From a virus (Duplodnaviria > Caudoviricetes), in the IMG/VR virus record IMGVR_UViG_3300036851_000068, positions 1,822 through 65,821 of that record: 64,000 nucleotides of DNA; one strand, written 5' to 3'. Below the pieces are notes generated by a model. That model did not search any database. It had not been told where the DNA came from and saw only the letters and a list, made by a program, of their open reading frames with translations. Shown in pieces: positions 1-64,000 of the stretch; position 1 is the stretch's first letter; every line of letters starts with the position of its first letter. The position numbers and the translations under genes were made by a program.

Positions 1-211
1 TGGCGTGTGCAAGCGCGATGATTCGGGCAAGAGTGTCGTCATTGTTCCTGGCAAAGATAAGGACGATAAGGGCAAGGGTGACAAGGACAAGGATAAGGAA
101 AAGGGCAAAGACAAGGGCAAGGGCGATAAGGATAAGGGGCATGGGAACGACGACGATAGAAATGACGACGACAATCCTGGGCAGGGTCATGGCAAGGGGC
201 CAGGAAAGTAA
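1..211 (+). CDS. 3' end of a gene with K/D/G low-complexity tail (5' end probably outside the window)
   Basis: Frame open from the window edge; KDKDKGKG repeats then GHGNDDDRNDDDNPGQGHG; stop overlaps next ATG (TAATG). Confidence 0.6.
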   Translation, partial: GVCKRDDSGKSVVIVPGKDKDDKGKGDKDKDKEKGKDKGKGDKDKGHGNDDDRNDDDNPGQGHGKGPGK

Positions 212-552
212 TGGAGATTGACGACGCCTTCAAGCAGTTGGGGGCATATGGTCTGATTATCAAGATGCTGACCGATGCCGTGCAGGGCATTTGGAAGCCG
301 CGACAGGACTGGAAGATCAAGGCGCTCGTCGTGGCATTCTCGGCGCTGGCCGTGTATGTGTTCAGGGTCATAGACCCGGTGGGGTTGCTGGAGATTAGGT
401 TGGCCGGACTGCATGAGATTGTACCGGCGGCGCGTAAGACGGTAGGCGTGGCGATTCTTGCGGGTAGTTCAATGGGAGTTCATGATGTAATGGATTACTT
501 CAAGAACGCTGGGCATGCTAAGAAAGAGGAGTCAACCGATGAAGTCAGTTGA
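211..552 (+). CDS. small membrane protein, holin-like
   Basis: 113 aa, 2-3 hydrophobic segments, AILAGSSMGVHD, charged C-terminus. Confidence 0.5.
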   Translation: MEIDDAFKQLGAYGLIIKMLTDAVQGIWKPRQDWKIKALVVAFSALAVYVFRVIDPVGLLEIRLAGLHEIVPAARKTVGVAILAGSSMGVHDVMDYFKNAGHAKKEESTDEVS

Positions 553-781
553 GCGTTACGTTCATCATGGTACGGAAGTGACGGTGCCGAGCGATGTCAA
601 GGGATTGCATCGGGAGAACTGTCTGTGTTTCAACGGGTGTAAGCACTTCAAACCAGGACAGCCGGACAACTGTCCTATCGCAGAAGCCGTATTTGCAAAC
701 TGTGTGAAGTTTAATCTTGTGACACCGGTGTATGAATGTCCGGTGTACGAGCAGGAGATGGTGAACGATGAAAAGGTCTGA
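539..781 (+). CDS. Cys-rich hypothetical phage protein
   Basis: CLCFNGCKHF..NCPIA..C..ECP; GAGGAG upstream of ATG 539. Confidence 0.6.
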   Translation: MKSVERYVHHGTEVTVPSDVKGLHRENCLCFNGCKHFKPGQPDNCPIAEAVFANCVKFNLVTPVYECPVYEQEMVNDEKV

Positions 782-1016
782 AGTGTTCAGTCTCATTGAT
801 GGGGAGCGCGATTATCAAGACTTGCGCTGGAAGGATTCGTTGAGCCGGAGCGTGGGTGACTTTTTGGTGTACATGGATGATTATATGCGTAAAGCCAAGG
901 AGCGCTTTACGGCAGTGGAAGGTACAGACGAGGCTCTGGACGTAATTCGCAAAGTGACGGCGCTGGGCGTGGCTTGCATGGAGAAGCATGGAGCACCAAG
1001 GAGAGGGGAACTATGA
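768..1016 (+). CDS. MazG-like all-alpha NTP pyrophosphohydrolase-type protein
   Basis: ERDYQD..W N-terminus and IRKVTALGVACME C-terminal helix typical of phage MazG-like proteins. Confidence 0.45.
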   Translation: MKRSEVFSLIDGERDYQDLRWKDSLSRSVGDFLVYMDDYMRKAKERFTAVEGTDEALDVIRKVTALGVACMEKHGAPRRGEL

Positions 1017-1594
1017 TTGCAACGATAACGGCGCTATGGCCTGTCATTAAGTGGGCACTTCAGGCGCTGGGGCTAATGAGCACGGAGGACCGCGAACTTG
1101 AGCGGACGTATAAACTGAAATTGCTTGAGGCGGCTGAGCGCAAGGATGCCGCGATGATTGAGGCATTTGCAGACTTTCAGAAGTTGTGGCGTCCTCCGGC
1201 TGAGCGCGTGTACGTGTGGGCGAACACAGCGATTGCCCTGTTTCAGCCAACCATTATTGCGCTCATATACTGGGATGTGTTCCTGGGTACGAGGAAGTCG
1301 GTAACTGCGGCCAATGAACTAGGCAGCACGATTGGCGGGCTATTCATCATGTCAATCATGTTGTTTCCGTTCTATGGTCCTGCACTGGTGAGCGGCGTTG
1401 GTGCTGCCTTCAGCAAGGCCGTGGAGGTGGCATTGGAAAAGAAGAATGGCAAGCGGGCGACCGTTAAGCCAGGGGATAAGCCGGGGAGTGAATCAGAACT
1501 GGAGCGGCTGGCGCGCCTGAACCGTGAGCGTAACGATGAGATCATTGAGCGTATCAAGCCAGACGACGAACATGGTGGGCCGAGGGACCTATGA
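1013..1594 (+). CDS. membrane protein, possibly holin-like
   Basis: N-terminal amphipathic helix, charged coiled segment, two TM helices; GGAGAGGGG upstream. Confidence 0.45.
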   Translation: MIATITALWPVIKWALQALGLMSTEDRELERTYKLKLLEAAERKDAAMIEAFADFQKLWRPPAERVYVWANTAIALFQPTIIALIYWDVFLGTRKSVTAANELGSTIGGLFIMSIMLFPFYGPALVSGVGAAFSKAVEVALEKKNGKRATVKPGDKPGSESELERLARLNRERNDEIIERIKPDDEHGGPRDL

Positions 1595-1734
1595 AGAACA
1601 AGGAAGACTGCAAACACGATTGGTTTCCCGTAGCGTTTGACTTTGATTGTGAGTTTGCTTTTTACGAATGCGGGGAATGCGGCGAACATGTGTGGAGGAA
1701 TATACATCCGGCGTACCCGGAGGAGGCACTTTGA
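1591..1734 (+). CDS. small Zn-ribbon protein (47 aa, not in ORF track)
   Basis: MKNKEDCKHDWF...YECGECGEH; overlapping start/stop with both neighbours. Confidence 0.55.
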   Translation: MKNKEDCKHDWFPVAFDFDCEFAFYECGECGEHVWRNIHPAYPEEAL

Positions 1735-2468
1735 TGGCGAAGAAGGACGAGTTGCCGATGCCGTTGACGCTGGGAGCGATTTGGTCGGGGTTTGCAGGGA
1801 AGTACGCTGACGTTGAACGTAACTGGCCGATGCCAGGCAGCATGGGTGAGTGGGGAGCGCTCATGCAGATCACTGAGCGCCGCGTGTTCTTGTTCACGGA
1901 GATTATTGATGAGGACAAGGATGATGAAGTGCAGAGTATCGGTTGGCTGATAAAGGGCTTGTACACGCTGGACTCAATGGGCACAGACCCTATCACGATG
2001 TACATAAACAGTCCTGGTGGCGATATTGCGGCGGGGCTGGCGTTGGTGAATGTGATGCTGGACCTTCGCAGTCCAGTGTTCACTTTTGTTGTGGGCCAGG
2101 CGAGCAGCATGGCGGCAGTAGTGGCTGTGGCCGGGGCGAAGCGCAAGGCGTATCCTACGGCGAGATGGCTGCTGCATAGAGGCAAGAGCAGCGCACAGGG
2201 TGATGCGGAGGACTTGGCGATTGAGGCTAAGGAGTTCCGAACCCTGGACTCGTATGCTGACCAGGTGGTAATCAACGCGAGTGCGGGCAAGATTGACCAC
2301 AAGAAACTGGGTAGGTTGCAGCGAAAGAACTACTATATGAGCGCGGAGGAAGCGAAGAAAGTTGGCTTGCTAGATGAGATCGTGATGCCGTCGCAGTGGG
2401 CCGACAAGGTGTGGATTCCACCGAAGGGTTCAACGACATACGAGAGTGAGGAAGAAACCCATGAGTGA
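1734..2468 (+). CDS. clpP: ClpP-family protease proteolytic subunit
   Basis: ERRVFL, ITMYINSPGG, GQASSMA (Ser), LLH (His), YYMSAEEAKKVGLLD; SD GGAGGAGG before ATG 1734. Confidence 0.92.
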   Translation: MAKKDELPMPLTLGAIWSGFAGKYADVERNWPMPGSMGEWGALMQITERRVFLFTEIIDEDKDDEVQSIGWLIKGLYTLDSMGTDPITMYINSPGGDIAAGLALVNVMLDLRSPVFTFVVGQASSMAAVVAVAGAKRKAYPTARWLLHRGKSSAQGDAEDLAIEAKEFRTLDSYADQVVINASAGKIDHKKLGRLQRKNYYMSAEEAKKVGLLDEIVMPSQWADKVWIPPKGSTTYESEEETHE

Positions 2469-2868
2469 TAAGACAGCAGTAGCAATCAAGGCGCTTGAGG
2501 CACAGTCAAAGAAACATTATGACCTTGGTGTCCAGGAGCGCGCCATCAAGAAGGAGCGCAGCAAGATTGCCGCTTGGTGTAAGGCAATGCTGCAAAAGTT
2601 GGGTGCTCAAGATCACTTTTGGAAGACCGGCGGCGTACAGTATCAAGCAATGAAGTATGCGCAGGAAACAGTTGAATGGGACATTAAGGCATTGCGCGCG
2701 CTGGGTGTAAAGAAGCGCGCAGACTTGACCATGACGGCGGCTGATGTCTCGGCTATTCAGGCGGCAGTTGCAAGTGGTAAGATAACGGTCGAGGAACTGC
2801 GCGAGTGCGGCAAGGTATCCCGAGACTGGCGCTTCAAAGTGTTACCAGTGAAGGAGTCACATGAGTAG
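2461..2868 (+). CDS. hypothetical phage protein (coiled N-terminus)
   Basis: Coupled ORF with SD; helical basic protein. Confidence 0.6.
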   Translation: MSDKTAVAIKALEAQSKKHYDLGVQERAIKKERSKIAAWCKAMLQKLGAQDHFWKTGGVQYQAMKYAQETVEWDIKALRALGVKKRADLTMTAADVSAIQAAVASGKITVEELRECGKVSRDWRFKVLPVKESHE

Positions 2869-3205
2869 ACCGAAGGAATACAAGCCGGGTAACGCCAGAG
2901 ACGACGCTGCTGTATTGAAGGAGAAGGCCGAGAAGTTAGAGGCGATGGTGCGCCAATTCTCCGGCGATGGCAAGCCAGTCCTGGTCGAGAGTAGCGTATA
3001 CACCCCCGAGGGGCTACGCATTTCGTGCAAGAATGGCGAACAGGCGCGGCGTCTTTTGACCCTGGTGAAACTTCTAACCCCTGAGATCATGCATGTTCTT
3101 TATGAACTGCATGACCATGTTGTTCTTCTGAAGAATCCTCCAACGTGGCCTAATGCATTACCGAAGCCTGACGACAATCGCAGTCCTGGTCCGGGGGCGA
3201 TATGA
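2861..3205 (+). CDS. hypothetical protein
   Basis: AAGGAG SD, overlaps both neighbours. Confidence 0.6.
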   Translation: MSRPKEYKPGNARDDAAVLKEKAEKLEAMVRQFSGDGKPVLVESSVYTPEGLRISCKNGEQARRLLTLVKLLTPEIMHVLYELHDHVVLLKNPPTWPNALPKPDDNRSPGPGAI

Positions 3206-4116
3206 CGGGTTCACCCCCTGTGCTTCAGGCTGTTTCGCATTTTGGCCTGAGTGCGACTATAGAAAATGGGCAGGCGCAGATGAAGTGCCCATTTCATGAG
3301 GAGGACACTGCGTCACTGGATATACGGTTAGACAACGGTATTTGGAACTGTTTTGGGTGTGGGGCGCACGGGAGTTTCCTGGACTTCGTGGCGCGCATGG
3401 ATGGCGGCAGTCAGATCAAGGCATTGATGCTGGTAAACAAGTTGAAGAAGTTGCCAGCGCCGGACATTGAGGACCTGTATGGCAGCGCGGGCGCGGCGAT
3501 GGTCCGGCAGAACACAGCGAACTATGATTTGGAGAAGCAGTGGGCGAGGTTTCACAAGGTGAACTGGCACAAGATGAGTTCGAAGCATCCCGTGGCCGCG
3601 TATCTGTTGGGTGAGAGGAAATTCAGCCGGTACACGCTTGATACGTTTGATGTGCGGCTGACGGAGAGTGCGGAATATCCTCTGGTGATTCCGTGGTTGC
3701 GCAAAGACACGCTAGTCGGATATGTACGCAGGTGGATTGTGCCGGTACCGGGTAAGAAAAAGTACCGGTTCAACCTGGGATTCAATGCGAAAGAGGCAAT
3801 GGCGTATTACAAGGTGGGCGGTGGCAGCGTGTTGGTGTGCGAAGGCATCATGGACTTGCTGAAGGCGGCTGAGTATGGTTATCCGCATGCGGCATGTATT
3901 CCGTCGTGGCGGTTCAACGAGTCACATGCGGAGTTTTTCAGGAGTGAGGGGGTGAAGACGGCGATATGTGGGCTGGATAATACGCCTACGGGGGAGCAGG
4001 GTTATCAACTGATGCGCACGTTGATGCTTCAGGTTCGAAGGTTCGCGTTTCCTGGTAAGTATAGGAAGGATATTGGTGAGTGCAACATCAATGAATTTTG
4101 GTTCGGGGTGACATAA
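3202..4116 (+). CDS. dnaG: DNA primase (CHC2 zinc finger + TOPRIM)
   Basis: CPFHEE..S....WNCFGCG; VCEGIMD and GLDN TOPRIM motifs. Confidence 0.88.
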   Translation: MTGSPPVLQAVSHFGLSATIENGQAQMKCPFHEEDTASLDIRLDNGIWNCFGCGAHGSFLDFVARMDGGSQIKALMLVNKLKKLPAPDIEDLYGSAGAAMVRQNTANYDLEKQWARFHKVNWHKMSSKHPVAAYLLGERKFSRYTLDTFDVRLTESAEYPLVIPWLRKDTLVGYVRRWIVPVPGKKKYRFNLGFNAKEAMAYYKVGGGSVLVCEGIMDLLKAAEYGYPHAACIPSWRFNESHAEFFRSEGVKTAICGLDNTPTGEQGYQLMRTLMLQVRRFAFPGKYRKDIGECNINEFWFGVT

Positions 4117-4120
4117 AGTC

Positions 4121-4327
4121 GTGGATGCATTGTTGGGGTCAAAGTGTGATGTGTGTTGGTTGTTGGAGAATCAGGTTGTACCTGCGGTGTTCTACTGTTC
4201 ACGGTGTGATGCTCACTTCTGTCAGGCGTGCAGGGGTGACTTTCTACGAAGGGCGCGAGCGTTCTTGGAACGAAAGCGCAACAAACTGGACGCGGCCTTA
4301 ACCGCGAGGAGGAACAACAATGGGTAA
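4121..4327 (+). CDS. zinc-finger (B-box-like) protein
   Basis: CDVC..YCSRCDAHFCQAC. Confidence 0.55.
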   Translation: MDALLGSKCDVCWLLENQVVPAVFYCSRCDAHFCQACRGDFLRRARAFLERKRNKLDAALTARRNNNG

Positions 4328-4967
4328 GGAAAAGAAAGAGGGCGTCCTGGATGCGATTCGTAAAGCGCTCAAGGGCGGCGGCAAGGGTCAGAACGGGCAC
4401 ACGATGCCCGAGGAGTTGCTGTTTGTTCCTGTTGATGGCGTCAAGGTGGTAAGGTTTCTATCAGACCTGAACGACGAGGAAGCGCTACCCCTTCAGATGC
4501 ACGACAAGTTCAAGGAGTTCATGCCTCAGCCGTGTTTCAAGTATTACGGCAAGAAGTGCCCGTTTGATGGTCTTGGCGGCAAGTACCGCGAGTCCACATT
4601 CTACGGGTTCACGGTGTACGACTATGAGAACGAGCGCAAGCGGCTGTTTCTGGTGCGTCCGTCCGGGCTGAGCGCGATGGACGACTTGGTGGAAATTTAC
4701 GAGAAGAACGGCACGCTGAAGGACCGGGACATCAAGATCATTCGTGTGTCCACCGGGGACAACAAGAGCAAGTACAAGGCGCGCGAGGTGCAGGGTCAGC
4801 CGACAGAGTACACGGTGAAGAACAAGAGAAACCCGTTCAGCACTGAGAAGGTGTACGCAATCGTGCGCGGCATGATTACCGTGGTCAAGCCGAAGGCTAT
4901 TGACCCGGACCTTGAGGACGACGACGGCGGCGGGAGAGATAACGATGCTGACTCAGACGCGGACTAG
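4320..4967 (+). CDS. single-stranded DNA-binding protein (gp32-like)
   Basis: VVRFL, H/C..CP metal motif, VYDY, DRDIKIIR, acidic C-terminal tail; sits between primase and polymerase. Confidence 0.65.
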   Translation: MGKEKKEGVLDAIRKALKGGGKGQNGHTMPEELLFVPVDGVKVVRFLSDLNDEEALPLQMHDKFKEFMPQPCFKYYGKKCPFDGLGGKYRESTFYGFTVYDYENERKRLFLVRPSGLSAMDDLVEIYEKNGTLKDRDIKIIRVSTGDNKSKYKAREVQGQPTEYTVKNKRNPFSTEKVYAIVRGMITVVKPKAIDPDLEDDDGGGRDNDADSDAD

Positions 4968-4980
4968 GACGGTGGCACCC

Positions 4981-5457
4981 ATGACGAGGCTTCAGGTGTA
5001 TTTGGCCGGGCCAATTACCGGCCTGACATTTGGCGACGCTAATGATTGGCGCGCGTATGCGGTTGATGTGCTGGAGTCGCACGGCATTGAGGGGTTATCA
5101 CCCATGCGCGGCAAGGATTTCATAATGAAGCGCCTGGGCGAGCGCGAGGTGTTGGGCCAGACGTACGAGGATTCGCCACTTAGCGCACAGCGCGGCATTG
5201 TGGCGCGTGACCGGTTCGATGTGGGGCGCACCGACATTGTGCTGTTCAACTTACTTGGCGCGGAGCGCGTGAGCATTGGGACGATGATTGAATACGGATG
5301 GGCCAGCGCGCAAGGCAAGGTTATTGTGACCGTGATGGAGAAGACGGCGAACATACACGATCATGCTTTTGTGCGGGAACTGTCGCCGTTTCGTGTGGAG
5401 ACGTTGGACGAAGCGCTTGACATCATTGCGGCTATTGGGAGGACTTGGAACCCGTGA
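4981..5457 (+). CDS. nucleoside 2-deoxyribosyltransferase / nucleotide N-hydrolase-like protein
   Basis: VYLAGPITG, D...DIVL, SIGTMIEYGWA. Confidence 0.8.
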   Translation: MTRLQVYLAGPITGLTFGDANDWRAYAVDVLESHGIEGLSPMRGKDFIMKRLGEREVLGQTYEDSPLSAQRGIVARDRFDVGRTDIVLFNLLGAERVSIGTMIEYGWASAQGKVIVTVMEKTANIHDHAFVRELSPFRVETLDEALDIIAAIGRTWNP

Positions 5458-5810
5458 GTGACGCGCGCATGGTTGGTATAGGTGGCGCGCCTACGCGGGC
5501 CACAACGCTGCCTGATGGCGGCAAGGAGCGCAAGGAATACCCGCTGGCGACGGGCTTGATGGATTACTTCCCGGATGCATTGGTGGCGGTTGCCAATGTG
5601 TCATATCGCGGGAATGAGCAGCACAATCCGGGCCAGCCTCTGCATTGGGCACGAAGCAAGTCAGGGGACGAGGCCGATACGATGATGCGCCATTTTGTGC
5701 AGCGTGGCACTTTGGATACAGACAAGGTGCGGCACTCGGCTAAGATGGCGTGGCGAGCACTGGCGCTGTTGCAGAAGGAAATTGAAAGTGAAGGAGATGA
5801 GAAGCCGTGA
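5454..5810 (+). CDS. dATP/dGTP diphosphohydrolase-like (DUF5664)
   Basis: PDALVAVANVS..GNEQHN....W......D..MRH...H....AWRALA. Confidence 0.75.
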   Translation: MSDARMVGIGGAPTRATTLPDGGKERKEYPLATGLMDYFPDALVAVANVSYRGNEQHNPGQPLHWARSKSGDEADTMMRHFVQRGTLDTDKVRHSAKMAWRALALLQKEIESEGDEKP

Positions 5811-5995
5811 AAGTGTACGATGCGGTGGTGACCATGCGGTACATTATCAGCAATGTGTGTCATGATGAGGAACTGGCTGAAGGATTGACTTTCGATGTGC
5901 TGGCGCGCGACTTGATTGAGAGTGAAGGCGTGATTGGTCTGGCCGATGATGAGCCGGAGATCGTGTCTATCGAGCAGAGGGTGCGCGAGGAATGA
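5807..5995 (+). CDS. small acidic hypothetical protein
   Basis: Coupled ORF with AAGGAG SD. Confidence 0.55.
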   Translation: MKVYDAVVTMRYIISNVCHDEELAEGLTFDVLARDLIESEGVIGLADDEPEIVSIEQRVREE

Positions 5996-6186
5996 GTAAG
6001 ACGAGGTATATGTACAAGTGTCGCGAGGGGCATGAGAAATCGTTTCTGTTTGATACAGGGACAGCCCCTGACATGGTGCTGGTGGAATGTGCCCAGTGTC
6101 ATGCGGAAAAGGAAATGCGCCGCGTGTACACAGCGCCACACATTATATTTCGAGGTACTGGCTGGGGAGGCACCAAGAGGACATGA
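5992..6186 (+). CDS. FmdB-family zinc ribbon protein
   Basis: YMYKC..GH...CAQC...MRRVYTAP.IIFRGTGW. Confidence 0.75.
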   Translation: MSKTRYMYKCREGHEKSFLFDTGTAPDMVLVECAQCHAEKEMRRVYTAPHIIFRGTGWGGTKRT

Positions 6187-6344
6187 AGTGCCCGTGGTGT
6201 TTGAAAGAGTTTATCTACGAGGACAGACCGGCTATGGCATCACAGGCGTTCAGGCGTCATGTGATAACGTGTCCGAAGGCGACAACGGAGCAGCGCGAGG
6301 TAGCAAAGAAAGCAGCGCGGGAGAGGGATAAGCCGAGTGAGTGA
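6183..6344 (+). CDS. small zinc-finger protein
   Basis: MKCPWC...H..TCP; ATGA coupling. Confidence 0.5.
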   Translation: MKCPWCLKEFIYEDRPAMASQAFRRHVITCPKATTEQREVAKKAARERDKPSE

Positions 6345-9024
6345 CGCATACGTTTCCCTTCATAGGCATGATTCGTACAGCACCTTTGACGGTGTAGATT
6401 TGGCCGTCCGCGCTGTTGAACGCGCCAAGAATCTAGGACAGCAGGCGCTTGCATTAACGAATCACGGCAACGTATTCGGAGTGATAGAGCATTACCGGCA
6501 GTGCAATGAAGGCGGCATCCGTCCCATCCTGGGTATGGAAGCCTACGTGACTACTAGCGAGCGCAAGCCCGAGAAGGGCGAGAAGTTGCCAAACTACCAC
6601 CAGACGCTGCTAGTTCAGAACTACGAGGGCTACAAGAATCTGATGCGTCTGGTTACGAAGTCTTACGATTACTTCTACTATAAGCCGCGCATACCGCTCA
6701 AGATGCTTCGCGATCACAGTGAGGGTTTGATTGTGTTGTCGGGTTGTCCCAGCAGTCTGTTGCAGCGGTTGCTGCAAGAGGAGAAGTACGGGCAGGCTGA
6801 GAAACTTTTCAAGTGGTTCGTGGATGGTTTCGGGGACCGATTCTATGCTGAGGTGCAGCATAGCGACCTGACGACGAAGACCTTGAAGCCGTTGCTGGAA
6901 CTGGCCGACAAGTATCGCGTGGGGTTGGTGGCAACGAATGATGCCCACTATGTTGACCCGGAGGATAAGGCGGTTCATGACCTGCTGCTACGTATGAGGC
7001 GCACGGGGCAGGGGGAGGAGAACCCGACATATGGCGAGGGCTATCACATAGCGACGCGCAAGGAGATGCAGCACTACCTTGCAGATCGTCATACGTGGAT
7101 GCCCAGGAAGCGAATTACTGAGGCACTGAATAATACGGTGGTGATTGCGGAGCGTGTAGAGTTGGACCTTGAGGCGCACAGGCCAAAGAGAATGCTGCCT
7201 GACCTATGGGGCAAGGATGCTTGGCAGAAGTTGGAACAGTTGGGATATGCTGGGCTACGCTTGAAGGGATTAGAGAAGCGGAAGGAGTATGTGGCACGGC
7301 TGAATGAGGAGATGCGCGTCATTCACAAGTTGAGTTATGACGAATACTTCCTGGTGTGTCATGAGTTGACTTCGTGGGCGCGCAGCGAGGGAATAATGAT
7401 AGGGCCGCGCGGGTCTGTGTGCGGTAGTCTTCTGGCATTCGTGCTGGGCGTAACGATGGTGGACCCGATTGTACACGGCACATTGTTCGAGCGGTTTCTG
7501 CATGATGAGAAGAAGTCGTTTCCTGATGTTGACCTGGACATTGACAGCCGGTACAAGGTGAAAGTGCACGAATGGTTTCATGAACGCTTCAAGCCGTACA
7601 CGTTGCCCATTATCACCTTCGGGCGGTACGCGGCAGGTAACTTGGTGAACGACTTGCAGAAGGCGTACCCGATGGAGATAGGAAAGGACCGGCGCAAGAA
7701 ACTGCGGTTTGCCATTGATAGGATAAGGACCGAGACAAAGGCACCGTTCTTGAATGATGAGCACCTTGAGCCGTATGGCATATTCGATGCTGTAGAGGCT
7801 GACATTCCGGGGCTGAAGCGTACTGTGGAGAAGTTGTACAACATGGTTAGGTATATTGGGCGGCACCCTGGCGGTGTGTGTTTTGTGCCGGGCGATGCTG
7901 AGAACTGGACGCCAAAGATCAAAGTCAAAGACCGCGAGATGGCGTCGTTCAACTACACAGACATTGAGTACCTGGGTCTGTTGAAGTTCGACTTGCTGGG
8001 GCTGTCGGCGGTCAGCACGGTGCGGCGCACGATTGACCTGGTGAGCGAGCGGCACGATGGCATGGCAATTGTACTCGACAAGATTCCGCTTAACGACCCG
8101 TCGTGTTACCAGAAGTTCAGCGAGGGCATTACGGATGGTATCTTTCAGTTCGAGACGCGCGGGGGCCGGAGCATCTTGCAGCAGATAGAGCCTGATAACT
8201 TCTCGGAATTGGCCGCGAGTACGGCGCTGAACAGGCCAGGCGTGAGCGAGAACGTGGATGCTTATGTGCGCGGCAAGCGTGAGGGCCGGACACACGGCTT
8301 CTTCGGTAGCACGTTCGGAACGGTGGTGTATCAGGAGGACATTGCGCGGGTGCTTATGTCGTTGGGCTTGCCCTGGACCAAGATAGACAAGTTCCTCAAG
8401 GGCATAAAGATGTTGAAATCATTCGCGGCGGTAACAGCGGACTTGAGCATTTATGATGAAGTTGAGGCGCTGTTGGTATCGAAAGGAAAGGACCCGGAGA
8501 AGGTGAAGCGGTTTGTGGGACGACTGAAGCAATACTCGTTCAACAAGGCACATGCCATTGGTTACTCGCTGGTAGCCTATTGGATGATGTGGTTGCGGCA
8601 GCACTACCCAATGGAGTTCTGGTGCAGCCTGCTGAACATGGAGAGTAACGACGGCAAGCGCGCAGCGTATGAGGGAGCGAGCCTGTTCGATGGCGTGGTG
8701 TTGCTGCCTCCGCATATCAACGGCACGGCAGACTATACGATTGACGGCAATGCTATCAGGGTTGGGTTGCGCACCATCAAGGGAGTGGGAGAGGTAGCGT
8801 CCAAGGTGATTGAGGCGAACCGGCCATATGCTCGACCGCATGACTTGCGCCGGTTGCCGAAGCGCCAGGTTAATGCGCGCGTGGTAAAGATGCTCGCGGC
8901 AGGTGGGGCGTTATACTTCAACCCGGACATGCTGCGGAGTCATGCTGTGAAGTACAACGTACAGCGGCAGGAAATGAACAAGGGCATCTTGCTTCATGGA
9001 GGCGGAAAGGTGGAGGTTCCATGA
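6337..9024 (+). CDS. dnaE: DNA polymerase III alpha subunit (family C) with PHP domain
   Basis: HRHDSYS, TNHGN, TNDAHY (PHP); RGS, FPDVDLDID, HPGG, KFDLLGL, YSFNKAHA. Confidence 0.96.
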   Translation: MSDAYVSLHRHDSYSTFDGVDLAVRAVERAKNLGQQALALTNHGNVFGVIEHYRQCNEGGIRPILGMEAYVTTSERKPEKGEKLPNYHQTLLVQNYEGYKNLMRLVTKSYDYFYYKPRIPLKMLRDHSEGLIVLSGCPSSLLQRLLQEEKYGQAEKLFKWFVDGFGDRFYAEVQHSDLTTKTLKPLLELADKYRVGLVATNDAHYVDPEDKAVHDLLLRMRRTGQGEENPTYGEGYHIATRKEMQHYLADRHTWMPRKRITEALNNTVVIAERVELDLEAHRPKRMLPDLWGKDAWQKLEQLGYAGLRLKGLEKRKEYVARLNEEMRVIHKLSYDEYFLVCHELTSWARSEGIMIGPRGSVCGSLLAFVLGVTMVDPIVHGTLFERFLHDEKKSFPDVDLDIDSRYKVKVHEWFHERFKPYTLPIITFGRYAAGNLVNDLQKAYPMEIGKDRRKKLRFAIDRIRTETKAPFLNDEHLEPYGIFDAVEADIPGLKRTVEKLYNMVRYIGRHPGGVCFVPGDAENWTPKIKVKDREMASFNYTDIEYLGLLKFDLLGLSAVSTVRRTIDLVSERHDGMAIVLDKIPLNDPSCYQKFSEGITDGIFQFETRGGRSILQQIEPDNFSELAASTALNRPGVSENVDAYVRGKREGRTHGFFGSTFGTVVYQEDIARVLMSLGLPWTKIDKFLKGIKMLKSFAAVTADLSIYDEVEALLVSKGKDPEKVKRFVGRLKQYSFNKAHAIGYSLVAYWMMWLRQHYPMEFWCSLLNMESNDGKRAAYEGASLFDGVVLLPPHINGTADYTIDGNAIRVGLRTIKGVGEVASKVIEANRPYARPHDLRRLPKRQVNARVVKMLAAGGALYFNPDMLRSHAVKYNVQRQEMNKGILLHGGGKVEVP

Positions 9025-10001
9025 CAGGACTGAGTGACGCGCTCGCAGACTTAGAGAAGAAGATCAAGAAGGAGCACGGGCCGCACGCTGTTACTACCGG
9101 CGATAAGGTGCCGGACATTGGGCGTGTGCCGACAGGTTTTGCGAAGTTGGACAAGATTCTGCGTGGAGGATTTCCGAAGGGTAGGATTACGGAGGTGTGG
9201 GGGCCGCAGAGCGCGGGCAAGAGCACACTAATCTTCTTCATCATTGCGGCGATTCAGAAGGCTGACCCGAAGGCGCGCGTGGCGTACTTTGACCTGGAGA
9301 ATACATTTGACAAGGCGTGGGCGGCACGGTGCGGAATCATCTTGGAGCGCTTGGTGGTAGTGAAGGCTATGACGGCTGAGCGCGCCGGGGACCTGCTGCT
9401 TCTTATGGTGCGCGACAAGTGGGATATGGTGGTGGTTGATAGCGTGGTGGAGTTGATTCCCGCTAGTGTACTGGAGAAGGAGACAGGCAAGGCAACGTAT
9501 GCGCCGGTGGCTAACGTGCTAAGCGCGCTGCTTCCGAAGGTTGTGGTGTTGCAGAGTAACAGTCCAACAGTGGTTGTGCTGACTAACCAGGTGCGCGATA
9601 ATATAGGATTCTTCCTGGGTAAAGGTACGAAGTCGCCAGGCGGTAATGCGCTGTTCCATATGGATAGCCTGAAGTTGCGGGTGCAGCGCAAGGAGCCGAT
9701 TACTGGCGTCCTGATTGACCCGACATTGCAAAAGCACTTGGACACCATTGGGATAAAGTCCCCGAAGCCGAAGAAGGAATACGGGTACATTATGGCGATC
9801 AAGGTAGTGAAGTCGAAGGTAAGCCGGGAGAAAGAGATGTGTTTGCTGCCGGTGTTGTTCGATATTGGAATCATAGAGGAGGGCACAGGACATGCGAAGG
9901 ATTCTAGCCAGCCTAGCGTTAGTGTTGGTGCTGTCGGCACCAGTGCTGTCGAGCGGCGACTCGCAGGCAAGAGCACAGGCGTTGCGAGCGCTGCAAAGTA
10001 G
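9021..10001 (+). CDS. recA: RecA/UvsX-family recombinase
   Basis: GGFPKGRITEVWGPQSAGKST, VVVDSV, TNQVR, SPGGNAL, KVVKSKV. Confidence 0.93.
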   Translation: MTGLSDALADLEKKIKKEHGPHAVTTGDKVPDIGRVPTGFAKLDKILRGGFPKGRITEVWGPQSAGKSTLIFFIIAAIQKADPKARVAYFDLENTFDKAWAARCGIILERLVVVKAMTAERAGDLLLLMVRDKWDMVVVDSVVELIPASVLEKETGKATYAPVANVLSALLPKVVVLQSNSPTVVVLTNQVRDNIGFFLGKGTKSPGGNALFHMDSLKLRVQRKEPITGVLIDPTLQKHLDTIGIKSPKPKKEYGYIMAIKVVKSKVSREKEMCLLPVLFDIGIIEEGTGHAKDSSQPSVSVGAVGTSAVERRLAGKSTGVASAAK

Positions 10002-10581
10002 CGTTGCGCTGTTTGCTTCTAACAAACTTTATAGCGGGGCGTCGTTCTGTAGCGGGGTAATCATTGGCACGCGCCATGTGTTGACGGCTGCGCACTGTCT
10101 CCATAGCGGATTTGCTGTAGATCGAATGGTTGTGGTTACCTATGACGGCAAGACGCATAGGGCTACGCGCGCGGTGCGCGAGAAGGCGGGCTGGGACCTG
10201 GCTATCATTGAGATAGCCGACAACCTTGGAGGGCGCGTGGCAACGTTAACACAGGACATTGCACCGGGCGATGCACTGTTGATGGCGGGCAGCATGGATG
10301 GCGAGGAGTTCACCCTGTCGTATATTCGCCTGAGTAAAATTGTACCGAATGGTGTAGTGGGCGCTGAGCCTCATCAAATGTTTATTGCTACGGGCGTTGT
10401 GTGGTTCGGGAACAGTGGCGGGGGAGCGTTTGATGAGCACGGAAACCTTGTGGGTATCTTCTCGAAGATAAGGCTGACTGTGGAGACTAGCGCACACGAG
10501 AAGGTTGTGGCGGGCGGGCCACTGTGGGGCTGGTTTGTGGGACCGGCGACAGTAGGCGCGTTCATGGAGCAGAAGCCGTGA
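9892..10581 (+). CDS. secreted trypsin-like (S1) serine protease
   Basis: Signal peptide; CSG, LTAAHC, DLAII, GNSGG; SD GAGGAGG. Confidence 0.9.
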   Translation: MRRILASLALVLVLSAPVLSSGDSQARAQALRALQSSVALFASNKLYSGASFCSGVIIGTRHVLTAAHCLHSGFAVDRMVVVTYDGKTHRATRAVREKAGWDLAIIEIADNLGGRVATLTQDIAPGDALLMAGSMDGEEFTLSYIRLSKIVPNGVVGAEPHQMFIATGVVWFGNSGGGAFDEHGNLVGIFSKIRLTVETSAHEKVVAGGPLWGWFVGPATVGAFMEQKP

Positions 10582-10745
10582 AGCAGTTCGACATGGTGCG
10601 CATCAATGCTGTGGAGAATGGCTACGTGATTAGTGCGCGGCGGCGGGGACAGAAGCCGCAGTCGTATGCTTACTCCGAGTCGTTCGTGGCGAAGACATGG
10701 GCTGAGGTAATTGAAGTGCTGAAGAAAATGGATGTGCTGGACTGA
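10578..10745 (+). CDS. hypothetical phage protein
   Basis: INAVENGYVI motif; GTG start coupled to upstream stop. Confidence 0.55.
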   Translation: MKQFDMVRINAVENGYVISARRRGQKPQSYAYSESFVAKTWAEVIEVLKKMDVLD

Positions 10746-11455
10746 TGAGCGCTCTGTCTAAGGTACTGACTGAAGACATAGACATTGCTACGTTCAAGGT
10801 GAAACTGGGCCAGGGCGTGCGCGGGTTAACGGCTGAGCCTGAGCGCCACCGGAAGCGTGAGTTGCATGTGAGCGACTTCACGCAGAGTGAGAAGCAGTTT
10901 TGTTATCGGAAATTGGTGTTGCGCTATTTCAAAGGTGAGGACCGTACGCGCGGCGTGAGCATGGTGCAGTTAGATGGTAAGTGGCGCGAGGATAAGTGGC
11001 GGCGAATATTTGAGTCGGCGGGTATTCTCAAAGACTATCAGGAAGTGTTGCGCGTGGGCATGCTTGTGGGGCATCCCGACTTTCTCGTGGACTATGGCAG
11101 GGGCGACACGATTCTGGAACTGACCGGGCACGATAGCAAAATAGACCCGATACTGCGGCAGTCGCGCCTGGCCGTGAAGAAGCGCCAGTGTTTGACCTAT
11201 CTCATTATGCGGGTGAAGATGTACCCTGGCTCACGGCGACGAGCGCTGGTTGTGGTGGAGAACAAAGGGAACAACGAGTTTCAAGTGTACCCGGTAGACT
11301 ACGATGAGGAGAAGGCAACGCTGTTGATGAAGCGTGTGGTGCGAGTACAAAAGTTGGTAACCGCTATGGGCAAGGCGACACCGGAGCGTAGGACTGAGAT
11401 TTACAGGCAGATTCCTCGCTGCGGGACCAAGAACTGCAAGGTGTGCTACGCATGA
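10745..11455 (+). CDS. PD-(D/E)XK exonuclease, Cas4/AddB-like
   Basis: HVSD....FCYRK, GHPD, C-terminal C..NCKVC Fe-S-type cysteines; canonical ExK appears degenerate (ELT). Confidence 0.7.
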   Translation: MSALSKVLTEDIDIATFKVKLGQGVRGLTAEPERHRKRELHVSDFTQSEKQFCYRKLVLRYFKGEDRTRGVSMVQLDGKWREDKWRRIFESAGILKDYQEVLRVGMLVGHPDFLVDYGRGDTILELTGHDSKIDPILRQSRLAVKKRQCLTYLIMRVKMYPGSRRRALVVVENKGNNEFQVYPVDYDEEKATLLMKRVVRVQKLVTAMGKATPERRTEIYRQIPRCGTKNCKVCYA

Positions 11456-11580
11456 AGTGCGGTAAGTGTAACGGTACCGGGAAGATATTGGACTGGTGGC
11501 CGCTAGTGGGCGTACCAGGAGCAACGTTTCAGGAGCAAGATTGCGACCGCTGTAAGGGTACGGGGGAGGAGCGCCGGTGA
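11452..11580 (+). CDS. mini DnaJ-type zinc-finger protein (42 aa, not in ORF track)
   Basis: CGKCNGTG...CDRCKGTG; coupled on both sides. Confidence 0.6.
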   Translation: MKCGKCNGTGKILDWWPLVGVPGATFQEQDCDRCKGTGEERR

Positions 11581-12047
11581 GAGTTCTTGGCGTTGACTTA
11601 TCACTAGCGAAGTGTGGGCTTGCCGTGGTGGAGAACGAGCGGCTTCTGTTTGTGGCTACGGCGCGGCCAGACCGCAGGCTGTCGCAAATGGGGAAGCGTG
11701 CGTCGGTGCTGAAGTATATCGAGGCGCTGTGGGAGAAGTACAACTTTGGTTTGATTGTGATGGAGTCAGCGAGGCTGTATACGGGCGGCAAGAACGTGCC
11801 TTTGGTTAGCATAGAGGCGATCATAAGCCTGTCTACTACGATTGAAGACTGGGCGCAGCGTACAGGTAATGCTGGTGTTGTAAAGGTGGCAACAAATTCC
11901 TGGCGAAAAGTTGTACTCGGGGACGGGCGCGCGCAGAAGAAGGATGCACAAGTGTATGTGTTGCATCATTTTCGCAAGGACTTAAACGAGGACGCAGCCG
12001 AGGCTATATGCCAGGCCGTGTATGGGGTGAAGACATGGCAACCGTAG
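11577..12047 (+). CDS. ruvC: RuvC-like Holliday junction resolvase
   Basis: VLGVDLS, IVME, WRK...G.GRAQK, EDAAEA. Confidence 0.85.
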   Translation: MRVLGVDLSLAKCGLAVVENERLLFVATARPDRRLSQMGKRASVLKYIEALWEKYNFGLIVMESARLYTGGKNVPLVSIEAIISLSTTIEDWAQRTGNAGVVKVATNSWRKVVLGDGRAQKKDAQVYVLHHFRKDLNEDAAEAICQAVYGVKTWQP

Positions 12048-12217
12048 AAGATCAGCCTGTTCGTGGCCGGTGCCCGTATTGCGGAATATGGCTGCGGGCC
12101 AGTTCACAGGCAAAGTTGGCGAAGGCGACGAACGAGCACCTGATGAAGCCGGGGCCGTGCAGTGATGAATTGATGCGTGAAGTCGTGGAGGGCAAAGATC
12201 GTGACAGAATCCGGTAG
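12035..12217 (+). CDS. small zinc-binding protein
   Basis: CPYCG...H...C. Confidence 0.5.
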   Translation: MATVEDQPVRGRCPYCGIWLRASSQAKLAKATNEHLMKPGPCSDELMREVVEGKDRDRIR

Positions 12218-12587
12218 TCGCAGTAGACTCGGGCGTTGGGGTGAGGAGTTTGTTGCGAAGCACATGGGGTACAAGCGTGTGCCGTTCAGCGGTGGCGTGT
12301 GGCCTTACTTAGAAGACTTGGTGCGTGAGCGCATTGTGTCGTTCAAGGATAAAGGCGGTGGCGGGCGCGAGACGATGAAGGTACGGCACTTGGCACAGGT
12401 GAAGACTACGGAGAGTGATGCGTTCTTGAAAGAGTGGCTGAAGTTGGAGGAGCATGCGCAGACGGAGAACGCGGTGCCGCACTGGTATACCGTGGTCAAG
12501 ACGCCACAGCAGGCATACATATTTGAGACGAGATTGGCGAAGGTAATTCTCCTGGGAATAGGAGGTGGCAACAATGGACGTGAGTGA
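12201..12587 (+). CDS. PD-(D/E)XK endonuclease, Hjc-like
   Basis: G..GEE.VA, R.P.SGG, D, QVK. Confidence 0.6.
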   Translation: MTESGSRSRLGRWGEEFVAKHMGYKRVPFSGGVWPYLEDLVRERIVSFKDKGGGGRETMKVRHLAQVKTTESDAFLKEWLKLEEHAQTENAVPHWYTVVKTPQQAYIFETRLAKVILLGIGGGNNGRE

Positions 12588-12732
12588 GATTAAGTCATTG
12601 TGGCTGGCGTACATCCTGCTTGCTCTATTGCTGAGACTGGGATGGCTGGCGGGCGGATACGTAGCGCACCTTATTCTTGAAGGCGCGCTGTACGTGTATG
12701 ACGAGATCAGATTGCGACTGGGAAGGGGCTAG
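12574..12732 (+). CDS. small membrane protein (not in ORF track)
   Basis: AGGAGG SD; MDVSEIKSLWLAYILLALLL... Confidence 0.5.
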   Translation: MDVSEIKSLWLAYILLALLLRLGWLAGGYVAHLILEGALYVYDEIRLRLGRG

Positions 12733-12737
12733 GGCAG

Positions 12738-13094
12738 ATGGCTGTAGAGACGCGGTTTCTGGCAAGGGTGCAGAAGTTCTATGTGCAGGGCGGCTTCGTG
12801 CGCCTATTGCTGGACCTTGACCCGTCACAGTTGGGTCGTGTCATTCATCTTGCAGCATTTACGGGCGGTGGCGTGGATAACCCCCGGCCCTTCGCGGTAC
12901 GCATAGTCGCGAAGGAGATTCCGGGGCTTGCGTGGCGCGGGATGCTGAAGCGGTTGACGATCAATCAGATAGGCGGCAGCAGTGTAGATATGCTTATGGA
13001 TAAAGGTTTTGACCTGGGCATACTCGCGCGCATGACTGACCGCGATGTGGCTATAGAGGCTAAGGAGGTAGACGATAGTGGACAACCGGCGTGA
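12738..13094 (+). CDS. hypothetical protein
   Basis: Fills gap in operon; overlaps next start. Confidence 0.55.
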   Translation: MAVETRFLARVQKFYVQGGFVRLLLDLDPSQLGRVIHLAAFTGGGVDNPRPFAVRIVAKEIPGLAWRGMLKRLTINQIGGSSVDMLMDKGFDLGILARMTDRDVAIEAKEVDDSGQPA

Positions 13095-13356
13095 ACGGTA
13101 TGTGACGACGGGGGAAGTGCAGTTCGGTGAAAACCGGACGCTGGTGGTTAGTGTGCTGGGCGGGAGGATTGTTGTGGGACAGCGCATTACGTTCCGCAAT
13201 GACGACGGAAGCACGGGCAAGGCGTTCCTCAAGAATGCACCAAGCCTTGACGTTGCTGCGGCAGATGAGTTGATTGCGGCGCTGACGAAGGCGGTCGCAG
13301 AACTGAAGCGGCGGGGCACTGGTGCAACGCTGACTACGAGTACAGGGAGGGAATAG
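13078..13356 (+). CDS. PC4/YdbC-like ssDNA-binding protein
   Basis: Beta-meander LVVS..RIVVGQR followed by helix; AAGGAGG SD. Confidence 0.45.
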   Translation: MDNRRERYVTTGEVQFGENRTLVVSVLGGRIVVGQRITFRNDDGSTGKAFLKNAPSLDVAAADELIAALTKAVAELKRRGTGATLTTSTGRE

Positions 13357-13358
13357 AC

Positions 13359-13940
13359 ATGGCAAAGCAAGCAGACATGGCACGAGATGATTACAGCGTT
13401 GCGGACGTTGTGAACGCAATGCATCTTGGAAGCCTGGAGGGTACGGCGCGTGTGGCGCAGTTGTTTCCGGCGCTTGTGAGCGGCCTGTTGATTGACGCGA
13501 TAGACACACTGGCAGCGATCATCGGGCAGCAGAAGGCAGCAGGCATTGAGGAGAAGGTGCGCGCGTCGTTTAAGCCGGGGTCCAAGAAGGACAAGGTGGA
13601 GGCAGCGGTTGATAAGGAGATTGCTGCTGAGCCGGAGCCTGAGCCAGCGCCGGAGCCAGAAGCACCCACACAGGGCGACTTGCTGGATACGGTGCCAGGC
13701 GGTACAGAGGAACCAGCGCCAGCCCCTGAGAAGCCTGCCAAGGGCAAGGGGAAGGGCAAGGCAGCGTCGAAGACAGAGGCACCGGCTGTAGAGCCAGCCA
13801 AGGCCGAGAAGGGCACCAAGACCAAGGCCGAGGACGACCTGGATGCACTCCTGGATGAACTGGAGGACGCTGGGCCGGGCGACGCTGATGGCGAGGGTGA
13901 AGGTGAAGGAGACGGGGACGGAGACGGTGACGGAGAATAG
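13359..13940 (+). CDS. hypothetical protein with long P/E/K-rich disordered region and acidic GE/GD tail
   Basis: GGGAGG SD; composition. Confidence 0.7.
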   Translation: MAKQADMARDDYSVADVVNAMHLGSLEGTARVAQLFPALVSGLLIDAIDTLAAIIGQQKAAGIEEKVRASFKPGSKKDKVEAAVDKEIAAEPEPEPAPEPEAPTQGDLLDTVPGGTEEPAPAPEKPAKGKGKGKAASKTEAPAVEPAKAEKGTKTKAEDDLDALLDELEDAGPGDADGEGEGEGDGDGDGDGE

Positions 13941-13953
13941 GCCCTGACGAGCC

Positions 13954-13990
13954 GGGGGCAGGGTTGTTGAGCGCCCTGCCCCGCACGTTT
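13954..13990 (+). terminator. GC-rich hairpin terminator ending the replication operon
   Basis: GGGGCAGGG...CCCTGCCCC stem just after stop; weak U-tract. Confidence 0.6.
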
Positions 13991-14042
13991 GATGGAAGAT
14001 AAGAAGTGTACGTTTGATGGAAGTTTCAGGGGCAGAAAGTGC

Positions 14043-14078
14043 TTGACGAATGGTGTACAAAGGCTATGATTAGTACAC
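14043..14078 (+). promoter_or_regulatory. sigma70-type promoter with operator copy 1 (GTGTAC-N14-GTACAC)
   Basis: TTGACG 14043-48, 16 bp spacer, TATGAT 14065-70; GTGTAC 14053-58 / GTACAC 14073-78. Confidence 0.8.
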
Positions 14079-14310
14079 AGGCCAACGACGATACACTGAA
14101 ATCCCGGCGGATACCGGGGGCAGCACCAGCAGCGGCCAAGTGAACAGCAGGCGGAAGGGACGACGCGGCAAGGGCCGCAAGCGGTACAGCCCAAAGTGGG
14201 CGCTGCCCGCAGGTAACCAAAACCCTGAGAAACCACAGACTTACAATCGGAAGGTACGCGCTGCGTGATACTACGCAGCGAGCGCCACACAACGAGAGGA
14301 GATGATACCG

Positions 14311-14439
14311 ATGGGCGGATTGCATATCGAATGGAGCAACGTGAATCGAGCGTGGTTTCTGATGTGGTTTGACCAGGTGCTGCGAGTGTTCAATGAGAAG
14401 TCAGATGCTGAGATGGCATTTGAAGATTTGACTGCGTAA
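14311..14439 (+). CDS. small early protein (42 aa, not in ORF track)
   Basis: GAGGAG SD; MGGLHIEWSNVNRAWFLMWFDQVLRVF... Confidence 0.6.
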   Translation: MGGLHIEWSNVNRAWFLMWFDQVLRVFNEKSDAEMAFEDLTA

Positions 14440-14563
14440 GGAAGTCGTTCTGTAGGATAAAGGTACGTGCCGGGCTACACCCCTTAACCCTGTTAGGGAG
14501 GGGCCGTGTACAAAAGGTCGTTGACCCTGCCCGGCGAACGCTGAGCCTACGGAGGTATTTACA

Positions 14564-14707
14564 ATGGGTACATGGGAGATCAAGAGTACAGCGTCAGCCA
14601 AGGAGATCAATGCCTTGCGCACTATCGCCGAGGCTGAGGCTTTTGCGCATGGCGAGAATCCTGAAGATGTAAAGGTCGTGTTCGTTCTGGATGGTATCCC
14701 CGCCTGA
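14564..14707 (+). CDS. small early protein (47 aa, not in ORF track)
   Basis: GGAGGT SD; MGTWEIKSTASAKEINALR... Confidence 0.55.
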   Translation: MGTWEIKSTASAKEINALRTIAEAEAFAHGENPEDVKVVFVLDGIPA

Positions 14708-14817
14708 ATGAGCCAGTTGATGGCGAAACGTGCGCCGCGCGCGCACGTCGCGGGCAGCACCACATTCGGCCCACACTTGGCGTTAGCCAGGGTCGGGCAC
14801 AAACGAGGGTTGGTGAC

Positions 14818-15930
14818 ATGAATCTATTCAAGGCACACAGGCAGTGGGCAGTTCGCCCAGCGGATGAGCGGTTCCCGACGTTGCAGGCTTTGCATGCTGC
14901 TACTAAGGAATACGCTGACCAGGCGGGTGAGAAGCGAGTGCCCTGGTCTTCGCTTCGAGTCGAGGCGCAGGGCGAGGATGTACGGTTGGTAGGGAAGGCC
15001 AACGTGCCAGCAGCGCTGACACATTGGTCCTTCGGACAGTTGAGTTCAAGGGTTGAGGCACCGGCTGAGTATCTGCGGCGCTTGCCGCCGACACTGGCCG
15101 CACAGAATCTCAATTACGGGCTAGCGCATAAGTCCGACGAGAGTGAATCTGATGCGCAACTTCTCTTTCACAAGGACGGCGACCTGCTACTGCGCGCTAT
15201 CACTAGCGAGCGGTATTCGCGCATTTGGAATCACGAGGTAGCGCAGCGGTTGCTGAACCTTGAGCAGTATGGTTGGGAGCCAGCGGTGCCGGACACGCAG
15301 TTTGCACCGTCTATTGGTCAGATCGTAGCGCCAGCGCCTAACGGCAACACAGCGCTGTACGCCAGCGATCACGATATGTTCGCCTTCCTGATGAATCGCA
15401 GCAGCGATATTGCTGAGGCGGGCACGAACGAGCCTCTGAAGCGAGGCTTTATCGTGGAGAACAGCGAAGTCGGCGCGTCGGCGCTGAAGTTGACGCGCTT
15501 CCTCTACAGGATGATGTGCGGTAATCACATCATTTGGGATTCCTCGAAGGTCGTGGAGATCAGCCTGCGTCACATCGGTAAGGCGCGCGAGCGCTTTACA
15601 GACGAGTGGCTGGCTGAACTGAAGCGGTATTCGGAGGAGTCAGCCTCTGACGAGGAGGCTAAGATTGCAGCGGCTAAGACGCGCGTGATTGGCGCGACGA
15701 AGGAAGAGGTACTTGACCGACTCTTCTCAAACCGCTCGCTTCAAATCACACGCAAGGCGCTGACTGCCGGGTACGAGACGGCTGAGGTGTATAGAGACAC
15801 AGACGGCGACCCGCGCACGGTTTGGGGTATGGTGAACGGGTTGACACGACACAGCCAGACTCTCCCGTATGCTGACGCACGGACGCAGGTTGACCGCGCG
15901 GCAGGTAGGCTGCTGGAGATCACATTCTAG
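14818..15930 (+). CDS. DUF932/DUF945-family protein
   Basis: LRAITSERY, NSEVG, RMMCGNH, RHIG, TVWGMVNGLT, AGRLL. Confidence 0.8.
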   Translation: MNLFKAHRQWAVRPADERFPTLQALHAATKEYADQAGEKRVPWSSLRVEAQGEDVRLVGKANVPAALTHWSFGQLSSRVEAPAEYLRRLPPTLAAQNLNYGLAHKSDESESDAQLLFHKDGDLLLRAITSERYSRIWNHEVAQRLLNLEQYGWEPAVPDTQFAPSIGQIVAPAPNGNTALYASDHDMFAFLMNRSSDIAEAGTNEPLKRGFIVENSEVGASALKLTRFLYRMMCGNHIIWDSSKVVEISLRHIGKARERFTDEWLAELKRYSEESASDEEAKIAAAKTRVIGATKEEVLDRLFSNRSLQITRKALTAGYETAEVYRDTDGDPRTVWGMVNGLTRHSQTLPYADARTQVDRAAGRLLEITF

Positions 15931-16013
15931 GGTTCACGGTACGGGGCGCGCTGTCACCCGCCAGCGCGCTGACCGCTACACCCTAGCGGAATACAAAGAG
16001 AGGGGAGACTCAC

Positions 16014-16148
16014 ATGGCGATCACAGTTAAGGTGAAGGTTCAGGTTGACTCGGCCAATGGTGACCCTGATGCGATAGCGCTGGCAATGGAGAACGTAGCG
16101 ATCAAGCATGGGGCACTGGTGTTGACCAAGATAGTTACTCGGGAATAG
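16014..16148 (+). CDS. small hypothetical protein (44 aa, not in ORF track)
   Basis: GGGGAG SD; MAITVKVKVQVDSANG... Confidence 0.5.
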   Translation: MAITVKVKVQVDSANGDPDAIALAMENVAIKHGALVLTKIVTRE

Positions 16149-16360
16149 GGCTAACGCACAGGCGCAGGCGACTGGCGGTCGAACCGGCGAGCGCAGGTGC
16201 GCTACAGAGGAGAGTAAGGCCATACTTCCTGCCCTAAGCGGCGAGCGTGAACGGATGTCTGAGGCGCTAACGGCGCTTGCTCCCGTTCACGCGAAGCCGC
16301 ATGGTTGGCTGTCAAGGAAAAGTTTTCGCAGCGTGAATGCGGCCAGCAGTGCGGGGCAGT

Positions 16361-16413
16361 GTGTACAAAATGCGGGCCGTGTACACTGTTTGTAAAACCT
16401 CGTATGCTATAAT
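16361..16413 (+). promoter_or_regulatory. operator copy 2 plus extended -10 promoter
   Basis: GTGTAC 16361-66 / GTACAC 16381-86; TGcTATAAT with -10 at 16408-13; GGAGGTG SD downstream. Confidence 0.8.
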
Positions 16414-16432
16414 TGGGATGGAGGTGAGAGAT

Positions 16433-16612
16433 ATGAAAGCCGCGTGTAAGAGGTGTGGGAGCAGGGCGCGTCCGTTAGATGAGGAGCACATCTGTACACC
16501 ATGTCGCGAGTATGGTCGTTTCCTGACATGGTATCGAGAACAAGGTGAGCGGAAGGAGGCGCGCCGTGCGAATAGAAAACAAGACGGAGTACAGCACGAA
16601 GGCACTTCGTAG
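16433..16612 (+). CDS. small zinc-finger protein
   Basis: CKRC...CTPC; strong SD. Confidence 0.6.
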   Translation: MKAACKRCGSRARPLDEEHICTPCREYGRFLTWYREQGERKEARRANRKQDGVQHEGTS

Positions 16613-17171
16613 AGTCCTGACAGTCGTTCACCAAAGCATTGCTCGTAACCGTGGCCGACTTCCTCAGTGGAGGCGGCTGTTGTGCCGGGTTCTGTATCGG
16701 AGGGCACGATGGCCTAGTGTGGCAGGTCGGGCTTACATTGGTGGGTCAATCATGTACCTGCTGCCTTCGCGCAAGCAGGCCGACACGGTAGACTTTGCAA
16801 TCGTCGCATGGCACGAGTTACTTCATTGCTACGGGTTCGCCGAGGCTGACATACCGAAGACCTGGACTATGGCGAATTACAAGCGCTGGGATGGGCTGGC
16901 GCAGGAGTTGGGGGCTACGATGCCCTTGCAGCCAGCGAAGGGCAAGGCGGGGCCGGTAGAGCGCCAGGCGCAGCGTCTACGGAAGGCGCAGGCCGGACTG
17001 AAGCGGTGGCAGCGTAAGGCAAGGCTGGCTGGAACCAAGATCAAGCAGTACCGTAAGAAGGTTTCATACTACGAGAGGAGGGCTTCGCATGGGGAAGCAG
17101 AGGGATTGGGAATTGTGGCATCGTCAGATGGAACGCGAGAGGCAGTGGACTCCAACGGAGGGCAGTCCTGA
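16566..17171 (+). CDS. basic protein with HExxH zincin-like motif and C-terminal coiled coil
   Basis: GRAY...VAWHELLHCYG; AAGGAGG SD before GTG 16566. Confidence 0.65.
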   Translation: MRIENKTEYSTKALRRVLTVVHQSIARNRGRLPQWRRLLCRVLYRRARWPSVAGRAYIGGSIMYLLPSRKQADTVDFAIVAWHELLHCYGFAEADIPKTWTMANYKRWDGLAQELGATMPLQPAKGKAGPVERQAQRLRKAQAGLKRWQRKARLAGTKIKQYRKKVSYYERRASHGEAEGLGIVASSDGTREAVDSNGGQS

Positions 17172-17289
17172 TTGCCCGTCATGTGGGTCCTTCTTGCCGA
17201 ATGAGTATCACGATGTAGATTGTGCATACGTGGCTGAGCGCCGGGCAATTCAAGAGGCGCAGATGCGCATGGAGCGTGAGCGGTGGTAA
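17089..17289 (+). CDS. small zinc-binding protein
   Basis: CPSCG...H..DC; GAGGAGG SD. Confidence 0.5.
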   Translation: MGKQRDWELWHRQMERERQWTPTEGSPDCPSCGSFLPNEYHDVDCAYVAERRAIQEAQMRMERERW

Positions 17290-17543
17290 GGTTCGTGGCA
17301 GTTGCAGCGCTATCCTTCCTGGCTGGTGCGGGGCTGTGGGTCGCTAACGCGAGCATAGCCCTGCCTGCGTCTGATGCGCCACTCACGGCAGACGAGTGGT
17401 CGTTGTGGTCGGGAGAGGGCGTGTGGTATGCACACCTTGAGTTCTGTGAGTACGAGAACGAGAAGGACTGGCGAGTGTGCATGCGGCGCAACGGGCTTGA
17501 GCCGAACCCGACACCGTGGAACGTTGTGCCGACTTCGTTCTAA
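17283..17543 (+). CDS. small secreted/membrane-anchored protein
   Basis: Hydrophobic N-terminus; FC...WRVCMRRNG. Confidence 0.5.
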   Translation: MVRFVAVAALSFLAGAGLWVANASIALPASDAPLTADEWSLWSGEGVWYAHLEFCEYENEKDWRVCMRRNGLEPNPTPWNVVPTSF

Positions 17544-17554
17544 GGAGCGTGACT

Positions 17555-17884
17555 ATGGACCCGATGAGTCTGGAAGCCTGGCGCAAGGTGCAGCCAACGT
17601 TGCGCACAAAAGCACAGAGGCTGTTTGCGTACATTGAGGAACACGGGCCGCATACGTGTGATGAACTGGAGTTTCTGCTTACCATGCCTCATCAGACTGT
17701 GAGCGCAATGCTTAACATCATGATGGAGGCCGGGCTGGTGTTCAAGACGGGCAGCACACGTTTGACCCGGTACAGGCGCAACGCGAACATATGGGAACTG
17801 GAGTCGAGGCGTAAGGAAGGACGCTGGTTGAGTGATGGTGGTCAGGCGGCGTACCTAGCATTTCAAAAGGAGCGTGACGCATGA
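17555..17884 (+). CDS. winged-helix DNA-binding protein
   Basis: G..TCDELE..L.MPHQTVSA.L..M...GLV..TG..R.T...R.A.IW. Confidence 0.75.
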   Translation: MDPMSLEAWRKVQPTLRTKAQRLFAYIEEHGPHTCDELEFLLTMPHQTVSAMLNIMMEAGLVFKTGSTRLTRYRRNANIWELESRRKEGRWLSDGGQAAYLAFQKERDA

Positions 17885-18381
17885 AGAAGCAGCATAAGTT
17901 GACTTCAGAGCAAGCGCGCAAGATGGCAAGCCGTCCTCGCAGGCCGCGCACGATCAAGGTTGCTGTGCGTGACTTGTTGGAGTGCTCTGACGCGCAGGAG
18001 TTGAAGTCAGAGATGGAGGAATGGCGCGATAACATGGACGGGGCAAACATGACACACCTTCCAAAGTATGAGGAGGTGTCGGAGGCAGCGGACGAATGTG
18101 AGAACGTGGTGGATGAGTTGGAGCAGGGCTTGTCGAATCTGATTGAGGCACTGGAGAAGCACGATCAGGGCAAGACGTTATTGGATACGGCGCTGGAGGT
18201 TAGTAATCGCCGGGTGTCGTCACGAGCAGATCGTGCAGGTGAAATCAGTGAGCGCGTGGGTGCAGCGGCGGATGCTATCAAGGCCGAGTTCGGTCCTGAG
18301 ACTGAGGAGCATTCTCTGGCTGATGAAGTGGCTGAGGGCGCTGAAGCCGTGGGAATGGTTAACTTCCCAGGCATGTATTAG
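17881..18381 (+). CDS. acidic helical hypothetical protein
   Basis: AAGGAG SD; ELKSEMEEWRDNM. Confidence 0.65.
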   Translation: MKKQHKLTSEQARKMASRPRRPRTIKVAVRDLLECSDAQELKSEMEEWRDNMDGANMTHLPKYEEVSEAADECENVVDELEQGLSNLIEALEKHDQGKTLLDTALEVSNRRVSSRADRAGEISERVGAAADAIKAEFGPETEEHSLADEVAEGAEAVGMVNFPGMY

Positions 18382-18393
18382 GAGGAGCAGACG

Positions 18394-18579
18394 ATGAAGG
18401 TACCTATCAAGTTCGATGAACTGAGGTTCGAGCCGGGGCAGTATGCTGACGGCCCTGGCCGCGTGACGTTCAGCCTGCGCGGGATTGACCTGTTTGAGAT
18501 ACCGATTATGGCGCAGGCAAACGAGTCTTTCCGCCTGAAGATTCAGGGAGATATTCATATCGTGGTTGAACCGGCATGA
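18394..18579 (+). CDS. hypothetical protein
   Basis: AGGAGGAG SD. Confidence 0.6.
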   Translation: MKVPIKFDELRFEPGQYADGPGRVTFSLRGIDLFEIPIMAQANESFRLKIQGDIHIVVEPA

Positions 18580-18582
18580 GTA

Positions 18583-18755
18583 ATTCGGCGGCGCGTAAGC
18601 GCACGGAAATTGTGGGCAGTCGTGTACAGACCGAGGGAGCGCGGCCCTCTCCGACTGGCTGGGGAACGAACGTGGAATCTGCGCCACATGCTGAGGGTTC
18701 CCGCCGAATAGATTCGGGTTGGGTCGTAAAGCATGGCCTAACCCGCGTTCCTGTG
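18583..18755 (+). ncRNA. candidate structured RNA (multi-branch fold plus trailing hairpin)
   Basis: ATTCGGCGG/CCGCCGAAT closing stem; internal GCGC-GTAA-GCGC, CAGTCG/CGACTG, GGGAAC/GTTCCC; then CGGGTTGGGTC..GGCCTAACCCG. Confidence 0.4.
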
Positions 18756-18813
18756 GATGTACTGATAGACCATCCTGATGCGGACGAGGTGCCTTGTGGT
18801 AGCACCACTAACG

Positions 18814-19017
18814 ATGAGCAAGACGAAGTGGCTGGGCAGCAGAAAGGCAAAGGCCAAGTGTCGCCGTGCGGGGTGCGGAGAAAGGATAACGATGCTTGCT
18901 GATTATTTCGGGGACCCGTATTGCAGCCGGGTGTGTTTGAGGATTCACTTGAATATCCCGGAGCCGGAGAATGACAGGTTTCGTGCGAGTACCTTGGTGA
19001 AACGTTATGGCGGGTAG
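18814..19017 (+). CDS. small zinc-finger protein
   Basis: CRRAGC...YCSRVC. Confidence 0.55.
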   Translation: MSKTKWLGSRKAKAKCRRAGCGERITMLADYFGDPYCSRVCLRIHLNIPEPENDRFRASTLVKRYGG

Positions 19018-20069
19018 GATTCTGACAGCAGCACAGTTGAGAGTCTTTGCGGCTGATGTGCAGCCGTCTGACAAGAGCGTGGTGTTCCTGGGATTATCAG
19101 GCGGGGAGTTGGCCGCTGAGGACCAGGTGTGCATCGGGCTGGACGTGAAGACGTGTGTACAGTTGCACGAAGCACTAATGCTATGGCTAGCAAAGACGGT
19201 GCCGGTGACTCCGGGAGGGGCGGTGCACTAATGGAGTTCTTTCGAACGTGGGGCGGGTTTGCGTGGTACACATCACCACAGACTGAGGGATGGGGGCGGT
19301 TGCTGCGCGTGTATCTTCGCATTGGCAGTAAGCGCTTGTTGGAGGTGGCTATTCCTTACGACCAAAAGCGCGTCATGAGGGCGTTAGCCTTGGTGAATGC
19401 GGTAGCGCTGACAGCGATCATTGTGCAGCCGGGCGTGGTGAATGGATGGTTGCTGTTTGTGGTCGTTGCAACGCTGAACCTATTCATGTGGGCGGTGGCG
19501 TGGTGAAGAATCTGCGCGAGCAACTAGAGCAGGTGAAGAAGGACATTGAGCAGATCAGCAACAAGTATTCTGCGGAGCCGGGCCGCGATGTTGAAATGAA
19601 TCCTGTAGCGCGGGCGCTGAGTGGGTTGGTAAATATCGTGGAGGACTTGCTGAGATGACAGATAGAAGCGCAACGGGACAACCACCTGTGCAAATAACGG
19701 GAACGTGTTGCTGCGGGACATGCGAGGACTGCTTGGCTACGTGGGCCGGGCCGAGTATTCGAATGTCGTATGTCATGGCGCGCGCTAAGGTTCGTGATAT
19801 GGCGGCGAAGGGTATCGAGGCGCATGTAGAGTGTGTGCATACGATAGATAACTTCTGGCACTGTGTTGTAAAAGGGCCGGACCCATACAGCGGTGACCGT
19901 AAATGAGAGGCATATGCGGAAACTGCGGGCATGTACGCGCGGACCATCCGACGCCAGACATTTGCACGGGAGAGGACGGGCTGGGATGCACCTGCGGTGA
20001 GTATTGGGAGAAGTACCGTTACGACGAGGACCTTGAATTCGATGTGAAGCGGGAGACGCCGCAAGACGA

Positions 20070-20267
20070 ATGAACAGTAATCGTATTGGGGAGATCAGGC
20101 TGGAAATCGAGCGCTTGCTTATGGAGCATGAGCGCATAGCGAAGAAGTTGGGTAGGCGCGTTCCCAGGTTCAATTCGCGAGTGGCAAAGAAGTTCGGGGT
20201 GAGCCGACAGCGCGTGGGCAACATAGCGCGGGCAATGGGGTTAACAACCCCCAGGGAGAAGCGGTAA
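20070..20267 (+). CDS. small HTH DNA-binding protein
   Basis: VAKKFGVSRQRVGNIAR helix-turn-helix. Confidence 0.7.
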   Translation: MNSNRIGEIRLEIERLLMEHERIAKKLGRRVPRFNSRVAKKFGVSRQRVGNIARAMGLTTPREKR

Positions 20268-23200
20268 TGGAGATGAATCTGAGGCAGGCTATAAAGGTGC
20301 TGCTTATAAACGTACACGCACACGCAGCGGCAGGATACGAGTTGCATCCTACGGAGGAGAAGGCTGTTGCGATGCTTGAGCGCTATACGGATGGCTGGGT
20401 GCCCGGTGAACCGGAGCCTGAGTGGTTGAGAAAGGCAGGTAGAGACTGATGAAGCGAGCAATTAAGGCACGCAAGTCAACACATACAAGTCGGTTCGGGC
20501 CGCTGATGCGAGCGCGTGACCGTGTGACAACGCGATGGGCTGGCAGCGCCGAGATGGTTCGCATTGGGCTATCGGCTGGTCACTTTGTGACTTTGCATGT
20601 GGTGGATGGTTGGCTGGTTGTGTCGGCTGACAGCACCATGACGGTGAGGCCGGTGAACGAGCGCGAGATATACATTCGACCGGTGGGCTATGTGGGCGGA
20701 TGGGTGCCCGAGTTTGCCATCGGCAAGATCAAGGAGAATGCTTACCTGGGCGCTATACGCCGGGTAAATGAGAAGCAAGAAAATAGGCGCTTAACGGGCA
20801 ACCAGTGAACGTCGTGGTGGTTATGGTCCTGGCATGGGCCGTGCTTGTGCTGCTGATAACAGTGGCAGGCGTCTACATAGGACGGAAAGGACCGACGCAG
20901 CAGTTCATGACAGGGAAGTTGTCGTGCCCGTCGTGCCGGGGGTACTTCACGCCGTCGAGGTTGAAGTGGGAGAAGACGAGCAAGTGCTTGAACAACCTGG
21001 ATTACTGTGATGAATGCAAACGAACAGGAGCGTGTGGATGCTGATGAGTGACTGGATTGGGCCTGTGTTTTTGTGGGTAGGTGGGTTTCTGTGCGGCGGC
21101 GCAGCAGGAGCCTATGTCATGTACAGGAGGCAGCGATGATTACGCGCGAGGTGTGGCTCAAGCGCCCTGACGGGCGTATCGAGGTTATGCTAGGGGAGTT
21201 TACCGTCATAGTTGACATGGCGGGCAAGCCGGTGTGGATTGAGGGGCGCGAGCGGCTAGGCGAAATAGGGCGACCGCGTGGTGGTGGTAATCTGTCGCCG
21301 CACGTACAGTGCTGGCCGATGGAGTCTGTACTGAAGTGGACCCAGGTACCCGATGATGTTGTTGACTGGAAGCATTGGACATATAGAGGTATCGAGCGGG
21401 TAATGCGTCGCATGGAGCCAACATTTGTTATGGGCGAGGCTGTATTTACGCCTAAGATTGTCGGCGCTAAGACCGACGATGGCATCGGCCCATTCAAACG
21501 ATGGATGGATGAAGGTTTTGACCGTGGTTGGCTAATAATGCACAGGAGCGAGCGATGAATAAGCAATGGACGCGGTATCCTGTGCCGGACGGTAATGTGC
21601 GACAGTGTTGTGATGCGCTGAAGCAGTCTCGTCCTACCATTCACATAGGGACTAGGCTTCACGATCATTGGTGCAGTCAGATTACGGGACATAAGGGCTA
21701 TCACAAGTGTTGGTGGTGTGGGCATGAGTGGAAATTGGAAGTGGAGGAGAAAGAGGTACATGCGCTGACTACACAGTTGTCGGCGCTGGAAGCCGAAGTT
21801 GGTAACGGTGAGACTCGTGGACGCAAGAAGCGCAAGGGGGTGAAGTGAATGGTGACCATTGAGGTAGGCAACGAGATGCTGACGAATCAGCGGCGCGGTA
21901 CGCCGACAGTGAAGCCGTTCAGGTATTACCTGTTCTGCTATCGAGTGCGTACCTTCAAGGCAGCGGCGACGCGGAGGCATTGGTTTCTTGAGATAATTGA
22001 GGCACCTACACAGAAGGGCGCGGATTCAAAGTTGGCTAAGTTTATTGCGCGCAAGGATGTGGTGCTGCTGAGCAGGAACGGACGGAGGCTACGGAAGCCG
22101 TGATTAGTAACTGGACTCTTGTGTACCTGTTTCTAATCATGGCGTCGATTGCTGTTGTGACGGCGGTGTCTATCGCGTTGTTCATAGTGGCCGTGGGCGC
22201 TGTGATGTACGGCATTCAGAAACTGTGGGAGTTCTTGTGGAGGGCATGATGCAGACCGAGAAGCCAGTAAGCCTGTGGCAGCAGATATGGCGCAGGGTGT
22301 ACCGTGGCAAGCCGCACCAGTATCGAGCGCCGCGATACTATAGGCGGGCCATGATGCAAGTGGCTGTACGGGAGCAAAAGCGCAAGGTGGGTAAGCACAA
22401 TTCTGCGATTGAAAGGGCGCGCGTAGCAGCGGCGCACCGGCGGGCTACCGAGGCGCTGGTGGAGAGTAGTCAGACACCTGGGCAGCGCGCGGAGCCTGTC
22501 CTGGGGCTTCCTACAGGGCACGGCAAGGGGATTGAGGCACGATTGCGGCAGATAGCCGAATCTGTACTGCGGAAGCGAGAGGAGAAGCGGTGATGTACAA
22601 GGTTGAACTGGTGCGTTATGAAGACAAGGTTGGGGTAGGCGTCCAGGAGCATGAAGGGATTTGGCTGGGGGCATGGTTTTGGGTTCGTACTGGTGACCCC
22701 AAATACTTTCCTGCATTCGACCGCGATGGTATTCGAGAAGCGATTAAGAAGGCTGAAGCGTGGGTGCGCGAGCGCGTGGCGGGCGAGGAAAATGCAGAGG
22801 CTGTTGTAAAGGAATACAAGAAGACGGGGAGAATACAATGAGCATTGCACTGTTGATGGCACTGGTGTTTATCCTGATAGTGTTGATTGCGGAGGCAGGA
22901 CGATGAATCCGTGGAGAAGGTTTGTAGACGTGGTGCCGCCGCCGATTATAAGGACACAGAGTGGGCCGATGAGATTGCGGCGATGGGCCAGGCGAGTGCT
23001 AGGCCGGTGTCCTACGTGTGGCGGGCGCATGGTGCAGGGCCGCTGCATTGCATGGATGATGTTCGTGGCTCGTGTGCGGCGCGAGTGGGAAGAGAAGTCT
23101 AAGGAGGCGGGCCGATGAGAAGCAACGAAGAGATCAAGGCACGTATCGAATACTTGAAGACTCAGCAGGAGAAGGAGCGCGCGAGGTTCCTGGAACTATT

Positions 23201-23682
23201 TCAGGATGCACGGATGCGGTGGGCGTTGAGCGAGGAGGCGGGTCGATGAAACTGTTGTGGTTTCTAATAGCCAACGTTGCGGCAATAGCCGGACTGTTGC
23301 TTTACGTAGTGCTGGATACGCTGCGCCGGGAGCGCAAGGTGCGCAAGCAAGAGTTAGCACAGTATAAGGCTGCGAGGTTGGCACAGTGGCAGGAAAATGA
23401 GAAGGGAATGAAGCGTGTGGCCGCACAGGGTTGGCACGGTGCGCTCAAGGTTCGCATGACGGTGCCCGAGATGCGCAAGTACCTGGATGAGACTATCGAG
23501 GTGTTTAAGAAGGATGCTTACTGAGGAGTTGAAGAAGTGAGGAAGTGTCCTTCGTGCAAAAAGGCGCTGGCCGTGCGCATACTGCATTGGTTGTTCCTGT
23601 TGAACGTGCCGCGAGGTGCGCGGGTAGCCTGCTTGGACTGCGGCTACACCTGGGATGATTGGGATGCGGAGGTGGTGAATTG

Positions 23683-24078
23683 ATGAAGGCGCGTGATGTA
23701 GCCTGGATATTGTGGGTGTACCTGCTGGTGCTGGCTGTGGTGTTTGCTATTGTGACGTGGGCGGCACCCGAGACAGTAGATCGTCGCATGCCACAGGTGA
23801 GCGGGTACAAACTGGATAACGGCGCACACATGGGAACGCTGCCATGTGGTGAGGCATACATGGAGGTGCGGCGCACAAAGGTTCCGAATGAGTGGGTAGT
23901 TGTGTGGTATCTGAACAAGAAGGTGCTGGCCGTGGTCTTTGTCTACGACGGCTACTATCAATACTTCGTAGACTCTGACTTCGATGGCAGGTGGAACAAG
24001 AACGGCATTGGGAAGACCGGAGAGGGCAGCGCTGCGGACTTCTACAAGTTGGTGAATGGCTGCTATCTGACGACATGA
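23683..24078 (+). CDS. membrane-anchored exported protein with DxDxDG motif
   Basis: N-terminal TM; YFVDSDFDG; GGAGGTG SD. Confidence 0.6.
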   Translation: MKARDVAWILWVYLLVLAVVFAIVTWAAPETVDRRMPQVSGYKLDNGAHMGTLPCGEAYMEVRRTKVPNEWVVVWYLNKKVLAVVFVYDGYYQYFVDSDFDGRWNKNGIGKTGEGSAADFYKLVNGCYLTT

Positions 24079-24737
24079 GCGTGAACTTCACTTTGGTAGC
24101 ACCAACGTTTCAGGTGAGCGATTCGCGCGAGAACTACACTAAGGGCAAGAGCGTGCAGAGGCGCGAGGCGGTTCACTTTGCGCAAGACGCTGACGACATT
24201 AGCAAACGCGCTCGCGGTCGAGGGCGCAGCGATGGGCACAGGAGAAGCAAATGACACTGGAGCGGTTCCTGGTTCGGTTGGCAAAGGTGGCCGAGGATAG
24301 ACCTTTTGAGTTGACTTCGGGCATGTTGCGCACCAGCGATAGCGTGTACCACTGCCCCATTGAGGCTGTGGCCGGAGTCAAAGGGTATGTTACGGCAGCA
24401 CATCGGCTAAAGTTACCGACGAGGCTGCGCAACAGAATCATGAAGGCTGCTGATGGCTTTGGTCTTAGCAGTAACGGTGACCTTCGGCTGCGCGCATTGT
24501 TGTTGAGCGCAGTACGCTATGGCAAAGCGAGGTAATGTGATTGAGGGGTTTGATTGAACGCATACAGTCTTGGCTTCGGCGCTGTCAAATATGTGGCGCG
24601 CGGCATGCATGGCAGTATCCTATTCGTGATTACCCAGCGTTGCGATTGTGTAAGCGCCATGCGCAAGAAGTATTTATTAAGTTGGTGGCGCGGGGGCCAA
24701 TACGAATGAGGGTAAGAGACTAAATTAGAGGTGATGC

Positions 24738-25217
24738 ATGGGACGAGGCATGATGTTGTTCGCGCTAGGATTCTTTGTTGCATCGCTGTTTGCAATGTGG
24801 ACGTACAACACGGACTTTGATTGTGTAGAGAAGACGGCGCAGAAGCCGGACGTAAAGGTATTCACGCTGCTACCATCGGACCCATTTGTGATTGGGGATG
24901 GCGAGCGCGCCTACCTGCTGGAGCCGCACACTATCTTAGATGCTGTGCGCAAGGTGGAAGGCGTGCCATCGTATGGTGTCATGACTCTTGCCCGGCGCTA
25001 TGGTAGTCACAGGGTTGTACCCGAGGCGCTAGGGCGGGCCGAGGCAGCGAAGATCATGCACAAGATGTACCGGCGGTGGCGCGCACAGGGTAGGCCGGGT
25101 GATTTTCTTGATTACATGCACAAGCGGTATGCGCCGGTGGGCGCGAGCAATGACCCGACTGGGTTGAATAGGCACTGGCGCAGGAACCTTGAGAGGTACA
25201 TGGAGGCACGACGATGA
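24738..25217 (+). CDS. membrane-anchored lysozyme/glucosaminidase-like muralytic protein
   Basis: N-terminal TM; KVEG..SYGV; RYAPVGASNDPTGLNRHW..N motif. Confidence 0.55.
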   Translation: MGRGMMLFALGFFVASLFAMWTYNTDFDCVEKTAQKPDVKVFTLLPSDPFVIGDGERAYLLEPHTILDAVRKVEGVPSYGVMTLARRYGSHRVVPEALGRAEAAKIMHKMYRRWRAQGRPGDFLDYMHKRYAPVGASNDPTGLNRHWRRNLERYMEARR

Positions 25218-26507
25218 ATGTTACGACGTTGTTCTTGATTTGTTTCGTGCTTTTTCAGGCTATAAGTCTGGTGACGGCGTTGGAGGGACGACGATGATGA
25301 AGACGGTATACATTCCAGTTCACTACGGTAGCGGTGGCGATGCAATACTTCCTGAGCCGTTGTTTGGGATTAAGGCTGATAGCGAGAAGGAAGCGCGGGT
25401 GATTCTTACCTGGTGGGCAAGGGGACGACGCGAGAAACTGTATTGGGATAATGCTCACTTGGTGCCTGTGGTGACAGTGATTAGTAGCGAGGAAGGGAGT
25501 GAGAACAATGGGTAAATATCCTCATGTGATGTATGTGCTGCGCGAGGCAGACGGCGATGAGCACTTCTTCTCAGCACAAGCACAGTTGAAGTCTTTTGCT
25601 GTGCCGGACGACAAGATCGTGGTAGCAAAGTACGTGTTAGAATCATTTGTGACTGTCACAGCGAACGTCAGTGGGAAGGAGGAAAGGGTATGACGATGTT
25701 GCTGGGAGCATTCGGTATTGGACGAGGGAACTGGCCTGCTGCGCGAGCACTGGGCCTAAAGTTTGACTTTGGGCATGACGTATGGGACATCGCTGAGCCG
25801 GGCTATGAGCGCGTGGTGGGCCGGTACGGTATGGACGACTTGCAGCCTGGTGTTCACACTGAAGCGGAACTTGGTGAGTGGGCTAAGGAGGTTCGGAGCG
25901 AGGGCCTGATGCCCTGTACATCCTGCATTCCATCGTTCTTAGGGTCGGTGGTTTCGACAGTGGGCGAGTGGTGTGGGAAGCATAGCGTGAGCCTTGGCGT
26001 GCAAGCCTACCACTACAGTCCGCGCATATACTCGGACATCGAGGTACTACTTCAGCGGATAGGGACCGGCATTCGCTTGCGCCACTACATGGGCTGGTAC
26101 GGCGTGGCCGATTCTGTATATCCTGTCTACTCATCACAGGCACAGTGGAAGCCGAAGAAGCCGTGGGAGATCAGATTCATCCGGTGGCAGTACAGGATGA
26201 TGAGATGCAGGTTGCTGGTCTTCTTCCCCTGGAATGAGCAGGCGCTGAAGGCTCTGGTATGACCACGATGAGCATGGCAGAGGTTCAGGAGAAACTGGCT
26301 AAGGCTAAGGCCACAGTGGTCGAAGCCTACGAAGCCTTTCAGGTCCACAAGAAGAGATGTCCGACATGCAAGTGTGGAGGCAGGTGCCAGAAGCGTCAGG
26401 ACATGCTGTTTGAGGTTGGTCAACTGCACATGATGGTGAGCATGGTGGAAGTGTGGTTGAACGGCTATCGTGAGAGGCAAGGGCGGGGCATCTAGGAGGT
26501 GATTTGG

Positions 26508-26660
26508 ATGAAGCAAGCGATCATGGTACTTGCGCTCGTGCTGGCACTAGCGGCACCGGCGCTGGCGGGCGGGTTCCTGAAGTCGAGGAAATACATGAGT
26601 GCGCAAGGGTATGCCAGGTGGCAATACTTCCTGACTACCGGAGTGTGGCGAGCGAGGTAG
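26508..26660 (+). CDS. small secreted peptide precursor (50 aa, not in ORF track)
   Basis: AGGAGGTG SD; MKQAIMVLALVLALAAPALA|GGFLKSRKYMSAQGYARWQYFLTTGVWRAR. Confidence 0.7.
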   Translation: MKQAIMVLALVLALAAPALAGGFLKSRKYMSAQGYARWQYFLTTGVWRAR

Positions 26661-26827
26661 CAGGACCGTGGCGCGTGCATAGGCATTAGCCGAAAAGGGT
26701 AGTGTGGACTCTGGCCTACCTCTAACGCAGCGCCATAGAAGGGCAGGGCCTGGGCCTGGAGCGATTATGCCGGATGGGCTATCGCCTTTGGAGCCTGGGC
26801 CTTGTCATTTGTGGGAGGTGGGATGCA

Positions 26828-27082
26828 ATGGACAGTCAGGGGATTAGGGTGCGTGATGGTGTGCGGCTTGACCTGAGCCGGGTCTGCTACTGGGACAAGG
26901 ATGGCGAGTGGTTCCTGTACCTGCCGGGTTGTGGGATAGGGAGCCTGCGGGAGCATGAGGTGGTGGAGCATGAGGACGGGACCATTACAGTGCAGCCGTC
27001 TATCCTCATGACAGGGCACAACCAGGGGCAGGAGACTACTGTACACGGCTACCTTGAGCGAGGGGTGTGGCGAGGGGCCTGA
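26828..27082 (+). CDS. DUF6527-like small protein
   Basis: PGCG...TITVQPSIL...HGYLERGVW; GGAGGTG SD. Confidence 0.55.
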   Translation: MDSQGIRVRDGVRLDLSRVCYWDKDGEWFLYLPGCGIGSLREHEVVEHEDGTITVQPSILMTGHNQGQETTVHGYLERGVWRGA

Positions 27083-27950
27083 CCCTGGGCTGTGTGGATA
27101 AAGGGGCAGAACTGTACACAGGGGGTTCATTAGCGGGCCTTGGAAGGGCATAATAGACCCTTGTAAGGGGGCACAACAGGGGGTGCAAAGTGTGGTACAC
27201 TTGTACACAGGTGGGCCTGGGACTCGGGGTAAAACCCTCGTCCCACGCCCTGGTATCAACGCCTGATGCGAGGCAGGTATAGGACCTGGGCGCATAGAGA
27301 GAACCCTCGTGGATACAGGCGCTTAGGCATCCCGAGTCCAAGAGATCAGGAAGCGCCGCGAGTAGAGCAAAGTGTACACAGGCAGGGGTTGTACACAGGG
27401 GGGGAGGCAATGGGGGGCAGCGGGGGAGCGGTACTCCGCCCAGCCCCTCACCCCACGCGCCGCACCCATGTACCCCAGTGTCCATAGGGACACCAAGGCC
27501 CAGCACCCACAGCATGCAGCACAGGGCACAGCAGGGCCGTGGTGAGTACGCAGGGGCAGGACCCGATACCAGCAGGGGTACCACAGTGGCGGGCCTTGGA
27601 GCCGCGAGCCTCTATGGACGTGGAGCAGGACCGTCCCCCCGTTCAGAACTTGCTGCGGGGCGGGCGGGCAGGACGATGCCGCGTTCTCGTAGCGTAGCAA
27701 GAGGGGTGTGTACACTTTTGAGCCAGTGTCGTGCAAAGGGTGTGTACACTACTTGCAGGGTGTGTACAGTTTTCGGAGAGGTATCCGGGATGTTAGGCCA
27801 CGGTCCAGCAGCAGGGGCCTGAGCCGCGAGCGCAGTTGAGAGGAACCGGCCCGGCAAGCCTGCCGGTGAAACCGAACCTCTCGGGGACTTGCACAAAATG
27901 TACATGGATGTGTACAATAGATGGTAGGTGTACACAGGGGGTTGTAGCAG
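27083..27950. repeat. non-coding region dense in TGTACA/GTACACAG repeats and G-runs; candidate packaging/terminus or origin region
   Basis: About 870 bp without a credible ORF directly upstream of terS; at least 10 TGTACA-like boxes. Confidence 0.6.
27889..27935 (+). promoter_or_regulatory. terS promoter with operator copy 3
   Basis: TTGCAC 27889-94, 18 bp spacer, TACAAT 27913-18; GTGTAC 27910-15 / GTACAC 27930-35. Confidence 0.75.
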
Positions 27951-28547
27951 ATGGCAGACGATCAGAGCAAGCCAAAACCGCCGGTGCAAAAGAGGGTGCC
28001 GCGCGTATGGGATATGAAGCCGGACGAGCCTGCCAAGGCGTATTCCGCCTTCATGCTCTATCGGAGCCTCGGTGTCGGGCGTAAGTTAGCCGATGCCGCA
28101 GAGCGCCTTCACGTCCGGGTCTATGTGCTGGAGAAGTTGAGCCAAAGGTTCTCGTGGGCGTTTCGCGCAGATCAGTGGGATGCATGGGCCTTGCGGCAGC
28201 GGAGTCACAGCGCTGAGAAGCGTGTGCTGCGCGAAGCCGAGTTGGAAGCACGTACGATCAGCGACCTGGTGCGCATGACACGCATTCTCACAAAGCGCAC
28301 GATGCTCAACGTCATTCGTACAAAAGCAGCATCGTTGACTCCGCAGGGCGTAGCAACCCTGGCTGACATCGTTGTGAAGTTGAGCCGGTTGCAACGCGGC
28401 GAGCCTACTGACCGGCGCGAGAACATTGCGCGCAGCGCACGCGAGCGCGTGCGAGAGAAGTTGGACACTGTGGCAAAGACTCTCGCAGACCAGATCAAAA
28501 CAAAGGAGAAGCCGGGCGATGCGCCGCCGTCGAAAGAAGTCCACTAG
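27951..28547 (+). CDS. terS: terminase small subunit (putative)
   Basis: E..KAY.AF..YR.LG..R.L...W..RA..WD HTH-type N-terminus; lies upstream of terL. Confidence 0.7.
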   Translation: MADDQSKPKPPVQKRVPRVWDMKPDEPAKAYSAFMLYRSLGVGRKLADAAERLHVRVYVLEKLSQRFSWAFRADQWDAWALRQRSHSAEKRVLREAELEARTISDLVRMTRILTKRTMLNVIRTKAASLTPQGVATLADIVVKLSRLQRGEPTDRRENIARSARERVREKLDTVAKTLADQIKTKEKPGDAPPSKEVH

Positions 28548-28678
28548 GTTCGCTCGTGTATGCTGCCCTCTGTGCCGCGAGCGCGCAGAGCGCCTGTCGG
28601 CTATCAAGGCCGTGAAGATGTACGCCTGGCGCTGCACAAAATGCGGCGCAAAGTTCTGGACGGAAATGGACAAGGACG

Positions 28679-30055
28679 ATGAGTAGCGAAGATGTAGGCC
28701 GAATTGACCCGCGCAACCTTAGCATGGCCGAGAAGTTAGCGCTTCTCAGCGAGGAAGCGCGCACTGCCATGCTTGCGCAGTTCAGCGATGAGGAATGGGA
28801 TGCGCTCGAATACGACTGGAATTTCTGGAGCCGCCCCTCGCAGCAAGCACCGTTAGGTAACTGGTTAGGCTGGCTCATCATGACTGGTCGAGGCTGGGGC
28901 AAAAACCGTACAGCCGCTGAGTTTTGTGTCGGAGAGATCAGAGCCAATCGCAGCAGTCGCAGCGGATTCATTGCACGTACCGGGCCGGACATGCGCGACG
29001 TGGTTATCGAAGGCGAATCAGGCATCATGCGTATCTGCCCGCCAGACTTCCGGCCACTGTGGGAACCATCGAAGCGCCGCTTGTCATGGCCGAATGGCGC
29101 GATCACACACACGTACAGCGCCGATGAGCCAGACGTGCTGCGCGGGCCACAGCACGATTTGATATGGGGCGACGAGTTGGCTGCATGGAAGTTTCGTGAA
29201 GCGTGGACAAATGCAATGTTCGGTCTGCGCATGGGATTGAATCCGCGTTGGATTGCAACCACTACACCAAAGGTTACTCCTCTTATGAAGTCGTTGCTTC
29301 TTGAAGCCAAGCCGCGCGAGCAGTACGAAAACATGAGCGTTGGTGACCAGCGCGGCGCAATCATATTGAGCGGCGGCAGCACGTATGAGAATCTTGCGAA
29401 CCTCGCACCCGCGTTCATCAAGGAAGTTATCCGGCGCGCTGAAGGTACGCGCATTGCAAAGCAGGAAATCTACGGAAAGATGTTGGAGGACAGTCCCGAC
29501 GCGCTGTGGAAGCGTCAGCAGTTGGAAGACGACCGAGTTATCAAAGCGCCACCACTGCGCAATGTTGTTGTCGCCGTGGACCCGGCTGCATCTGCTTCCG
29601 AAGATAGCAGCGAAACCGGTATCATGGTGTGTGGCGTTGACGAAGCGGGACACGGCTATCTCATAGAGGATTCAACGATCAAGGGCAAGCCGGAACAGTG
29701 GGGAGCGGCTGCGGTCGCAGCGTTCCACAAGCACCAAGCGAATAGAATCATTGCTGAAACAAACAACGGCGGCGACATGGTTATCAGCGTAATCATGGCG
29801 GTTGACAAGATGGTTCCAACGAAGAAGATCACAGCGAGCCGGGCCAAGTACACTCGCGCGGAACCAGTAGCGGCATTGTACGCACAGCACATCATGCATC
29901 ATGTCGGCTACTACGCTGAACTTGAAGACCAGTTGTGTTTGTGGGTGCCCGGCGAAGAATCACCTGACCGGCTTGATGCGCTCGTGTGGGCGTTCAGCGA
30001 TTTGCTTGTGGACTTGAAGGCGAAAGTATATGGGCGCGATTTCGGAATTGCGTAG
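28679..30055 (+). CDS. terL: terminase large subunit
   Basis: GRGWGKN Walker A, LRGPQ, WGDELAAW Walker B, ATTTP, VAVDPA, SPDRLDALVWA. Confidence 0.96.
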   Translation: MSSEDVGRIDPRNLSMAEKLALLSEEARTAMLAQFSDEEWDALEYDWNFWSRPSQQAPLGNWLGWLIMTGRGWGKNRTAAEFCVGEIRANRSSRSGFIARTGPDMRDVVIEGESGIMRICPPDFRPLWEPSKRRLSWPNGAITHTYSADEPDVLRGPQHDLIWGDELAAWKFREAWTNAMFGLRMGLNPRWIATTTPKVTPLMKSLLLEAKPREQYENMSVGDQRGAIILSGGSTYENLANLAPAFIKEVIRRAEGTRIAKQEIYGKMLEDSPDALWKRQQLEDDRVIKAPPLRNVVVAVDPAASASEDSSETGIMVCGVDEAGHGYLIEDSTIKGKPEQWGAAAVAAFHKHQANRIIAETNNGGDMVISVIMAVDKMVPTKKITASRAKYTRAEPVAALYAQHIMHHVGYYAELEDQLCLWVPGEESPDRLDALVWAFSDLLVDLKAKVYGRDFGIA

Positions 30056-30071
30056 GGTTTCAACGGCGGGG

Positions 30072-30103
30072 GGTGTGTACAAAAAGTGTACACCGTACAC
30101 ACC
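30072..30103. promoter_or_regulatory. operator copy 4 (extended 9-bp inverted repeat)
   Basis: GGTGTGTAC-N14-GTACACACC, with an internal GTGTACAC. Confidence 0.75.
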
Positions 30104-30312
30104 AAAAGAAAGGACACTCTCGCGCCGCCCAATGTAGTGCAGTATAGCACACTGTCAAGTGATATTGCATCACTCTTTCGGAAACAGTACAGTATTGGTG
30201 ACTGTCGGAAAGTGTACACGGGAACAAACGTTTGCCTGTGTACGTTTTGAAAACGTACATAGATAGAAGATAAAGTGCTAGACTGTAAACAGCCTGGGCA
30301 GGAGGGGTTTCG

Positions 30313-33300
30313 TTGGCACGGAAGCGCTCGCTAGAGTCAGAACTGAATCAAGCCTCGAAGAACATCGGTAGGCGTGCGTCTGTCGGCAAGTCGGGACAGG
30401 GCGCTTACAGTCTTGTGCCCGTGCAGTCTTCACAGCATTTCCCTCTGAGATCACAACCTCGACCGTCGCAGCAGAACCTGTTGCGAGCGTATGCGGAGTC
30501 TCCGTGGCTGCACATCAAGATTGCACGGCTGGCAGCGTCATGGGCCAACGTACCATTCAAGGTTGTGGCTGAAGATGCGAAGGGCAAGGAGACGGACCTT
30601 CCTCGCGCGCACCCCCTGCACCTGCTGATGCGAAAACCGAACCCGGCGATGAGTGGCTGGGACTTGCGTTTCTTGACCGAGTTGTACATTCGCTCTGTTG
30701 GGGAATGCTACTGGCGCGTGCGAGGTAGTTCACTCGGGCGCGAACTGTGGGTGTATCCGGCCAACTGGGTTACGCGCGTGTTCGACCGGAATCGCCAGGT
30801 GTCAGAGTATCAGGTTGCGGAGACGCAGCCCGGTGGCGTGAATATCATTCGTGTTCCAGCGAGTCAGATGATTTGGTTGCGATCACCAGACCCGCTTGAG
30901 CCGTACAGCGCCGGACTTGGCGACGCGCTATCACTTGCCAGCGAGATTGATACATTTGAGTTGGCGTCTGAGTCTGACCGGCGTTTTTTCGAGAACGATG
31001 CATCACCACCTGGTGCGCTCGTAGTGCCGGGACGTTTGACACAGGACGAGAACGACCGGATGCGCGACGACTTTCAGCGCAAGCAGGGCGGGCCGGAGAA
31101 TCAGGGCAAGCCGATGCTGCTGTGGGGCGGCATGGATTGGAAATCGTTCCGTGCGGGCCGTAAGGAAATGGATTTCATTGATGGGCAACGGTATCTGCGC
31201 GACGTGATTATCGCGGGCGTGCACAAGCACGTTCTTGGAATCACGGACGATGTAAACTTCGCGGCGGCTAAGGCGGCTGACTACCAGGTTAGCAAGTGGG
31301 AGTTAGCGCCGCGCGTTCCGTGGTGGGAAGATAACACGGACAAAATTGCGATCATGTATGACGAGCGCGCGCATGTGCGATGGGATAACCCTGTGCCGCA
31401 GGACGAGCAGATCGAATTGCAGAAGGCAAACGAAGGATTGCTGCGCGGCGCGATAACACGAAACGAGTGGCGCGTTATCAACAAGATGGAACCTCTGCCT
31501 GACGACATCGGCCATGTGTTCATCATTCCGCCGGGCCTTGTCGTTGTACCTGCGGATGAAGCGGCGCAGATGCCTGTGGTGTCACCACAGATTCCACCGG
31601 AGGCGAGGCCGGAGGGCGGCACGCCTGAAAATAGGCCACCGGCAGAAGACGACGACAAAGAACGTGGGAACCCTTTATCCGTTAAGCACACACCCGGAGG
31701 CCATGAGCACGATCAGTCTTCACACGGAGGCGAAGGCGGGGGCGGCGGCGATGAGGGCGACGGTGGCAAAGAGTCTAGCACCGGGAAACTGAGCGGCAAC
31801 AAGCCAATTGTACACGATGGCGGAAACGACGCTAACGTTAACGAATGGAAACCCGATGTGTGGAGTGCCGGAGATGTGTTGCTGGATGATAATGCGACCA
31901 TTTTTTACCACAAGAGCGGAACTGTTCTTGTTGGAGGTCCAGGGTCGCAGCATTCTGAAGTTATCTACATAGCGGGTAAGAAGCCTTCGTATGAAGATGA
32001 AGGTTCACACGTTATGTGGACAAGTAGGCGCGGTAATGAAAAGAATACGTTGTATTTTGTTATGACAACGGAGCGAAACGAATGGGATGCTACATTTGCT
32101 TTCCTAGAGGGGCTTGCTGAACGTGGCGTAAATGATTCGGTGCAGGCAATAATCGGTGGAGATATAAAACCAGTTAGAGAATGGTTGAAGCAGGGAAAGG
32201 CCGCTGCGTTGAAGGCATGGCGCAAGTATAAGGCACCAGTATTCGACCCACTTCATCCTAGTTGGCGGCGCGTGTTGGAGCAAGTTAGTGGTGCAGTGAA
32301 GACAGACGACACAATGGACGTGCTGCGACCTATCTACGAAGCCGTGATGGAATCCCGTATCTCAGATGTGAAAGAAGAACTGGGCATCAACGTGGGCCTG
32401 AGCCTGACGGACCCGGACCTTCTTGCATATCTAAGAAGCGCAGCGGGCGAGCGCATTACGCGAGTGGACGAGAACACACGCGATCAGATTCGTGAGGCGC
32501 TTGAGGAAGGCATTCGTGCCGGTGACAACTTGCGCGGGCTGGAAGAAAGACTTAACACGGTGTTTGACATTGCCAAGGAGCACAGGGCCGAAAGAATCGC
32601 GCGCACGGAAGTCATTGATGCGTCGAACGCGACAGCCTATGCATCGTACCAGCGTAGCGGTGTGGTTGAGGGCGTGGAGTGGCTGCTTGCGCCTGACTAT
32701 GATGGCGAGGAAGACGATTTCGAATGTGAGGCTATCGAGGAAGCCGGGCCGGTGCGTGTGGGTGAGGAGTTTGTTCCTGGCATTGCTTGGCCGCCAGGTC
32801 ACCCGAATTGTAGGTGCGCCATTGCTCCCGTGGTAGCGGGAGATGAACTTGCTGAGATCGTGGATGCGGAAGCCGTGGTCGAGGACCGCATGGGCGCGCG
32901 CGGGATGGTTGAGGACCAGAAGCGTGAAGCGGTTGAGAAGGAAGGATTGCCAGTGTTACCCATAACGTCTGAGGAGAAACAGCGAATAATAAAGCAGTGG
33001 AACGAGGAGATTGTTCCCCAGTTCAATCAGTCGCGCAAGGATTTGCGTGCGGCAAGGGAGATACAAGGCGGCAGTATCTCACAATCTGTTGCTGATGAAA
33101 ACCGTGCGATGGAGAAGTTTTTCGGTAAGTGGGCCGAGGTAACGTTTGAAGATATGAAGCGCTGGTTGCCGGAGAGTGTGCAGACTCCTTTGTACAAGGG
33201 ATTTAAGATTACCAGTAAAAAGGGAGCCTTTTACGAAGAAGGATTCATACACATAAATCGGGAACTGGCGCTTAGCAAGATGAGTCAGTTTAACGAGGTT

Positions 33301-33993
33301 GTTAATGGCCTTGGTCAAGTGCAGGATAATATTGACCTTTGGCACATGCAGACTATATTCCACGAAGTGAGTCATGCGATGTTTGACTGGTCCGCTAACA
33401 TGGTGCGGTTCTACAACGAGGGCGGAAAGTCATTGATAGAGGCCGTCAACGATATAATGGGTACCCAGCACACTAGAACATGGCTAGAAACCGTGGGCAT
33501 AAAGGTGCAGCCGGAAGCAATAGAGTCATTCTTGTACGGAAAGGATTCATCGTATTCGGGCTACGTTCAGAACTGGGATAGATGGTTCCAGGGCTTCAAC
33601 GTGAACATTCGCGACGAGCGCGTAGCGTCTCGAATATATGCCTCGATGGTCGTGGACGATGCGAACGTTCCTCAGTTGACGAGAATTGAGGGCGCAAGCG
33701 GCGGGGCACCGTTACTTCGACAGTTCAACATGGACCGCGTGTTCGATTCGATTGAGCCTGAGATTCGTTCTTCGATGAGCGATGAAATTCAGGCGGCATG
33801 GGATAAGACGATTGGCGGCGGGCAGACGCGGGCGATTCGTGAAGAAGCAAAGCGTTCATGGACTAGTGCGTCGAAGAACTGGCTTGGTGAGCAAGATGTG
33901 GTTGGTAACGATCAGATAGATGCATGGACGAAGCAAGTCAAGGATGCCGTGCAGAATCGTTTTGATAAACTGCGTGCCGAGGGGAGCATCTAA
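30313..33993 (+). CDS. portal protein fused to MuF (SPP1 gp7-like) domain and C-terminal HExxH metallopeptidase-like domain
   Basis: HK97-type portal (LMRKPNP, FFENDASP, ITRNEWR); MuF RAERIARTE and HPNCRC (aa ~830); IFHEVSH...E (aa ~1017); TTG start with GGAGG. Confidence 0.88.
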   Translation: MARKRSLESELNQASKNIGRRASVGKSGQGAYSLVPVQSSQHFPLRSQPRPSQQNLLRAYAESPWLHIKIARLAASWANVPFKVVAEDAKGKETDLPRAHPLHLLMRKPNPAMSGWDLRFLTELYIRSVGECYWRVRGSSLGRELWVYPANWVTRVFDRNRQVSEYQVAETQPGGVNIIRVPASQMIWLRSPDPLEPYSAGLGDALSLASEIDTFELASESDRRFFENDASPPGALVVPGRLTQDENDRMRDDFQRKQGGPENQGKPMLLWGGMDWKSFRAGRKEMDFIDGQRYLRDVIIAGVHKHVLGITDDVNFAAAKAADYQVSKWELAPRVPWWEDNTDKIAIMYDERAHVRWDNPVPQDEQIELQKANEGLLRGAITRNEWRVINKMEPLPDDIGHVFIIPPGLVVVPADEAAQMPVVSPQIPPEARPEGGTPENRPPAEDDDKERGNPLSVKHTPGGHEHDQSSHGGEGGGGGDEGDGGKESSTGKLSGNKPIVHDGGNDANVNEWKPDVWSAGDVLLDDNATIFYHKSGTVLVGGPGSQHSEVIYIAGKKPSYEDEGSHVMWTSRRGNEKNTLYFVMTTERNEWDATFAFLEGLAERGVNDSVQAIIGGDIKPVREWLKQGKAAALKAWRKYKAPVFDPLHPSWRRVLEQVSGAVKTDDTMDVLRPIYEAVMESRISDVKEELGINVGLSLTDPDLLAYLRSAAGERITRVDENTRDQIREALEEGIRAGDNLRGLEERLNTVFDIAKEHRAERIARTEVIDASNATAYASYQRSGVVEGVEWLLAPDYDGEEDDFECEAIEEAGPVRVGEEFVPGIAWPPGHPNCRCAIAPVVAGDELAEIVDAEAVVEDRMGARGMVEDQKREAVEKEGLPVLPITSEEKQRIIKQWNEEIVPQFNQSRKDLRAAREIQGGSISQSVADENRAMEKFFGKWAEVTFEDMKRWLPESVQTPLYKGFKITSKKGAFYEEGFIHINRELALSKMSQFNEVVNGLGQVQDNIDLWHMQTIFHEVSHAMFDWSANMVRFYNEGGKSLIEAVNDIMGTQHTRTWLETVGIKVQPEAIESFLYGKDSSYSGYVQNWDRWFQGFNVNIRDERVASRIYASMVVDDANVPQLTRIEGASGGAPLLRQFNMDRVFDSIEPEIRSSMSDEIQAAWDKTIGGGQTRAIREEAKRSWTSASKNWLGEQDVVGNDQIDAWTKQVKDAVQNRFDKLRAEGSI

Positions 33994-34361
33994 TGGCTAC
34001 GCTGCCGGAGATCATGGGAATGGCGGATGGCTCGCGCGAGAATGTGGTGCGTGCCATTAAGACACTGGAGACGGAATTTGATGTGACGGACTACAACAAC
34101 GTTGCGGTGCAGCGCGCCATGAGTGTGTTGCAGCGTATGCTCAGCGGATGGGATGTGCCGGGGCGCGCGAAGGGTCATGCGCCGAAGCGTCGCCTGCGCA
34201 TTTGGTTCGGGGACAAGAAGATGAAGCACATTAACGCACTCGGGCGCGAACACACACGGCTTGAGCGCCATATGGAAAACAAGTTGCAGCGTGTCTTTCA
34301 GAGCCAACGACGCGCGGCCATTCGTACATTGCGGCAGCAGGCCAAGGAACGAGGAGAATAA
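33993..34361 (+). CDS. hypothetical protein coupled to the portal fusion
   Basis: TAATG overlap; helical, basic C-terminus. Confidence 0.6.
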   Translation: MATLPEIMGMADGSRENVVRAIKTLETEFDVTDYNNVAVQRAMSVLQRMLSGWDVPGRAKGHAPKRRLRIWFGDKKMKHINALGREHTRLERHMENKLQRVFQSQRRAAIRTLRQQAKERGE

Positions 34362-34363
34362 CG

Positions 34364-34777
34364 ATGCGAGGACGATATAACCTTATATTCTTATATGCTG
34401 GGGCCATTCACATGATGTGGGCCATCCTGCTTCTATTCGGCAAGGAAGTTTTGTATTCTACACCGGCTTCTGCCATCGCTGGCCTGGGACAGTACGGCGC
34501 GGCGGCGGTACTGTTCGTTTCCTCATTGCTTGGAGTCATTGGTTATCGAAAGTCAGGACTCATCGAAACGCTTCTGCCACAGCAGGCTATTCTGATGCTT
34601 AGCGCAGCGGCCAGCCTGCATGCGTCTGCGTTGAGTCAGTATGCCGATGGTATTCCTAGGCCGTTCCTGTTCATATTTGCAGATCAACTACCTACTATCC
34701 TGGCGGCAGTTCTACATTTGGTAGCACTCTTGTACGAGTCGCGCGAGTCGATTCTCATAAAGAGTGTCAAACTATGA
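34364..34777 (+). CDS. four-TM membrane protein
   Basis: Four hydrophobic helices; GAGGAG SD. Confidence 0.65.
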   Translation: MRGRYNLIFLYAGAIHMMWAILLLFGKEVLYSTPASAIAGLGQYGAAAVLFVSSLLGVIGYRKSGLIETLLPQQAILMLSAAASLHASALSQYADGIPRPFLFIFADQLPTILAAVLHLVALLYESRESILIKSVKL

Positions 34778-35142
34778 TAGACAAGTCATTACTTGAACTT
34801 ATCATCGCGGGCGTAGGTCTTGTGTCGGCCATGATAGCGGTTGCTCGCGTTGCAGTCTCTAGTCTTGCGGATACGATGCGTACAGTTATAATGCAGCAAT
34901 CGAAGCGCGATGATGAAACGCGGTCCGCAGAGATTGTCCTGCGACAGGAAATACTGAGGCAGCAGGAACGGATTGCAACGGTCATGGATAATCACCTGTC
35001 TGGAATATCAGCGGCACTAGGTAAAATCACGCTGACACAAGACTTGATTGTAGACCGCTTGCTAGATGCTGTGGTCATTCCAAAACAGGGATTGAAAGCG
35101 ATCACCTTAGAGCCACGCGGCGATAAGGATGAGAAGTCATGA
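34774..35142 (+). CDS. single-TM coiled-coil protein (holin/XhlA-like)
   Basis: N-terminal TM; DNHL motif. Confidence 0.5.
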   Translation: MIDKSLLELIIAGVGLVSAMIAVARVAVSSLADTMRTVIMQQSKRDDETRSAEIVLRQEILRQQERIATVMDNHLSGISAALGKITLTQDLIVDRLLDAVVIPKQGLKAITLEPRGDKDEKS

Positions 35143-35309
35143 TAGTTTTACGTAGACAATGGTGGGACGCACGCATTCATGCTGAAGGATGTGAGTGATG
35201 CAAGTCTATGTGGACCGCGAGGGCACTCATTACCTGCGCGAGAAGCCAGGAGCACGATGGGAGTCATGCAACGGAACTGTCATTGAAGATCATGAGGAGG
35301 TAGTACAGG

Positions 35310-35645
35310 ATGGAAGTGCTGGGCAGCGCACAGGGCCTGGACAACACGGACCTAACCCTGACAATCGACATAGCGGAATCGGCAGGCGTAAAGGTTTCGC
35401 AAGTGATGGTCGCATACAGCGCAGCCGTGACCGAAGACGTAGACGTGCTTCTCGACAGCCTGCTGGGGGAACCATTCGACGTACTGCTCGTGAAGTTCGT
35501 ATTGGAAAGTAACCGCTACGGTGTGTGGATTCCCGAAAGTGAATGTGTGTTGGTGGCCGGTGACAAACTGGTCATTACTGCGCCTGCGGGCGGCGCGGGC
35601 ATCACTGCAACGATCACAGTGTACGGAATCAGGAGACTTGACTGA
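35310..35645 (+). CDS. small beta-rich virion protein (putative)
   Basis: GAGGAGG SD; L.AGDKL.IT pattern. Confidence 0.55.
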   Translation: MEVLGSAQGLDNTDLTLTIDIAESAGVKVSQVMVAYSAAVTEDVDVLLDSLLGEPFDVLLVKFVLESNRYGVWIPESECVLVAGDKLVITAPAGGAGITATITVYGIRRLD

Positions 35646-37792
35646 TGCCTGAGCCTGTTGGCTATTCTGGTGCGCCTTACATTGATGGAGTCAAACCCGT
35701 CTTCACCCAGGCGATGGCGGATGATTTGTATGTGAACGTCACTGGCGACGTTATGACAGGCTTCCTCACGCTGAACGCAGACCCGACTTCCGCGCTGCAC
35801 GCTGTTACTAAGCAGTACGCTGATGCGCTCATGATAGATCACCTGGCAGAAGGCGACCCACATCCGCAGTATCTATTGGTGGCCGAGGGTAACGCGGCAT
35901 ATGTCCTGAAGGCCGGGGACACTATGACTGGTGCGCTGACGATAGCGGTGGCTACTGGCGGGCAGTTGCTCACGCTGGCATCTTCGGGCGTTGGTGACCC
36001 AATCCTTCATTTCCTCAAGACGGGCGTGCAGGCGTGGGTCATAGGAATTGACGACAGTGATGCCGACAAGTTTAAGATAGCGTCCTCCGGTGCATTGGAG
36101 ACGGTCACTGCGCTAACTATAACAACGTCGAATCTAGTTGGCATAAATACGGCGACACCTTCTGGAAGGTTGGAAGTGCGCGGCGACGAGGGAATACTCG
36201 TAGGTCAGGTAGGGTCGTCTCGCGCCTTGGAGATATTGACTTCTGGCACGGTCTATAGAATTCGTTCGGCAGGCGGTGCAGCGGCAGACGACCTGCAAAT
36301 CATGCAGGGCAACACTGGAATACTGACGCTTCATACGACGGCTGTGGAGCGCGTGAGGATTCTCGCCGGTGGCGACGTTGGTATAGGAATCGCTGACCCA
36401 ACAATGTCGCCGAATCAAACGCGGAACGTGGCGATGTATGGGGCACCGACTGTTGGTTTGAAACTTATAGGTTCGCGTACCATAGAAGCCGACATTGCTA
36501 CGCTGTCGTTCATAAATAATCCTACAGGCACAACCTTCAATGAGTTGGTGCGTTTGGAGGGGGTGCGTGAGCAAGCCGATAACAGCGGTCTGTTGAACTT
36601 CTATGTAATGACGGCAGGTGCATTGACCGCGCGGATGCAGTTGACGACGGCAGGGAAGTTGAGGCTGTTCAGTCCTGCTGCGATAACGGTGGCTGCGGCG
36701 TCTCTGCCCCTTCTGTTGCAAGGTGGCGGTGGTGGCACGACAGATATTCTGCAAATAGAGACGGCTTCCGGCTTCAGGATTGCTACCTTCGATAGTGACG
36801 GCGACTTACTGTTTCGCGTAGATGAGTTGGCAAGCATCGGAGCAGCCGGAGCGAATAGGCCGACTGCCGTTTATGTAGTATCGCAGGTCGCAGTAGGAGT
36901 GAATGCCGATATGCCCGCGTCTGGTTTGCTGCGATTGGCCGGTAGTTCGACGCTGTTCAGCGCAAAGCATACCGGCACTGGCGGAGCGATGTTCCAACTG
37001 GTAGGTACTGCTGCGCTTTTCAATGACAACGCCGTACAGATAAGTCTCGCAGGGGCATTAGGAAACTACTTGGCGGCGAGTGCGACTGGCGGCCTGCCGG
37101 TGACCCTTAGCCCTGTAGGCGTGACGATAGGTTCGGCCATTACTAGCCCTCCAACGAACAAGGGTATGCTGCGTCTACTCTCGCGAGAGACTTCACTGGA
37201 AGCGTTGACTGGCATCGAGTTCTCGCAGGCACCGAACTACGGCTACAAGGTGGCGGTGCTTGATAACACGGTGTCAATGATATTTGCAAATCGCGAGGAT
37301 TCAGCGACATGGACAGAACTTATGAGATTGAAGGGAAGGGGAACTATAGAGACGACCGGAGCCGTTGGCAATACGGCGGCTATTTTTGGCGCAGGAGGTA
37401 ATGGCGTTGCGCTTGTTCGAAGTTCTCCGAGTGTGGGCTTGAACGCTTACTACAACGCAGGATGGAAGGCTATTTTTACTGGCGCTGCGGCTATTCTCGG
37501 GGGCGATGGGGGCGGCGGTTTTGTTATATACACTGCTCCAAGTGCTGCTACGGATGCTGCATTAACGTTGACGGAGAGATTGGTTCTGTCGGCTGGCGGC
37601 AGCGTTGTAATAGGAGCATTGGCTGACTTAGCATCAACCGCTACTGAGGGGTTTGTATATATCCCTTCGGATGATGCTGCGCCGACTGGTACCCCTAATG
37701 CATTTACTGGAAAGGTAGCAATGATGTTTGATAGAGCGAATAACAAGTTGATGGTATATGATGGCGGTTGGGTAGGAATAACGTTGGCGTAA
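35645..37792 (+). CDS. fibre-like virion protein
   Basis: YVNVTGDVMTG, HAVTKQYAD, DPHPQY, KAGDTMTG, repeated VGIG/ERVRI fibre motifs; G/A/T-rich. Confidence 0.8.
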   Translation: MPEPVGYSGAPYIDGVKPVFTQAMADDLYVNVTGDVMTGFLTLNADPTSALHAVTKQYADALMIDHLAEGDPHPQYLLVAEGNAAYVLKAGDTMTGALTIAVATGGQLLTLASSGVGDPILHFLKTGVQAWVIGIDDSDADKFKIASSGALETVTALTITTSNLVGINTATPSGRLEVRGDEGILVGQVGSSRALEILTSGTVYRIRSAGGAAADDLQIMQGNTGILTLHTTAVERVRILAGGDVGIGIADPTMSPNQTRNVAMYGAPTVGLKLIGSRTIEADIATLSFINNPTGTTFNELVRLEGVREQADNSGLLNFYVMTAGALTARMQLTTAGKLRLFSPAAITVAAASLPLLLQGGGGGTTDILQIETASGFRIATFDSDGDLLFRVDELASIGAAGANRPTAVYVVSQVAVGVNADMPASGLLRLAGSSTLFSAKHTGTGGAMFQLVGTAALFNDNAVQISLAGALGNYLAASATGGLPVTLSPVGVTIGSAITSPPTNKGMLRLLSRETSLEALTGIEFSQAPNYGYKVAVLDNTVSMIFANREDSATWTELMRLKGRGTIETTGAVGNTAAIFGAGGNGVALVRSSPSVGLNAYYNAGWKAIFTGAAAILGGDGGGGFVIYTAPSAATDAALTLTERLVLSAGGSVVIGALADLASTATEGFVYIPSDDAAPTGTPNAFTGKVAMMFDRANNKLMVYDGGWVGITLA

Positions 37793-37830
37793 GCAAACTA
37801 AGTCGCGCTAAGGCGCGGGGAGGCAAGACA

Positions 37831-38214
37831 ATGGGAACAGTTACGGAGATCGAGAGAGTACAGTTGGACCTGGCGGCACCAGCCTACAGGCTGACTGAGG
37901 GCGACAGGAAGGTACTGGGTACGGAAGACCCAGTGATGGGAGCCGTACGCGCAACGCAGTTCGTGTTGAGGACTGCGGTGACAACGCACTTTGCCCAGGG
38001 GATGGAGAATCACAACGCTCGCATTTGGAGCCGGTGGCAGAAGGTCTTGGACGGTGACTCCAGAGAGGTTGAGGTGAGCAATCCGGACTTTGAGTGGTTA
38101 TGGAAAATCTACTCGGCTGACTCACTGAAACTGCCTGCGGCGCTGTCGTCCTGGCGGGTGCTGTTGGAGAACCATTTGCTGGACGTACGGGACAGCCTGC
38201 GCAAGCAAGAATAG
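37831..38214 (+). CDS. hypothetical protein, possible fibre chaperone
   Basis: GGAGG SD; follows fibre gene. Confidence 0.5.
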   Translation: MGTVTEIERVQLDLAAPAYRLTEGDRKVLGTEDPVMGAVRATQFVLRTAVTTHFAQGMENHNARIWSRWQKVLDGDSREVEVSNPDFEWLWKIYSADSLKLPAALSSWRVLLENHLLDVRDSLRKQE

Positions 38215-38508
38215 TTGTTGGAGGGTACCTCTGTGAAGGTGAAGGGTCGTTATTTATATTGGTATAAAGGGCGCTGGGTGACGCGGCAAAGAAAACATGA
38301 GTTGAAATACCCGCAGAAGTTTTATGCGCAGATGGCTACGAGAGAAGCCGTAAAATGGGGTCTGATAAAGCGTGGTCTTTGTGAGGTGTGCGGGATTAGT
38401 AAAACACAGGCACATCACGTTACTTATACGCCACCATTGAAGATAAGGTGGTTATGCGCGAAGCATCATCGTGAGGAGCATGGCCGGAAGCCTGGAGCAA
38501 GAAAATAA
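38215..38508 (+). CDS. HNH-type endonuclease-like protein
   Basis: CEVCG...QAHH..Y..PL.IRWLCAKHH..EH; AT-richer than flanks. Confidence 0.75.
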   Translation: MLEGTSVKVKGRYLYWYKGRWVTRQRKHELKYPQKFYAQMATREAVKWGLIKRGLCEVCGISKTQAHHVTYTPPLKIRWLCAKHHREEHGRKPGARK

Positions 38509-38522
38509 AATGACGTGAGGAC

Positions 38523-38561
38523 TTGACGACCAGGTGTACTTTGGCGGTAGACTGTACACAG
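38523..38561 (+). promoter_or_regulatory. capsid-operon promoter with operator copy 5
   Basis: TTGACG 38523-28, 19 bp spacer, TAGACT 38548-53; GTGTAC 38534-39 / GTACAC 38554-59. Confidence 0.75.
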
Positions 38562-38599
38562 TTGATGGCGCGGAGTACCTGCGCTTTGGAGGCTTGTAA

Positions 38600-39985
38600 T
38601 TGCCCATTGGACAGTATGAGGATTTTGCAGCGTGTGTAGCGGCAAACCGGGACAAGGAAGACCCGGAAGCATACTGCGCTGCTATCGAAAATTCACAGAG
38701 GGGAGCGGGTAAAGTGACCGAAGCACTGGAAGCGCTGAAGGCGCTGCAAGCGAAGGACCCGAAGGGGCAGCGGTTCTATGTCACTGCCCAGGTGAAGCAG
38801 ATTGATGAGGAAGGTTTCGAAGCAGACATCGTTGCGAGCACTGCGAATATTGACCGTGACCGTGAGGTTGTGAACCCGCATGGGATGGTTGTGCCGAAGC
38901 CTCGGCGCGTTCCTCTTGTGTCGAGTCACCAGTACGGCGACCTTCGCAAGCAAATCGGTGATGTTCCAAGTGTGAAGTTGAACGGTGAAATAACCGCGCG
39001 GCCACGTTGGTTCGTCGGTATGGGTAACGACGAAGCAGATTGGGCGTTTGCTCTTGTGAAAATGGGAGTGGCCGCGTTCTCAATCGGATTCCTCCCTCTT
39101 GAGTGGACTGATGCAGACTTGGCAGATGAGAAGACGGTCGAGGAGATCGTGGCAGGCAAGAAGCCACTGCGCGAGTACACCAAGTGGGAACTGGCTGAAA
39201 TCAGTCAGGTCATTGTTCCATCGAATCGAGGTGCAGTGCAGCGCATGGTCGAGGCGGGCATTCTCCCGAAGGACTACAAGACTGAGGGCCTGAAGGATGG
39301 GCCAATGGACGAGAATGCACAGAAGGCATTCGACGCTGCACTGAAGTTGTGGCAGGAGCGGCAGGCGAAGAACGTGACGGTGAGCGTTATCGTCAACGAG
39401 GGGCCGGGCGATGGCAAGGTGCCAGCCGCACCGGTTCCCGAGAAGCAGCCGGAACACCCTGCTGCGCAGATTGCAGGTGAGCAGATGAATGCTCGTGCTG
39501 AGTGTCCCGAAGGTCAGGAGTGGGACGCGGCAGAGGGTAAGTGTGTGGACAAGAAGGCTGCGCCGGTTGTGGAGCCTGTAGTTGACCCGGCCAAGTCATT
39601 CGACTTGCTGTCGTTGTTTGAGGCGGCAGGCAAGAAAGAGATTGACGTGCCGAAAGTGGAAATAAAAGTACCGACGCCAAAGGCTGCGGCGGTGGTTGAG
39701 ATCACGTTTGAGAAGGACATCCTTCCGAAACTGAAGGATGCTCTTGATGAGTTTGCGGACACTCTCCGCGTGGAAGTGGCGAATGCTGTCAATCAAAGTT
39801 TGAAGGAGTCTGAGGCCAAGGTCAGCGGCGCTGTGGAGGTTGCTATCGCAGCGAAGTTCGGTCCCGATTCAGCAGCACACACAAAAACAACGGACCTTAT
39901 CAAAGCCGTAATGTCTGGCGTAAAAGAGTTCGTAAAGACCGAGATTGCGCTAGCAAAGGGCAACGTTGATGCGTGGCTTCAGTAG
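38600..39985 (+). CDS. HK97-family prohead protease with scaffold-like C-terminal extension
   Basis: ASTANIDRDREVV, PLVSSH, AFSIGF, ELAEISQVIVPSN; TTG start with GGAGG. Confidence 0.88.
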   Translation: MPIGQYEDFAACVAANRDKEDPEAYCAAIENSQRGAGKVTEALEALKALQAKDPKGQRFYVTAQVKQIDEEGFEADIVASTANIDRDREVVNPHGMVVPKPRRVPLVSSHQYGDLRKQIGDVPSVKLNGEITARPRWFVGMGNDEADWAFALVKMGVAAFSIGFLPLEWTDADLADEKTVEEIVAGKKPLREYTKWELAEISQVIVPSNRGAVQRMVEAGILPKDYKTEGLKDGPMDENAQKAFDAALKLWQERQAKNVTVSVIVNEGPGDGKVPAAPVPEKQPEHPAAQIAGEQMNARAECPEGQEWDAAEGKCVDKKAAPVVEPVVDPAKSFDLLSLFEAAGKKEIDVPKVEIKVPTPKAAAVVEITFEKDILPKLKDALDEFADTLRVEVANAVNQSLKESEAKVSGAVEVAIAAKFGPDSAAHTKTTDLIKAVMSGVKEFVKTEIALAKGNVDAWLQ

Positions 39986-40024
39986 GAATACCATTACAAA
40001 TCTAATGCGAAAGGAGTGAACAAA

Positions 40025-41167
40025 ATGACCCCGGAGGAACTTCTCAAGGTTGTACGAGAGGAGATGAAGAACGCTTCATCTGAGCAGGGCGCTGTGGTTG
40101 CTGCGGCTGCAATGAAGGCTGTCAGCGATTACATGGGCCGTGCGTTCGGCGGGCAGTTGCTTGACAAGGTGCTTAGCCCTGGCGAGCAGTTTGCTGCTGA
40201 CCCACAAGTGAAGGACTTCGTTTCTACTCGTGCCAAGAACACTGCACCTATCGCTGTTCAGTTGCGCGGCTACGGCTTGAAGGCCGGTGAATACATTCCT
40301 GCGCGATTGAAGACGAATGTGCTGGCTACGGACTACCCGTCTGAGAGGACCTATCTGCCCCCGGCTATCCCTCCACAGCGCACGTTTCGGCTGCGGGATT
40401 TGATTCCGGTGGCGGGTCTGGCTACCCCACAGATTGAGTATGCCCGTATCATCACGCTCGGCAACAGCGCTGGCGGTGTCGCGGAAGGAAACGCAAAGCC
40501 TGAGTCCGCAATTCAGACTCAGATCATCACGCAGGCTGTGGTGACAATTGCGACCTTCATTCCTGCGACCCGACAGGCACTGCGAGACGTGCAGGGTCTT
40601 GCTGCTTACATCAACCAGGTTTTGGGATACTTCTTGCAGTTGGAGGAGGACGACCAAATCCTGAACGGTGCTGGCGGCAACGACATGACTGGCATCTACA
40701 ACACAACCGGCACTCAGACTCAGGCGTTCTCGAATGACATCATCGAGACGGTTCGTAAGGCTGTTACAAAGATTCAGACGGCGTTCATGTCTGACGAGCA
40801 AGCGTCAGGCTTTGACCCAACTGGCGTCGTGTTTCATCCGAACGACTGGGAGACTGCTGAACTTATCAAGGACCTTAACGACCGATACATCCTCATCCCG
40901 GATAACAGGTCACCTGCTGACTCGGTACCTGCCCGGCTGTGGAGTATTCCGGTCATTGTGACTCCTGCTAATTCAGCGGGCAACGCCCTGATGGGTGCCT
41001 TTGACATCGGCGCAACGCTCTGGACGTACGAGGCGCTGACTCTGCGAACTTCTGACTCGCATAGCGATTGGTTCACCAAGAACATCGTCGCTATCCTGGC
41101 AGAGTTCCGTGAGTTGCTGGCCGTGTACTTCCCGGCAGCGTTCGTTGAGGTTGACGTTGTGGCATAA
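40025..41167 (+). CDS. major capsid protein (HK97 fold)
   Basis: LRDLIP, VAEGNAKPES, EEDDQILNG, HPNDW, RLWSIPV, FTKNIVAILAE.R; AAGGAG SD. Confidence 0.93.
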   Translation: MTPEELLKVVREEMKNASSEQGAVVAAAAMKAVSDYMGRAFGGQLLDKVLSPGEQFAADPQVKDFVSTRAKNTAPIAVQLRGYGLKAGEYIPARLKTNVLATDYPSERTYLPPAIPPQRTFRLRDLIPVAGLATPQIEYARIITLGNSAGGVAEGNAKPESAIQTQIITQAVVTIATFIPATRQALRDVQGLAAYINQVLGYFLQLEEDDQILNGAGGNDMTGIYNTTGTQTQAFSNDIIETVRKAVTKIQTAFMSDEQASGFDPTGVVFHPNDWETAELIKDLNDRYILIPDNRSPADSVPARLWSIPVIVTPANSAGNALMGAFDIGATLWTYEALTLRTSDSHSDWFTKNIVAILAEFRELLAVYFPAAFVEVDVVA

Positions 41168-41192
41168 TGATACTCACGCTATCGTGAGCGAT

Positions 41193-41224
41193 GGGACCGG
41201 GGGCCTAGTGCCCCCGGCCCTTAT
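41193..41224 (+). terminator. hairpin after capsid gene
   Basis: CCGGGGGC-CTAGT-GCCCCCGG. Confidence 0.5.
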
Positions 41225-41285
41225 CAGCGGGCCAGCGAGACTGACCCGGCGGTGAGGGAGAAAACGTGGAGGAGGAGGAACGAAC

Positions 41286-41489
41286 ATGGCGCTACCAAGA
41301 ATCATTGCTATGACGCTGGTGCGAAAGAGCGTGCAGAACGATGGCAACGTTCTTCTCGCATTTGAAGTCAAACTGGAAGATGAAGGTGCTGGGTCACTGG
41401 GCTATGCGCGGCTGGTTGTCAACGCAGGTGCTGCGGACGACTTTGCTGTTGGCTCAGAGTTCACCTTTACCGGAACGGCGGGCGACTAA
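41286..41489 (+). CDS. small hypothetical protein
   Basis: GGAGGAGGAGG SD. Confidence 0.6.
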   Translation: MALPRIIAMTLVRKSVQNDGNVLLAFEVKLEDEGAGSLGYARLVVNAGAADDFAVGSEFTFTGTAGD

Positions 41490-41507
41490 TCCGTGTTAAC
41501 ATCCCGA

Positions 41508-41924
41508 ATGTTTCCGCCTACGCAGGCGACACCTTGTCCTATCTGCGGAGGCGATTGCAAGAAGCCACAGGGTGAGTTCTCTAACCGGGGCATCACGGTA
41601 GTATCTGTTATGCGTGATGGTCCTGGTATGCAGAGCGGACCCGAATACAAGTATCGAAGCCGCGAGCGTGTGAAGTGGAACAACCCAAAGACGGGGCGCT
41701 ACGAGTTGCGCTACGGAGTGGGCGCACCGGTGCCGCTTATCGAGGCGCTGCGGCAGGGAATTGTGGAGGTGGGCGAGTTGTCAGAGGAGCAGAAGCAAGA
41801 GATAAAGGAGCATGCGGAGCGTGACCCGGCTGCGAAGTCGGCGCTTGTCAAGGCATTGCAGGCGCTGAAGATGTTGCGGCCATTGAATCGCATGGTCAAG
41901 CCGGATGATGTTGTTCAAAAGTAG
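41508..41924 (+). CDS. hypothetical capsid-adjacent protein
   Basis: CPICGGDC; VP..EA.R.G and P.NRM..P...K motifs. Confidence 0.55.
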   Translation: MFPPTQATPCPICGGDCKKPQGEFSNRGITVVSVMRDGPGMQSGPEYKYRSRERVKWNNPKTGRYELRYGVGAPVPLIEALRQGIVEVGELSEEQKQEIKEHAERDPAAKSALVKALQALKMLRPLNRMVKPDDVVQK

Positions 41925-41979
41925 TAGCGAGCGCGGCATACACTAGAGAGAGTATAACGGTAAGAAGGAGGCAATCGTT

Positions 41980-42369
41980 GTGGCTAATAACAAGACCACA
42001 TATCTTGAGGATAAACTTATCAATCATGTCCTGCGCGCTACAGCAATGTCTTCACCAGCAACAGTGTATGTGGCGCTTTTTACTGCTGCACCGGGCGAGG
42101 CAGGCGGTGGTACTGAAGTATCGGGGGGAGATTACGCGCGGCAACCTGTAACCTTTGAAGCACCGGTAGACGGTGCTACGGAGAACGATGCGGATGTTAC
42201 CTTCGATGTTGCAACTGCTGACTGGGGCACTGTGACGCACTTTGCAATCTTCGATGCGCTGACAGTTGGTAACATGCTTTACTACGGTACGCTGACAACT
42301 GCGCGCGTTGTGAATAGCGGGGACCAGGCAAAATTCCTCGCGGGTGCCTTGGACGTGGCGGAACTTTAA
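41980..42369 (+). CDS. conserved virion fibre/whisker-associated protein
   Basis: YLEDKLINHVLR..PATVYVALFT..EVSGGDYARQ..DWGTVTHFAIFDA. Confidence 0.75.
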   Translation: MANNKTTYLEDKLINHVLRATAMSSPATVYVALFTAAPGEAGGGTEVSGGDYARQPVTFEAPVDGATENDADVTFDVATADWGTVTHFAIFDALTVGNMLYYGTLTTARVVNSGDQAKFLAGALDVAEL

Positions 42370-42390
42370 GGGATGGCTGGGAACGGTGAG

Positions 42391-42437
42391 GGGACGGGTC
42401 TGGTGCCGGATGGTGCCGGAACTGTCCCTAGTTTTTT
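42391..42437 (+). terminator. rho-independent terminator
   Basis: GGGACGG...CTGTCCC followed by TAGTTTTTT. Confidence 0.6.
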
Positions 42438-42452
42438 GATGGAGGCTTTGTA

Positions 42453-44768
42453 ATGGCGGAATCGCACAGAGCAACTAGAAAAGAAGACTCCACGGGACTC
42501 CTGATTAGGCTTTATAAGATAGTCGAGGAGTTAGAGGAGCGCTATATGCAGTCGGTGGTTCTGTCGGACCCTGACACCGGCGAGAGTGTAAAGGTATCGC
42601 TTGCTGGTCTGAAGACAAATGACGATTATCAGGCCGGGGAAGTGTTGGCAGATCAGAACGGAGCAGGGGCAGCGCTTACGTTTACGTTTTCGTCAGAGGT
42701 TCAGTTGGTTGTTGTGGAAAGTAATGGTACCCTGGACAGCCGGTGTGACCCATTTGGAGGCGTTCCTACGGCGATGCTAGGCATACCGTGTCGAGACAAG
42801 GTGCCGGTGTATATTCCAGTGGCGGCAACGGTCGTTCAGGTGTTTGCGCAGGTTGGGTCTGTTGTCAGCGTGTGGGGGTTCAAACGTGCCTAGAATCATC
42901 ACTATCATCAAGAGAGTAACGGAGGCAGTGGCCGGGGCCACTAACTTCCTGGCGCGTCCGCGAGCAGCCTCAAGAATAATTAGTATTCTCGTGGCGAAGA
43001 TGAATGTGGTGGCAGCGAGTGTGATTGACGCAGCGCGGGCGATTCTTATGACGCGGAGTCGGTCGGCTACGAATATGGTGCAGATAACGTTCGACCTTGT
43101 GCACGAGAATCCGGTGACAGGTGCCAGTCAGGATGCGGGCGGTAACTGGACTAACATTGCTAACTTCAACGGCACTGATGATGGGGCTTATGCCGCTCTG
43201 GACGGCGCGACTCTGGCTGTGTTGGGGACGCTGCGCGGGAATCATGATGCGCAGCCGAATCGTCCAGCGGCCTTAGTAATTTCAAAGGTTGAGTTACTGA
43301 TGTTCTATAGGACGGTTGCTTTCGGTGTATTATCTACCTGGACGATGGGGTATCGCGTAGGCAACTTGGGTGTGGCGCGCGACTTCTACACGGAGTCTAC
43401 TGTGAATCAGGACTTCAGGCGCGTGGGCGACGGCGGGCCAGGTCCAGAAGTCAGAGACATCACTGCGGCGCTGATGGCTAACGAAGGACTGACGTGGGCT
43501 AACGTAGCAGCGATGCAGCACTATTTTATTGGCATTATAGGTGCCAATTCACCTGCCGTGCACTTAACGGTTGATGCGGCTAAGATAAGGGTAACGGCGC
43601 GAGAGGTTTTGGCGCTGTGAAAGGAGAGTGGACTGAATGGCTGCGGCAATCTTAGATCAGGGGCAAACGGTTATCAGGGATGGCGTCAATACTGTGGTAA
43701 CGCACGTTGGCGTGGCGACTGATGCGACGGCGTTCGTGGCGACGCAGACGGTGCTTGACCCGGCAGGCGGTGGTGCGGCCAACCGTCTTATCAAGGCGGC
43801 GACAAAGGCCATTGTGGACTTTCAAACACGCGACTACACCATGACCATTGATGGCACGCTGGAAATGACGGGTAAGACAATCTTTACGATAGGTATTTTG
43901 AATGGGTCAGCAACGGGCAATGCTGTGACTCGTTCGGTACGGTCGGCTGGCATTGGCGTGCAGGCAGGAGATTCATTCACGATTGGCGTGAGGGTTAAGC
44001 ACGAGGATAATTCGTAATGCTTCTTCTCATCCTTGATAGTCACAAGGAGGGGGTGCTGGTATCCTTAACGGGCGAAGTGGTTGGGGATGCTAATGCTACC
44101 CTAGATGCACTAATACGATTGTGGTTGTTGGATGGGGCAGTGTCGGGCGATAGCCTCGTTGCTTTTGCTGAACTATTGATAAGCAGGATGGCTCATGAGA
44201 TACCGCTTAGGCACGGGCATGATGGGTTGGCAAGGATGGTTCACGACGCTGTTGAGCGAGGCGGTCATGAGGCCCTTGTTCGAGAGATAGCCGAAGCCGT
44301 GGCAAGAGTGGTAAAGGCGGCAGCAGAACGATTGGCTAGTGGTTCAGGTTCACGCGAGGAACACGATGGTATAATTAGACCAAGCGGCACAGCGACAGAA
44401 CGCAAGAGTCATGGCGTGCCGGGGAGGAAGATTCACTGATGTCGCGTCCTGTATTTTGGGAGTTGCCAAAGCAGCCGGGGGAGCAGATTGTTGTTCCCGG
44501 CTTTGACTTTGCTAATCAGATGGTGGGAGAAGAATTAGACGACGAAGCGGAGGTCAAGATTTTCGAACGATTGTCGGGCGAGGAAGTGACGGATGATATG
44601 TTGGTAACGGATAGCGTGACGGTAACGGGGTCGGTTGTCTCCTTTGAACTGAAGGCCGGAGATCATAACCTGGATTACTATTGTGAGATTGTGGCGACAA
44701 CCGCTGCCCCTAAGAGCAGACCGCTGCATGGCGTTGTAATCATAGGAGTAAGAGATAGGCCCTATTAG
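42453..44768 (+). other. five accessory virion structural genes (42453-42893, 42886-43620, 43637-44017, 44017-44439, 44439-44768)
   Basis: Coupled beta-rich ORFs with SDs between capsid and connector; last resembles fibre-adaptor proteins (KQPGE...FDF). Confidence 0.6.
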
Positions 44769-45006
44769 GGGCCATGTTCAATCGCGGGAGTGGTTCGCGT
44801 GCGTGTAGAATATCGGATTTGGCAAGATGTAGCGAAGCCGCTGGCCGGGAAAATAATTCTTCGTCCCGAGTCGCCGGAGGAGGAGCAGGGACTGCGCATG
44901 TTCAGAGATCACATTGCTAGCCCTCAGAAGGGGCGCAAATTCGAAATTATATATAAGCGCAGGGTAGTTTCGGCACCTGAAATTCATAGGCTGTTGCGGG
45001 AGAGGA

Positions 45007-45345
45007 ATGATGGGCGGTAAGAAAGTTTGGGTGCACAGGAATCTGACTCAGCCCGAGAAGCATGAACGTTGGTATTCGGCGTTGAGGACAAGAGTTATTG
45101 TTTTACTGGGCGCACGGTGTGAATGCTGTGGTGAGACACATCATGAGTTTCTTGCCATAGATCATGTGGAAGGTGGAGGTTTTCAGGAGCGCAAGAAGAT
45201 GAATGCGGTGCAGATGTTGAAACAAATTGAGGGCATGAATGTGATGGAGCGACAGCGAAAGTATCGTTTGCTCTGTCACAACTGCAATGCGTCATTAGGC
45301 TTTTACGGCTACTGCGCGCATGAGATGGAAGGGGTTGATTGGTAA
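45007..45345 (+). CDS. HNH/EndoVII-like endonuclease
   Basis: CECCGE...LAIDHVEGGG...LLCHNCN. Confidence 0.8.
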   Translation: MMGGKKVWVHRNLTQPEKHERWYSALRTRVIVLLGARCECCGETHHEFLAIDHVEGGGFQERKKMNAVQMLKQIEGMNVMERQRKYRLLCHNCNASLGFYGYCAHEMEGVDW

Positions 45346-45941
45346 TGCCGCTTGACACGGACATAAACTTAGTAGATGTGGATGATGCCGCGCAGGAGTT
45401 GGGTACTGCGGAGGCAGACCTGTATCGTCTTGAGCGCTTGATTAACTTCGTCAGTGCGCGCATTGAGCGGTATTGTCAGACGAGGTTCAAGAAGCGTACG
45501 CTGACGTTGACCCTGAATGGGCCGGACTTTGACCTGTTAGATGTGGGTAGTCCTATCGTTAGCATTACCAGTGTTACTGTGGGCGGCGAGGCGCTGGCGA
45601 CAACGGACTACAGTATTTTGAGTGAGCGAGGCCAGTTATATCGTGGGGCCAAGTGGAGCGCGCCAGAGAATGGGAAGCCTGCCGGTATTCGCAACGTTGT
45701 GGTTGCGGGTTCCTTTGGGTACGACACGATTCCTTATGATGTTGTAGAGGCAGCGATCATCTTGCTGCGGTTTCGCATGAACAACAGCAGCATGGGCGGG
45801 GCCGGAATGAGGTCTGAAAGAATAGGGGACTATTCGTATGAGCGCGCTGGTCCGACTCCGGGTGTTGTGGATGTGGGAGCGCACGATTTGCCCGAGGAGG
45901 TACGGGCGCTGCTTGACCCTTTCGTCAGGCATCCTGTGTAA
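45345..45941 (+). CDS. head-tail adaptor (gp6/gp15-like)
   Basis: S..IERYC, FGYDTIPYDVVEA, SERIGDYSY, LLDPF. Confidence 0.82.
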   Translation: MPLDTDINLVDVDDAAQELGTAEADLYRLERLINFVSARIERYCQTRFKKRTLTLTLNGPDFDLLDVGSPIVSITSVTVGGEALATTDYSILSERGQLYRGAKWSAPENGKPAGIRNVVVAGSFGYDTIPYDVVEAAIILLRFRMNNSSMGGAGMRSERIGDYSYERAGPTPGVVDVGAHDLPEEVRALLDPFVRHPV

Positions 45942-45943
45942 AC

Positions 45944-46273
45944 TTGTCATACGTTGAACTGCTAACGCAGCGCGCGGACATTCAGAAGGCTACGATCACG
46001 CGGTCAGAAACCGGCGAGGAACTTGAGTCGTGGGCAACTGTGTATTCCGAAGTGCCCGTGCTTGCTAGATTCTTGACTCTGGAGGCAGACGTTCCTATTG
46101 GTCTGAGTGAAGCAGTGACGCACATGGTGCACATGCAGGTGAATGATGCATTGTTAACGGGGCGCTGGCGCTTTGTTATCGAGGGGTTTGCGTATCGAAT
46201 CGTAAGCGTGAAGGACCCCGGTAACAGGCATCATCATTATGAAGTGTTATCCCGAAAGTTGGAGGAAGTGTAG
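45944..46273 (+). CDS. head closure protein
   Basis: GEELESWATV...YRIVSV.DP....HHYEV. Confidence 0.75.
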   Translation: MSYVELLTQRADIQKATITRSETGEELESWATVYSEVPVLARFLTLEADVPIGLSEAVTHMVHMQVNDALLTGRWRFVIEGFAYRIVSVKDPGNRHHHYEVLSRKLEEV

Positions 46274-46276
46274 CAG

Positions 46277-46840
46277 ATGGTTGGAACGAAGTTGCCTGTT
46301 CAGGTTTTCGTTCGCAAGGCGCTGAAGGCGGCAACGCTTGCGAAGCGCGCCGTAGATGCTGCTGCGCGCGAGTTGAGTCGGGAAGCGTTCATTATGGAGC
46401 GCTCGATGAAGAAGAACGTCTCGGTTAACTTTGACATCTTGCGGTCGCATATTGGCGTTGTGGGTCCGAAGCGAGAAGCAGGTTTCGTGAGTGGTGTGTT
46501 CTATGAGGTTGGCGTGCGCGGCGTGGATTATGCGAAGTTCATAGAGTTCGGCACAGGACCTGCGGGCGCAGCGACGGACCTTCTTCCGGTGGCGAAAGAG
46601 GCTATGCACGAGTTGGGATATGTGCACGGGTCAGGAAACTTCATGCCACCGGTGAAGGAAATAGAGCGGTGGTTGAGGCGTAAGGGTTTGCCCTTGGAGA
46701 TGGCGTGGCCGGTGGCGCGTGCTATTGGACTGAGGGGAATGAAGCCTCACCCATTCATCTTTCCGGCCTACGAAGAAAGGCGCGCCGGGATACCCAGTAA
46801 GGTGTCGCGAGCAGTTGCGCGTGTCCTGGAGGTTGGATAA
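46277..46840 (+). CDS. HK97 gp10-like tail completion protein
   Basis: LRSHI, YAKFIEFGTG, GMKPHPFIFPAY. Confidence 0.8.
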   Translation: MVGTKLPVQVFVRKALKAATLAKRAVDAAARELSREAFIMERSMKKNVSVNFDILRSHIGVVGPKREAGFVSGVFYEVGVRGVDYAKFIEFGTGPAGAATDLLPVAKEAMHELGYVHGSGNFMPPVKEIERWLRRKGLPLEMAWPVARAIGLRGMKPHPFIFPAYEERRAGIPSKVSRAVARVLEVG

Positions 46841-46842
46841 AA

Positions 46843-47262
46843 TTGAAGGCGGTCAAGGCAAGTTTGTTCAGTCGGATAACGGGTGACGCTACTTTGATGG
46901 CAAAACTGGGCGCGTCTCCTTACATGGGTCGTTTGCCGGACAGCAGTAAGTTGAGCAAGACGAAGGCAATGATTGTTATTAACGGGGACGCGATTCGCGA
47001 TCACGCTGACCGTGAGACGCAGTTGTACACGATGGATGTGTATTCCTACTCGCACGATCAGGTTGAGGATGTATACGAGGATTTGCTAAGGGTATTTGGG
47101 GTGACGGTGGATGCGCGCCGAATATGGCTCAAGTTGACCGTCAATCCTCCTGGTGCGCAACTGTTCATCAAGTTTGAGAGTAGCGAGGACATTGCGGACC
47201 CGACAAGCGAACTGTTTCGCAAGGCTGTAAGAATGAGAGTGAAGGTAGCGCGGACTATATAG
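46843..47262 (+). CDS. tail terminator (putative)
   Basis: Position before tail tube; YTMDVYS. Confidence 0.65.
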   Translation: MKAVKASLFSRITGDATLMAKLGASPYMGRLPDSSKLSKTKAMIVINGDAIRDHADRETQLYTMDVYSYSHDQVEDVYEDLLRVFGVTVDARRIWLKLTVNPPGAQLFIKFESSEDIADPTSELFRKAVRMRVKVARTI

Positions 47263-47267
47263 AGACG

Positions 47268-47433
47268 TGCGGGCCGGGCCAAAAGTGGCCGGTAAAGATG
47301 TGCCGACGCACATTGCCCGCAACAAGTTTCCTTCCTCGCTGTGCAGGGAGCGGAACCCTGCGTGAATCGCGACGGCTGCGAAAAGCCGAGTGTCTTCGTG
47401 GCCTGACGATTCAGGACGATGCAGTGAAGGAGG
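47268..47433 (+). ncRNA. structured 5' leader of tail tube gene pairing with its SD
   Basis: Several nested stems; CCTTCCTCGCTGT 47330-42 pairs with GCAGTGAAGGAGG 47421-33. Confidence 0.5.
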
Positions 47434-47442
47434 GGAACTAAT

Positions 47443-47946
47443 TTGCCTACACCACCTAATACGGATAACTACCAGGTAGGCGGCGTCAAGATCATTGTTG
47501 GCGGGCTGGACCTGGGTAACGTTGCGGGATTCGGTGTTGACCCATCGGACGTTGAGGTGTTGCAGCACTTCAGCGCGCGAACTGGTGCACGAAAGGTAGA
47601 CAAGCAGGTCATTGTGCAGAAGCGCATGACCTTCCGGGCTACCCTGGATGAGCACCAGGCAGACCTGTACTCGAAGTATTTCATGGGCGAAGTGTCGGGT
47701 AGCCAGGTGCTGCCGCTGACGAATCCGTTGGCTGAGACGAACATTCTTATTACCTATCTGAATGAGGATGCGACCATTTGGACGTATTCTCACACGAAGG
47801 TAACTGTTCGACCTTCGGCTGCAATGGACTTTGGCGACTTCTCAGACTGGGTTGGGTTCGAAGTGGAAATCGAATCCTTGCAGGATGAGGACGCTGCCGA
47901 GGTTGGCGGAACGGTTCCGACACACGGAATCTTCACCTTTACATAA
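47443..47946 (+). CDS. major tail (tube) protein
   Basis: PNTDNYQVGG, DLGNV, LQHFSARTG; position; AAGGAGG SD with TTG. Confidence 0.78.
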   Translation: MPTPPNTDNYQVGGVKIIVGGLDLGNVAGFGVDPSDVEVLQHFSARTGARKVDKQVIVQKRMTFRATLDEHQADLYSKYFMGEVSGSQVLPLTNPLAETNILITYLNEDATIWTYSHTKVTVRPSAAMDFGDFSDWVGFEVEIESLQDEDAAEVGGTVPTHGIFTFT

Positions 47947-48092
47947 ACCATACTCGCGTAATCGCGAGGTAAGGCTGTGGGAGCATCCTATAGATGCGAA
48001 AGGGGAGGCGTGCACAGGCATTCAGCCGGAGACGCAGCCTCCCCTGTCCCCACACAAAACGATGTCGCGCTGACGCGCGGGAGGTAAGGAAC

Positions 48093-48563
48093 ATGGCAGA
48101 GATTCGCGATGATGGTCGCGGAAGGGCACCGGAAGGGGATGTGAATAGTGAGCAGGCATCAGCCAGCCCGCTAAGTGCAGTATGGCCGGGTGAGGCTGTT
48201 TCTGTTTCTGGACGCACGGTGTTTGTAAAGCCGTGGGGCGTTAAGGCACTCATGACAGAGGTTCCTGGACTGTTGGGGTCCTTGATGGGCAAGTTGGCAC
48301 CGGTGTATGAGGCGGCGCGAGCCGGTGGTGGTAATGAGGCAATGCTGAAGGTTCTCATGGAGCAGGCAGGCACTGAACTGATGGACTTCGTGGCGGTGAC
48401 GGTGCGCCTGACGCCTGCGGAACTTGAGGCAGCGACAGCGGCTGAATTTGTGAATTTGATTCGAGCCGTTGTGAGGCAGAACAAAGATTTTTTCGACAGC
48501 GTGTCGGGACTGTACAGCGACCTGGGCCGTCCGATAGGGAACGAACCCGTAGAGAAGTCCTGA
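48093..48563 (+). CDS. tail assembly chaperone G
   Basis: GGAGG SD; V..QNKDFF motif over slippery site; between tube and tape measure. Confidence 0.75.
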   Translation: MAEIRDDGRGRAPEGDVNSEQASASPLSAVWPGEAVSVSGRTVFVKPWGVKALMTEVPGLLGSLMGKLAPVYEAARAGGGNEAMLKVLMEQAGTELMDFVAVTVRLTPAELEAATAAEFVNLIRAVVRQNKDFFDSVSGLYSDLGRPIGNEPVEKS

Positions 48564-48889
48564 CTGTTCTTGCAGAGTTGCGTGCATCGGGCTTCTCGCT
48601 TGAGGAATTGGGCGAGTTGCCTTTGAAGTCGTGGATTGAATTGTATGGCGCACTTAGGGCGCGGTACTGGGACGACAAGTCAGTGGATGTTGGCGTTGTG
48701 CATCCTGCGAAGCCGCGCGATGCGCAGAAGAATTTCTTGAGGGCGGCGCGCAAAGCATGGGGTGCGGGCGGGAAGCCAATATGGGCTGACCCGGCGCGCA
48801 TGAAGTCATGGCTGAGACGGATTGGGGTGCCGGTACGTGAGCGCAAAAGCGAAGGAGAAGGAAAAGGCGGTAGTGATAGCAGCGCCTAG
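48488..48889 (+). CDS. -1 frameshift extension (chaperone GT)
   Basis: T TTT TTC heptamer 48488-94 in frame; -1 frame open to stop at 48889. Confidence 0.7.
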   Translation, partial: FFRQRVGTVQRPGPSDRERTRREVLTVLAELRASGFSLEELGELPLKSWIELYGALRARYWDDKSVDVGVVHPAKPRDAQKNFLRAARKAWGAGGKPIWADPARMKSWLRRIGVPVRERKSEGEGKGGSDSSA

Positions 48890-49062
48890 CCTCAAGAAAC
48901 AAAACAGAACTTCGGGAGATGCGAAGGGTCCGGGGTTCGGTAAGTGGGGCGGGCTGAATCGCAAGGTGCTGATAGTGCCGGGCGGAAGGGGCGCGCGGCG
49001 CTTCGAGGTGCGCGACGATCAATGGTGGGAGAACTACAGGAAGCAACTGGGGGTAAAGTGAA

Positions 49063-52000
49063 GTGGCGTTAGGCGGGGGAGGGACCATAGCCAGCCTTAT
49101 CGTGAGCATCGGCGCGGATATTTCGCGCCTTGGTTCCTCATTGAAGGAAGCCGAAGGACAGATTGATGGGTTCATTGTAAAGACGGAGGCGGCAGGTGCA
49201 GCGCTGGGCCGCGTTGCGCTTATCGCTGGCGCTGTTGGTGCGGCCTTGGTTGGTGTGCTTGCCCTGAGCACTCGCGCTGCGGGTCAGGCGCAGTTTGCGC
49301 AGGAGAAGTTGAATAACGCAATTCTTGGAAGCGGTAAGGCGATTGACAAGGCGAAGTTGGAAAGGCTGGCCGCTGCGCTCCAGAAGACTACCGCGTTCAG
49401 TGATGAAACCATTCTATCTATGCAGTCGTTGCTCATTACCTTTGGTTCTACCGAGAAGCAGGTAGAGCGATTGTCTCCTTTGCTTTTGGATGTCAGCGCG
49501 CGGCTGGGCATTGACCTTAACACAGCAGCGCGTGCGTTCAGTAAGGCTATGGCGGGAAGCGAGGGTGCCTTACAACGATTCGGTATCGGTATTGGCGACA
49601 ATATAGACCTGTTGCGCGACTTCGATGGTTCGATGAGGCGGCTTGAATCGCGCTTCAGTGGCGCAGCGGTAGCAGCCGGTAACACTTTCTTCGGTGCATT
49701 GTCTAAGTTGCGCAACGCCTTCAGCGAATTGCAAGAATCTATTGGTGCTCCTCTGCTTCAACCACTAACGCTAATCATCAACGCTTTTGCTAGCCTCGTG
49801 AATGGCGTGGCTGGGCTGATAAAGGCGTTTCCTATACTGGGTCCCATAGTTGGGGGAATCATTGGCGGTCTGGCATTATTGGCGCTAACGGTGGCACTGG
49901 TAACGGCGGCTATGAGTGTCGCTGGGCCTGCGACGGCAGCGTGGGGATTGATAGTTGGCGTGCTGTCGAATGGCGTGTCGTTGTTGAATGGGCGATTGGT
50001 CATTCTTGCGGCTAATGTTTCGGCCTTCAAGGTTCTGCTGGGCGCTGGCTTAGTTGGGGTAATCGTTGCGGTTACTCTTGCTATTATTCAGTGGGTGCGC
50101 GCAAATGACGATGCGAACAAAGGCATGACCGAATTGATGCTGCGCGTGGACTTGTTCTTTGCCAAGTTGTCGGGTCCGCGCGGCAAGAAGGCCGTTGAGA
50201 CGTTGGAGCAGGCCATTAGAGATTTGAATGAGGCACATGCACGCGCCAAGGAAGGCTTCAAGGGTACAACGCAATCCGCTGAGGAAATGGCGCGTAGCAT
50301 GTTGTCGGCAAAGGAAGCAGTAAAACTGCTTCGCTTAGAGGAGGAACGAGCGGCAGCGGGGCGTGCGTCTGATGCGCTCAAGAAAGCGGGAAACACAGAG
50401 GCAGACATTAAGGCTATTGAGCGCAGGCGTGTTGCAGATGTGCGGGCGGCGCAGCAGAAAGAGTTGAACGCAAACATAAAACAGAACCTTCACGACCTGA
50501 ATCTTCATGAGACGACGGCAGAGCGCAAGAAGGAAATACTGATAGAACTGGAAGATCAGCGGGGCGCGCTTGCTCAGTTGGCGCTTCAGAATGACCAGGA
50601 GGTTGCTGACGAAACGGTATCTATTGAGAAGCGTGCTGCTGAAAAGCGCCTGAAGATAGACAGCGACAAGATAGACCAGGAGATGGAACTGGAGCAACAG
50701 AAGTTGACGGACATTACGCGCCTGGAGTCTGTCCGTGAGTCCAACAGGGCGGCGGTGGCACAGCGCGCCTTTGCGACGCAGAGGCTGGAAGAAGAATTGC
50801 GCATTGGCATGTTGACCCGCATGGCGGCGCTGGAAAAGAGTTTGCAGAAGGACATTCTGGATACGCGGCTGACGCTGATTAACGTTCAGAACAAGCGACT
50901 GGAGGCACAGTTTATAACGTCCGAAGCACGGCGCGCGGACCTGGTGCGCCAGGGTTTCTTATCGGAAGGGGAGGCTGCACGGCAGTCAGCGGTTGAGCGA
51001 TTTGATATTGAGCAGCAGAAGATTACGGCTGAGTTGTCATTGCTCAAGAAGCGTGAGGAGGCCCTTGAGCAGCAATTCATTCGCGACAAGGAGATAGCGC
51101 TTGCTACTTTCACGTCAAAGGTAGCGCAGTTGAAGTTGGAGAGTGATGCGCAAAAGGCAGCGCTCGACAGCCAGCAGAAACTTCGCGAGATAGACCTGAA
51201 GGCATCCGTGGCGATAGGTGAGGCCGAAACGAAAGCGAAGATTTCTCAGTTGGACCTGGGCTTGAAGGCTGCGCTCAAAGTTATTGAACTAGAGTTGAAG
51301 GCGAAGGAAAAGGCGGGTGCGATACCGGAGGGCACAGCGGCGGCGTTTGCTGAGGAATCAAAGACGCTGGAGGCCGAGTTTCGGCAGACTACTGACTCGT
51401 TGACGGCAGCGCAGGCGCAGAGGTCTGCGGCAGTAACGACTCTGTTGGCTGAACAAAACAAAGAAGTGGTAGCGCAGAAGAATGCGCTCGATAAGCAGAA
51501 TGCGATTCAACAGGAAGTGCTGAAGCAGCAGTTGGGAACTGACCTTGCGAATGCTGTACAGACCAGGAATGCGAACCTGCGCGACTTGGCACAGCAGGCT
51601 GCGAATCTTGGCGTTGATGTGGCCGGGTTTGTGGCTGAGCAGCGCAGACTCACTGAGGAAATGTTTGAGCGTGGGGATATTGTGCCGGAAGAAAGGCGCA
51701 GGCGCTTGGCGTTTCTGGATGGTCTGAATGATGAAGTGAGCAAGGTAACAGATGTTGCTACGGGTAAACTGAAGACGACGCTGGAAGACAGCAAGTCGTT
51801 GTACACGAATTTCGCGGAGGCTGTGACAGCGAAGTTGCAGCCGGTGGCTGACCTTATCAAGCAGATCAGTGACCCGGCGGCGCTGGCAGGTCTAATCAGT
51901 TCTCTGTTCGCGGCCAACAATCTGCGACCGGGTGCGGCGGCACAGGCTGGTGCTGCGCCGAATATCACACAGAACGTGGATTTTTCATTCCAGGGCGTGA

Positions 52001-52116
52001 CAATGAGGTTGACGGCAGATGAGCAGGCGGTAATGGAGCGCGTCATTAAGCGGCTGTTAGGGCCGGATGGCGAACGGTTGTACAGCATTCTTCAGGCTTC
52101 ACAGGGGGCTAAGTAG
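49063..52116 (+). CDS. tape measure protein
   Basis: IASLIVSIGAD N-terminus, Ala-rich, TM region, long coiled coil; 1017 aa. Confidence 0.9.
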   Translation: MALGGGGTIASLIVSIGADISRLGSSLKEAEGQIDGFIVKTEAAGAALGRVALIAGAVGAALVGVLALSTRAAGQAQFAQEKLNNAILGSGKAIDKAKLERLAAALQKTTAFSDETILSMQSLLITFGSTEKQVERLSPLLLDVSARLGIDLNTAARAFSKAMAGSEGALQRFGIGIGDNIDLLRDFDGSMRRLESRFSGAAVAAGNTFFGALSKLRNAFSELQESIGAPLLQPLTLIINAFASLVNGVAGLIKAFPILGPIVGGIIGGLALLALTVALVTAAMSVAGPATAAWGLIVGVLSNGVSLLNGRLVILAANVSAFKVLLGAGLVGVIVAVTLAIIQWVRANDDANKGMTELMLRVDLFFAKLSGPRGKKAVETLEQAIRDLNEAHARAKEGFKGTTQSAEEMARSMLSAKEAVKLLRLEEERAAAGRASDALKKAGNTEADIKAIERRRVADVRAAQQKELNANIKQNLHDLNLHETTAERKKEILIELEDQRGALAQLALQNDQEVADETVSIEKRAAEKRLKIDSDKIDQEMELEQQKLTDITRLESVRESNRAAVAQRAFATQRLEEELRIGMLTRMAALEKSLQKDILDTRLTLINVQNKRLEAQFITSEARRADLVRQGFLSEGEAARQSAVERFDIEQQKITAELSLLKKREEALEQQFIRDKEIALATFTSKVAQLKLESDAQKAALDSQQKLREIDLKASVAIGEAETKAKISQLDLGLKAALKVIELELKAKEKAGAIPEGTAAAFAEESKTLEAEFRQTTDSLTAAQAQRSAAVTTLLAEQNKEVVAQKNALDKQNAIQQEVLKQQLGTDLANAVQTRNANLRDLAQQAANLGVDVAGFVAEQRRLTEEMFERGDIVPEERRRRLAFLDGLNDEVSKVTDVATGKLKTTLEDSKSLYTNFAEAVTAKLQPVADLIKQISDPAALAGLISSLFAANNLRPGAAAQAGAAPNITQNVDFSFQGVTMRLTADEQAVMERVIKRLLGPDGERLYSILQASQGAK

Positions 52117-52524
52117 ATGGCGCGGCACGAGATCACTCTGGATGATGGCGGTGCGAACGAGGTCACCCTTGAGGTGCTTCCGTTTGAGTGGCCGCGCAGC
52201 GTCTTTGAACTGTTGCAGGTACAGGCCAGTGAAGTAACGGGATGGCGTTATGCAACGGGCGCTGTGGTGGTGAAGTTGAAGGCATTGTATGGTGGCGCGC
52301 ATGGTCAAGTGTTGCGCGGCCTGGGCGGGCCGATTGTGCAATATGCGGAGACGACCGGCGGGGCGGCGTTCACTGTTACGGATTGGCGCGGTAACACAGG
52401 AACATTCGCGTTTGTTCCAGTGGATGGTCTGACGATTGAGGAGATTCATGGCAGTGCCGATGAGGGTGACCCCACTGGGAGCGCCTTCCATCGGCTTACT
52501 CTACGGCTTGTGAAATTATCCTAG
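52117..52524 (+). CDS. distal tail (Dit)-like protein
   Basis: Immediately follows tape measure; beta-rich 135 aa. Confidence 0.55.
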   Translation: MARHEITLDDGGANEVTLEVLPFEWPRSVFELLQVQASEVTGWRYATGAVVVKLKALYGGAHGQVLRGLGGPIVQYAETTGGAAFTVTDWRGNTGTFAFVPVDGLTIEEIHGSADEGDPTGSAFHRLTLRLVKLS

Positions 52525-52543
52525 TTGCGAGGGAGTGTGTCGC

Positions 52544-53506
52544 ATGAGAGTTCTCATCACTGGGGCCGCAGGTTTCATTGGGTCACACGCGGCGCGGTAC
52601 TTTGCACGGAAGTATCCGGCCTGGGATTTGCTGACGCTGGACCGGCTTAACTACGCGGCTGCACTGAACCGGATGGAGGAAGTGCGCGGGCGCATTAAGG
52701 TGGTTCTACATGACCTGCGAGCGCCGCTTACAGACTACGTGGTAGCGCAATTGGGACCGCTGGATTACATCCTGCACTTCGCGGCTGAGACGCATGTGGA
52801 TAGGTCAATGGTGGACCCACATCCGTTCATAGAGTCGAACATCCTGGGCACGTATAATCTGCTGGAGTATGCGAGATTGCATCAGCCAGCGCTCAAGATG
52901 TTCTTCATGGTGAGTACGGACGAATCGTATGGCGCTGCGTCGCCGGGCGTAGATCATAACGAGTCGTCACCACATAGGCCAAGTAACCCATACAGCGCGA
53001 GCAAGGCGGCGGCTGAGGACCTGGCTTATGCCTGGGAGCACAGCATGGGCGTGCCAACGATAATCACGAATACAATGAACAACATTGGTGAGATGCAGCA
53101 CCCTGAGAAGTTTGTACCAAAGATCATTAGAAGCCTCTATACACAGCAGATCATTCCAGTGCACGGTTCGCCGGACGAGCCTGGGAGCCGGAAGTATTTG
53201 TATGCTGGAGATCATGCTGATGCCATTGACTTCCTCATGAAAGACGGGAGGCGCGGCGGGCGCTATAACGTTGTTGGTGCTGAGGAGATCAGTAACCTGG
53301 AGATGGTGCGGCGACTGGAGAAGGTGACGGGACGCGAGGCAAAGATCAAGTTCGTGGACTTTCACAGCACTAGGCCGGGGCACGACCGGCGCTACAGCCT
53401 GGATGGTAGCAAGATGGCTGCGATGGGTTGGACACCTCCATCCCCGATTGATGATGTGCTGCGCGTCATGTGCGGGTTCTATGTCGCGCGAGAGGATTGG
53501 CGATGA
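52544..53506 (+). CDS. rmlB: dTDP-glucose 4,6-dehydratase
   Basis: GAAGFIG, HFAAETHVDRS, STDESYG, NPYSASK, QHPEKF, RPGHDRRY. Confidence 0.92.
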   Translation: MRVLITGAAGFIGSHAARYFARKYPAWDLLTLDRLNYAAALNRMEEVRGRIKVVLHDLRAPLTDYVVAQLGPLDYILHFAAETHVDRSMVDPHPFIESNILGTYNLLEYARLHQPALKMFFMVSTDESYGAASPGVDHNESSPHRPSNPYSASKAAAEDLAYAWEHSMGVPTIITNTMNNIGEMQHPEKFVPKIIRSLYTQQIIPVHGSPDEPGSRKYLYAGDHADAIDFLMKDGRRGGRYNVVGAEEISNLEMVRRLEKVTGREAKIKFVDFHSTRPGHDRRYSLDGSKMAAMGWTPPSPIDDVLRVMCGFYVAREDWR

Positions 53507-53748
53507 GGCTCGTTGGGTTTCTGTCGGTGATGGTGTTGCTGTTTGCATCGTTCAGCAGGCCACCGGACTTCTATTGGCACGGGTGCCACTTTTTCTACAT
53601 GGGCGGCGAGGGTTATCCCCTGCCTGTTCCCATGAAGGGGTTGCGAGGATACATGATTGGCCTGGAGTCGGGAGAGACACTATCAGGTAACGTTCTGCTA
53701 GATGAGTATGGTCGTGTTGTGGAACATGAAGTGAGGTGTGAGAGATGA
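53503..53748 (+). CDS. small hypothetical protein with hydrophobic N-terminus
   Basis: Coupled within the glycan cassette. Confidence 0.5.
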   Translation: MRLVGFLSVMVLLFASFSRPPDFYWHGCHFFYMGGEGYPLPVPMKGLRGYMIGLESGETLSGNVLLDEYGRVVEHEVRCER

Positions 53749-54497
53749 GGCTTCTACTGGGAGCGGCGACGCTGGCGAATCCAGCGCTGACGAATGACTG
53801 GACGGTTCGTGCGCTGAAACAGAAGGGCGTAGAGCCGCGCGATATTGTGTTGGTTTGCAACAGTGACCGGGTGAAGGCGGCATGTCAGGCATGGGAGAAG
53901 CAGGGCGTGACGGTGCACTACCCGGAGGCCAACATGGGGACATGCGCGTCGTGGAATTACATATTGGAGAAGGCATGGGAGCGGCGGTATGAAGGCGCGC
54001 TAATTTTCAATGATGATGTGCTGTTCAACGACGACCTTGTGATGGAAAAGATGCTGGAGCGTGTGACACAGTTCGACCGATTCCTGTACATGGTGCAAAA
54101 CCTGGGCTTCTCGGGGTTTTGCATTACGCGCACGGTGTGGGATTTGGTTGGGCGCTTCGATGAGGGCTTTTGGCCTGCTTACTTCGAAGACAACGACTAT
54201 CACTGGCGAGCAAAGGCGGCGGGCATTCCGTGGGTTGATGTGAATATGGACGTGGCGCACCTGGGTAGTGCATCGTTGAAGAAGTGGAAAGAGTGGGAGG
54301 ACTGGAACGCCAAGATCGTGTTCGTTATAAATAGGATGCGATACGTGGAGAAGTGGGGCGGGCATCCGTCCGGGGAACGCTTCACGGAGGCGTGGGGCGG
54401 GAAGCCGGAGCGTGCATGGAACACAAAAGAGTGGTTGCGGACGCATGGGCATAAACCACCGTGGCCGGACCCATACTTTGAGAGGGTGAAGACATGA
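53745..54497 (+). CDS. glycosyltransferase family 2
   Basis: NMG..ASWN, FNDD, VGRFDEGFWPAYFEDNDY. Confidence 0.85.
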   Translation: MRLLLGAATLANPALTNDWTVRALKQKGVEPRDIVLVCNSDRVKAACQAWEKQGVTVHYPEANMGTCASWNYILEKAWERRYEGALIFNDDVLFNDDLVMEKMLERVTQFDRFLYMVQNLGFSGFCITRTVWDLVGRFDEGFWPAYFEDNDYHWRAKAAGIPWVDVNMDVAHLGSASLKKWKEWEDWNAKIVFVINRMRYVEKWGGHPSGERFTEAWGGKPERAWNTKEWLRTHGHKPPWPDPYFERVKT

Positions 54498-55033
54498 TAT
54501 TCGCCAACGAAGTTGCAAGCGCGGTGACAGAGAACGAGTGCAAGGCGCTTGCGAAGGCCGCTGAAGGCAAGGTGGTGCTTGAGGTTGGCTCGCACCTGGG
54601 GCGCTCCACGATTGCGTTGGCATCTACCGCCAAGATAGTGCATGCGGTGGACTGGCACAGGGGCGATGCGCATGCCGGGTTCGGATGGACTCTTGATAAG
54701 TTTGTGGCTAATCTCAACATGTATGGCGTGCTGGATAAGGTAGTGATTCATGTGGGCAGGTTCGAGGATGTGTATTTGGCAATGAGTCGTGCCTTCTCGT
54801 TTGCGTTCCTTGATTCGTTTCATGATAGGGGCACCGTGGATATGCACATGAGGATGATTGATTCGTTGTTGGTGCCGCGCGGCGTTATTGCGATGCACGA
54901 TTACATGCAGCCGACGTTCATGAAGGATGTACACAACGGAGCCGGGGATTGGCTGCGGTGGTCGCAGCGTGCATGGGACGGGCCTGTAATGGTGGACTCA
55001 ACGGCATTCTGGACGGAGAAGCCAGCATTATGA
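54494..55033 (+). CDS. class I SAM-dependent methyltransferase (Methyltransf_24-like)
   Basis: VLEVGSHLGRST, AVDW, FLDSFH, GVIAMHDY. Confidence 0.85.
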   Translation: MIFANEVASAVTENECKALAKAAEGKVVLEVGSHLGRSTIALASTAKIVHAVDWHRGDAHAGFGWTLDKFVANLNMYGVLDKVVIHVGRFEDVYLAMSRAFSFAFLDSFHDRGTVDMHMRMIDSLLVPRGVIAMHDYMQPTFMKDVHNGAGDWLRWSQRAWDGPVMVDSTAFWTEKPAL

Positions 55034-55848
55034 TTACTTGTGTAATAGCGCTTAACAGAGCGGACATACTGGCGCGAACGTTGCCACAGTTGCTGTCGGT
55101 GACGAGTTCGCCGGTGATAGTGTTGGATAACGGTAGTCAGCCACCATTGGAGTTTGAAGGTGTGGCCGTTCATAGAGCGCAAGAGAATGCGGGGAACTAC
55201 AAATCTTTTGAGGTGGGCCTGGGTATTGCAGGTATATGGGGCGCTGAGGTGATTGGCTTCATGCACAGCGATGTATTTGTGTACGATGATGGATGGGATA
55301 AGCGCGTGCAGAGTTTGTTCGATGCAGACCCAAAGTTAGGTCTAGTGGGGTTTGTAGCGTCGAATGAGATCGAGAGTCATGGCGGGCGCGGGATGGGTAC
55401 AGTTCTGAACTTTCAGGGACGGCAAGAATGTGGCGGCGGGTGTAGTGTTCACGGGCGTTGTAGTGCGGGATTTGAGCCTGCGGCGCAGGTAGATGGTTGT
55501 GTGATGATATTCAGGCGCGCAGCACTGGCACAAGTGGGCTTCAAAGACTTTGCGCCACATCACTTTTACGACAGGCTAATGTCGTGTCAGATGCTGGAGG
55601 CGGGATGGCGCGTTGGCTATGTGGGCGTCGCCTGCGATCACCTTGGCGGGCGCACAACAATGTTTGAGCAGGCGTATCATGATGTAGCAAGGCGCTGGTG
55701 TGAGGAGCGAGGAATTTCAAGAGCGGACGGTAATTGGGACTATGCGCTGTATCGTGAAGCCGAGAAGCGTTTCCTGGATGAATACTCAGTGCGCAAGCGG
55801 TTCATTCCGTTGAAGGTTAGCAAAAACTGGGAGGTGCACAAGCGATGA
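55030..55848 (+). CDS. glycosyltransferase family 2-like
   Basis: VLDNGS, FMHSD, QVDG, HHFYD, CDH.GG. Confidence 0.8.
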   Translation: MITCVIALNRADILARTLPQLLSVTSSPVIVLDNGSQPPLEFEGVAVHRAQENAGNYKSFEVGLGIAGIWGAEVIGFMHSDVFVYDDGWDKRVQSLFDADPKLGLVGFVASNEIESHGGRGMGTVLNFQGRQECGGGCSVHGRCSAGFEPAAQVDGCVMIFRRAALAQVGFKDFAPHHFYDRLMSCQMLEAGWRVGYVGVACDHLGGRTTMFEQAYHDVARRWCEERGISRADGNWDYALYREAEKRFLDEYSVRKRFIPLKVSKNWEVHKR

Positions 55849-57092
55849 AAATTCTTGGCATGAGTGACCCGCTGAGCAGCCCAACTGGGTTCGGGCGTGT
55901 GGCGCGCGAATTGTTTATACGGCTTGGCACGATGTACGAGGACAAATTTCAACTGGGTTACTTGTCGCGCGGATGGGTTGGTACACGCAAGTTTCCTAAC
56001 GTTCAGACGTATAGTTCGAGCCTGACTGATGCGGTCAACAGCGGTGCGTTCCCGATTGCCGCGCAGGACTTCGAACCGCCATTCATTTTGTGGACGCTGA
56101 CAGACCCGTGGCAGACGGGTTGGATTAGTCACATGGAATCGAATACATACTCTACGCAGGCATCGGCTGAATGGTTGAAGGCTAATCGCGAGAAGATGTT
56201 GTGGATTGGGCATTACCCGGTTGACGGTGAGGGTATTAACGGTCCCCCGTTCTGGTACGATGCATTCATGAATGGGCCGGATGTTACGGTGTTCATGAGT
56301 GAATACGGACACACGCTGATGAAGGACCATCTTTCAACGCAGACAAGGTTCATTTCACATGCTGTGGATACAAACCTGTTTCATCCGGTGGCACCCGAGG
56401 CACGCGAAGCGGCAAAGGCGAACGCGGGGCTAGGCGGGCGCTTCGTGGTAATTAGTGTGATGGCGAATCGCTATCGCAAGTATTGGCCGGAGTTGCTGTA
56501 TGGCTTCAAGATGGCTTTGCGCAAAAACCCGGACCTGCATCTATTGGCTATATGTGGGGACCCGATGGGCAACGCTGAGGATACATGGTCACTGGTCGAG
56601 ATAGCGAAGACGCTGGGCTTGATGGAGAAGGGCAAGGAGCGCGTGACGTTTATTAGTAGCGTGCCGGAGCATGTTCTGGCACGCATGTACATGTTGAGCG
56701 ATATGGCGGCGCTGGTGAGCGCGGGCGAGGGCTTTGGCCTTCCACAGTTGGAAGCGCATGCTTGTGGTTTGCCGTGCGTTGTGGGGCGGTACAGTGCAAG
56801 TGAGGAACTGATTGTGAGCGCAGGCGAGGGATTGAGTCCTGCGGGATGGACGTATCATGGGAACAATGTTATCAAGAGACCTGTGTATTCTCCTGCCGAT
56901 ATTGCTGACCGCATTCTGTTCTGGTCACGCAGTTCGGCTAGAATGGGAGAGGTGGCGCGCCTGGGTCTGGAGCAGGCCCTGGAACGATCATGGGAGAAGG
57001 TTTTGCCGCAGTGGGTAGCGTTGTTCGAGGAACAGTGGGCTGTGCTGATGTCGAAGCATAAGGAGCCTGAGCCAGTTGCCGGACCAGCATAA
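55845..57092 (+). CDS. glycosyltransferase family 4 (GT-B)
   Basis: PTGFGRVA, HAVD...F.P, N..RK, GEGFGLPQLEAHACGLP. Confidence 0.88.
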   Translation: MKILGMSDPLSSPTGFGRVARELFIRLGTMYEDKFQLGYLSRGWVGTRKFPNVQTYSSSLTDAVNSGAFPIAAQDFEPPFILWTLTDPWQTGWISHMESNTYSTQASAEWLKANREKMLWIGHYPVDGEGINGPPFWYDAFMNGPDVTVFMSEYGHTLMKDHLSTQTRFISHAVDTNLFHPVAPEAREAAKANAGLGGRFVVISVMANRYRKYWPELLYGFKMALRKNPDLHLLAICGDPMGNAEDTWSLVEIAKTLGLMEKGKERVTFISSVPEHVLARMYMLSDMAALVSAGEGFGLPQLEAHACGLPCVVGRYSASEELIVSAGEGLSPAGWTYHGNNVIKRPVYSPADIADRILFWSRSSARMGEVARLGLEQALERSWEKVLPQWVALFEEQWAVLMSKHKEPEPVAGPA

Positions 57093-57810
57093 GAATTTCT
57101 CGTACAGCACGGTAGCGACTGCGCCGGACCCGGCTACTACTGGTACGTCTCTGGTGGTGGCGGCTGGCGACGGAGCGAAGTTTCCCGCTGTTCCTTTCAA
57201 CGCGACGGTCTGGCCTGCCGGAGCGCAGCCGACAACCGCCAATGCGGAGATCGTGCGCGTTACGGCGCGGGCTACAGACACGCTGACCATTGCGCGTGCG
57301 CAGGAAGGAACGACGGCGCGGTCTATAGTGGTGGGCGATCAAATTGCGGCGACGGTAACCGCTAAGACACTTCAGGATGTTGAAGCGATTGGCTGGAAGG
57401 TAAACAGGTCAGCGGCGCAGAGCATTAACAACGACACAAATACGCCAGTAGACTTCACGGCAGAAGTCTTTGACGACGATGATTTCCATAGTCTTGTAAC
57501 GGCTGACGAGCGAATCACCTTTGACGCTGACAATGCAGGAAGATACGCGATGGAAGTGACGGCTGACTTTGCGTTTCATGCTACGGGTTTCAGGCGCGTG
57601 TTTATACGGTTGAACGGTGCTACTACAATTGCCGGTGCCATAGCGACCATCATGGCGGTAACAACGGACCAAATTGGGACAATCGTAAACGTGTCTTGTG
57701 AGCATGAGTTTGTAGCCGGTGATTATGTTGAAGTTCTGGTGCGGCATTTGGCGGGTACGGCTATTAACTTGACCAACTGTCACTTCAGCGGGCACAGGGT
57801 GCGGAAGTAA
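57076..57810 (+). CDS. tail fibre/receptor-binding protein with C1q/TNF-like head
   Basis: N-terminal EIVRVTAR..DTLTIARAQEGT; C-terminal AQSI..V.F..E..D, AGRY, LNG, AGDYVEV. Confidence 0.7.
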   Translation: MPDQHKNFSYSTVATAPDPATTGTSLVVAAGDGAKFPAVPFNATVWPAGAQPTTANAEIVRVTARATDTLTIARAQEGTTARSIVVGDQIAATVTAKTLQDVEAIGWKVNRSAAQSINNDTNTPVDFTAEVFDDDDFHSLVTADERITFDADNAGRYAMEVTADFAFHATGFRRVFIRLNGATTIAGAIATIMAVTTDQIGTIVNVSCEHEFVAGDYVEVLVRHLAGTAINLTNCHFSGHRVRK

Positions 57811-57811
57811 A

Positions 57812-58389
57812 ATGTTCGGTGCTAACTATTTGGGTCAACCATACTTTGGGCAGGGATATGCTGGCACGGTGGGCGGCACTGTGTGGACCCTGGAGGGTTC
57901 GGTGTCGGGCATGGCGGATGTGGAAGACCTGGCGCTTGCGCTTATTGTTGTACTGGACGGAATCATTGACGGTACGGCTGATGCGGTGGCCGCTCTGATT
58001 ATGAACCTGGAGTTAGCAGGCATCATTAGCGGCAGTTCGGAGGCAGCGCTTAACCTGACCTATAGGCTTGCGCGCCTGGCTACATACGGATACAGGATTA
58101 CCTGGGAGGATTAGGCGTGGCAGATCAGTTGCTGGATGGTAGCATGACCGGCGAGGGAAGCGTGCCGGATGCAGCGTTACAGGCTACGCTGGGGCCGGAA
58201 TCTGTGGCTGGCGAGGGGAACATTGGTGGAGGGCTTACGGTGACCCAGGCGCAGTCCTGGATGAGCGGGGCTGTTACGGGAGCGGCTGAGGTCATGGAGG
58301 CCAATCTGACCGTCCTAACGCGCGTAGCGCCTACCTCTAGGCGGCAACTTGTGAAGCATGGCGGTAGAGTGCTGTGGGAGACACCTTAG
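57812..58389 (+). other. two short virion proteins with LxGxxxGx(A/S) repeats (57812-58114, 58117-58389)
   Basis: MFG...GQPYFG N-terminus; repeated motif. Confidence 0.55.
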
Positions 58390-60111
58390 ATGGCGATTAA
58401 CGAGGTAAAGGGAATCCGGTGGCGCGTCTCGCATGACCTGGGCGGCGGGCTGTCTGCACGTACGTTCGACGTAGCCTATACCAAAGTGGGCGCGCTGAAC
58501 GTGTGGGACTCCGGCCAGTACGATCAGATCGAGTTGTACCGTGGCGAGGCAGCGCCGGACCTTATCCGAATCAAGGCTGAGTGGGATGGCGATGAGCGCG
58601 ACGTAATCCTGGGCGTTGTTGACCGAAGCGGACGCGAGCAGACCGACGAGGGCGTGGCGGCGCATGTGATTGGACGCGACAAGGCGGCGCTGGTGCTTGA
58701 CCGTTTTCCGGCTGCGGCGTTCACGCTTCAGGGAAACGATGTTGTGGATAACGTTTTGGTGCCGAATCTGACATATCGCGAGGCTGTGGAAGAAGTTGCA
58801 GATCAGGCCGGGTTGACTGTTTCGTGGAACGTTGGGACGGATGATTACAACCTGGGTCGAAGCATTGCGGTAACGACGGACCAGTCTTTCGGTAAGATCA
58901 TTGCGCAATTGATGGAGCCGTGGCGCTTTGGCGAGAAGTACAGTCATGATGCCTGGGTTAGCGATGATGGTCTGGTGCTGCATGTGGTACGGCGCAACCT
59001 GTTGGGGTCTGTCAACGTTGACTTCAATCGCATGACAGTGAACAGGTACGAGAAGCGCGTGCTACCGGACATCAATGATGTGCGCGTTGAGGGTCAGTCG
59101 TATGAGACTGTGGTGGCGAGCGGGACGTTGGGCTTGTGTGACCCGATATTCCCGGAGACGTTTGTTAGGAGTTTTGGCGGGGGCCTTCCATCACAAAACT
59201 ATACTGAGACTACGAAGGTGTACAAAAATACTGTGTGTCAGGTGACGAAGGTTGAGATCACGCAGCAGTATGCGGACAACCTGAAGACAGTTGTTAAGAC
59301 GGTATTGTTCACCTATTGGTCTGCGCCGGGCACACCAAAGGATGGAAAGGTAAAGACACAGACGTATGAGCATCGGGAAACGAACAGTCAAACAGGCGCG
59401 GTGAATCCGCTGAAGACTGATGGCACGCAGGGCGCTTCGGTAAACGTGACGTTCTCATATTCGAATGTGCTGCGTGAGTCTATGACCAAGGAGTTTGATT
59501 ACTACAGCGATAATGGTGACACGAAGACGACCGATGAGAGTCATGAAAAGGCTGACAGGCCGGTGGGTCCTACTGGGTTGGACCCGACTGCGGGCGGGTT
59601 GGTGGCGGATTACAGGCCGTCACATCGGACGTTCAAACAGTTCACGTATGCGCGCGGCGTGGGCCAGACGTATCGCATTGTGGCTGTTCAGAATCACAGG
59701 TTGATTAACGAGCGCATTGAGCCAACAAACAACGAGGTGCAGGTGGAGATTCCACCGTACACTGTTAGCGAGGCTACTTTGGCGGCTGTGAATCAGGGGT
59801 TTAAGCAGGAGACGGTAACGTTGTCGGCGGGCGGCGAGGATGCGAAGCGTGTGGAACAGTCGGACCTGTTGGGAGATCAAACGTCTATTGACCTGATTCG
59901 TACGCGGTTGCTGGAGGAGCAAGACCTGAAGATCGTGGAGGCATCGGTGAACATGCTGCCAGACCACCTTGTGAAGCCGGGATGGACGTTGGTTATAGAG
60001 GGAGCACCGTCCTGGTTTGACATTAGCAGCCTGTACATTCTGTCGTCGGATATTGACGCTGATGAGCATGGTGCGATTCAGATGTTGCGCTGCATAGGGT
60101 TCCTATCATGA
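58390..60111 (+). CDS. tail tip hub/Tal-like protein
   Basis: Position; GVVD..IGRD.AA..LD hub-like N-terminus; C-terminal PGWTLVI...YIL. Confidence 0.6.
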   Translation: MAINEVKGIRWRVSHDLGGGLSARTFDVAYTKVGALNVWDSGQYDQIELYRGEAAPDLIRIKAEWDGDERDVILGVVDRSGREQTDEGVAAHVIGRDKAALVLDRFPAAAFTLQGNDVVDNVLVPNLTYREAVEEVADQAGLTVSWNVGTDDYNLGRSIAVTTDQSFGKIIAQLMEPWRFGEKYSHDAWVSDDGLVLHVVRRNLLGSVNVDFNRMTVNRYEKRVLPDINDVRVEGQSYETVVASGTLGLCDPIFPETFVRSFGGGLPSQNYTETTKVYKNTVCQVTKVEITQQYADNLKTVVKTVLFTYWSAPGTPKDGKVKTQTYEHRETNSQTGAVNPLKTDGTQGASVNVTFSYSNVLRESMTKEFDYYSDNGDTKTTDESHEKADRPVGPTGLDPTAGGLVADYRPSHRTFKQFTYARGVGQTYRIVAVQNHRLINERIEPTNNEVQVEIPPYTVSEATLAAVNQGFKQETVTLSAGGEDAKRVEQSDLLGDQTSIDLIRTRLLEEQDLKIVEASVNMLPDHLVKPGWTLVIEGAPSWFDISSLYILSSDIDADEHGAIQMLRCIGFLS

Positions 60112-60338
60112 GCGGACTCTTTGACCGCATGAGCGAGGACGCTGTGAAGTCTGCGCCCATTGAGCGCGAGGATAAGGCAGTGGTGGTCGCGTTCGATCAG
60201 GATAGCGCCGCGTATACCTTGACTTATCGCGGAACTGATGTGGGTCCGGTGTGGAGTCTGAACGCTGTCCGTTATGAGGTTGGTGCGGTCGTTAAGGTTG
60301 TTGTGGTAGGAAACGTTGTAAAGTCGGTAATACCCTAG
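60108..60338 (+). CDS. small OB-fold-like tail tip protein
   Basis: Beta-rich; YEVGAVVKV. Confidence 0.45.
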   Translation: MSGLFDRMSEDAVKSAPIEREDKAVVVAFDQDSAAYTLTYRGTDVGPVWSLNAVRYEVGAVVKVVVVGNVVKSVIP

Positions 60339-61609
60339 TGGGCAATCCTCTGCTAGATGCCATCCTTCGTAGGTGGCGCAAGGACTTGTTTGAAAAGTCG
60401 GCGCGCGTAAAGCCGCTGGTGTCTGCATTTTCTGTTCCTGGTAAACGCAGCAAGGGGTTTGACTTTGCGTCGCAGTATGTGGATGTGTTGCCAGGCATTG
60501 GTGCGGAGGCTGACTGGCAGGCATATGCGGTGTTTCTTGAGGACGGGGCGATGAATATTGACAGTATTGAGTTTCATCGTTCTATTGACTTTGACGCGGC
60601 AGATCGAATATACGTTGTGTGGGTCGGTGAGGACCAGAGCGCATTCGCATTTCACTATAATTTACAATACTCTGACGACGGTGGTGTTACGTGGAGCGCG
60701 ATGGACTCCCTGAATGTTAGCACTACTGTTCCGCCGTTGGGACGTTCCGAGTCAAGATTCGGCGGTATCATTGTTCACAGCGATAAGGTGATGGCCTATT
60801 CGAGAGGATTGGTGGCTACCGGGGCAGACCCACCGGCAAGGAAGATTTATAAGAGTGTATGGGATGCAGTATGGACAGGCCCTGTACTGTGGCACTCTGT
60901 CACTGGGCATAATCTATTCTCGATGAGGCCGCTGCGAAGCAGGGACCGAAGCGTAGCGGGCATGTTGTACGGTCAGCAGCAGTTAGCAGTGCCGAACAGA
61001 ATGAGGTTTTTTTACGCACCTTTGGATGCTAACGGCAATGCCACAGCGCATGAGGAGGTTGCGGACTCAGACGATGGCGACCCAACGAATGAACTGTCAG
61101 CGTCTCCTGCGTTGGCGTTCAATGAGTCAAACGAGGCTGTAGTGCTTTTTTTGCATGAATCTTTGAGCGAGATATGGTACAAGGTTCGCACGGGCGGGGC
61201 GTGGCCTGCGGAGTTCACGAAGGTTGCGCTGGGGGACGTGGATGCGCCTGTTGTGCCGGAGGCGTTCAGGGTAATTTTCTTTGCGAGTACCCCGACGTGG
61301 GGAGGCGGTCAGCATTTGGCGAACGGGGATGCTCACGCACTGCGGGACGACGTTAGCGAGCAGGATGCGAAATTCGTGTATCGAAAGAGAGAGTCGGGCG
61401 TGTGGTCAGCCGAGGATGTAGACTTTGCCAGCGTGGACGACTCGTCGCCGCAGATGAGCGGCGCAGGGTCTGAGTTTTACTCGGGTGAACACTGGATGGG
61501 GCCTTATGAGTTGAACGGAAGAATCTTTGCGCTGGTGTGGATGACTAGCCCGCCTTTTCCTTCGTTTCCTCATCCGTGGTCACTTTGGTTTGTGACTCGC
61601 GAGATATGA
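60338..61609 (+). CDS. beta-propeller (Asp-box/BNR) tail protein, putative receptor-binding
   Basis: YSDDGGVTWS Asp-box; periodic Y..r.GG.W blades. Confidence 0.65.
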   Translation: MGNPLLDAILRRWRKDLFEKSARVKPLVSAFSVPGKRSKGFDFASQYVDVLPGIGAEADWQAYAVFLEDGAMNIDSIEFHRSIDFDAADRIYVVWVGEDQSAFAFHYNLQYSDDGGVTWSAMDSLNVSTTVPPLGRSESRFGGIIVHSDKVMAYSRGLVATGADPPARKIYKSVWDAVWTGPVLWHSVTGHNLFSMRPLRSRDRSVAGMLYGQQQLAVPNRMRFFYAPLDANGNATAHEEVADSDDGDPTNELSASPALAFNESNEAVVLFLHESLSEIWYKVRTGGAWPAEFTKVALGDVDAPVVPEAFRVIFFASTPTWGGGQHLANGDAHALRDDVSEQDAKFVYRKRESGVWSAEDVDFASVDDSSPQMSGAGSEFYSGEHWMGPYELNGRIFALVWMTSPPFPSFPHPWSLWFVTREI

Positions 61610-61626
61610 TGGGCCGGAAAGGGCTG

Positions 61627-61655
61627 TTGCCAAAACGGTTGAAAATGGATAAGAT
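61627..61655 (+). promoter_or_regulatory. sigma70-type promoter for ftsH
   Basis: TTGCCA-17 bp-TAAGAT; AGGAGG SD downstream. Confidence 0.65.
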
Positions 61656-61682
61656 ACGTCTAATCCTGTTCAGGAGGCAGAC

Positions 61683-63377
61683 ATGAAGTTCAAGTATCGT
61701 GTGCTGCATTTGGTAAAGCGTACTGTATTCTGGCTTGGTGTCGCGTGGTTGTCATTGTGGCTCATTAGGTCCCCGAACTGGGAGATCATCAAGATTGCTC
61801 TGCAAGTTGCCATGCAGGTTCTCATCGTTGTTATCTTCGTGGGCGGTCAGATTCTCATGTTCGTCTATTTCATGGCGCGTACCCGCGATGAGTTGATTCT
61901 GCCTGGCAGTCCTATGGCGACGACTCTGGATGATTACTGGGGCCAGCCGAGGCTGAAGGAACTTGTGCAGCAGTGGGTAATTCTACTGAAGAATCCGAAG
62001 GCGTATCGCATGCTAGGAGGGCTGAAGCCGAAAGGCGCGCTGCTGGAAGGTCCTCCGGGGTTCGGCAAGTCATTCCTGGCGAAGTGTATCGCTGGCAGTG
62101 CGGGCATTCCATTCATTAGCATGGATGCGGCCAGCCTGCGCAGCGTGTGGATGGGCATTGGTAGCGTAAAAATCATGATGAAATTTGGTAAGGCACGAAA
62201 GTTAGCACAGGAGTACGGAAGTTGCATCTTCTTCATGGATGAGATAGACGCCATAGGAGCAAGTAGATATGGCGTGGTGGGAAATGATAGGCCGGGCGTG
62301 AAACCGATGATTATGGGCGGGATGGGCGGCAGTAGCGGCGGCGGGGAACTGAACACGCTTCTCTACGAGTTGGATGGTAAGATTCCGGCGCTACCGTGGT
62401 GGCTGAAACCATTTGGGCTATTCATTCGGTTGGTGAATCCTAAGTGGATGCCGCCGGAATCAAGTGATGTGGTGTTCTTCATGGGTGCGACGAATAGGCC
62501 GGACATTTTGGACCCAGCGCTGACGCGAGCCGGGCGCTTGAACCGGCGCATTCCGGTGGATAGGCCGGACTGGGAAGGACGGCGCGAGATTTTGAAGGGG
62601 TACGTTGGTCAGGTGCGCTCGAAGGACATTGACTTTGATGCGCTGACGGATGAGACGGCGTACATGAGTCCGGCTGACATTCGGCAACTTACTCTTGAGG
62701 AGGCAACCCGTAAGGCGCACTTCGCGAGTCGTGAGTATGTTACCATGCAGGACTTTGAGGAGAGTATCAGCGAGATTCATGTGGGCCTGAAGAACCCCTT
62801 TGCGTCTTTGAGGCCAGAGGAGCGCAAGGCTCTGGCTGTACACGAGGCTGGACATGCGGTGCTTGCGTGGGTTCTGACGGACCACAGGATTAGCAAGGTG
62901 ACCATTCAGCGGTACGGTAGCGCGCTGGGTCATGTGCTTCCTATCGAGGTGAAGGAGCGCAACCTGCGGACCTTGCGCGACTACTATCACAGCCTGGTCA
63001 TAAGCATGGGCGGGCGCGCGGGAGAGGTAGTGGCGCATGAGTTGATGAGCAGTGTGGGCGGGGACTATCCTTCGGTAATGTCGTATGGTGGCTGGCTGTT
63101 GTCGCGTGGTATGTGGGGCACACCAGTCAATACGGAAGCCGAGGCAAGCCTGCGGTTCCGGGCACTGTTCAACGTGGGCCTGGAGGATGCAGTGCGGTTG
63201 CTGCGCAAATATGCGTTGCTACACAACGCGCTCATTGAGGCGTTGCTGATGAAAGACGAGTTGAATCATGCCGAGGTAGAGGCGCTGTTTCAGGCATCGG
63301 GACAGGGCGAAAGGCCGGTTGAAAAACTGTCCTTGCCCACTGAGCCAGCCCTTGCAGACCTACAAGCAGGGCGGTAA
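61683..63377 (+). CDS. ftsH: FtsH-like membrane AAA+ zinc metalloprotease
   Basis: Two TMs, GPPGFGKS, WMG pore loop, FMDEID, ATNRPDILDPALTRAGR, HEAGH, GGRAGE. Confidence 0.92.
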   Translation: MKFKYRVLHLVKRTVFWLGVAWLSLWLIRSPNWEIIKIALQVAMQVLIVVIFVGGQILMFVYFMARTRDELILPGSPMATTLDDYWGQPRLKELVQQWVILLKNPKAYRMLGGLKPKGALLEGPPGFGKSFLAKCIAGSAGIPFISMDAASLRSVWMGIGSVKIMMKFGKARKLAQEYGSCIFFMDEIDAIGASRYGVVGNDRPGVKPMIMGGMGGSSGGGELNTLLYELDGKIPALPWWLKPFGLFIRLVNPKWMPPESSDVVFFMGATNRPDILDPALTRAGRLNRRIPVDRPDWEGRREILKGYVGQVRSKDIDFDALTDETAYMSPADIRQLTLEEATRKAHFASREYVTMQDFEESISEIHVGLKNPFASLRPEERKALAVHEAGHAVLAWVLTDHRISKVTIQRYGSALGHVLPIEVKERNLRTLRDYYHSLVISMGGRAGEVVAHELMSSVGGDYPSVMSYGGWLLSRGMWGTPVNTEAEASLRFRALFNVGLEDAVRLLRKYALLHNALIEALLMKDELNHAEVEALFQASGQGERPVEKLSLPTEPALADLQAGR

Positions 63378-63413
63378 AATAAGGGGTATCACAAGTCCTG
63401 GGAGGGACCCGTA

Positions 63414-63839
63414 ATGAAGCGGCTGTTGGCAGTTTTGCTGGTGGCTGTTGTTGTGGGCGGATGCAACATCATTCCGCAGAGGGCGTCGAAGGTTGCGATG
63501 CCGGACCTGAAGGGCCTGGAGATATTGGGGAGTATGCCAGTCGTGTGTCCTGATGGTACGGTGGTTGTGATTCAGGGAATGTTAGACCGAGATCATCAAC
63601 CAGGTTATAATGCCGTGTATGTGGCGGCGGCAGCAAGCGAGGAAGGCATGGAACTGCATGAGCGTCCAATAGTCGTGATTGACTTCGACGTTGTTGCTGA
63701 TGGTGAGCCGGAACCCAAAAAGGCTTACATTGACAAGGACGAAGATGGTTACGCTGACGATGTGGTGGAACGGGAACAGTTCTATGCGAAGTATGGTAGT
63801 GACGTGTGTTCAGTAGCAAGTTCCATTCTCAAGAAGTAA
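63414..63839 (+). CDS. lipoprotein with DxDxDG motif
   Basis: Lipobox-like VGGC after signal peptide; YIDKDEDGYAD. Confidence 0.7.
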   Translation: MKRLLAVLLVAVVVGGCNIIPQRASKVAMPDLKGLEILGSMPVVCPDGTVVVIQGMLDRDHQPGYNAVYVAAAASEEGMELHERPIVVIDFDVVADGEPEPKKAYIDKDEDGYADDVVEREQFYAKYGSDVCSVASSILKK

Positions 63840-63859
63840 CTTCACTGGAGGCTATCTGA

Positions 63860-64000
63860 ATGGGCAACGAGCGTAAGCACGACGAGAACCCCCTGCTGAA
63901 ATTGCTTCGCGCAACAGGTGCGAAGTCAGACAGGGAGTACACACCCGAGGAAATGATACAGCACCTTCAGGAGCAGCATTATACAATCACAAAGGTTGAC
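63860..64000 (+). CDS. partial CDS running off the window
   Basis: GGAGG SD, ATG 63860, open to the end. Confidence 0.55.
   Translation, partial: MGNERKHDENPLLKLLRATGAKSDREYTPEEMIQHLQEQHYTITKVD

Follow-up and report, generated by a model that had tools for sequence, protein, structure and literature searches.

A spaced palindrome recurs where five gene blocks begin

What role might be served by a short palindrome that recurs, with its arms always held at the same distance, at the starts of successive gene blocks in the genome of an uncultured phage? The DNA in which it occurs is a 64-kb window of the Caudoviricetes record IMGVR_UViG_3300036851_000068, the whole of which measures 65,821 bp and is estimated by CheckV to be about 80% complete. 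A first-pass annotation had claimed five perfect copies of the sequence GTGTAC-N14-GTACAC, all of them intergenic, and both statements are borne out. A pattern search finds exact copies at positions 14053-78, 16361-86, 27910-35, 30075-100 and 38534-59 (no strand assigned) and none in 100 dinucleotide-preserving shuffles, and the full record holds these five and no more, with zero matches to a reversed control pattern. By the gene calls made here, under which 5,477 bp (8.6%) of the window is non-coding, every copy lies between plus-strand genes.

Sequence and spacing are both distinctive. GTGTAC/GTACAC is the sole hexamer inverted repeat present in at least three copies when all spacings from 0 to 24 bp are considered, and a spacing of 14 bp accounts for five copies of this pair while any other spacing between 0 and 40 bp accounts for at most one. 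When the five sites are aligned together with 20-bp flanks, 12 of the 66 columns are invariant, and all of these fall in the arms; the central 14 bp and the flanks vary. The resulting operator-like consensus is T-GTGTAC-A, N12, T-GTACAC-A, built on a 26-bp inverted repeat. The arm centers are 20 bp, or about two helical turns, apart in all five copies, and the two arms therefore lie on the same face of the DNA.

Relaxing the search to at most two mismatches yields 15 sites (1.94 expected), none of which carries exactly one mismatch. The ten sites with two mismatches are distributed among the gap upstream of terS (four), coding DNA (five) and the start of a small ORF at 14564, which is spanned by a site at 14566. 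Among the degenerate copies noted earlier, those at 27094-119 and 27183-208 are indeed two-mismatch sites, and that at 27372-96 has a 13-bp spacing. The right arm also carries a strand-specific extension, GTACACAG, which is found eight times on the plus strand and once as its complement, and which may simply reflect a G-rich coding strand. Copies 1 and 5 do share further context, as had been remarked, in the form of cTTGACGa, GGTGTAC and GGC, followed by GTACACAG.

Placement relative to genes and promoter-like boxes

Five gene blocks, spanning 14-40 kb of the phage, each begin with one copy. Copy 1 (GTGTACAAAGGCTATGATTAGTACAC, 14053..14078) precedes small ORFs and a DUF932 gene and sits on a sigma70-like promoter, TTGACG (14043-48)-16-TATGAT (14065-70), such that its left arm falls inside the promoter spacer and its right arm just past the -10 box. 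Copy 2 (16361..16386) opens a block of ORFans headed by a zinc-ribbon protein; it lies 19 bp 5′ of an extended -10-like element, TGcTATAAT (16405-13), recognized by eye, and 46 bp 5′ of the 59-aa CxxC...CxxC zinc-ribbon ORF (16433-16612). Copy 3 (27910..27935) precedes terS and terL, with its left arm over the -10 box of TGCACA (27890-95)-17-TACAAT (27913-18) and its end 15 bp from the terS start at 27951. Copy 4 (30075..30100), which begins 19 bp past the terL stop and leads into the portal block, contains an internal third half-site, GTGTACAC, at 30086-93. Copy 5 (38534..38559) lies 40 bp 5′ of a protease-like gene (38600), with the major capsid gene next at 40016; it begins 5 bp past a TTGACG (38523-28), and a TAGACT (38548-53) falls within its N14.

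The annotation had claimed that four of the copies overlap or abut sigma70-like boxes, and this stands in part. The promoter scan flags the boxes at copies 1 and 3, which as consensus matches score 10 of 12 (14043-70) and 9 of 12 (27890-918) and have spacers within the 16-18 bp of a sigma70-type promoter. The boxes at copies 2 and 5 were read by eye and not flagged by the scan, the pair at copy 5 having a 19-bp spacer, and the promoter-like sequence flagged near copy 4, TTGAAA-18-TAAAGT (30247-76), begins 147 bp downstream of it. Overall, promoter-like matches are no more numerous than expected by chance (9 versus 8.2, and 15 versus 11.3), and the promoters discussed here are putative.

One explanation for this arrangement is that a phage sigma factor or a phage-modified RNA polymerase reads the motif directly, as a promoter element. 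Its location at gene-block starts, the -10-like TACAAT/TACAAA contained in its left arm and the strand-specific ACAG(G) extension of its right arm are all consistent with such a role. However, perfect dyad symmetry would not be expected of a promoter element, the distance from the motif to sigma70-like boxes and start codons ranges between 15 and 232 bp, and no gene for a sigma factor or an RNA polymerase was found among the 75 ORFs scanned with Pfam or PHROGs. We consider this explanation quite improbable.

Half-sites crowd the gap upstream of terS

The 8-mer half-site TGTGTACA occurs 15 times (1.7 expected), and 12-13 of these occurrences are intergenic. One isolated half-site, GTGTACAAAA (14506..14511, plus strand), lies downstream of copy 1 in the space that separates two small ORFs, and the extra half-sites crowd two gaps, that upstream of terS and that between terL and the portal gene. 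The former (27083..27950, 868 bp, non-coding, no strand assigned) holds the densest cluster, in which 9-10 half-sites form two opposed blocks. Half-sites in the first orientation, TGTACACA, lie at 27113, 27202, 27373 and 27390, and those in the opposite orientation, TGTGTACA, at 27707, 27741, 27761 and 27909, followed by one at 27929. The 15-mer TGTACACAGGGGGTT is exactly duplicated, at 27113 and 27929. Two ORFs within this gap, 27266-27487 and 27478-27822, were judged by eye to be non-genic. In the terL/portal gap, half-sites fall within 30212..30260 (no strand assigned): GTGTACAC occupies 30212-19, and 30239-59 is a perfect palindrome of 21 bp, TGTACGTTTTGAAAACGTACA, that by eye covers the -35-like TTGAAA of the promoter-like sequence downstream of copy 4.

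The position of this array invites an explanation based on packaging or replication, in which TerS or an initiator protein binds the half-sites upstream of terS as a pac or cos site or an origin, and a dimer of the same protein binds the palindromes elsewhere. cos and pac sites are commonly located upstream of terS, and plasmid Rep proteins provide a precedent for the two modes of binding, with monomers that bind iterons and dimers that bind inverted repeats. The densest half-site cluster does lie directly 5′ of terS, and dense arrays of CTGTGTAC with a period of about 10 bp are found in two unrelated viral contigs, L016 and L174; the L016 array is at the contig end, beside genes that by eye resemble those for a primase or helicase. 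Against this, four of the five palindromes lie away from the packaging site, and three of these are on or beside promoter-like boxes. The sites are thus not confined to the region by terS, full copies being present at 14053, 16361 and 38534. There is also no GC-skew switch, and L016 and L174 have no protein in common with the phage (tblastn, E 1e-4). We regard a role in packaging or replication, rather than in transcription, as unlikely.

The repeats show little sign of acting as RNA

Inverted repeats between transcription units could also specify RNA hairpins, such as terminators or processing sites, or they could be functionless repeats. The stem at copy 4, which reaches 9 bp, is in keeping with a hairpin. 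As RNA, however, the sites form 6-bp stems closed by 14-nt loops with folding energies close to those of shuffled sequences (z +0.04 to -2.1). No site of the five is called as an intrinsic terminator on the plus strand, and none has a U-tract. Compensatory variation is absent, since it is the sequence of the arms, and not just their complementarity, that is the same at every site. Folding of the 303-nt center of the terS-upstream gap is likewise no better than that of shuffles, Rfam returns nothing at gathering or relaxed thresholds, and no tRNAs were found. A function as RNA, or the lack of any function, is highly improbable.

Relatives, other contigs and candidate host genomes

Relatives of the phage were located through its TerL and capsid proteins. 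TerL relatives (44-50% identity overall) occupy two viral-contig loci (44-47%) and three metagenome-contig loci (45-49%), and capsid relatives occupy two viral-contig loci (55% and 33%) and one genome locus (62%, L121). These distant relatives (terL 44-50%, capsid 33-62%) contain neither the motif nor any repeated hexamer palindrome of their own. Capsid proteins at 85-88% identity exist (P0002-P0005), of which P0003 and P0004 (85%) are encoded on 58-kb contigs. One DNA sequencing run, probably of the source sample, was found to contain contigs that match the window exactly and show no variants.

Scans of viral contigs for the motif return loci that are nearly all single sites, consistent with chance. 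In one viral contig, L026, two motif sites lie 42 bp apart.

A host factor had been put forward among the candidate binders, and the sites could in principle be bound by a host regulator, for instance a YtrA-type repressor of the GntR family, in which case the phage would make its gene blocks respond to a signal of the host. Bacillus subtilis YtrA (PMC8060467) and the YtrA-type motifs of about 24 bp (PMC6746942) show the same GTGTA/TACAC half-site and two-turn geometry, respectively, and the 75 ORFs scanned include no matching phage regulator. Nevertheless, the spacing is 3 bp off that of YtrA, and a search of 94 genomes from one phylum, that holding the nearest prophage relative, lends the idea of a host regulon no support: nine matches were found versus five for the reversed control, with at most two per genome, and the matches inspected lie in likely coding DNA. 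This evidence is weak, because a regulon limited to one or two sites escapes the test. On balance, we think it unlikely that a host regulator is responsible.

Candidate binders among the phage genes

In the search for a phage-encoded binder, Pfam scans covered 57 of roughly 110 ORFs, and the total scanned with either Pfam or PHROGs was 75. Genes for GntR/YtrA, CI/Cro, integrase, ParB, sigma factor or RNA polymerase are absent from the 75 ORFs scanned, and none of the 57 ORFs covered by Pfam matches the GntR winged helix PF00392. The earlier remark that no CI or integrase is visible thus holds for those 75 ORFs of a record that is about four-fifths complete.

A small winged-helix protein of 109-122 aa (17516..17884, plus strand), encoded in the block downstream of copy 2, is the sole clear DNA-binding gene product among the ORFs scanned and is a weakly supported candidate binder. 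The annotation had placed a winged helix-turn-helix at 17555, and a winged helix is present there, albeit one that resembles MarR_2 just below threshold (25.9-26.2 bits, cutoff 27). Its AF2 model (pLDDT 86.9) has a helix-helix-helix-wing core, the best PDB fold matches to which are MarR and PadR-like chains, all at E >= 1.2e-3. Among 48 relatives of this protein, MarR_2 is recognized in 39 and GntR in none. A MarR dimer, however, usually covers roughly a single turn of the helix rather than two.

TerS (27951..28547, plus strand), whose identity as proposed earlier is confirmed by its match to phrog_6299 (E 1.5e-17), is an alternative candidate for binding the adjoining array. The helix-turn-helix assigned to 20070 (20070-20267) fared less well, being marginal both in Pfam (HTH_23, E=0.1) and in PHROGs (anti-repressor, E=0.003), and ESM Atlas searches with the proteins of 16545-17171 and 25690-26262 gave no DNA-binding lead. 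The zinc-ribbon protein (16433-16612) and an 86-aa ORF that resembles a winged helix, at positions 959-1219 of the record, are further candidates.

The repeat as the operator of a single regulator

Together, these observations lead us to infer that one two-fold-symmetric protein, which binds DNA sequence-specifically, probably uses the 26-bp repeat as its operator. The two-fold symmetry of the repeat, combined with the non-conserved N14, is better explained by a symmetric DNA-binding oligomer than by an RNA or a promoter element. The phage itself most likely encodes this regulator, which would be a dimer whose reading heads are set far apart or else a dimer of dimers; the 14 bp between the arms would go unread.

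At copies 1 and 3, and by eye at copy 5, the operator would cover the -10/+1 region of a sigma70-like promoter, a position from which a repressor could exclude RNA polymerase. Copies 2 and 4 are placed farther upstream, near -46 and -195 relative to the likely starts, and a protein bound there could serve in activation, in looping or as a roadblock. Additional molecules of the regulator would be recruited by the extra half-sites, of which roughly ten lie before terS and others between terL and the portal gene, and the late region for packaging and head formation would become the most heavily controlled. What is shown directly is the motif, together with its statistics, placement and symmetry and the absence of RNA structure; binding by a protein, an effect on transcription, the promoters and the identity of the binder are inferences. 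Control of transcription by a single regulator, and the master lytic/dormancy switch suggested in the annotation, go further than this.

Several observations nonetheless count against the operator. The hunt for a binder yields one clear winged helix, which is MarR-like (57 ORFs with Pfam, 75 with Pfam or PHROGs); the distant relatives defined by TerL and capsid lack the motif; promoter-like matches do not exceed chance overall; and the strand-specific extension of the right arm would not be required by a purely symmetric operator.

A bolder version holds that one regulator, with heads two turns apart, switches the whole 14-40 kb stretch (ORFan block, packaging, portal and capsid), the binder being either an ORFan protein of unrecognized fold or a hijacked host YtrA-like envelope-stress repressor. 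We view this as unlikely. If true, a phage without a recognizable CI or integrase would gain a dormant or carrier state that depends on the physiology of its host, and a higher-order repressing complex would nucleate on the array upstream of terS.

The motif set itself is a real and tidy feature of an already known sort. Genome-wide operator sets are known in phages and plasmids, and hence no long-standing question is opened by this one. If the repeat is an operator, it maps the transcription units of an uncultured phage, whose lineage is probably a poorly studied one from soil with its nearest named capsid relative in an Armatimonadota MAG, and it provides a 26-bp bait with which to fish out the regulator. 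A perfectly conserved two-turn palindrome would then also represent a compact, portable repressor/operator pair of the type used in synthetic circuits.

Comparison with known regulatory systems

A full-text literature search with the arm sequences as operator returned no phage operator of this kind among the matches listed. The closest parallels to the proposed operator are drawn from its layout and geometry. The sites of phi29 p4 are hexamer inverted repeats about 15 bp apart, at which a p4 dimer shuts down early promoters and turns on the late promoter. Unlike those sites, the phage motif has an unrelated sequence, and no p4 homologue was found in the ORFs scanned. In staphylococcal phages, RinA-type activators bind a promoter region directly 5′ of terS that drives the packaging and morphogenesis operon (PMC3152322). 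The phage likewise has a putative regulator-bound region directly 5′ of terS. It differs in that its motif also occurs at gene blocks that are not late, and in that no RinA/ArpU-like protein was found in the ORFs scanned.

The operators of P1 C1 and RK2 KorB have the same multi-operator layout, in which some sites are on promoters and others are away from them. The stoperators of cluster A mycobacteriophages, too, represent a single short intergenic motif distributed throughout the genome, with some copies on promoters and some not; a motif repeated in this manner allows one protein to control many units. Stoperators are asymmetric, share one orientation relative to transcription, are bound by a monomeric repressor and are far more numerous (PMC9283540). 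By contrast, the phage motif has perfectly palindromic arms around a long spacer, is present in five full copies, and thus does not share the asymmetry of the sites described there (PMC9283540). The likeness to stoperators and their repressor, which rests on motif layout, would not imply lysogeny for this phage.

Operators of YtrA-type GntR regulators come closest in geometry. These are motifs of about 24 bp with half-sites two turns apart, among them GGTG-N16-CACC of X. citri (PMC6746942), and B. subtilis YtrA binds AGTGTA-13bp-TACACT (PMC8060467). The annotation had noted a resemblance to YtrA with a different spacing, and this proves correct, the phage motif being GTGTA-N16-TACAC when written with pentamer arms: the spacing is 16 bp in the phage and 13 bp in the bacterium (PMC8060467). 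Unlike YtrA systems, the phage has no GntR-domain protein in its 57 Pfam-scanned ORFs, and where the bacterial regulator serves two operons, the phage has five promoter-region sites together with half-site arrays. The YtrA operators and the putative phage operator are nevertheless both palindromes of 24-26 bp in which short distal half-sites about two turns apart flank an unread center. The X. citri motif belongs to the same overall length class as that of the phage (PMC6746942), and the GTGTA/TACAC pentamer is identical between the phage and B. subtilis YtrA (PMC8060467).

A spacing-exact palindrome at the starts of five gene blocks

The motif GTGTAC-N14-GTACAC is a genuine, statistically extreme and spacing-exact palindrome located at the starts of five gene blocks. 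As the first-pass annotation had reported, exact copies reside at positions 14053-14078 (copy 1), 16361-16386 (copy 2), 27910-27935 (copy 3), 30075-30100 (copy 4) and 38534-38559 (copy 5) of the window, compared with none in 100 shuffles. The whole 65,821-bp record yields the same five copies and no others, and a reversed control pattern is not matched at all. In an exhaustive scan of all hexamers at gaps of 0 to 24, this was the sole inverted repeat to reach at least three copies. The GTGTAC/GTACAC pair occurs five times at a gap of 14 and at most once at each other gap from 0 to 40, and divergent and direct arrangements of the same hexamers occur at most twice. An alignment of the five sites with 20-bp flanks spans 66 columns, of which the 12 arm positions alone are invariant. 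Non-coding DNA amounts to 5,477 bp (8.6%) under our gene calls and contains all five copies, in agreement with the intergenic placement originally proposed. Allowing up to two mismatches reveals 15 sites versus 1.9 expected, and no site among them has just one mismatch. Of the ten two-mismatch sites, four fall in the non-coding stretch preceding terS (27083-27950), and the three degenerate copies previously noted (27094-27119, 27183-27208 and 27372-27396, the last with N13) were recovered.

Considered as RNA, the sites form weak folds (z +0.04 to -2.1) and lack T-runs, and their arms are the same in sequence across the five sites, without co-variation; an RNA element is very unlikely on these grounds, and a mobile repeat element is excluded by the variability of the N14 segment. 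Rfam searches returned nothing at gathering or relaxed thresholds, no tRNAs were found, and the 303-nt core of the gap upstream of terS exhibits no more structure than its shuffles (z -0.54).

Half-site arrays near the packaging and head genes

Pooling the ten arms defines a half-site, T-GTGTAC-A, in which T precedes the hexamer in seven of ten cases and A follows it in seven of ten. This 8-mer occurs 15 times (1.7 expected), with 12-13 occurrences being intergenic. The 868-bp gap that separates terS from a DUF6527-like ORF contains nine of them: four share an orientation (27113-27397), four point the opposite way (27707-27916), and one at 27929 closes copy 3. The gap between terL and the portal gene contains GTGTACAC at 30212 as well as copy 4, inside which a third half-site occurs. 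At 30239-30259 in this gap, a perfect palindrome of 21 bp, TGTACGTTTTGAAAACGTACA, lies over a -35-like TTGAAA before the portal gene and has the same GTAC core with other spacing. The right arm tends to run on into AG(G), with GTACACAG present eight times on the plus strand against a single occurrence of its complement, an asymmetry that may reflect only the G-rich coding strand. Separately, the 15-mer TGTACACAGGGGGTT is exactly duplicated, with one occurrence at each end of the gap upstream of terS (27113-27127 and 27929-27943) and an offset of 816 bp.

The five copies, together with the half-site arrays at the packaging/head region, are probably the operators for one symmetric regulator. Alternatively, TerS or an initiator might bind the sites, which we regard as unlikely; the heavy site load before terS falls where pac or cos sites also lie, which leaves some room for this reading.

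Genome organization and placement relative to putative promoters

The source record, of which the window comprises bases 1822-65821, is classed as linear and is approximately 80% complete. Its GC content is ~55%, G exceeds C throughout the plus strand (skew +0.09 to +0.30), and all convincing genes are on this strand. The one sequencing run found with this DNA, labelled soil metagenome, carries only sequence identical to the window. Family scans assign a lysozyme and a metallophosphoesterase to the start of the record, followed by a replication/nucleotide block extending to 13,940 (ClpP-like protease, primase, nucleoside 2-deoxyribosyltransferase, dATP/dGTP diphosphohydrolase-type domain, DNA polymerase, UvsX/RecA-like protein, trypsin-like peptidase, Cas4-like nuclease and RuvC), a DUF932 gene (14818) and a run of small ORFans (16.4-27.1 kb). 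Genes for TerS (27951) and TerL (28679) precede a portal-MuF fusion (30313-33993) formed by one 1,226-aa ORF with a portal domain at residues 72-389 and a Mu F-like domain at 724-837. A protease-like protein (38600) and an HK97-type capsid protein (40016) follow, with tail, glycosyltransferase and FtsH-like genes 3′ of the capsid gene.

At 4900-5810, the neighboring nucleoside 2-deoxyribosyltransferase (PF05014, E 2.8e-14) and dATP/dGTP diphosphohydrolase N-terminal domain (PF18909, E 2.2e-9) genes hint at nucleotide-pool manipulation or base-modified DNA; the ORFs scanned included nothing PurZ-like. Three protease-type genes reside outside the head module: ClpP-like (phrog_94; 1668-2468), trypsin-like (PF13365; 9892-10581) and AAA+/FtsH-like (61683-63377), the last with a HEAGH motif read by eye. 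A nucleotide-sugar epimerase and two glycosyltransferases are set among the tail genes (52535-57092).

Promoter-like matches overall are not above chance. In a consensus scan, copy 1 is overlain by TTGACG-16-TATGAT and copy 3 by TGCACA-17-TACAAT; in each case one arm falls within the core promoter-like element and the other around the expected start. Reading by eye, copy 5 starts 5 bp after the TTGACG box also seen at copy 1 and contains TAGACT, the 19-bp spacer between these boxes being beyond the limits of the scan, and copy 2 ends 19 bp before TGcTATAAT. TTGAAA-18-TAAAGT lies 147 bp downstream of copy 4. The distance to the next start codon varies from 15 bp to 232 bp between sites; this variation speaks against a role in translation or as a fixed promoter element. 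Repression at three putative promoters is the best-supported mode of action for the predicted regulator; the 'master lytic/dormancy switch' suggested in the first-pass annotation is possible but unsupported.

Candidate regulators

Among 75 ORFs scanned (57 with Pfam, the remainder with PHROGs only), no member of the GntR, CI/Cro, integrase, ParB or sigma families was found. The sole clear DNA-binding candidate is encoded at 17516-17884 (109-122 aa). The winged helix proposed earlier at 17555 is retained in this protein, with a MarR_2-like match whose 26 bits fall just below the 27-bit cutoff, whereas the helix-turn-helix proposed at 20070 yielded marginal family matches only. An AlphaFold model of the candidate (pLDDT 86.9) shows the winged helix with a long helix on its N-terminal side and another helix on its C-terminal side, and the top matches in the PDB are to MarR and PadR-like chains, with no E value below 1.2e-3. 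No close homologue was found among 5.8 billion clustered proteins; there are 509 distant relatives, small winged-helix proteins, and among 48 that were aligned, 39 match MarR_2 and none matches GntR. The gene resides in the block downstream of copy 2, a location that suits an autoregulated factor. However, the half-sites recognized by MarR dimers are usually separated by about one helical turn, not by two.

A zinc-ribbon ORF (16433-16612) directly follows copy 2, an 86-aa ORF at record positions 959-1219 appears winged-helix-like by eye, and neither of two larger ORFans looked up in ESM Atlas yielded a lead towards DNA binding. The gene for the binder may be located in the missing fifth of the genome, and the motif offers a precise bait for finding this regulator. 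A 208-aa ORF (16545-17171) contains a HELLH motif, and its C-terminus is very basic; ESM Atlas groups it with hypothetical proteins of viruses, and 15% of one cluster gives a weak lead towards SprT-like proteins.

Distribution in other genomes

Across 94 genomes of the phylum containing the nearest prophage relative, the motif occurs nine times versus five for the reversed control, with at most two per genome, and the matches inspected are in likely coding sequence. These counts and placements give no sign of a host regulon in those 94 genomes, although the true host may lie elsewhere and a two-site YtrA-like regulon, such as that described for B. subtilis (PMC8060467), would escape detection.

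The nearest named capsid relative (62%) belongs to an Armatimonadota MAG, Ca. Fervidifonticultor tertius. The relatives compared are all distant (terL 44-50%, capsid 33-62%), and among them neither the motif nor a repeated palindrome of their own was found; closer capsid relatives, at 85-88%, are encoded on 58-kb contigs. Scaffold 29 of the same MAG carries a prophage-like region in synteny with the terS-to-tape-measure part of the window, with protein identities of 29-67%, a GC content of 70% and no GTGTAC motif.

Motif scans also encountered other viral contigs. L016 (100-420) and L174 (1-270) carry, at the contig end, dense (C)CTGTGTAC / CTGTTTAC repeats with a period of ~10 bp, and the L016 array adjoins genes that look primase/helicase-like by eye. 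Neither contig has a protein in common with this phage (tblastn, E 1e-4), and their arrays may be origin iterons using a similar word. In an unrelated contig, L026, two full GTGTAC-N14-GTACAC sites lie 42 bp apart (1635-1702).

Comparison with known operator systems

The motif set adds a further example of an already known strategy. Its genome-wide distribution resembles that of the P1 C1 and RK2 KorB operator sets. YtrA-type GntR operators are ~24 bp long with distal half-sites, as in GGTG-N16-CACC, and a two-turn separation that sets the recognition helices ~62 Å apart (PMC6746942). The phage site shares this geometry and, as first remarked, has a YtrA-like half-site at different spacing: the GTGTA pentamer is common to the B. 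subtilis operator, AGTGTA-13bp-TACACT (PMC8060467), but the two spacings differ by 3 bp, and the phage ORFs scanned include no GntR protein. The site would therefore operate in a YtrA-like way and is not classed as a YtrA operator. The stoperators of cluster A mycobacteriophages are likewise spread genome-wide, but are described as asymmetric and monomer-bound (PMC9283540). Finally, the heavy site load before terS in this phage is reminiscent of late-operon control regions, of which the RinA target is one (PMC3152322).
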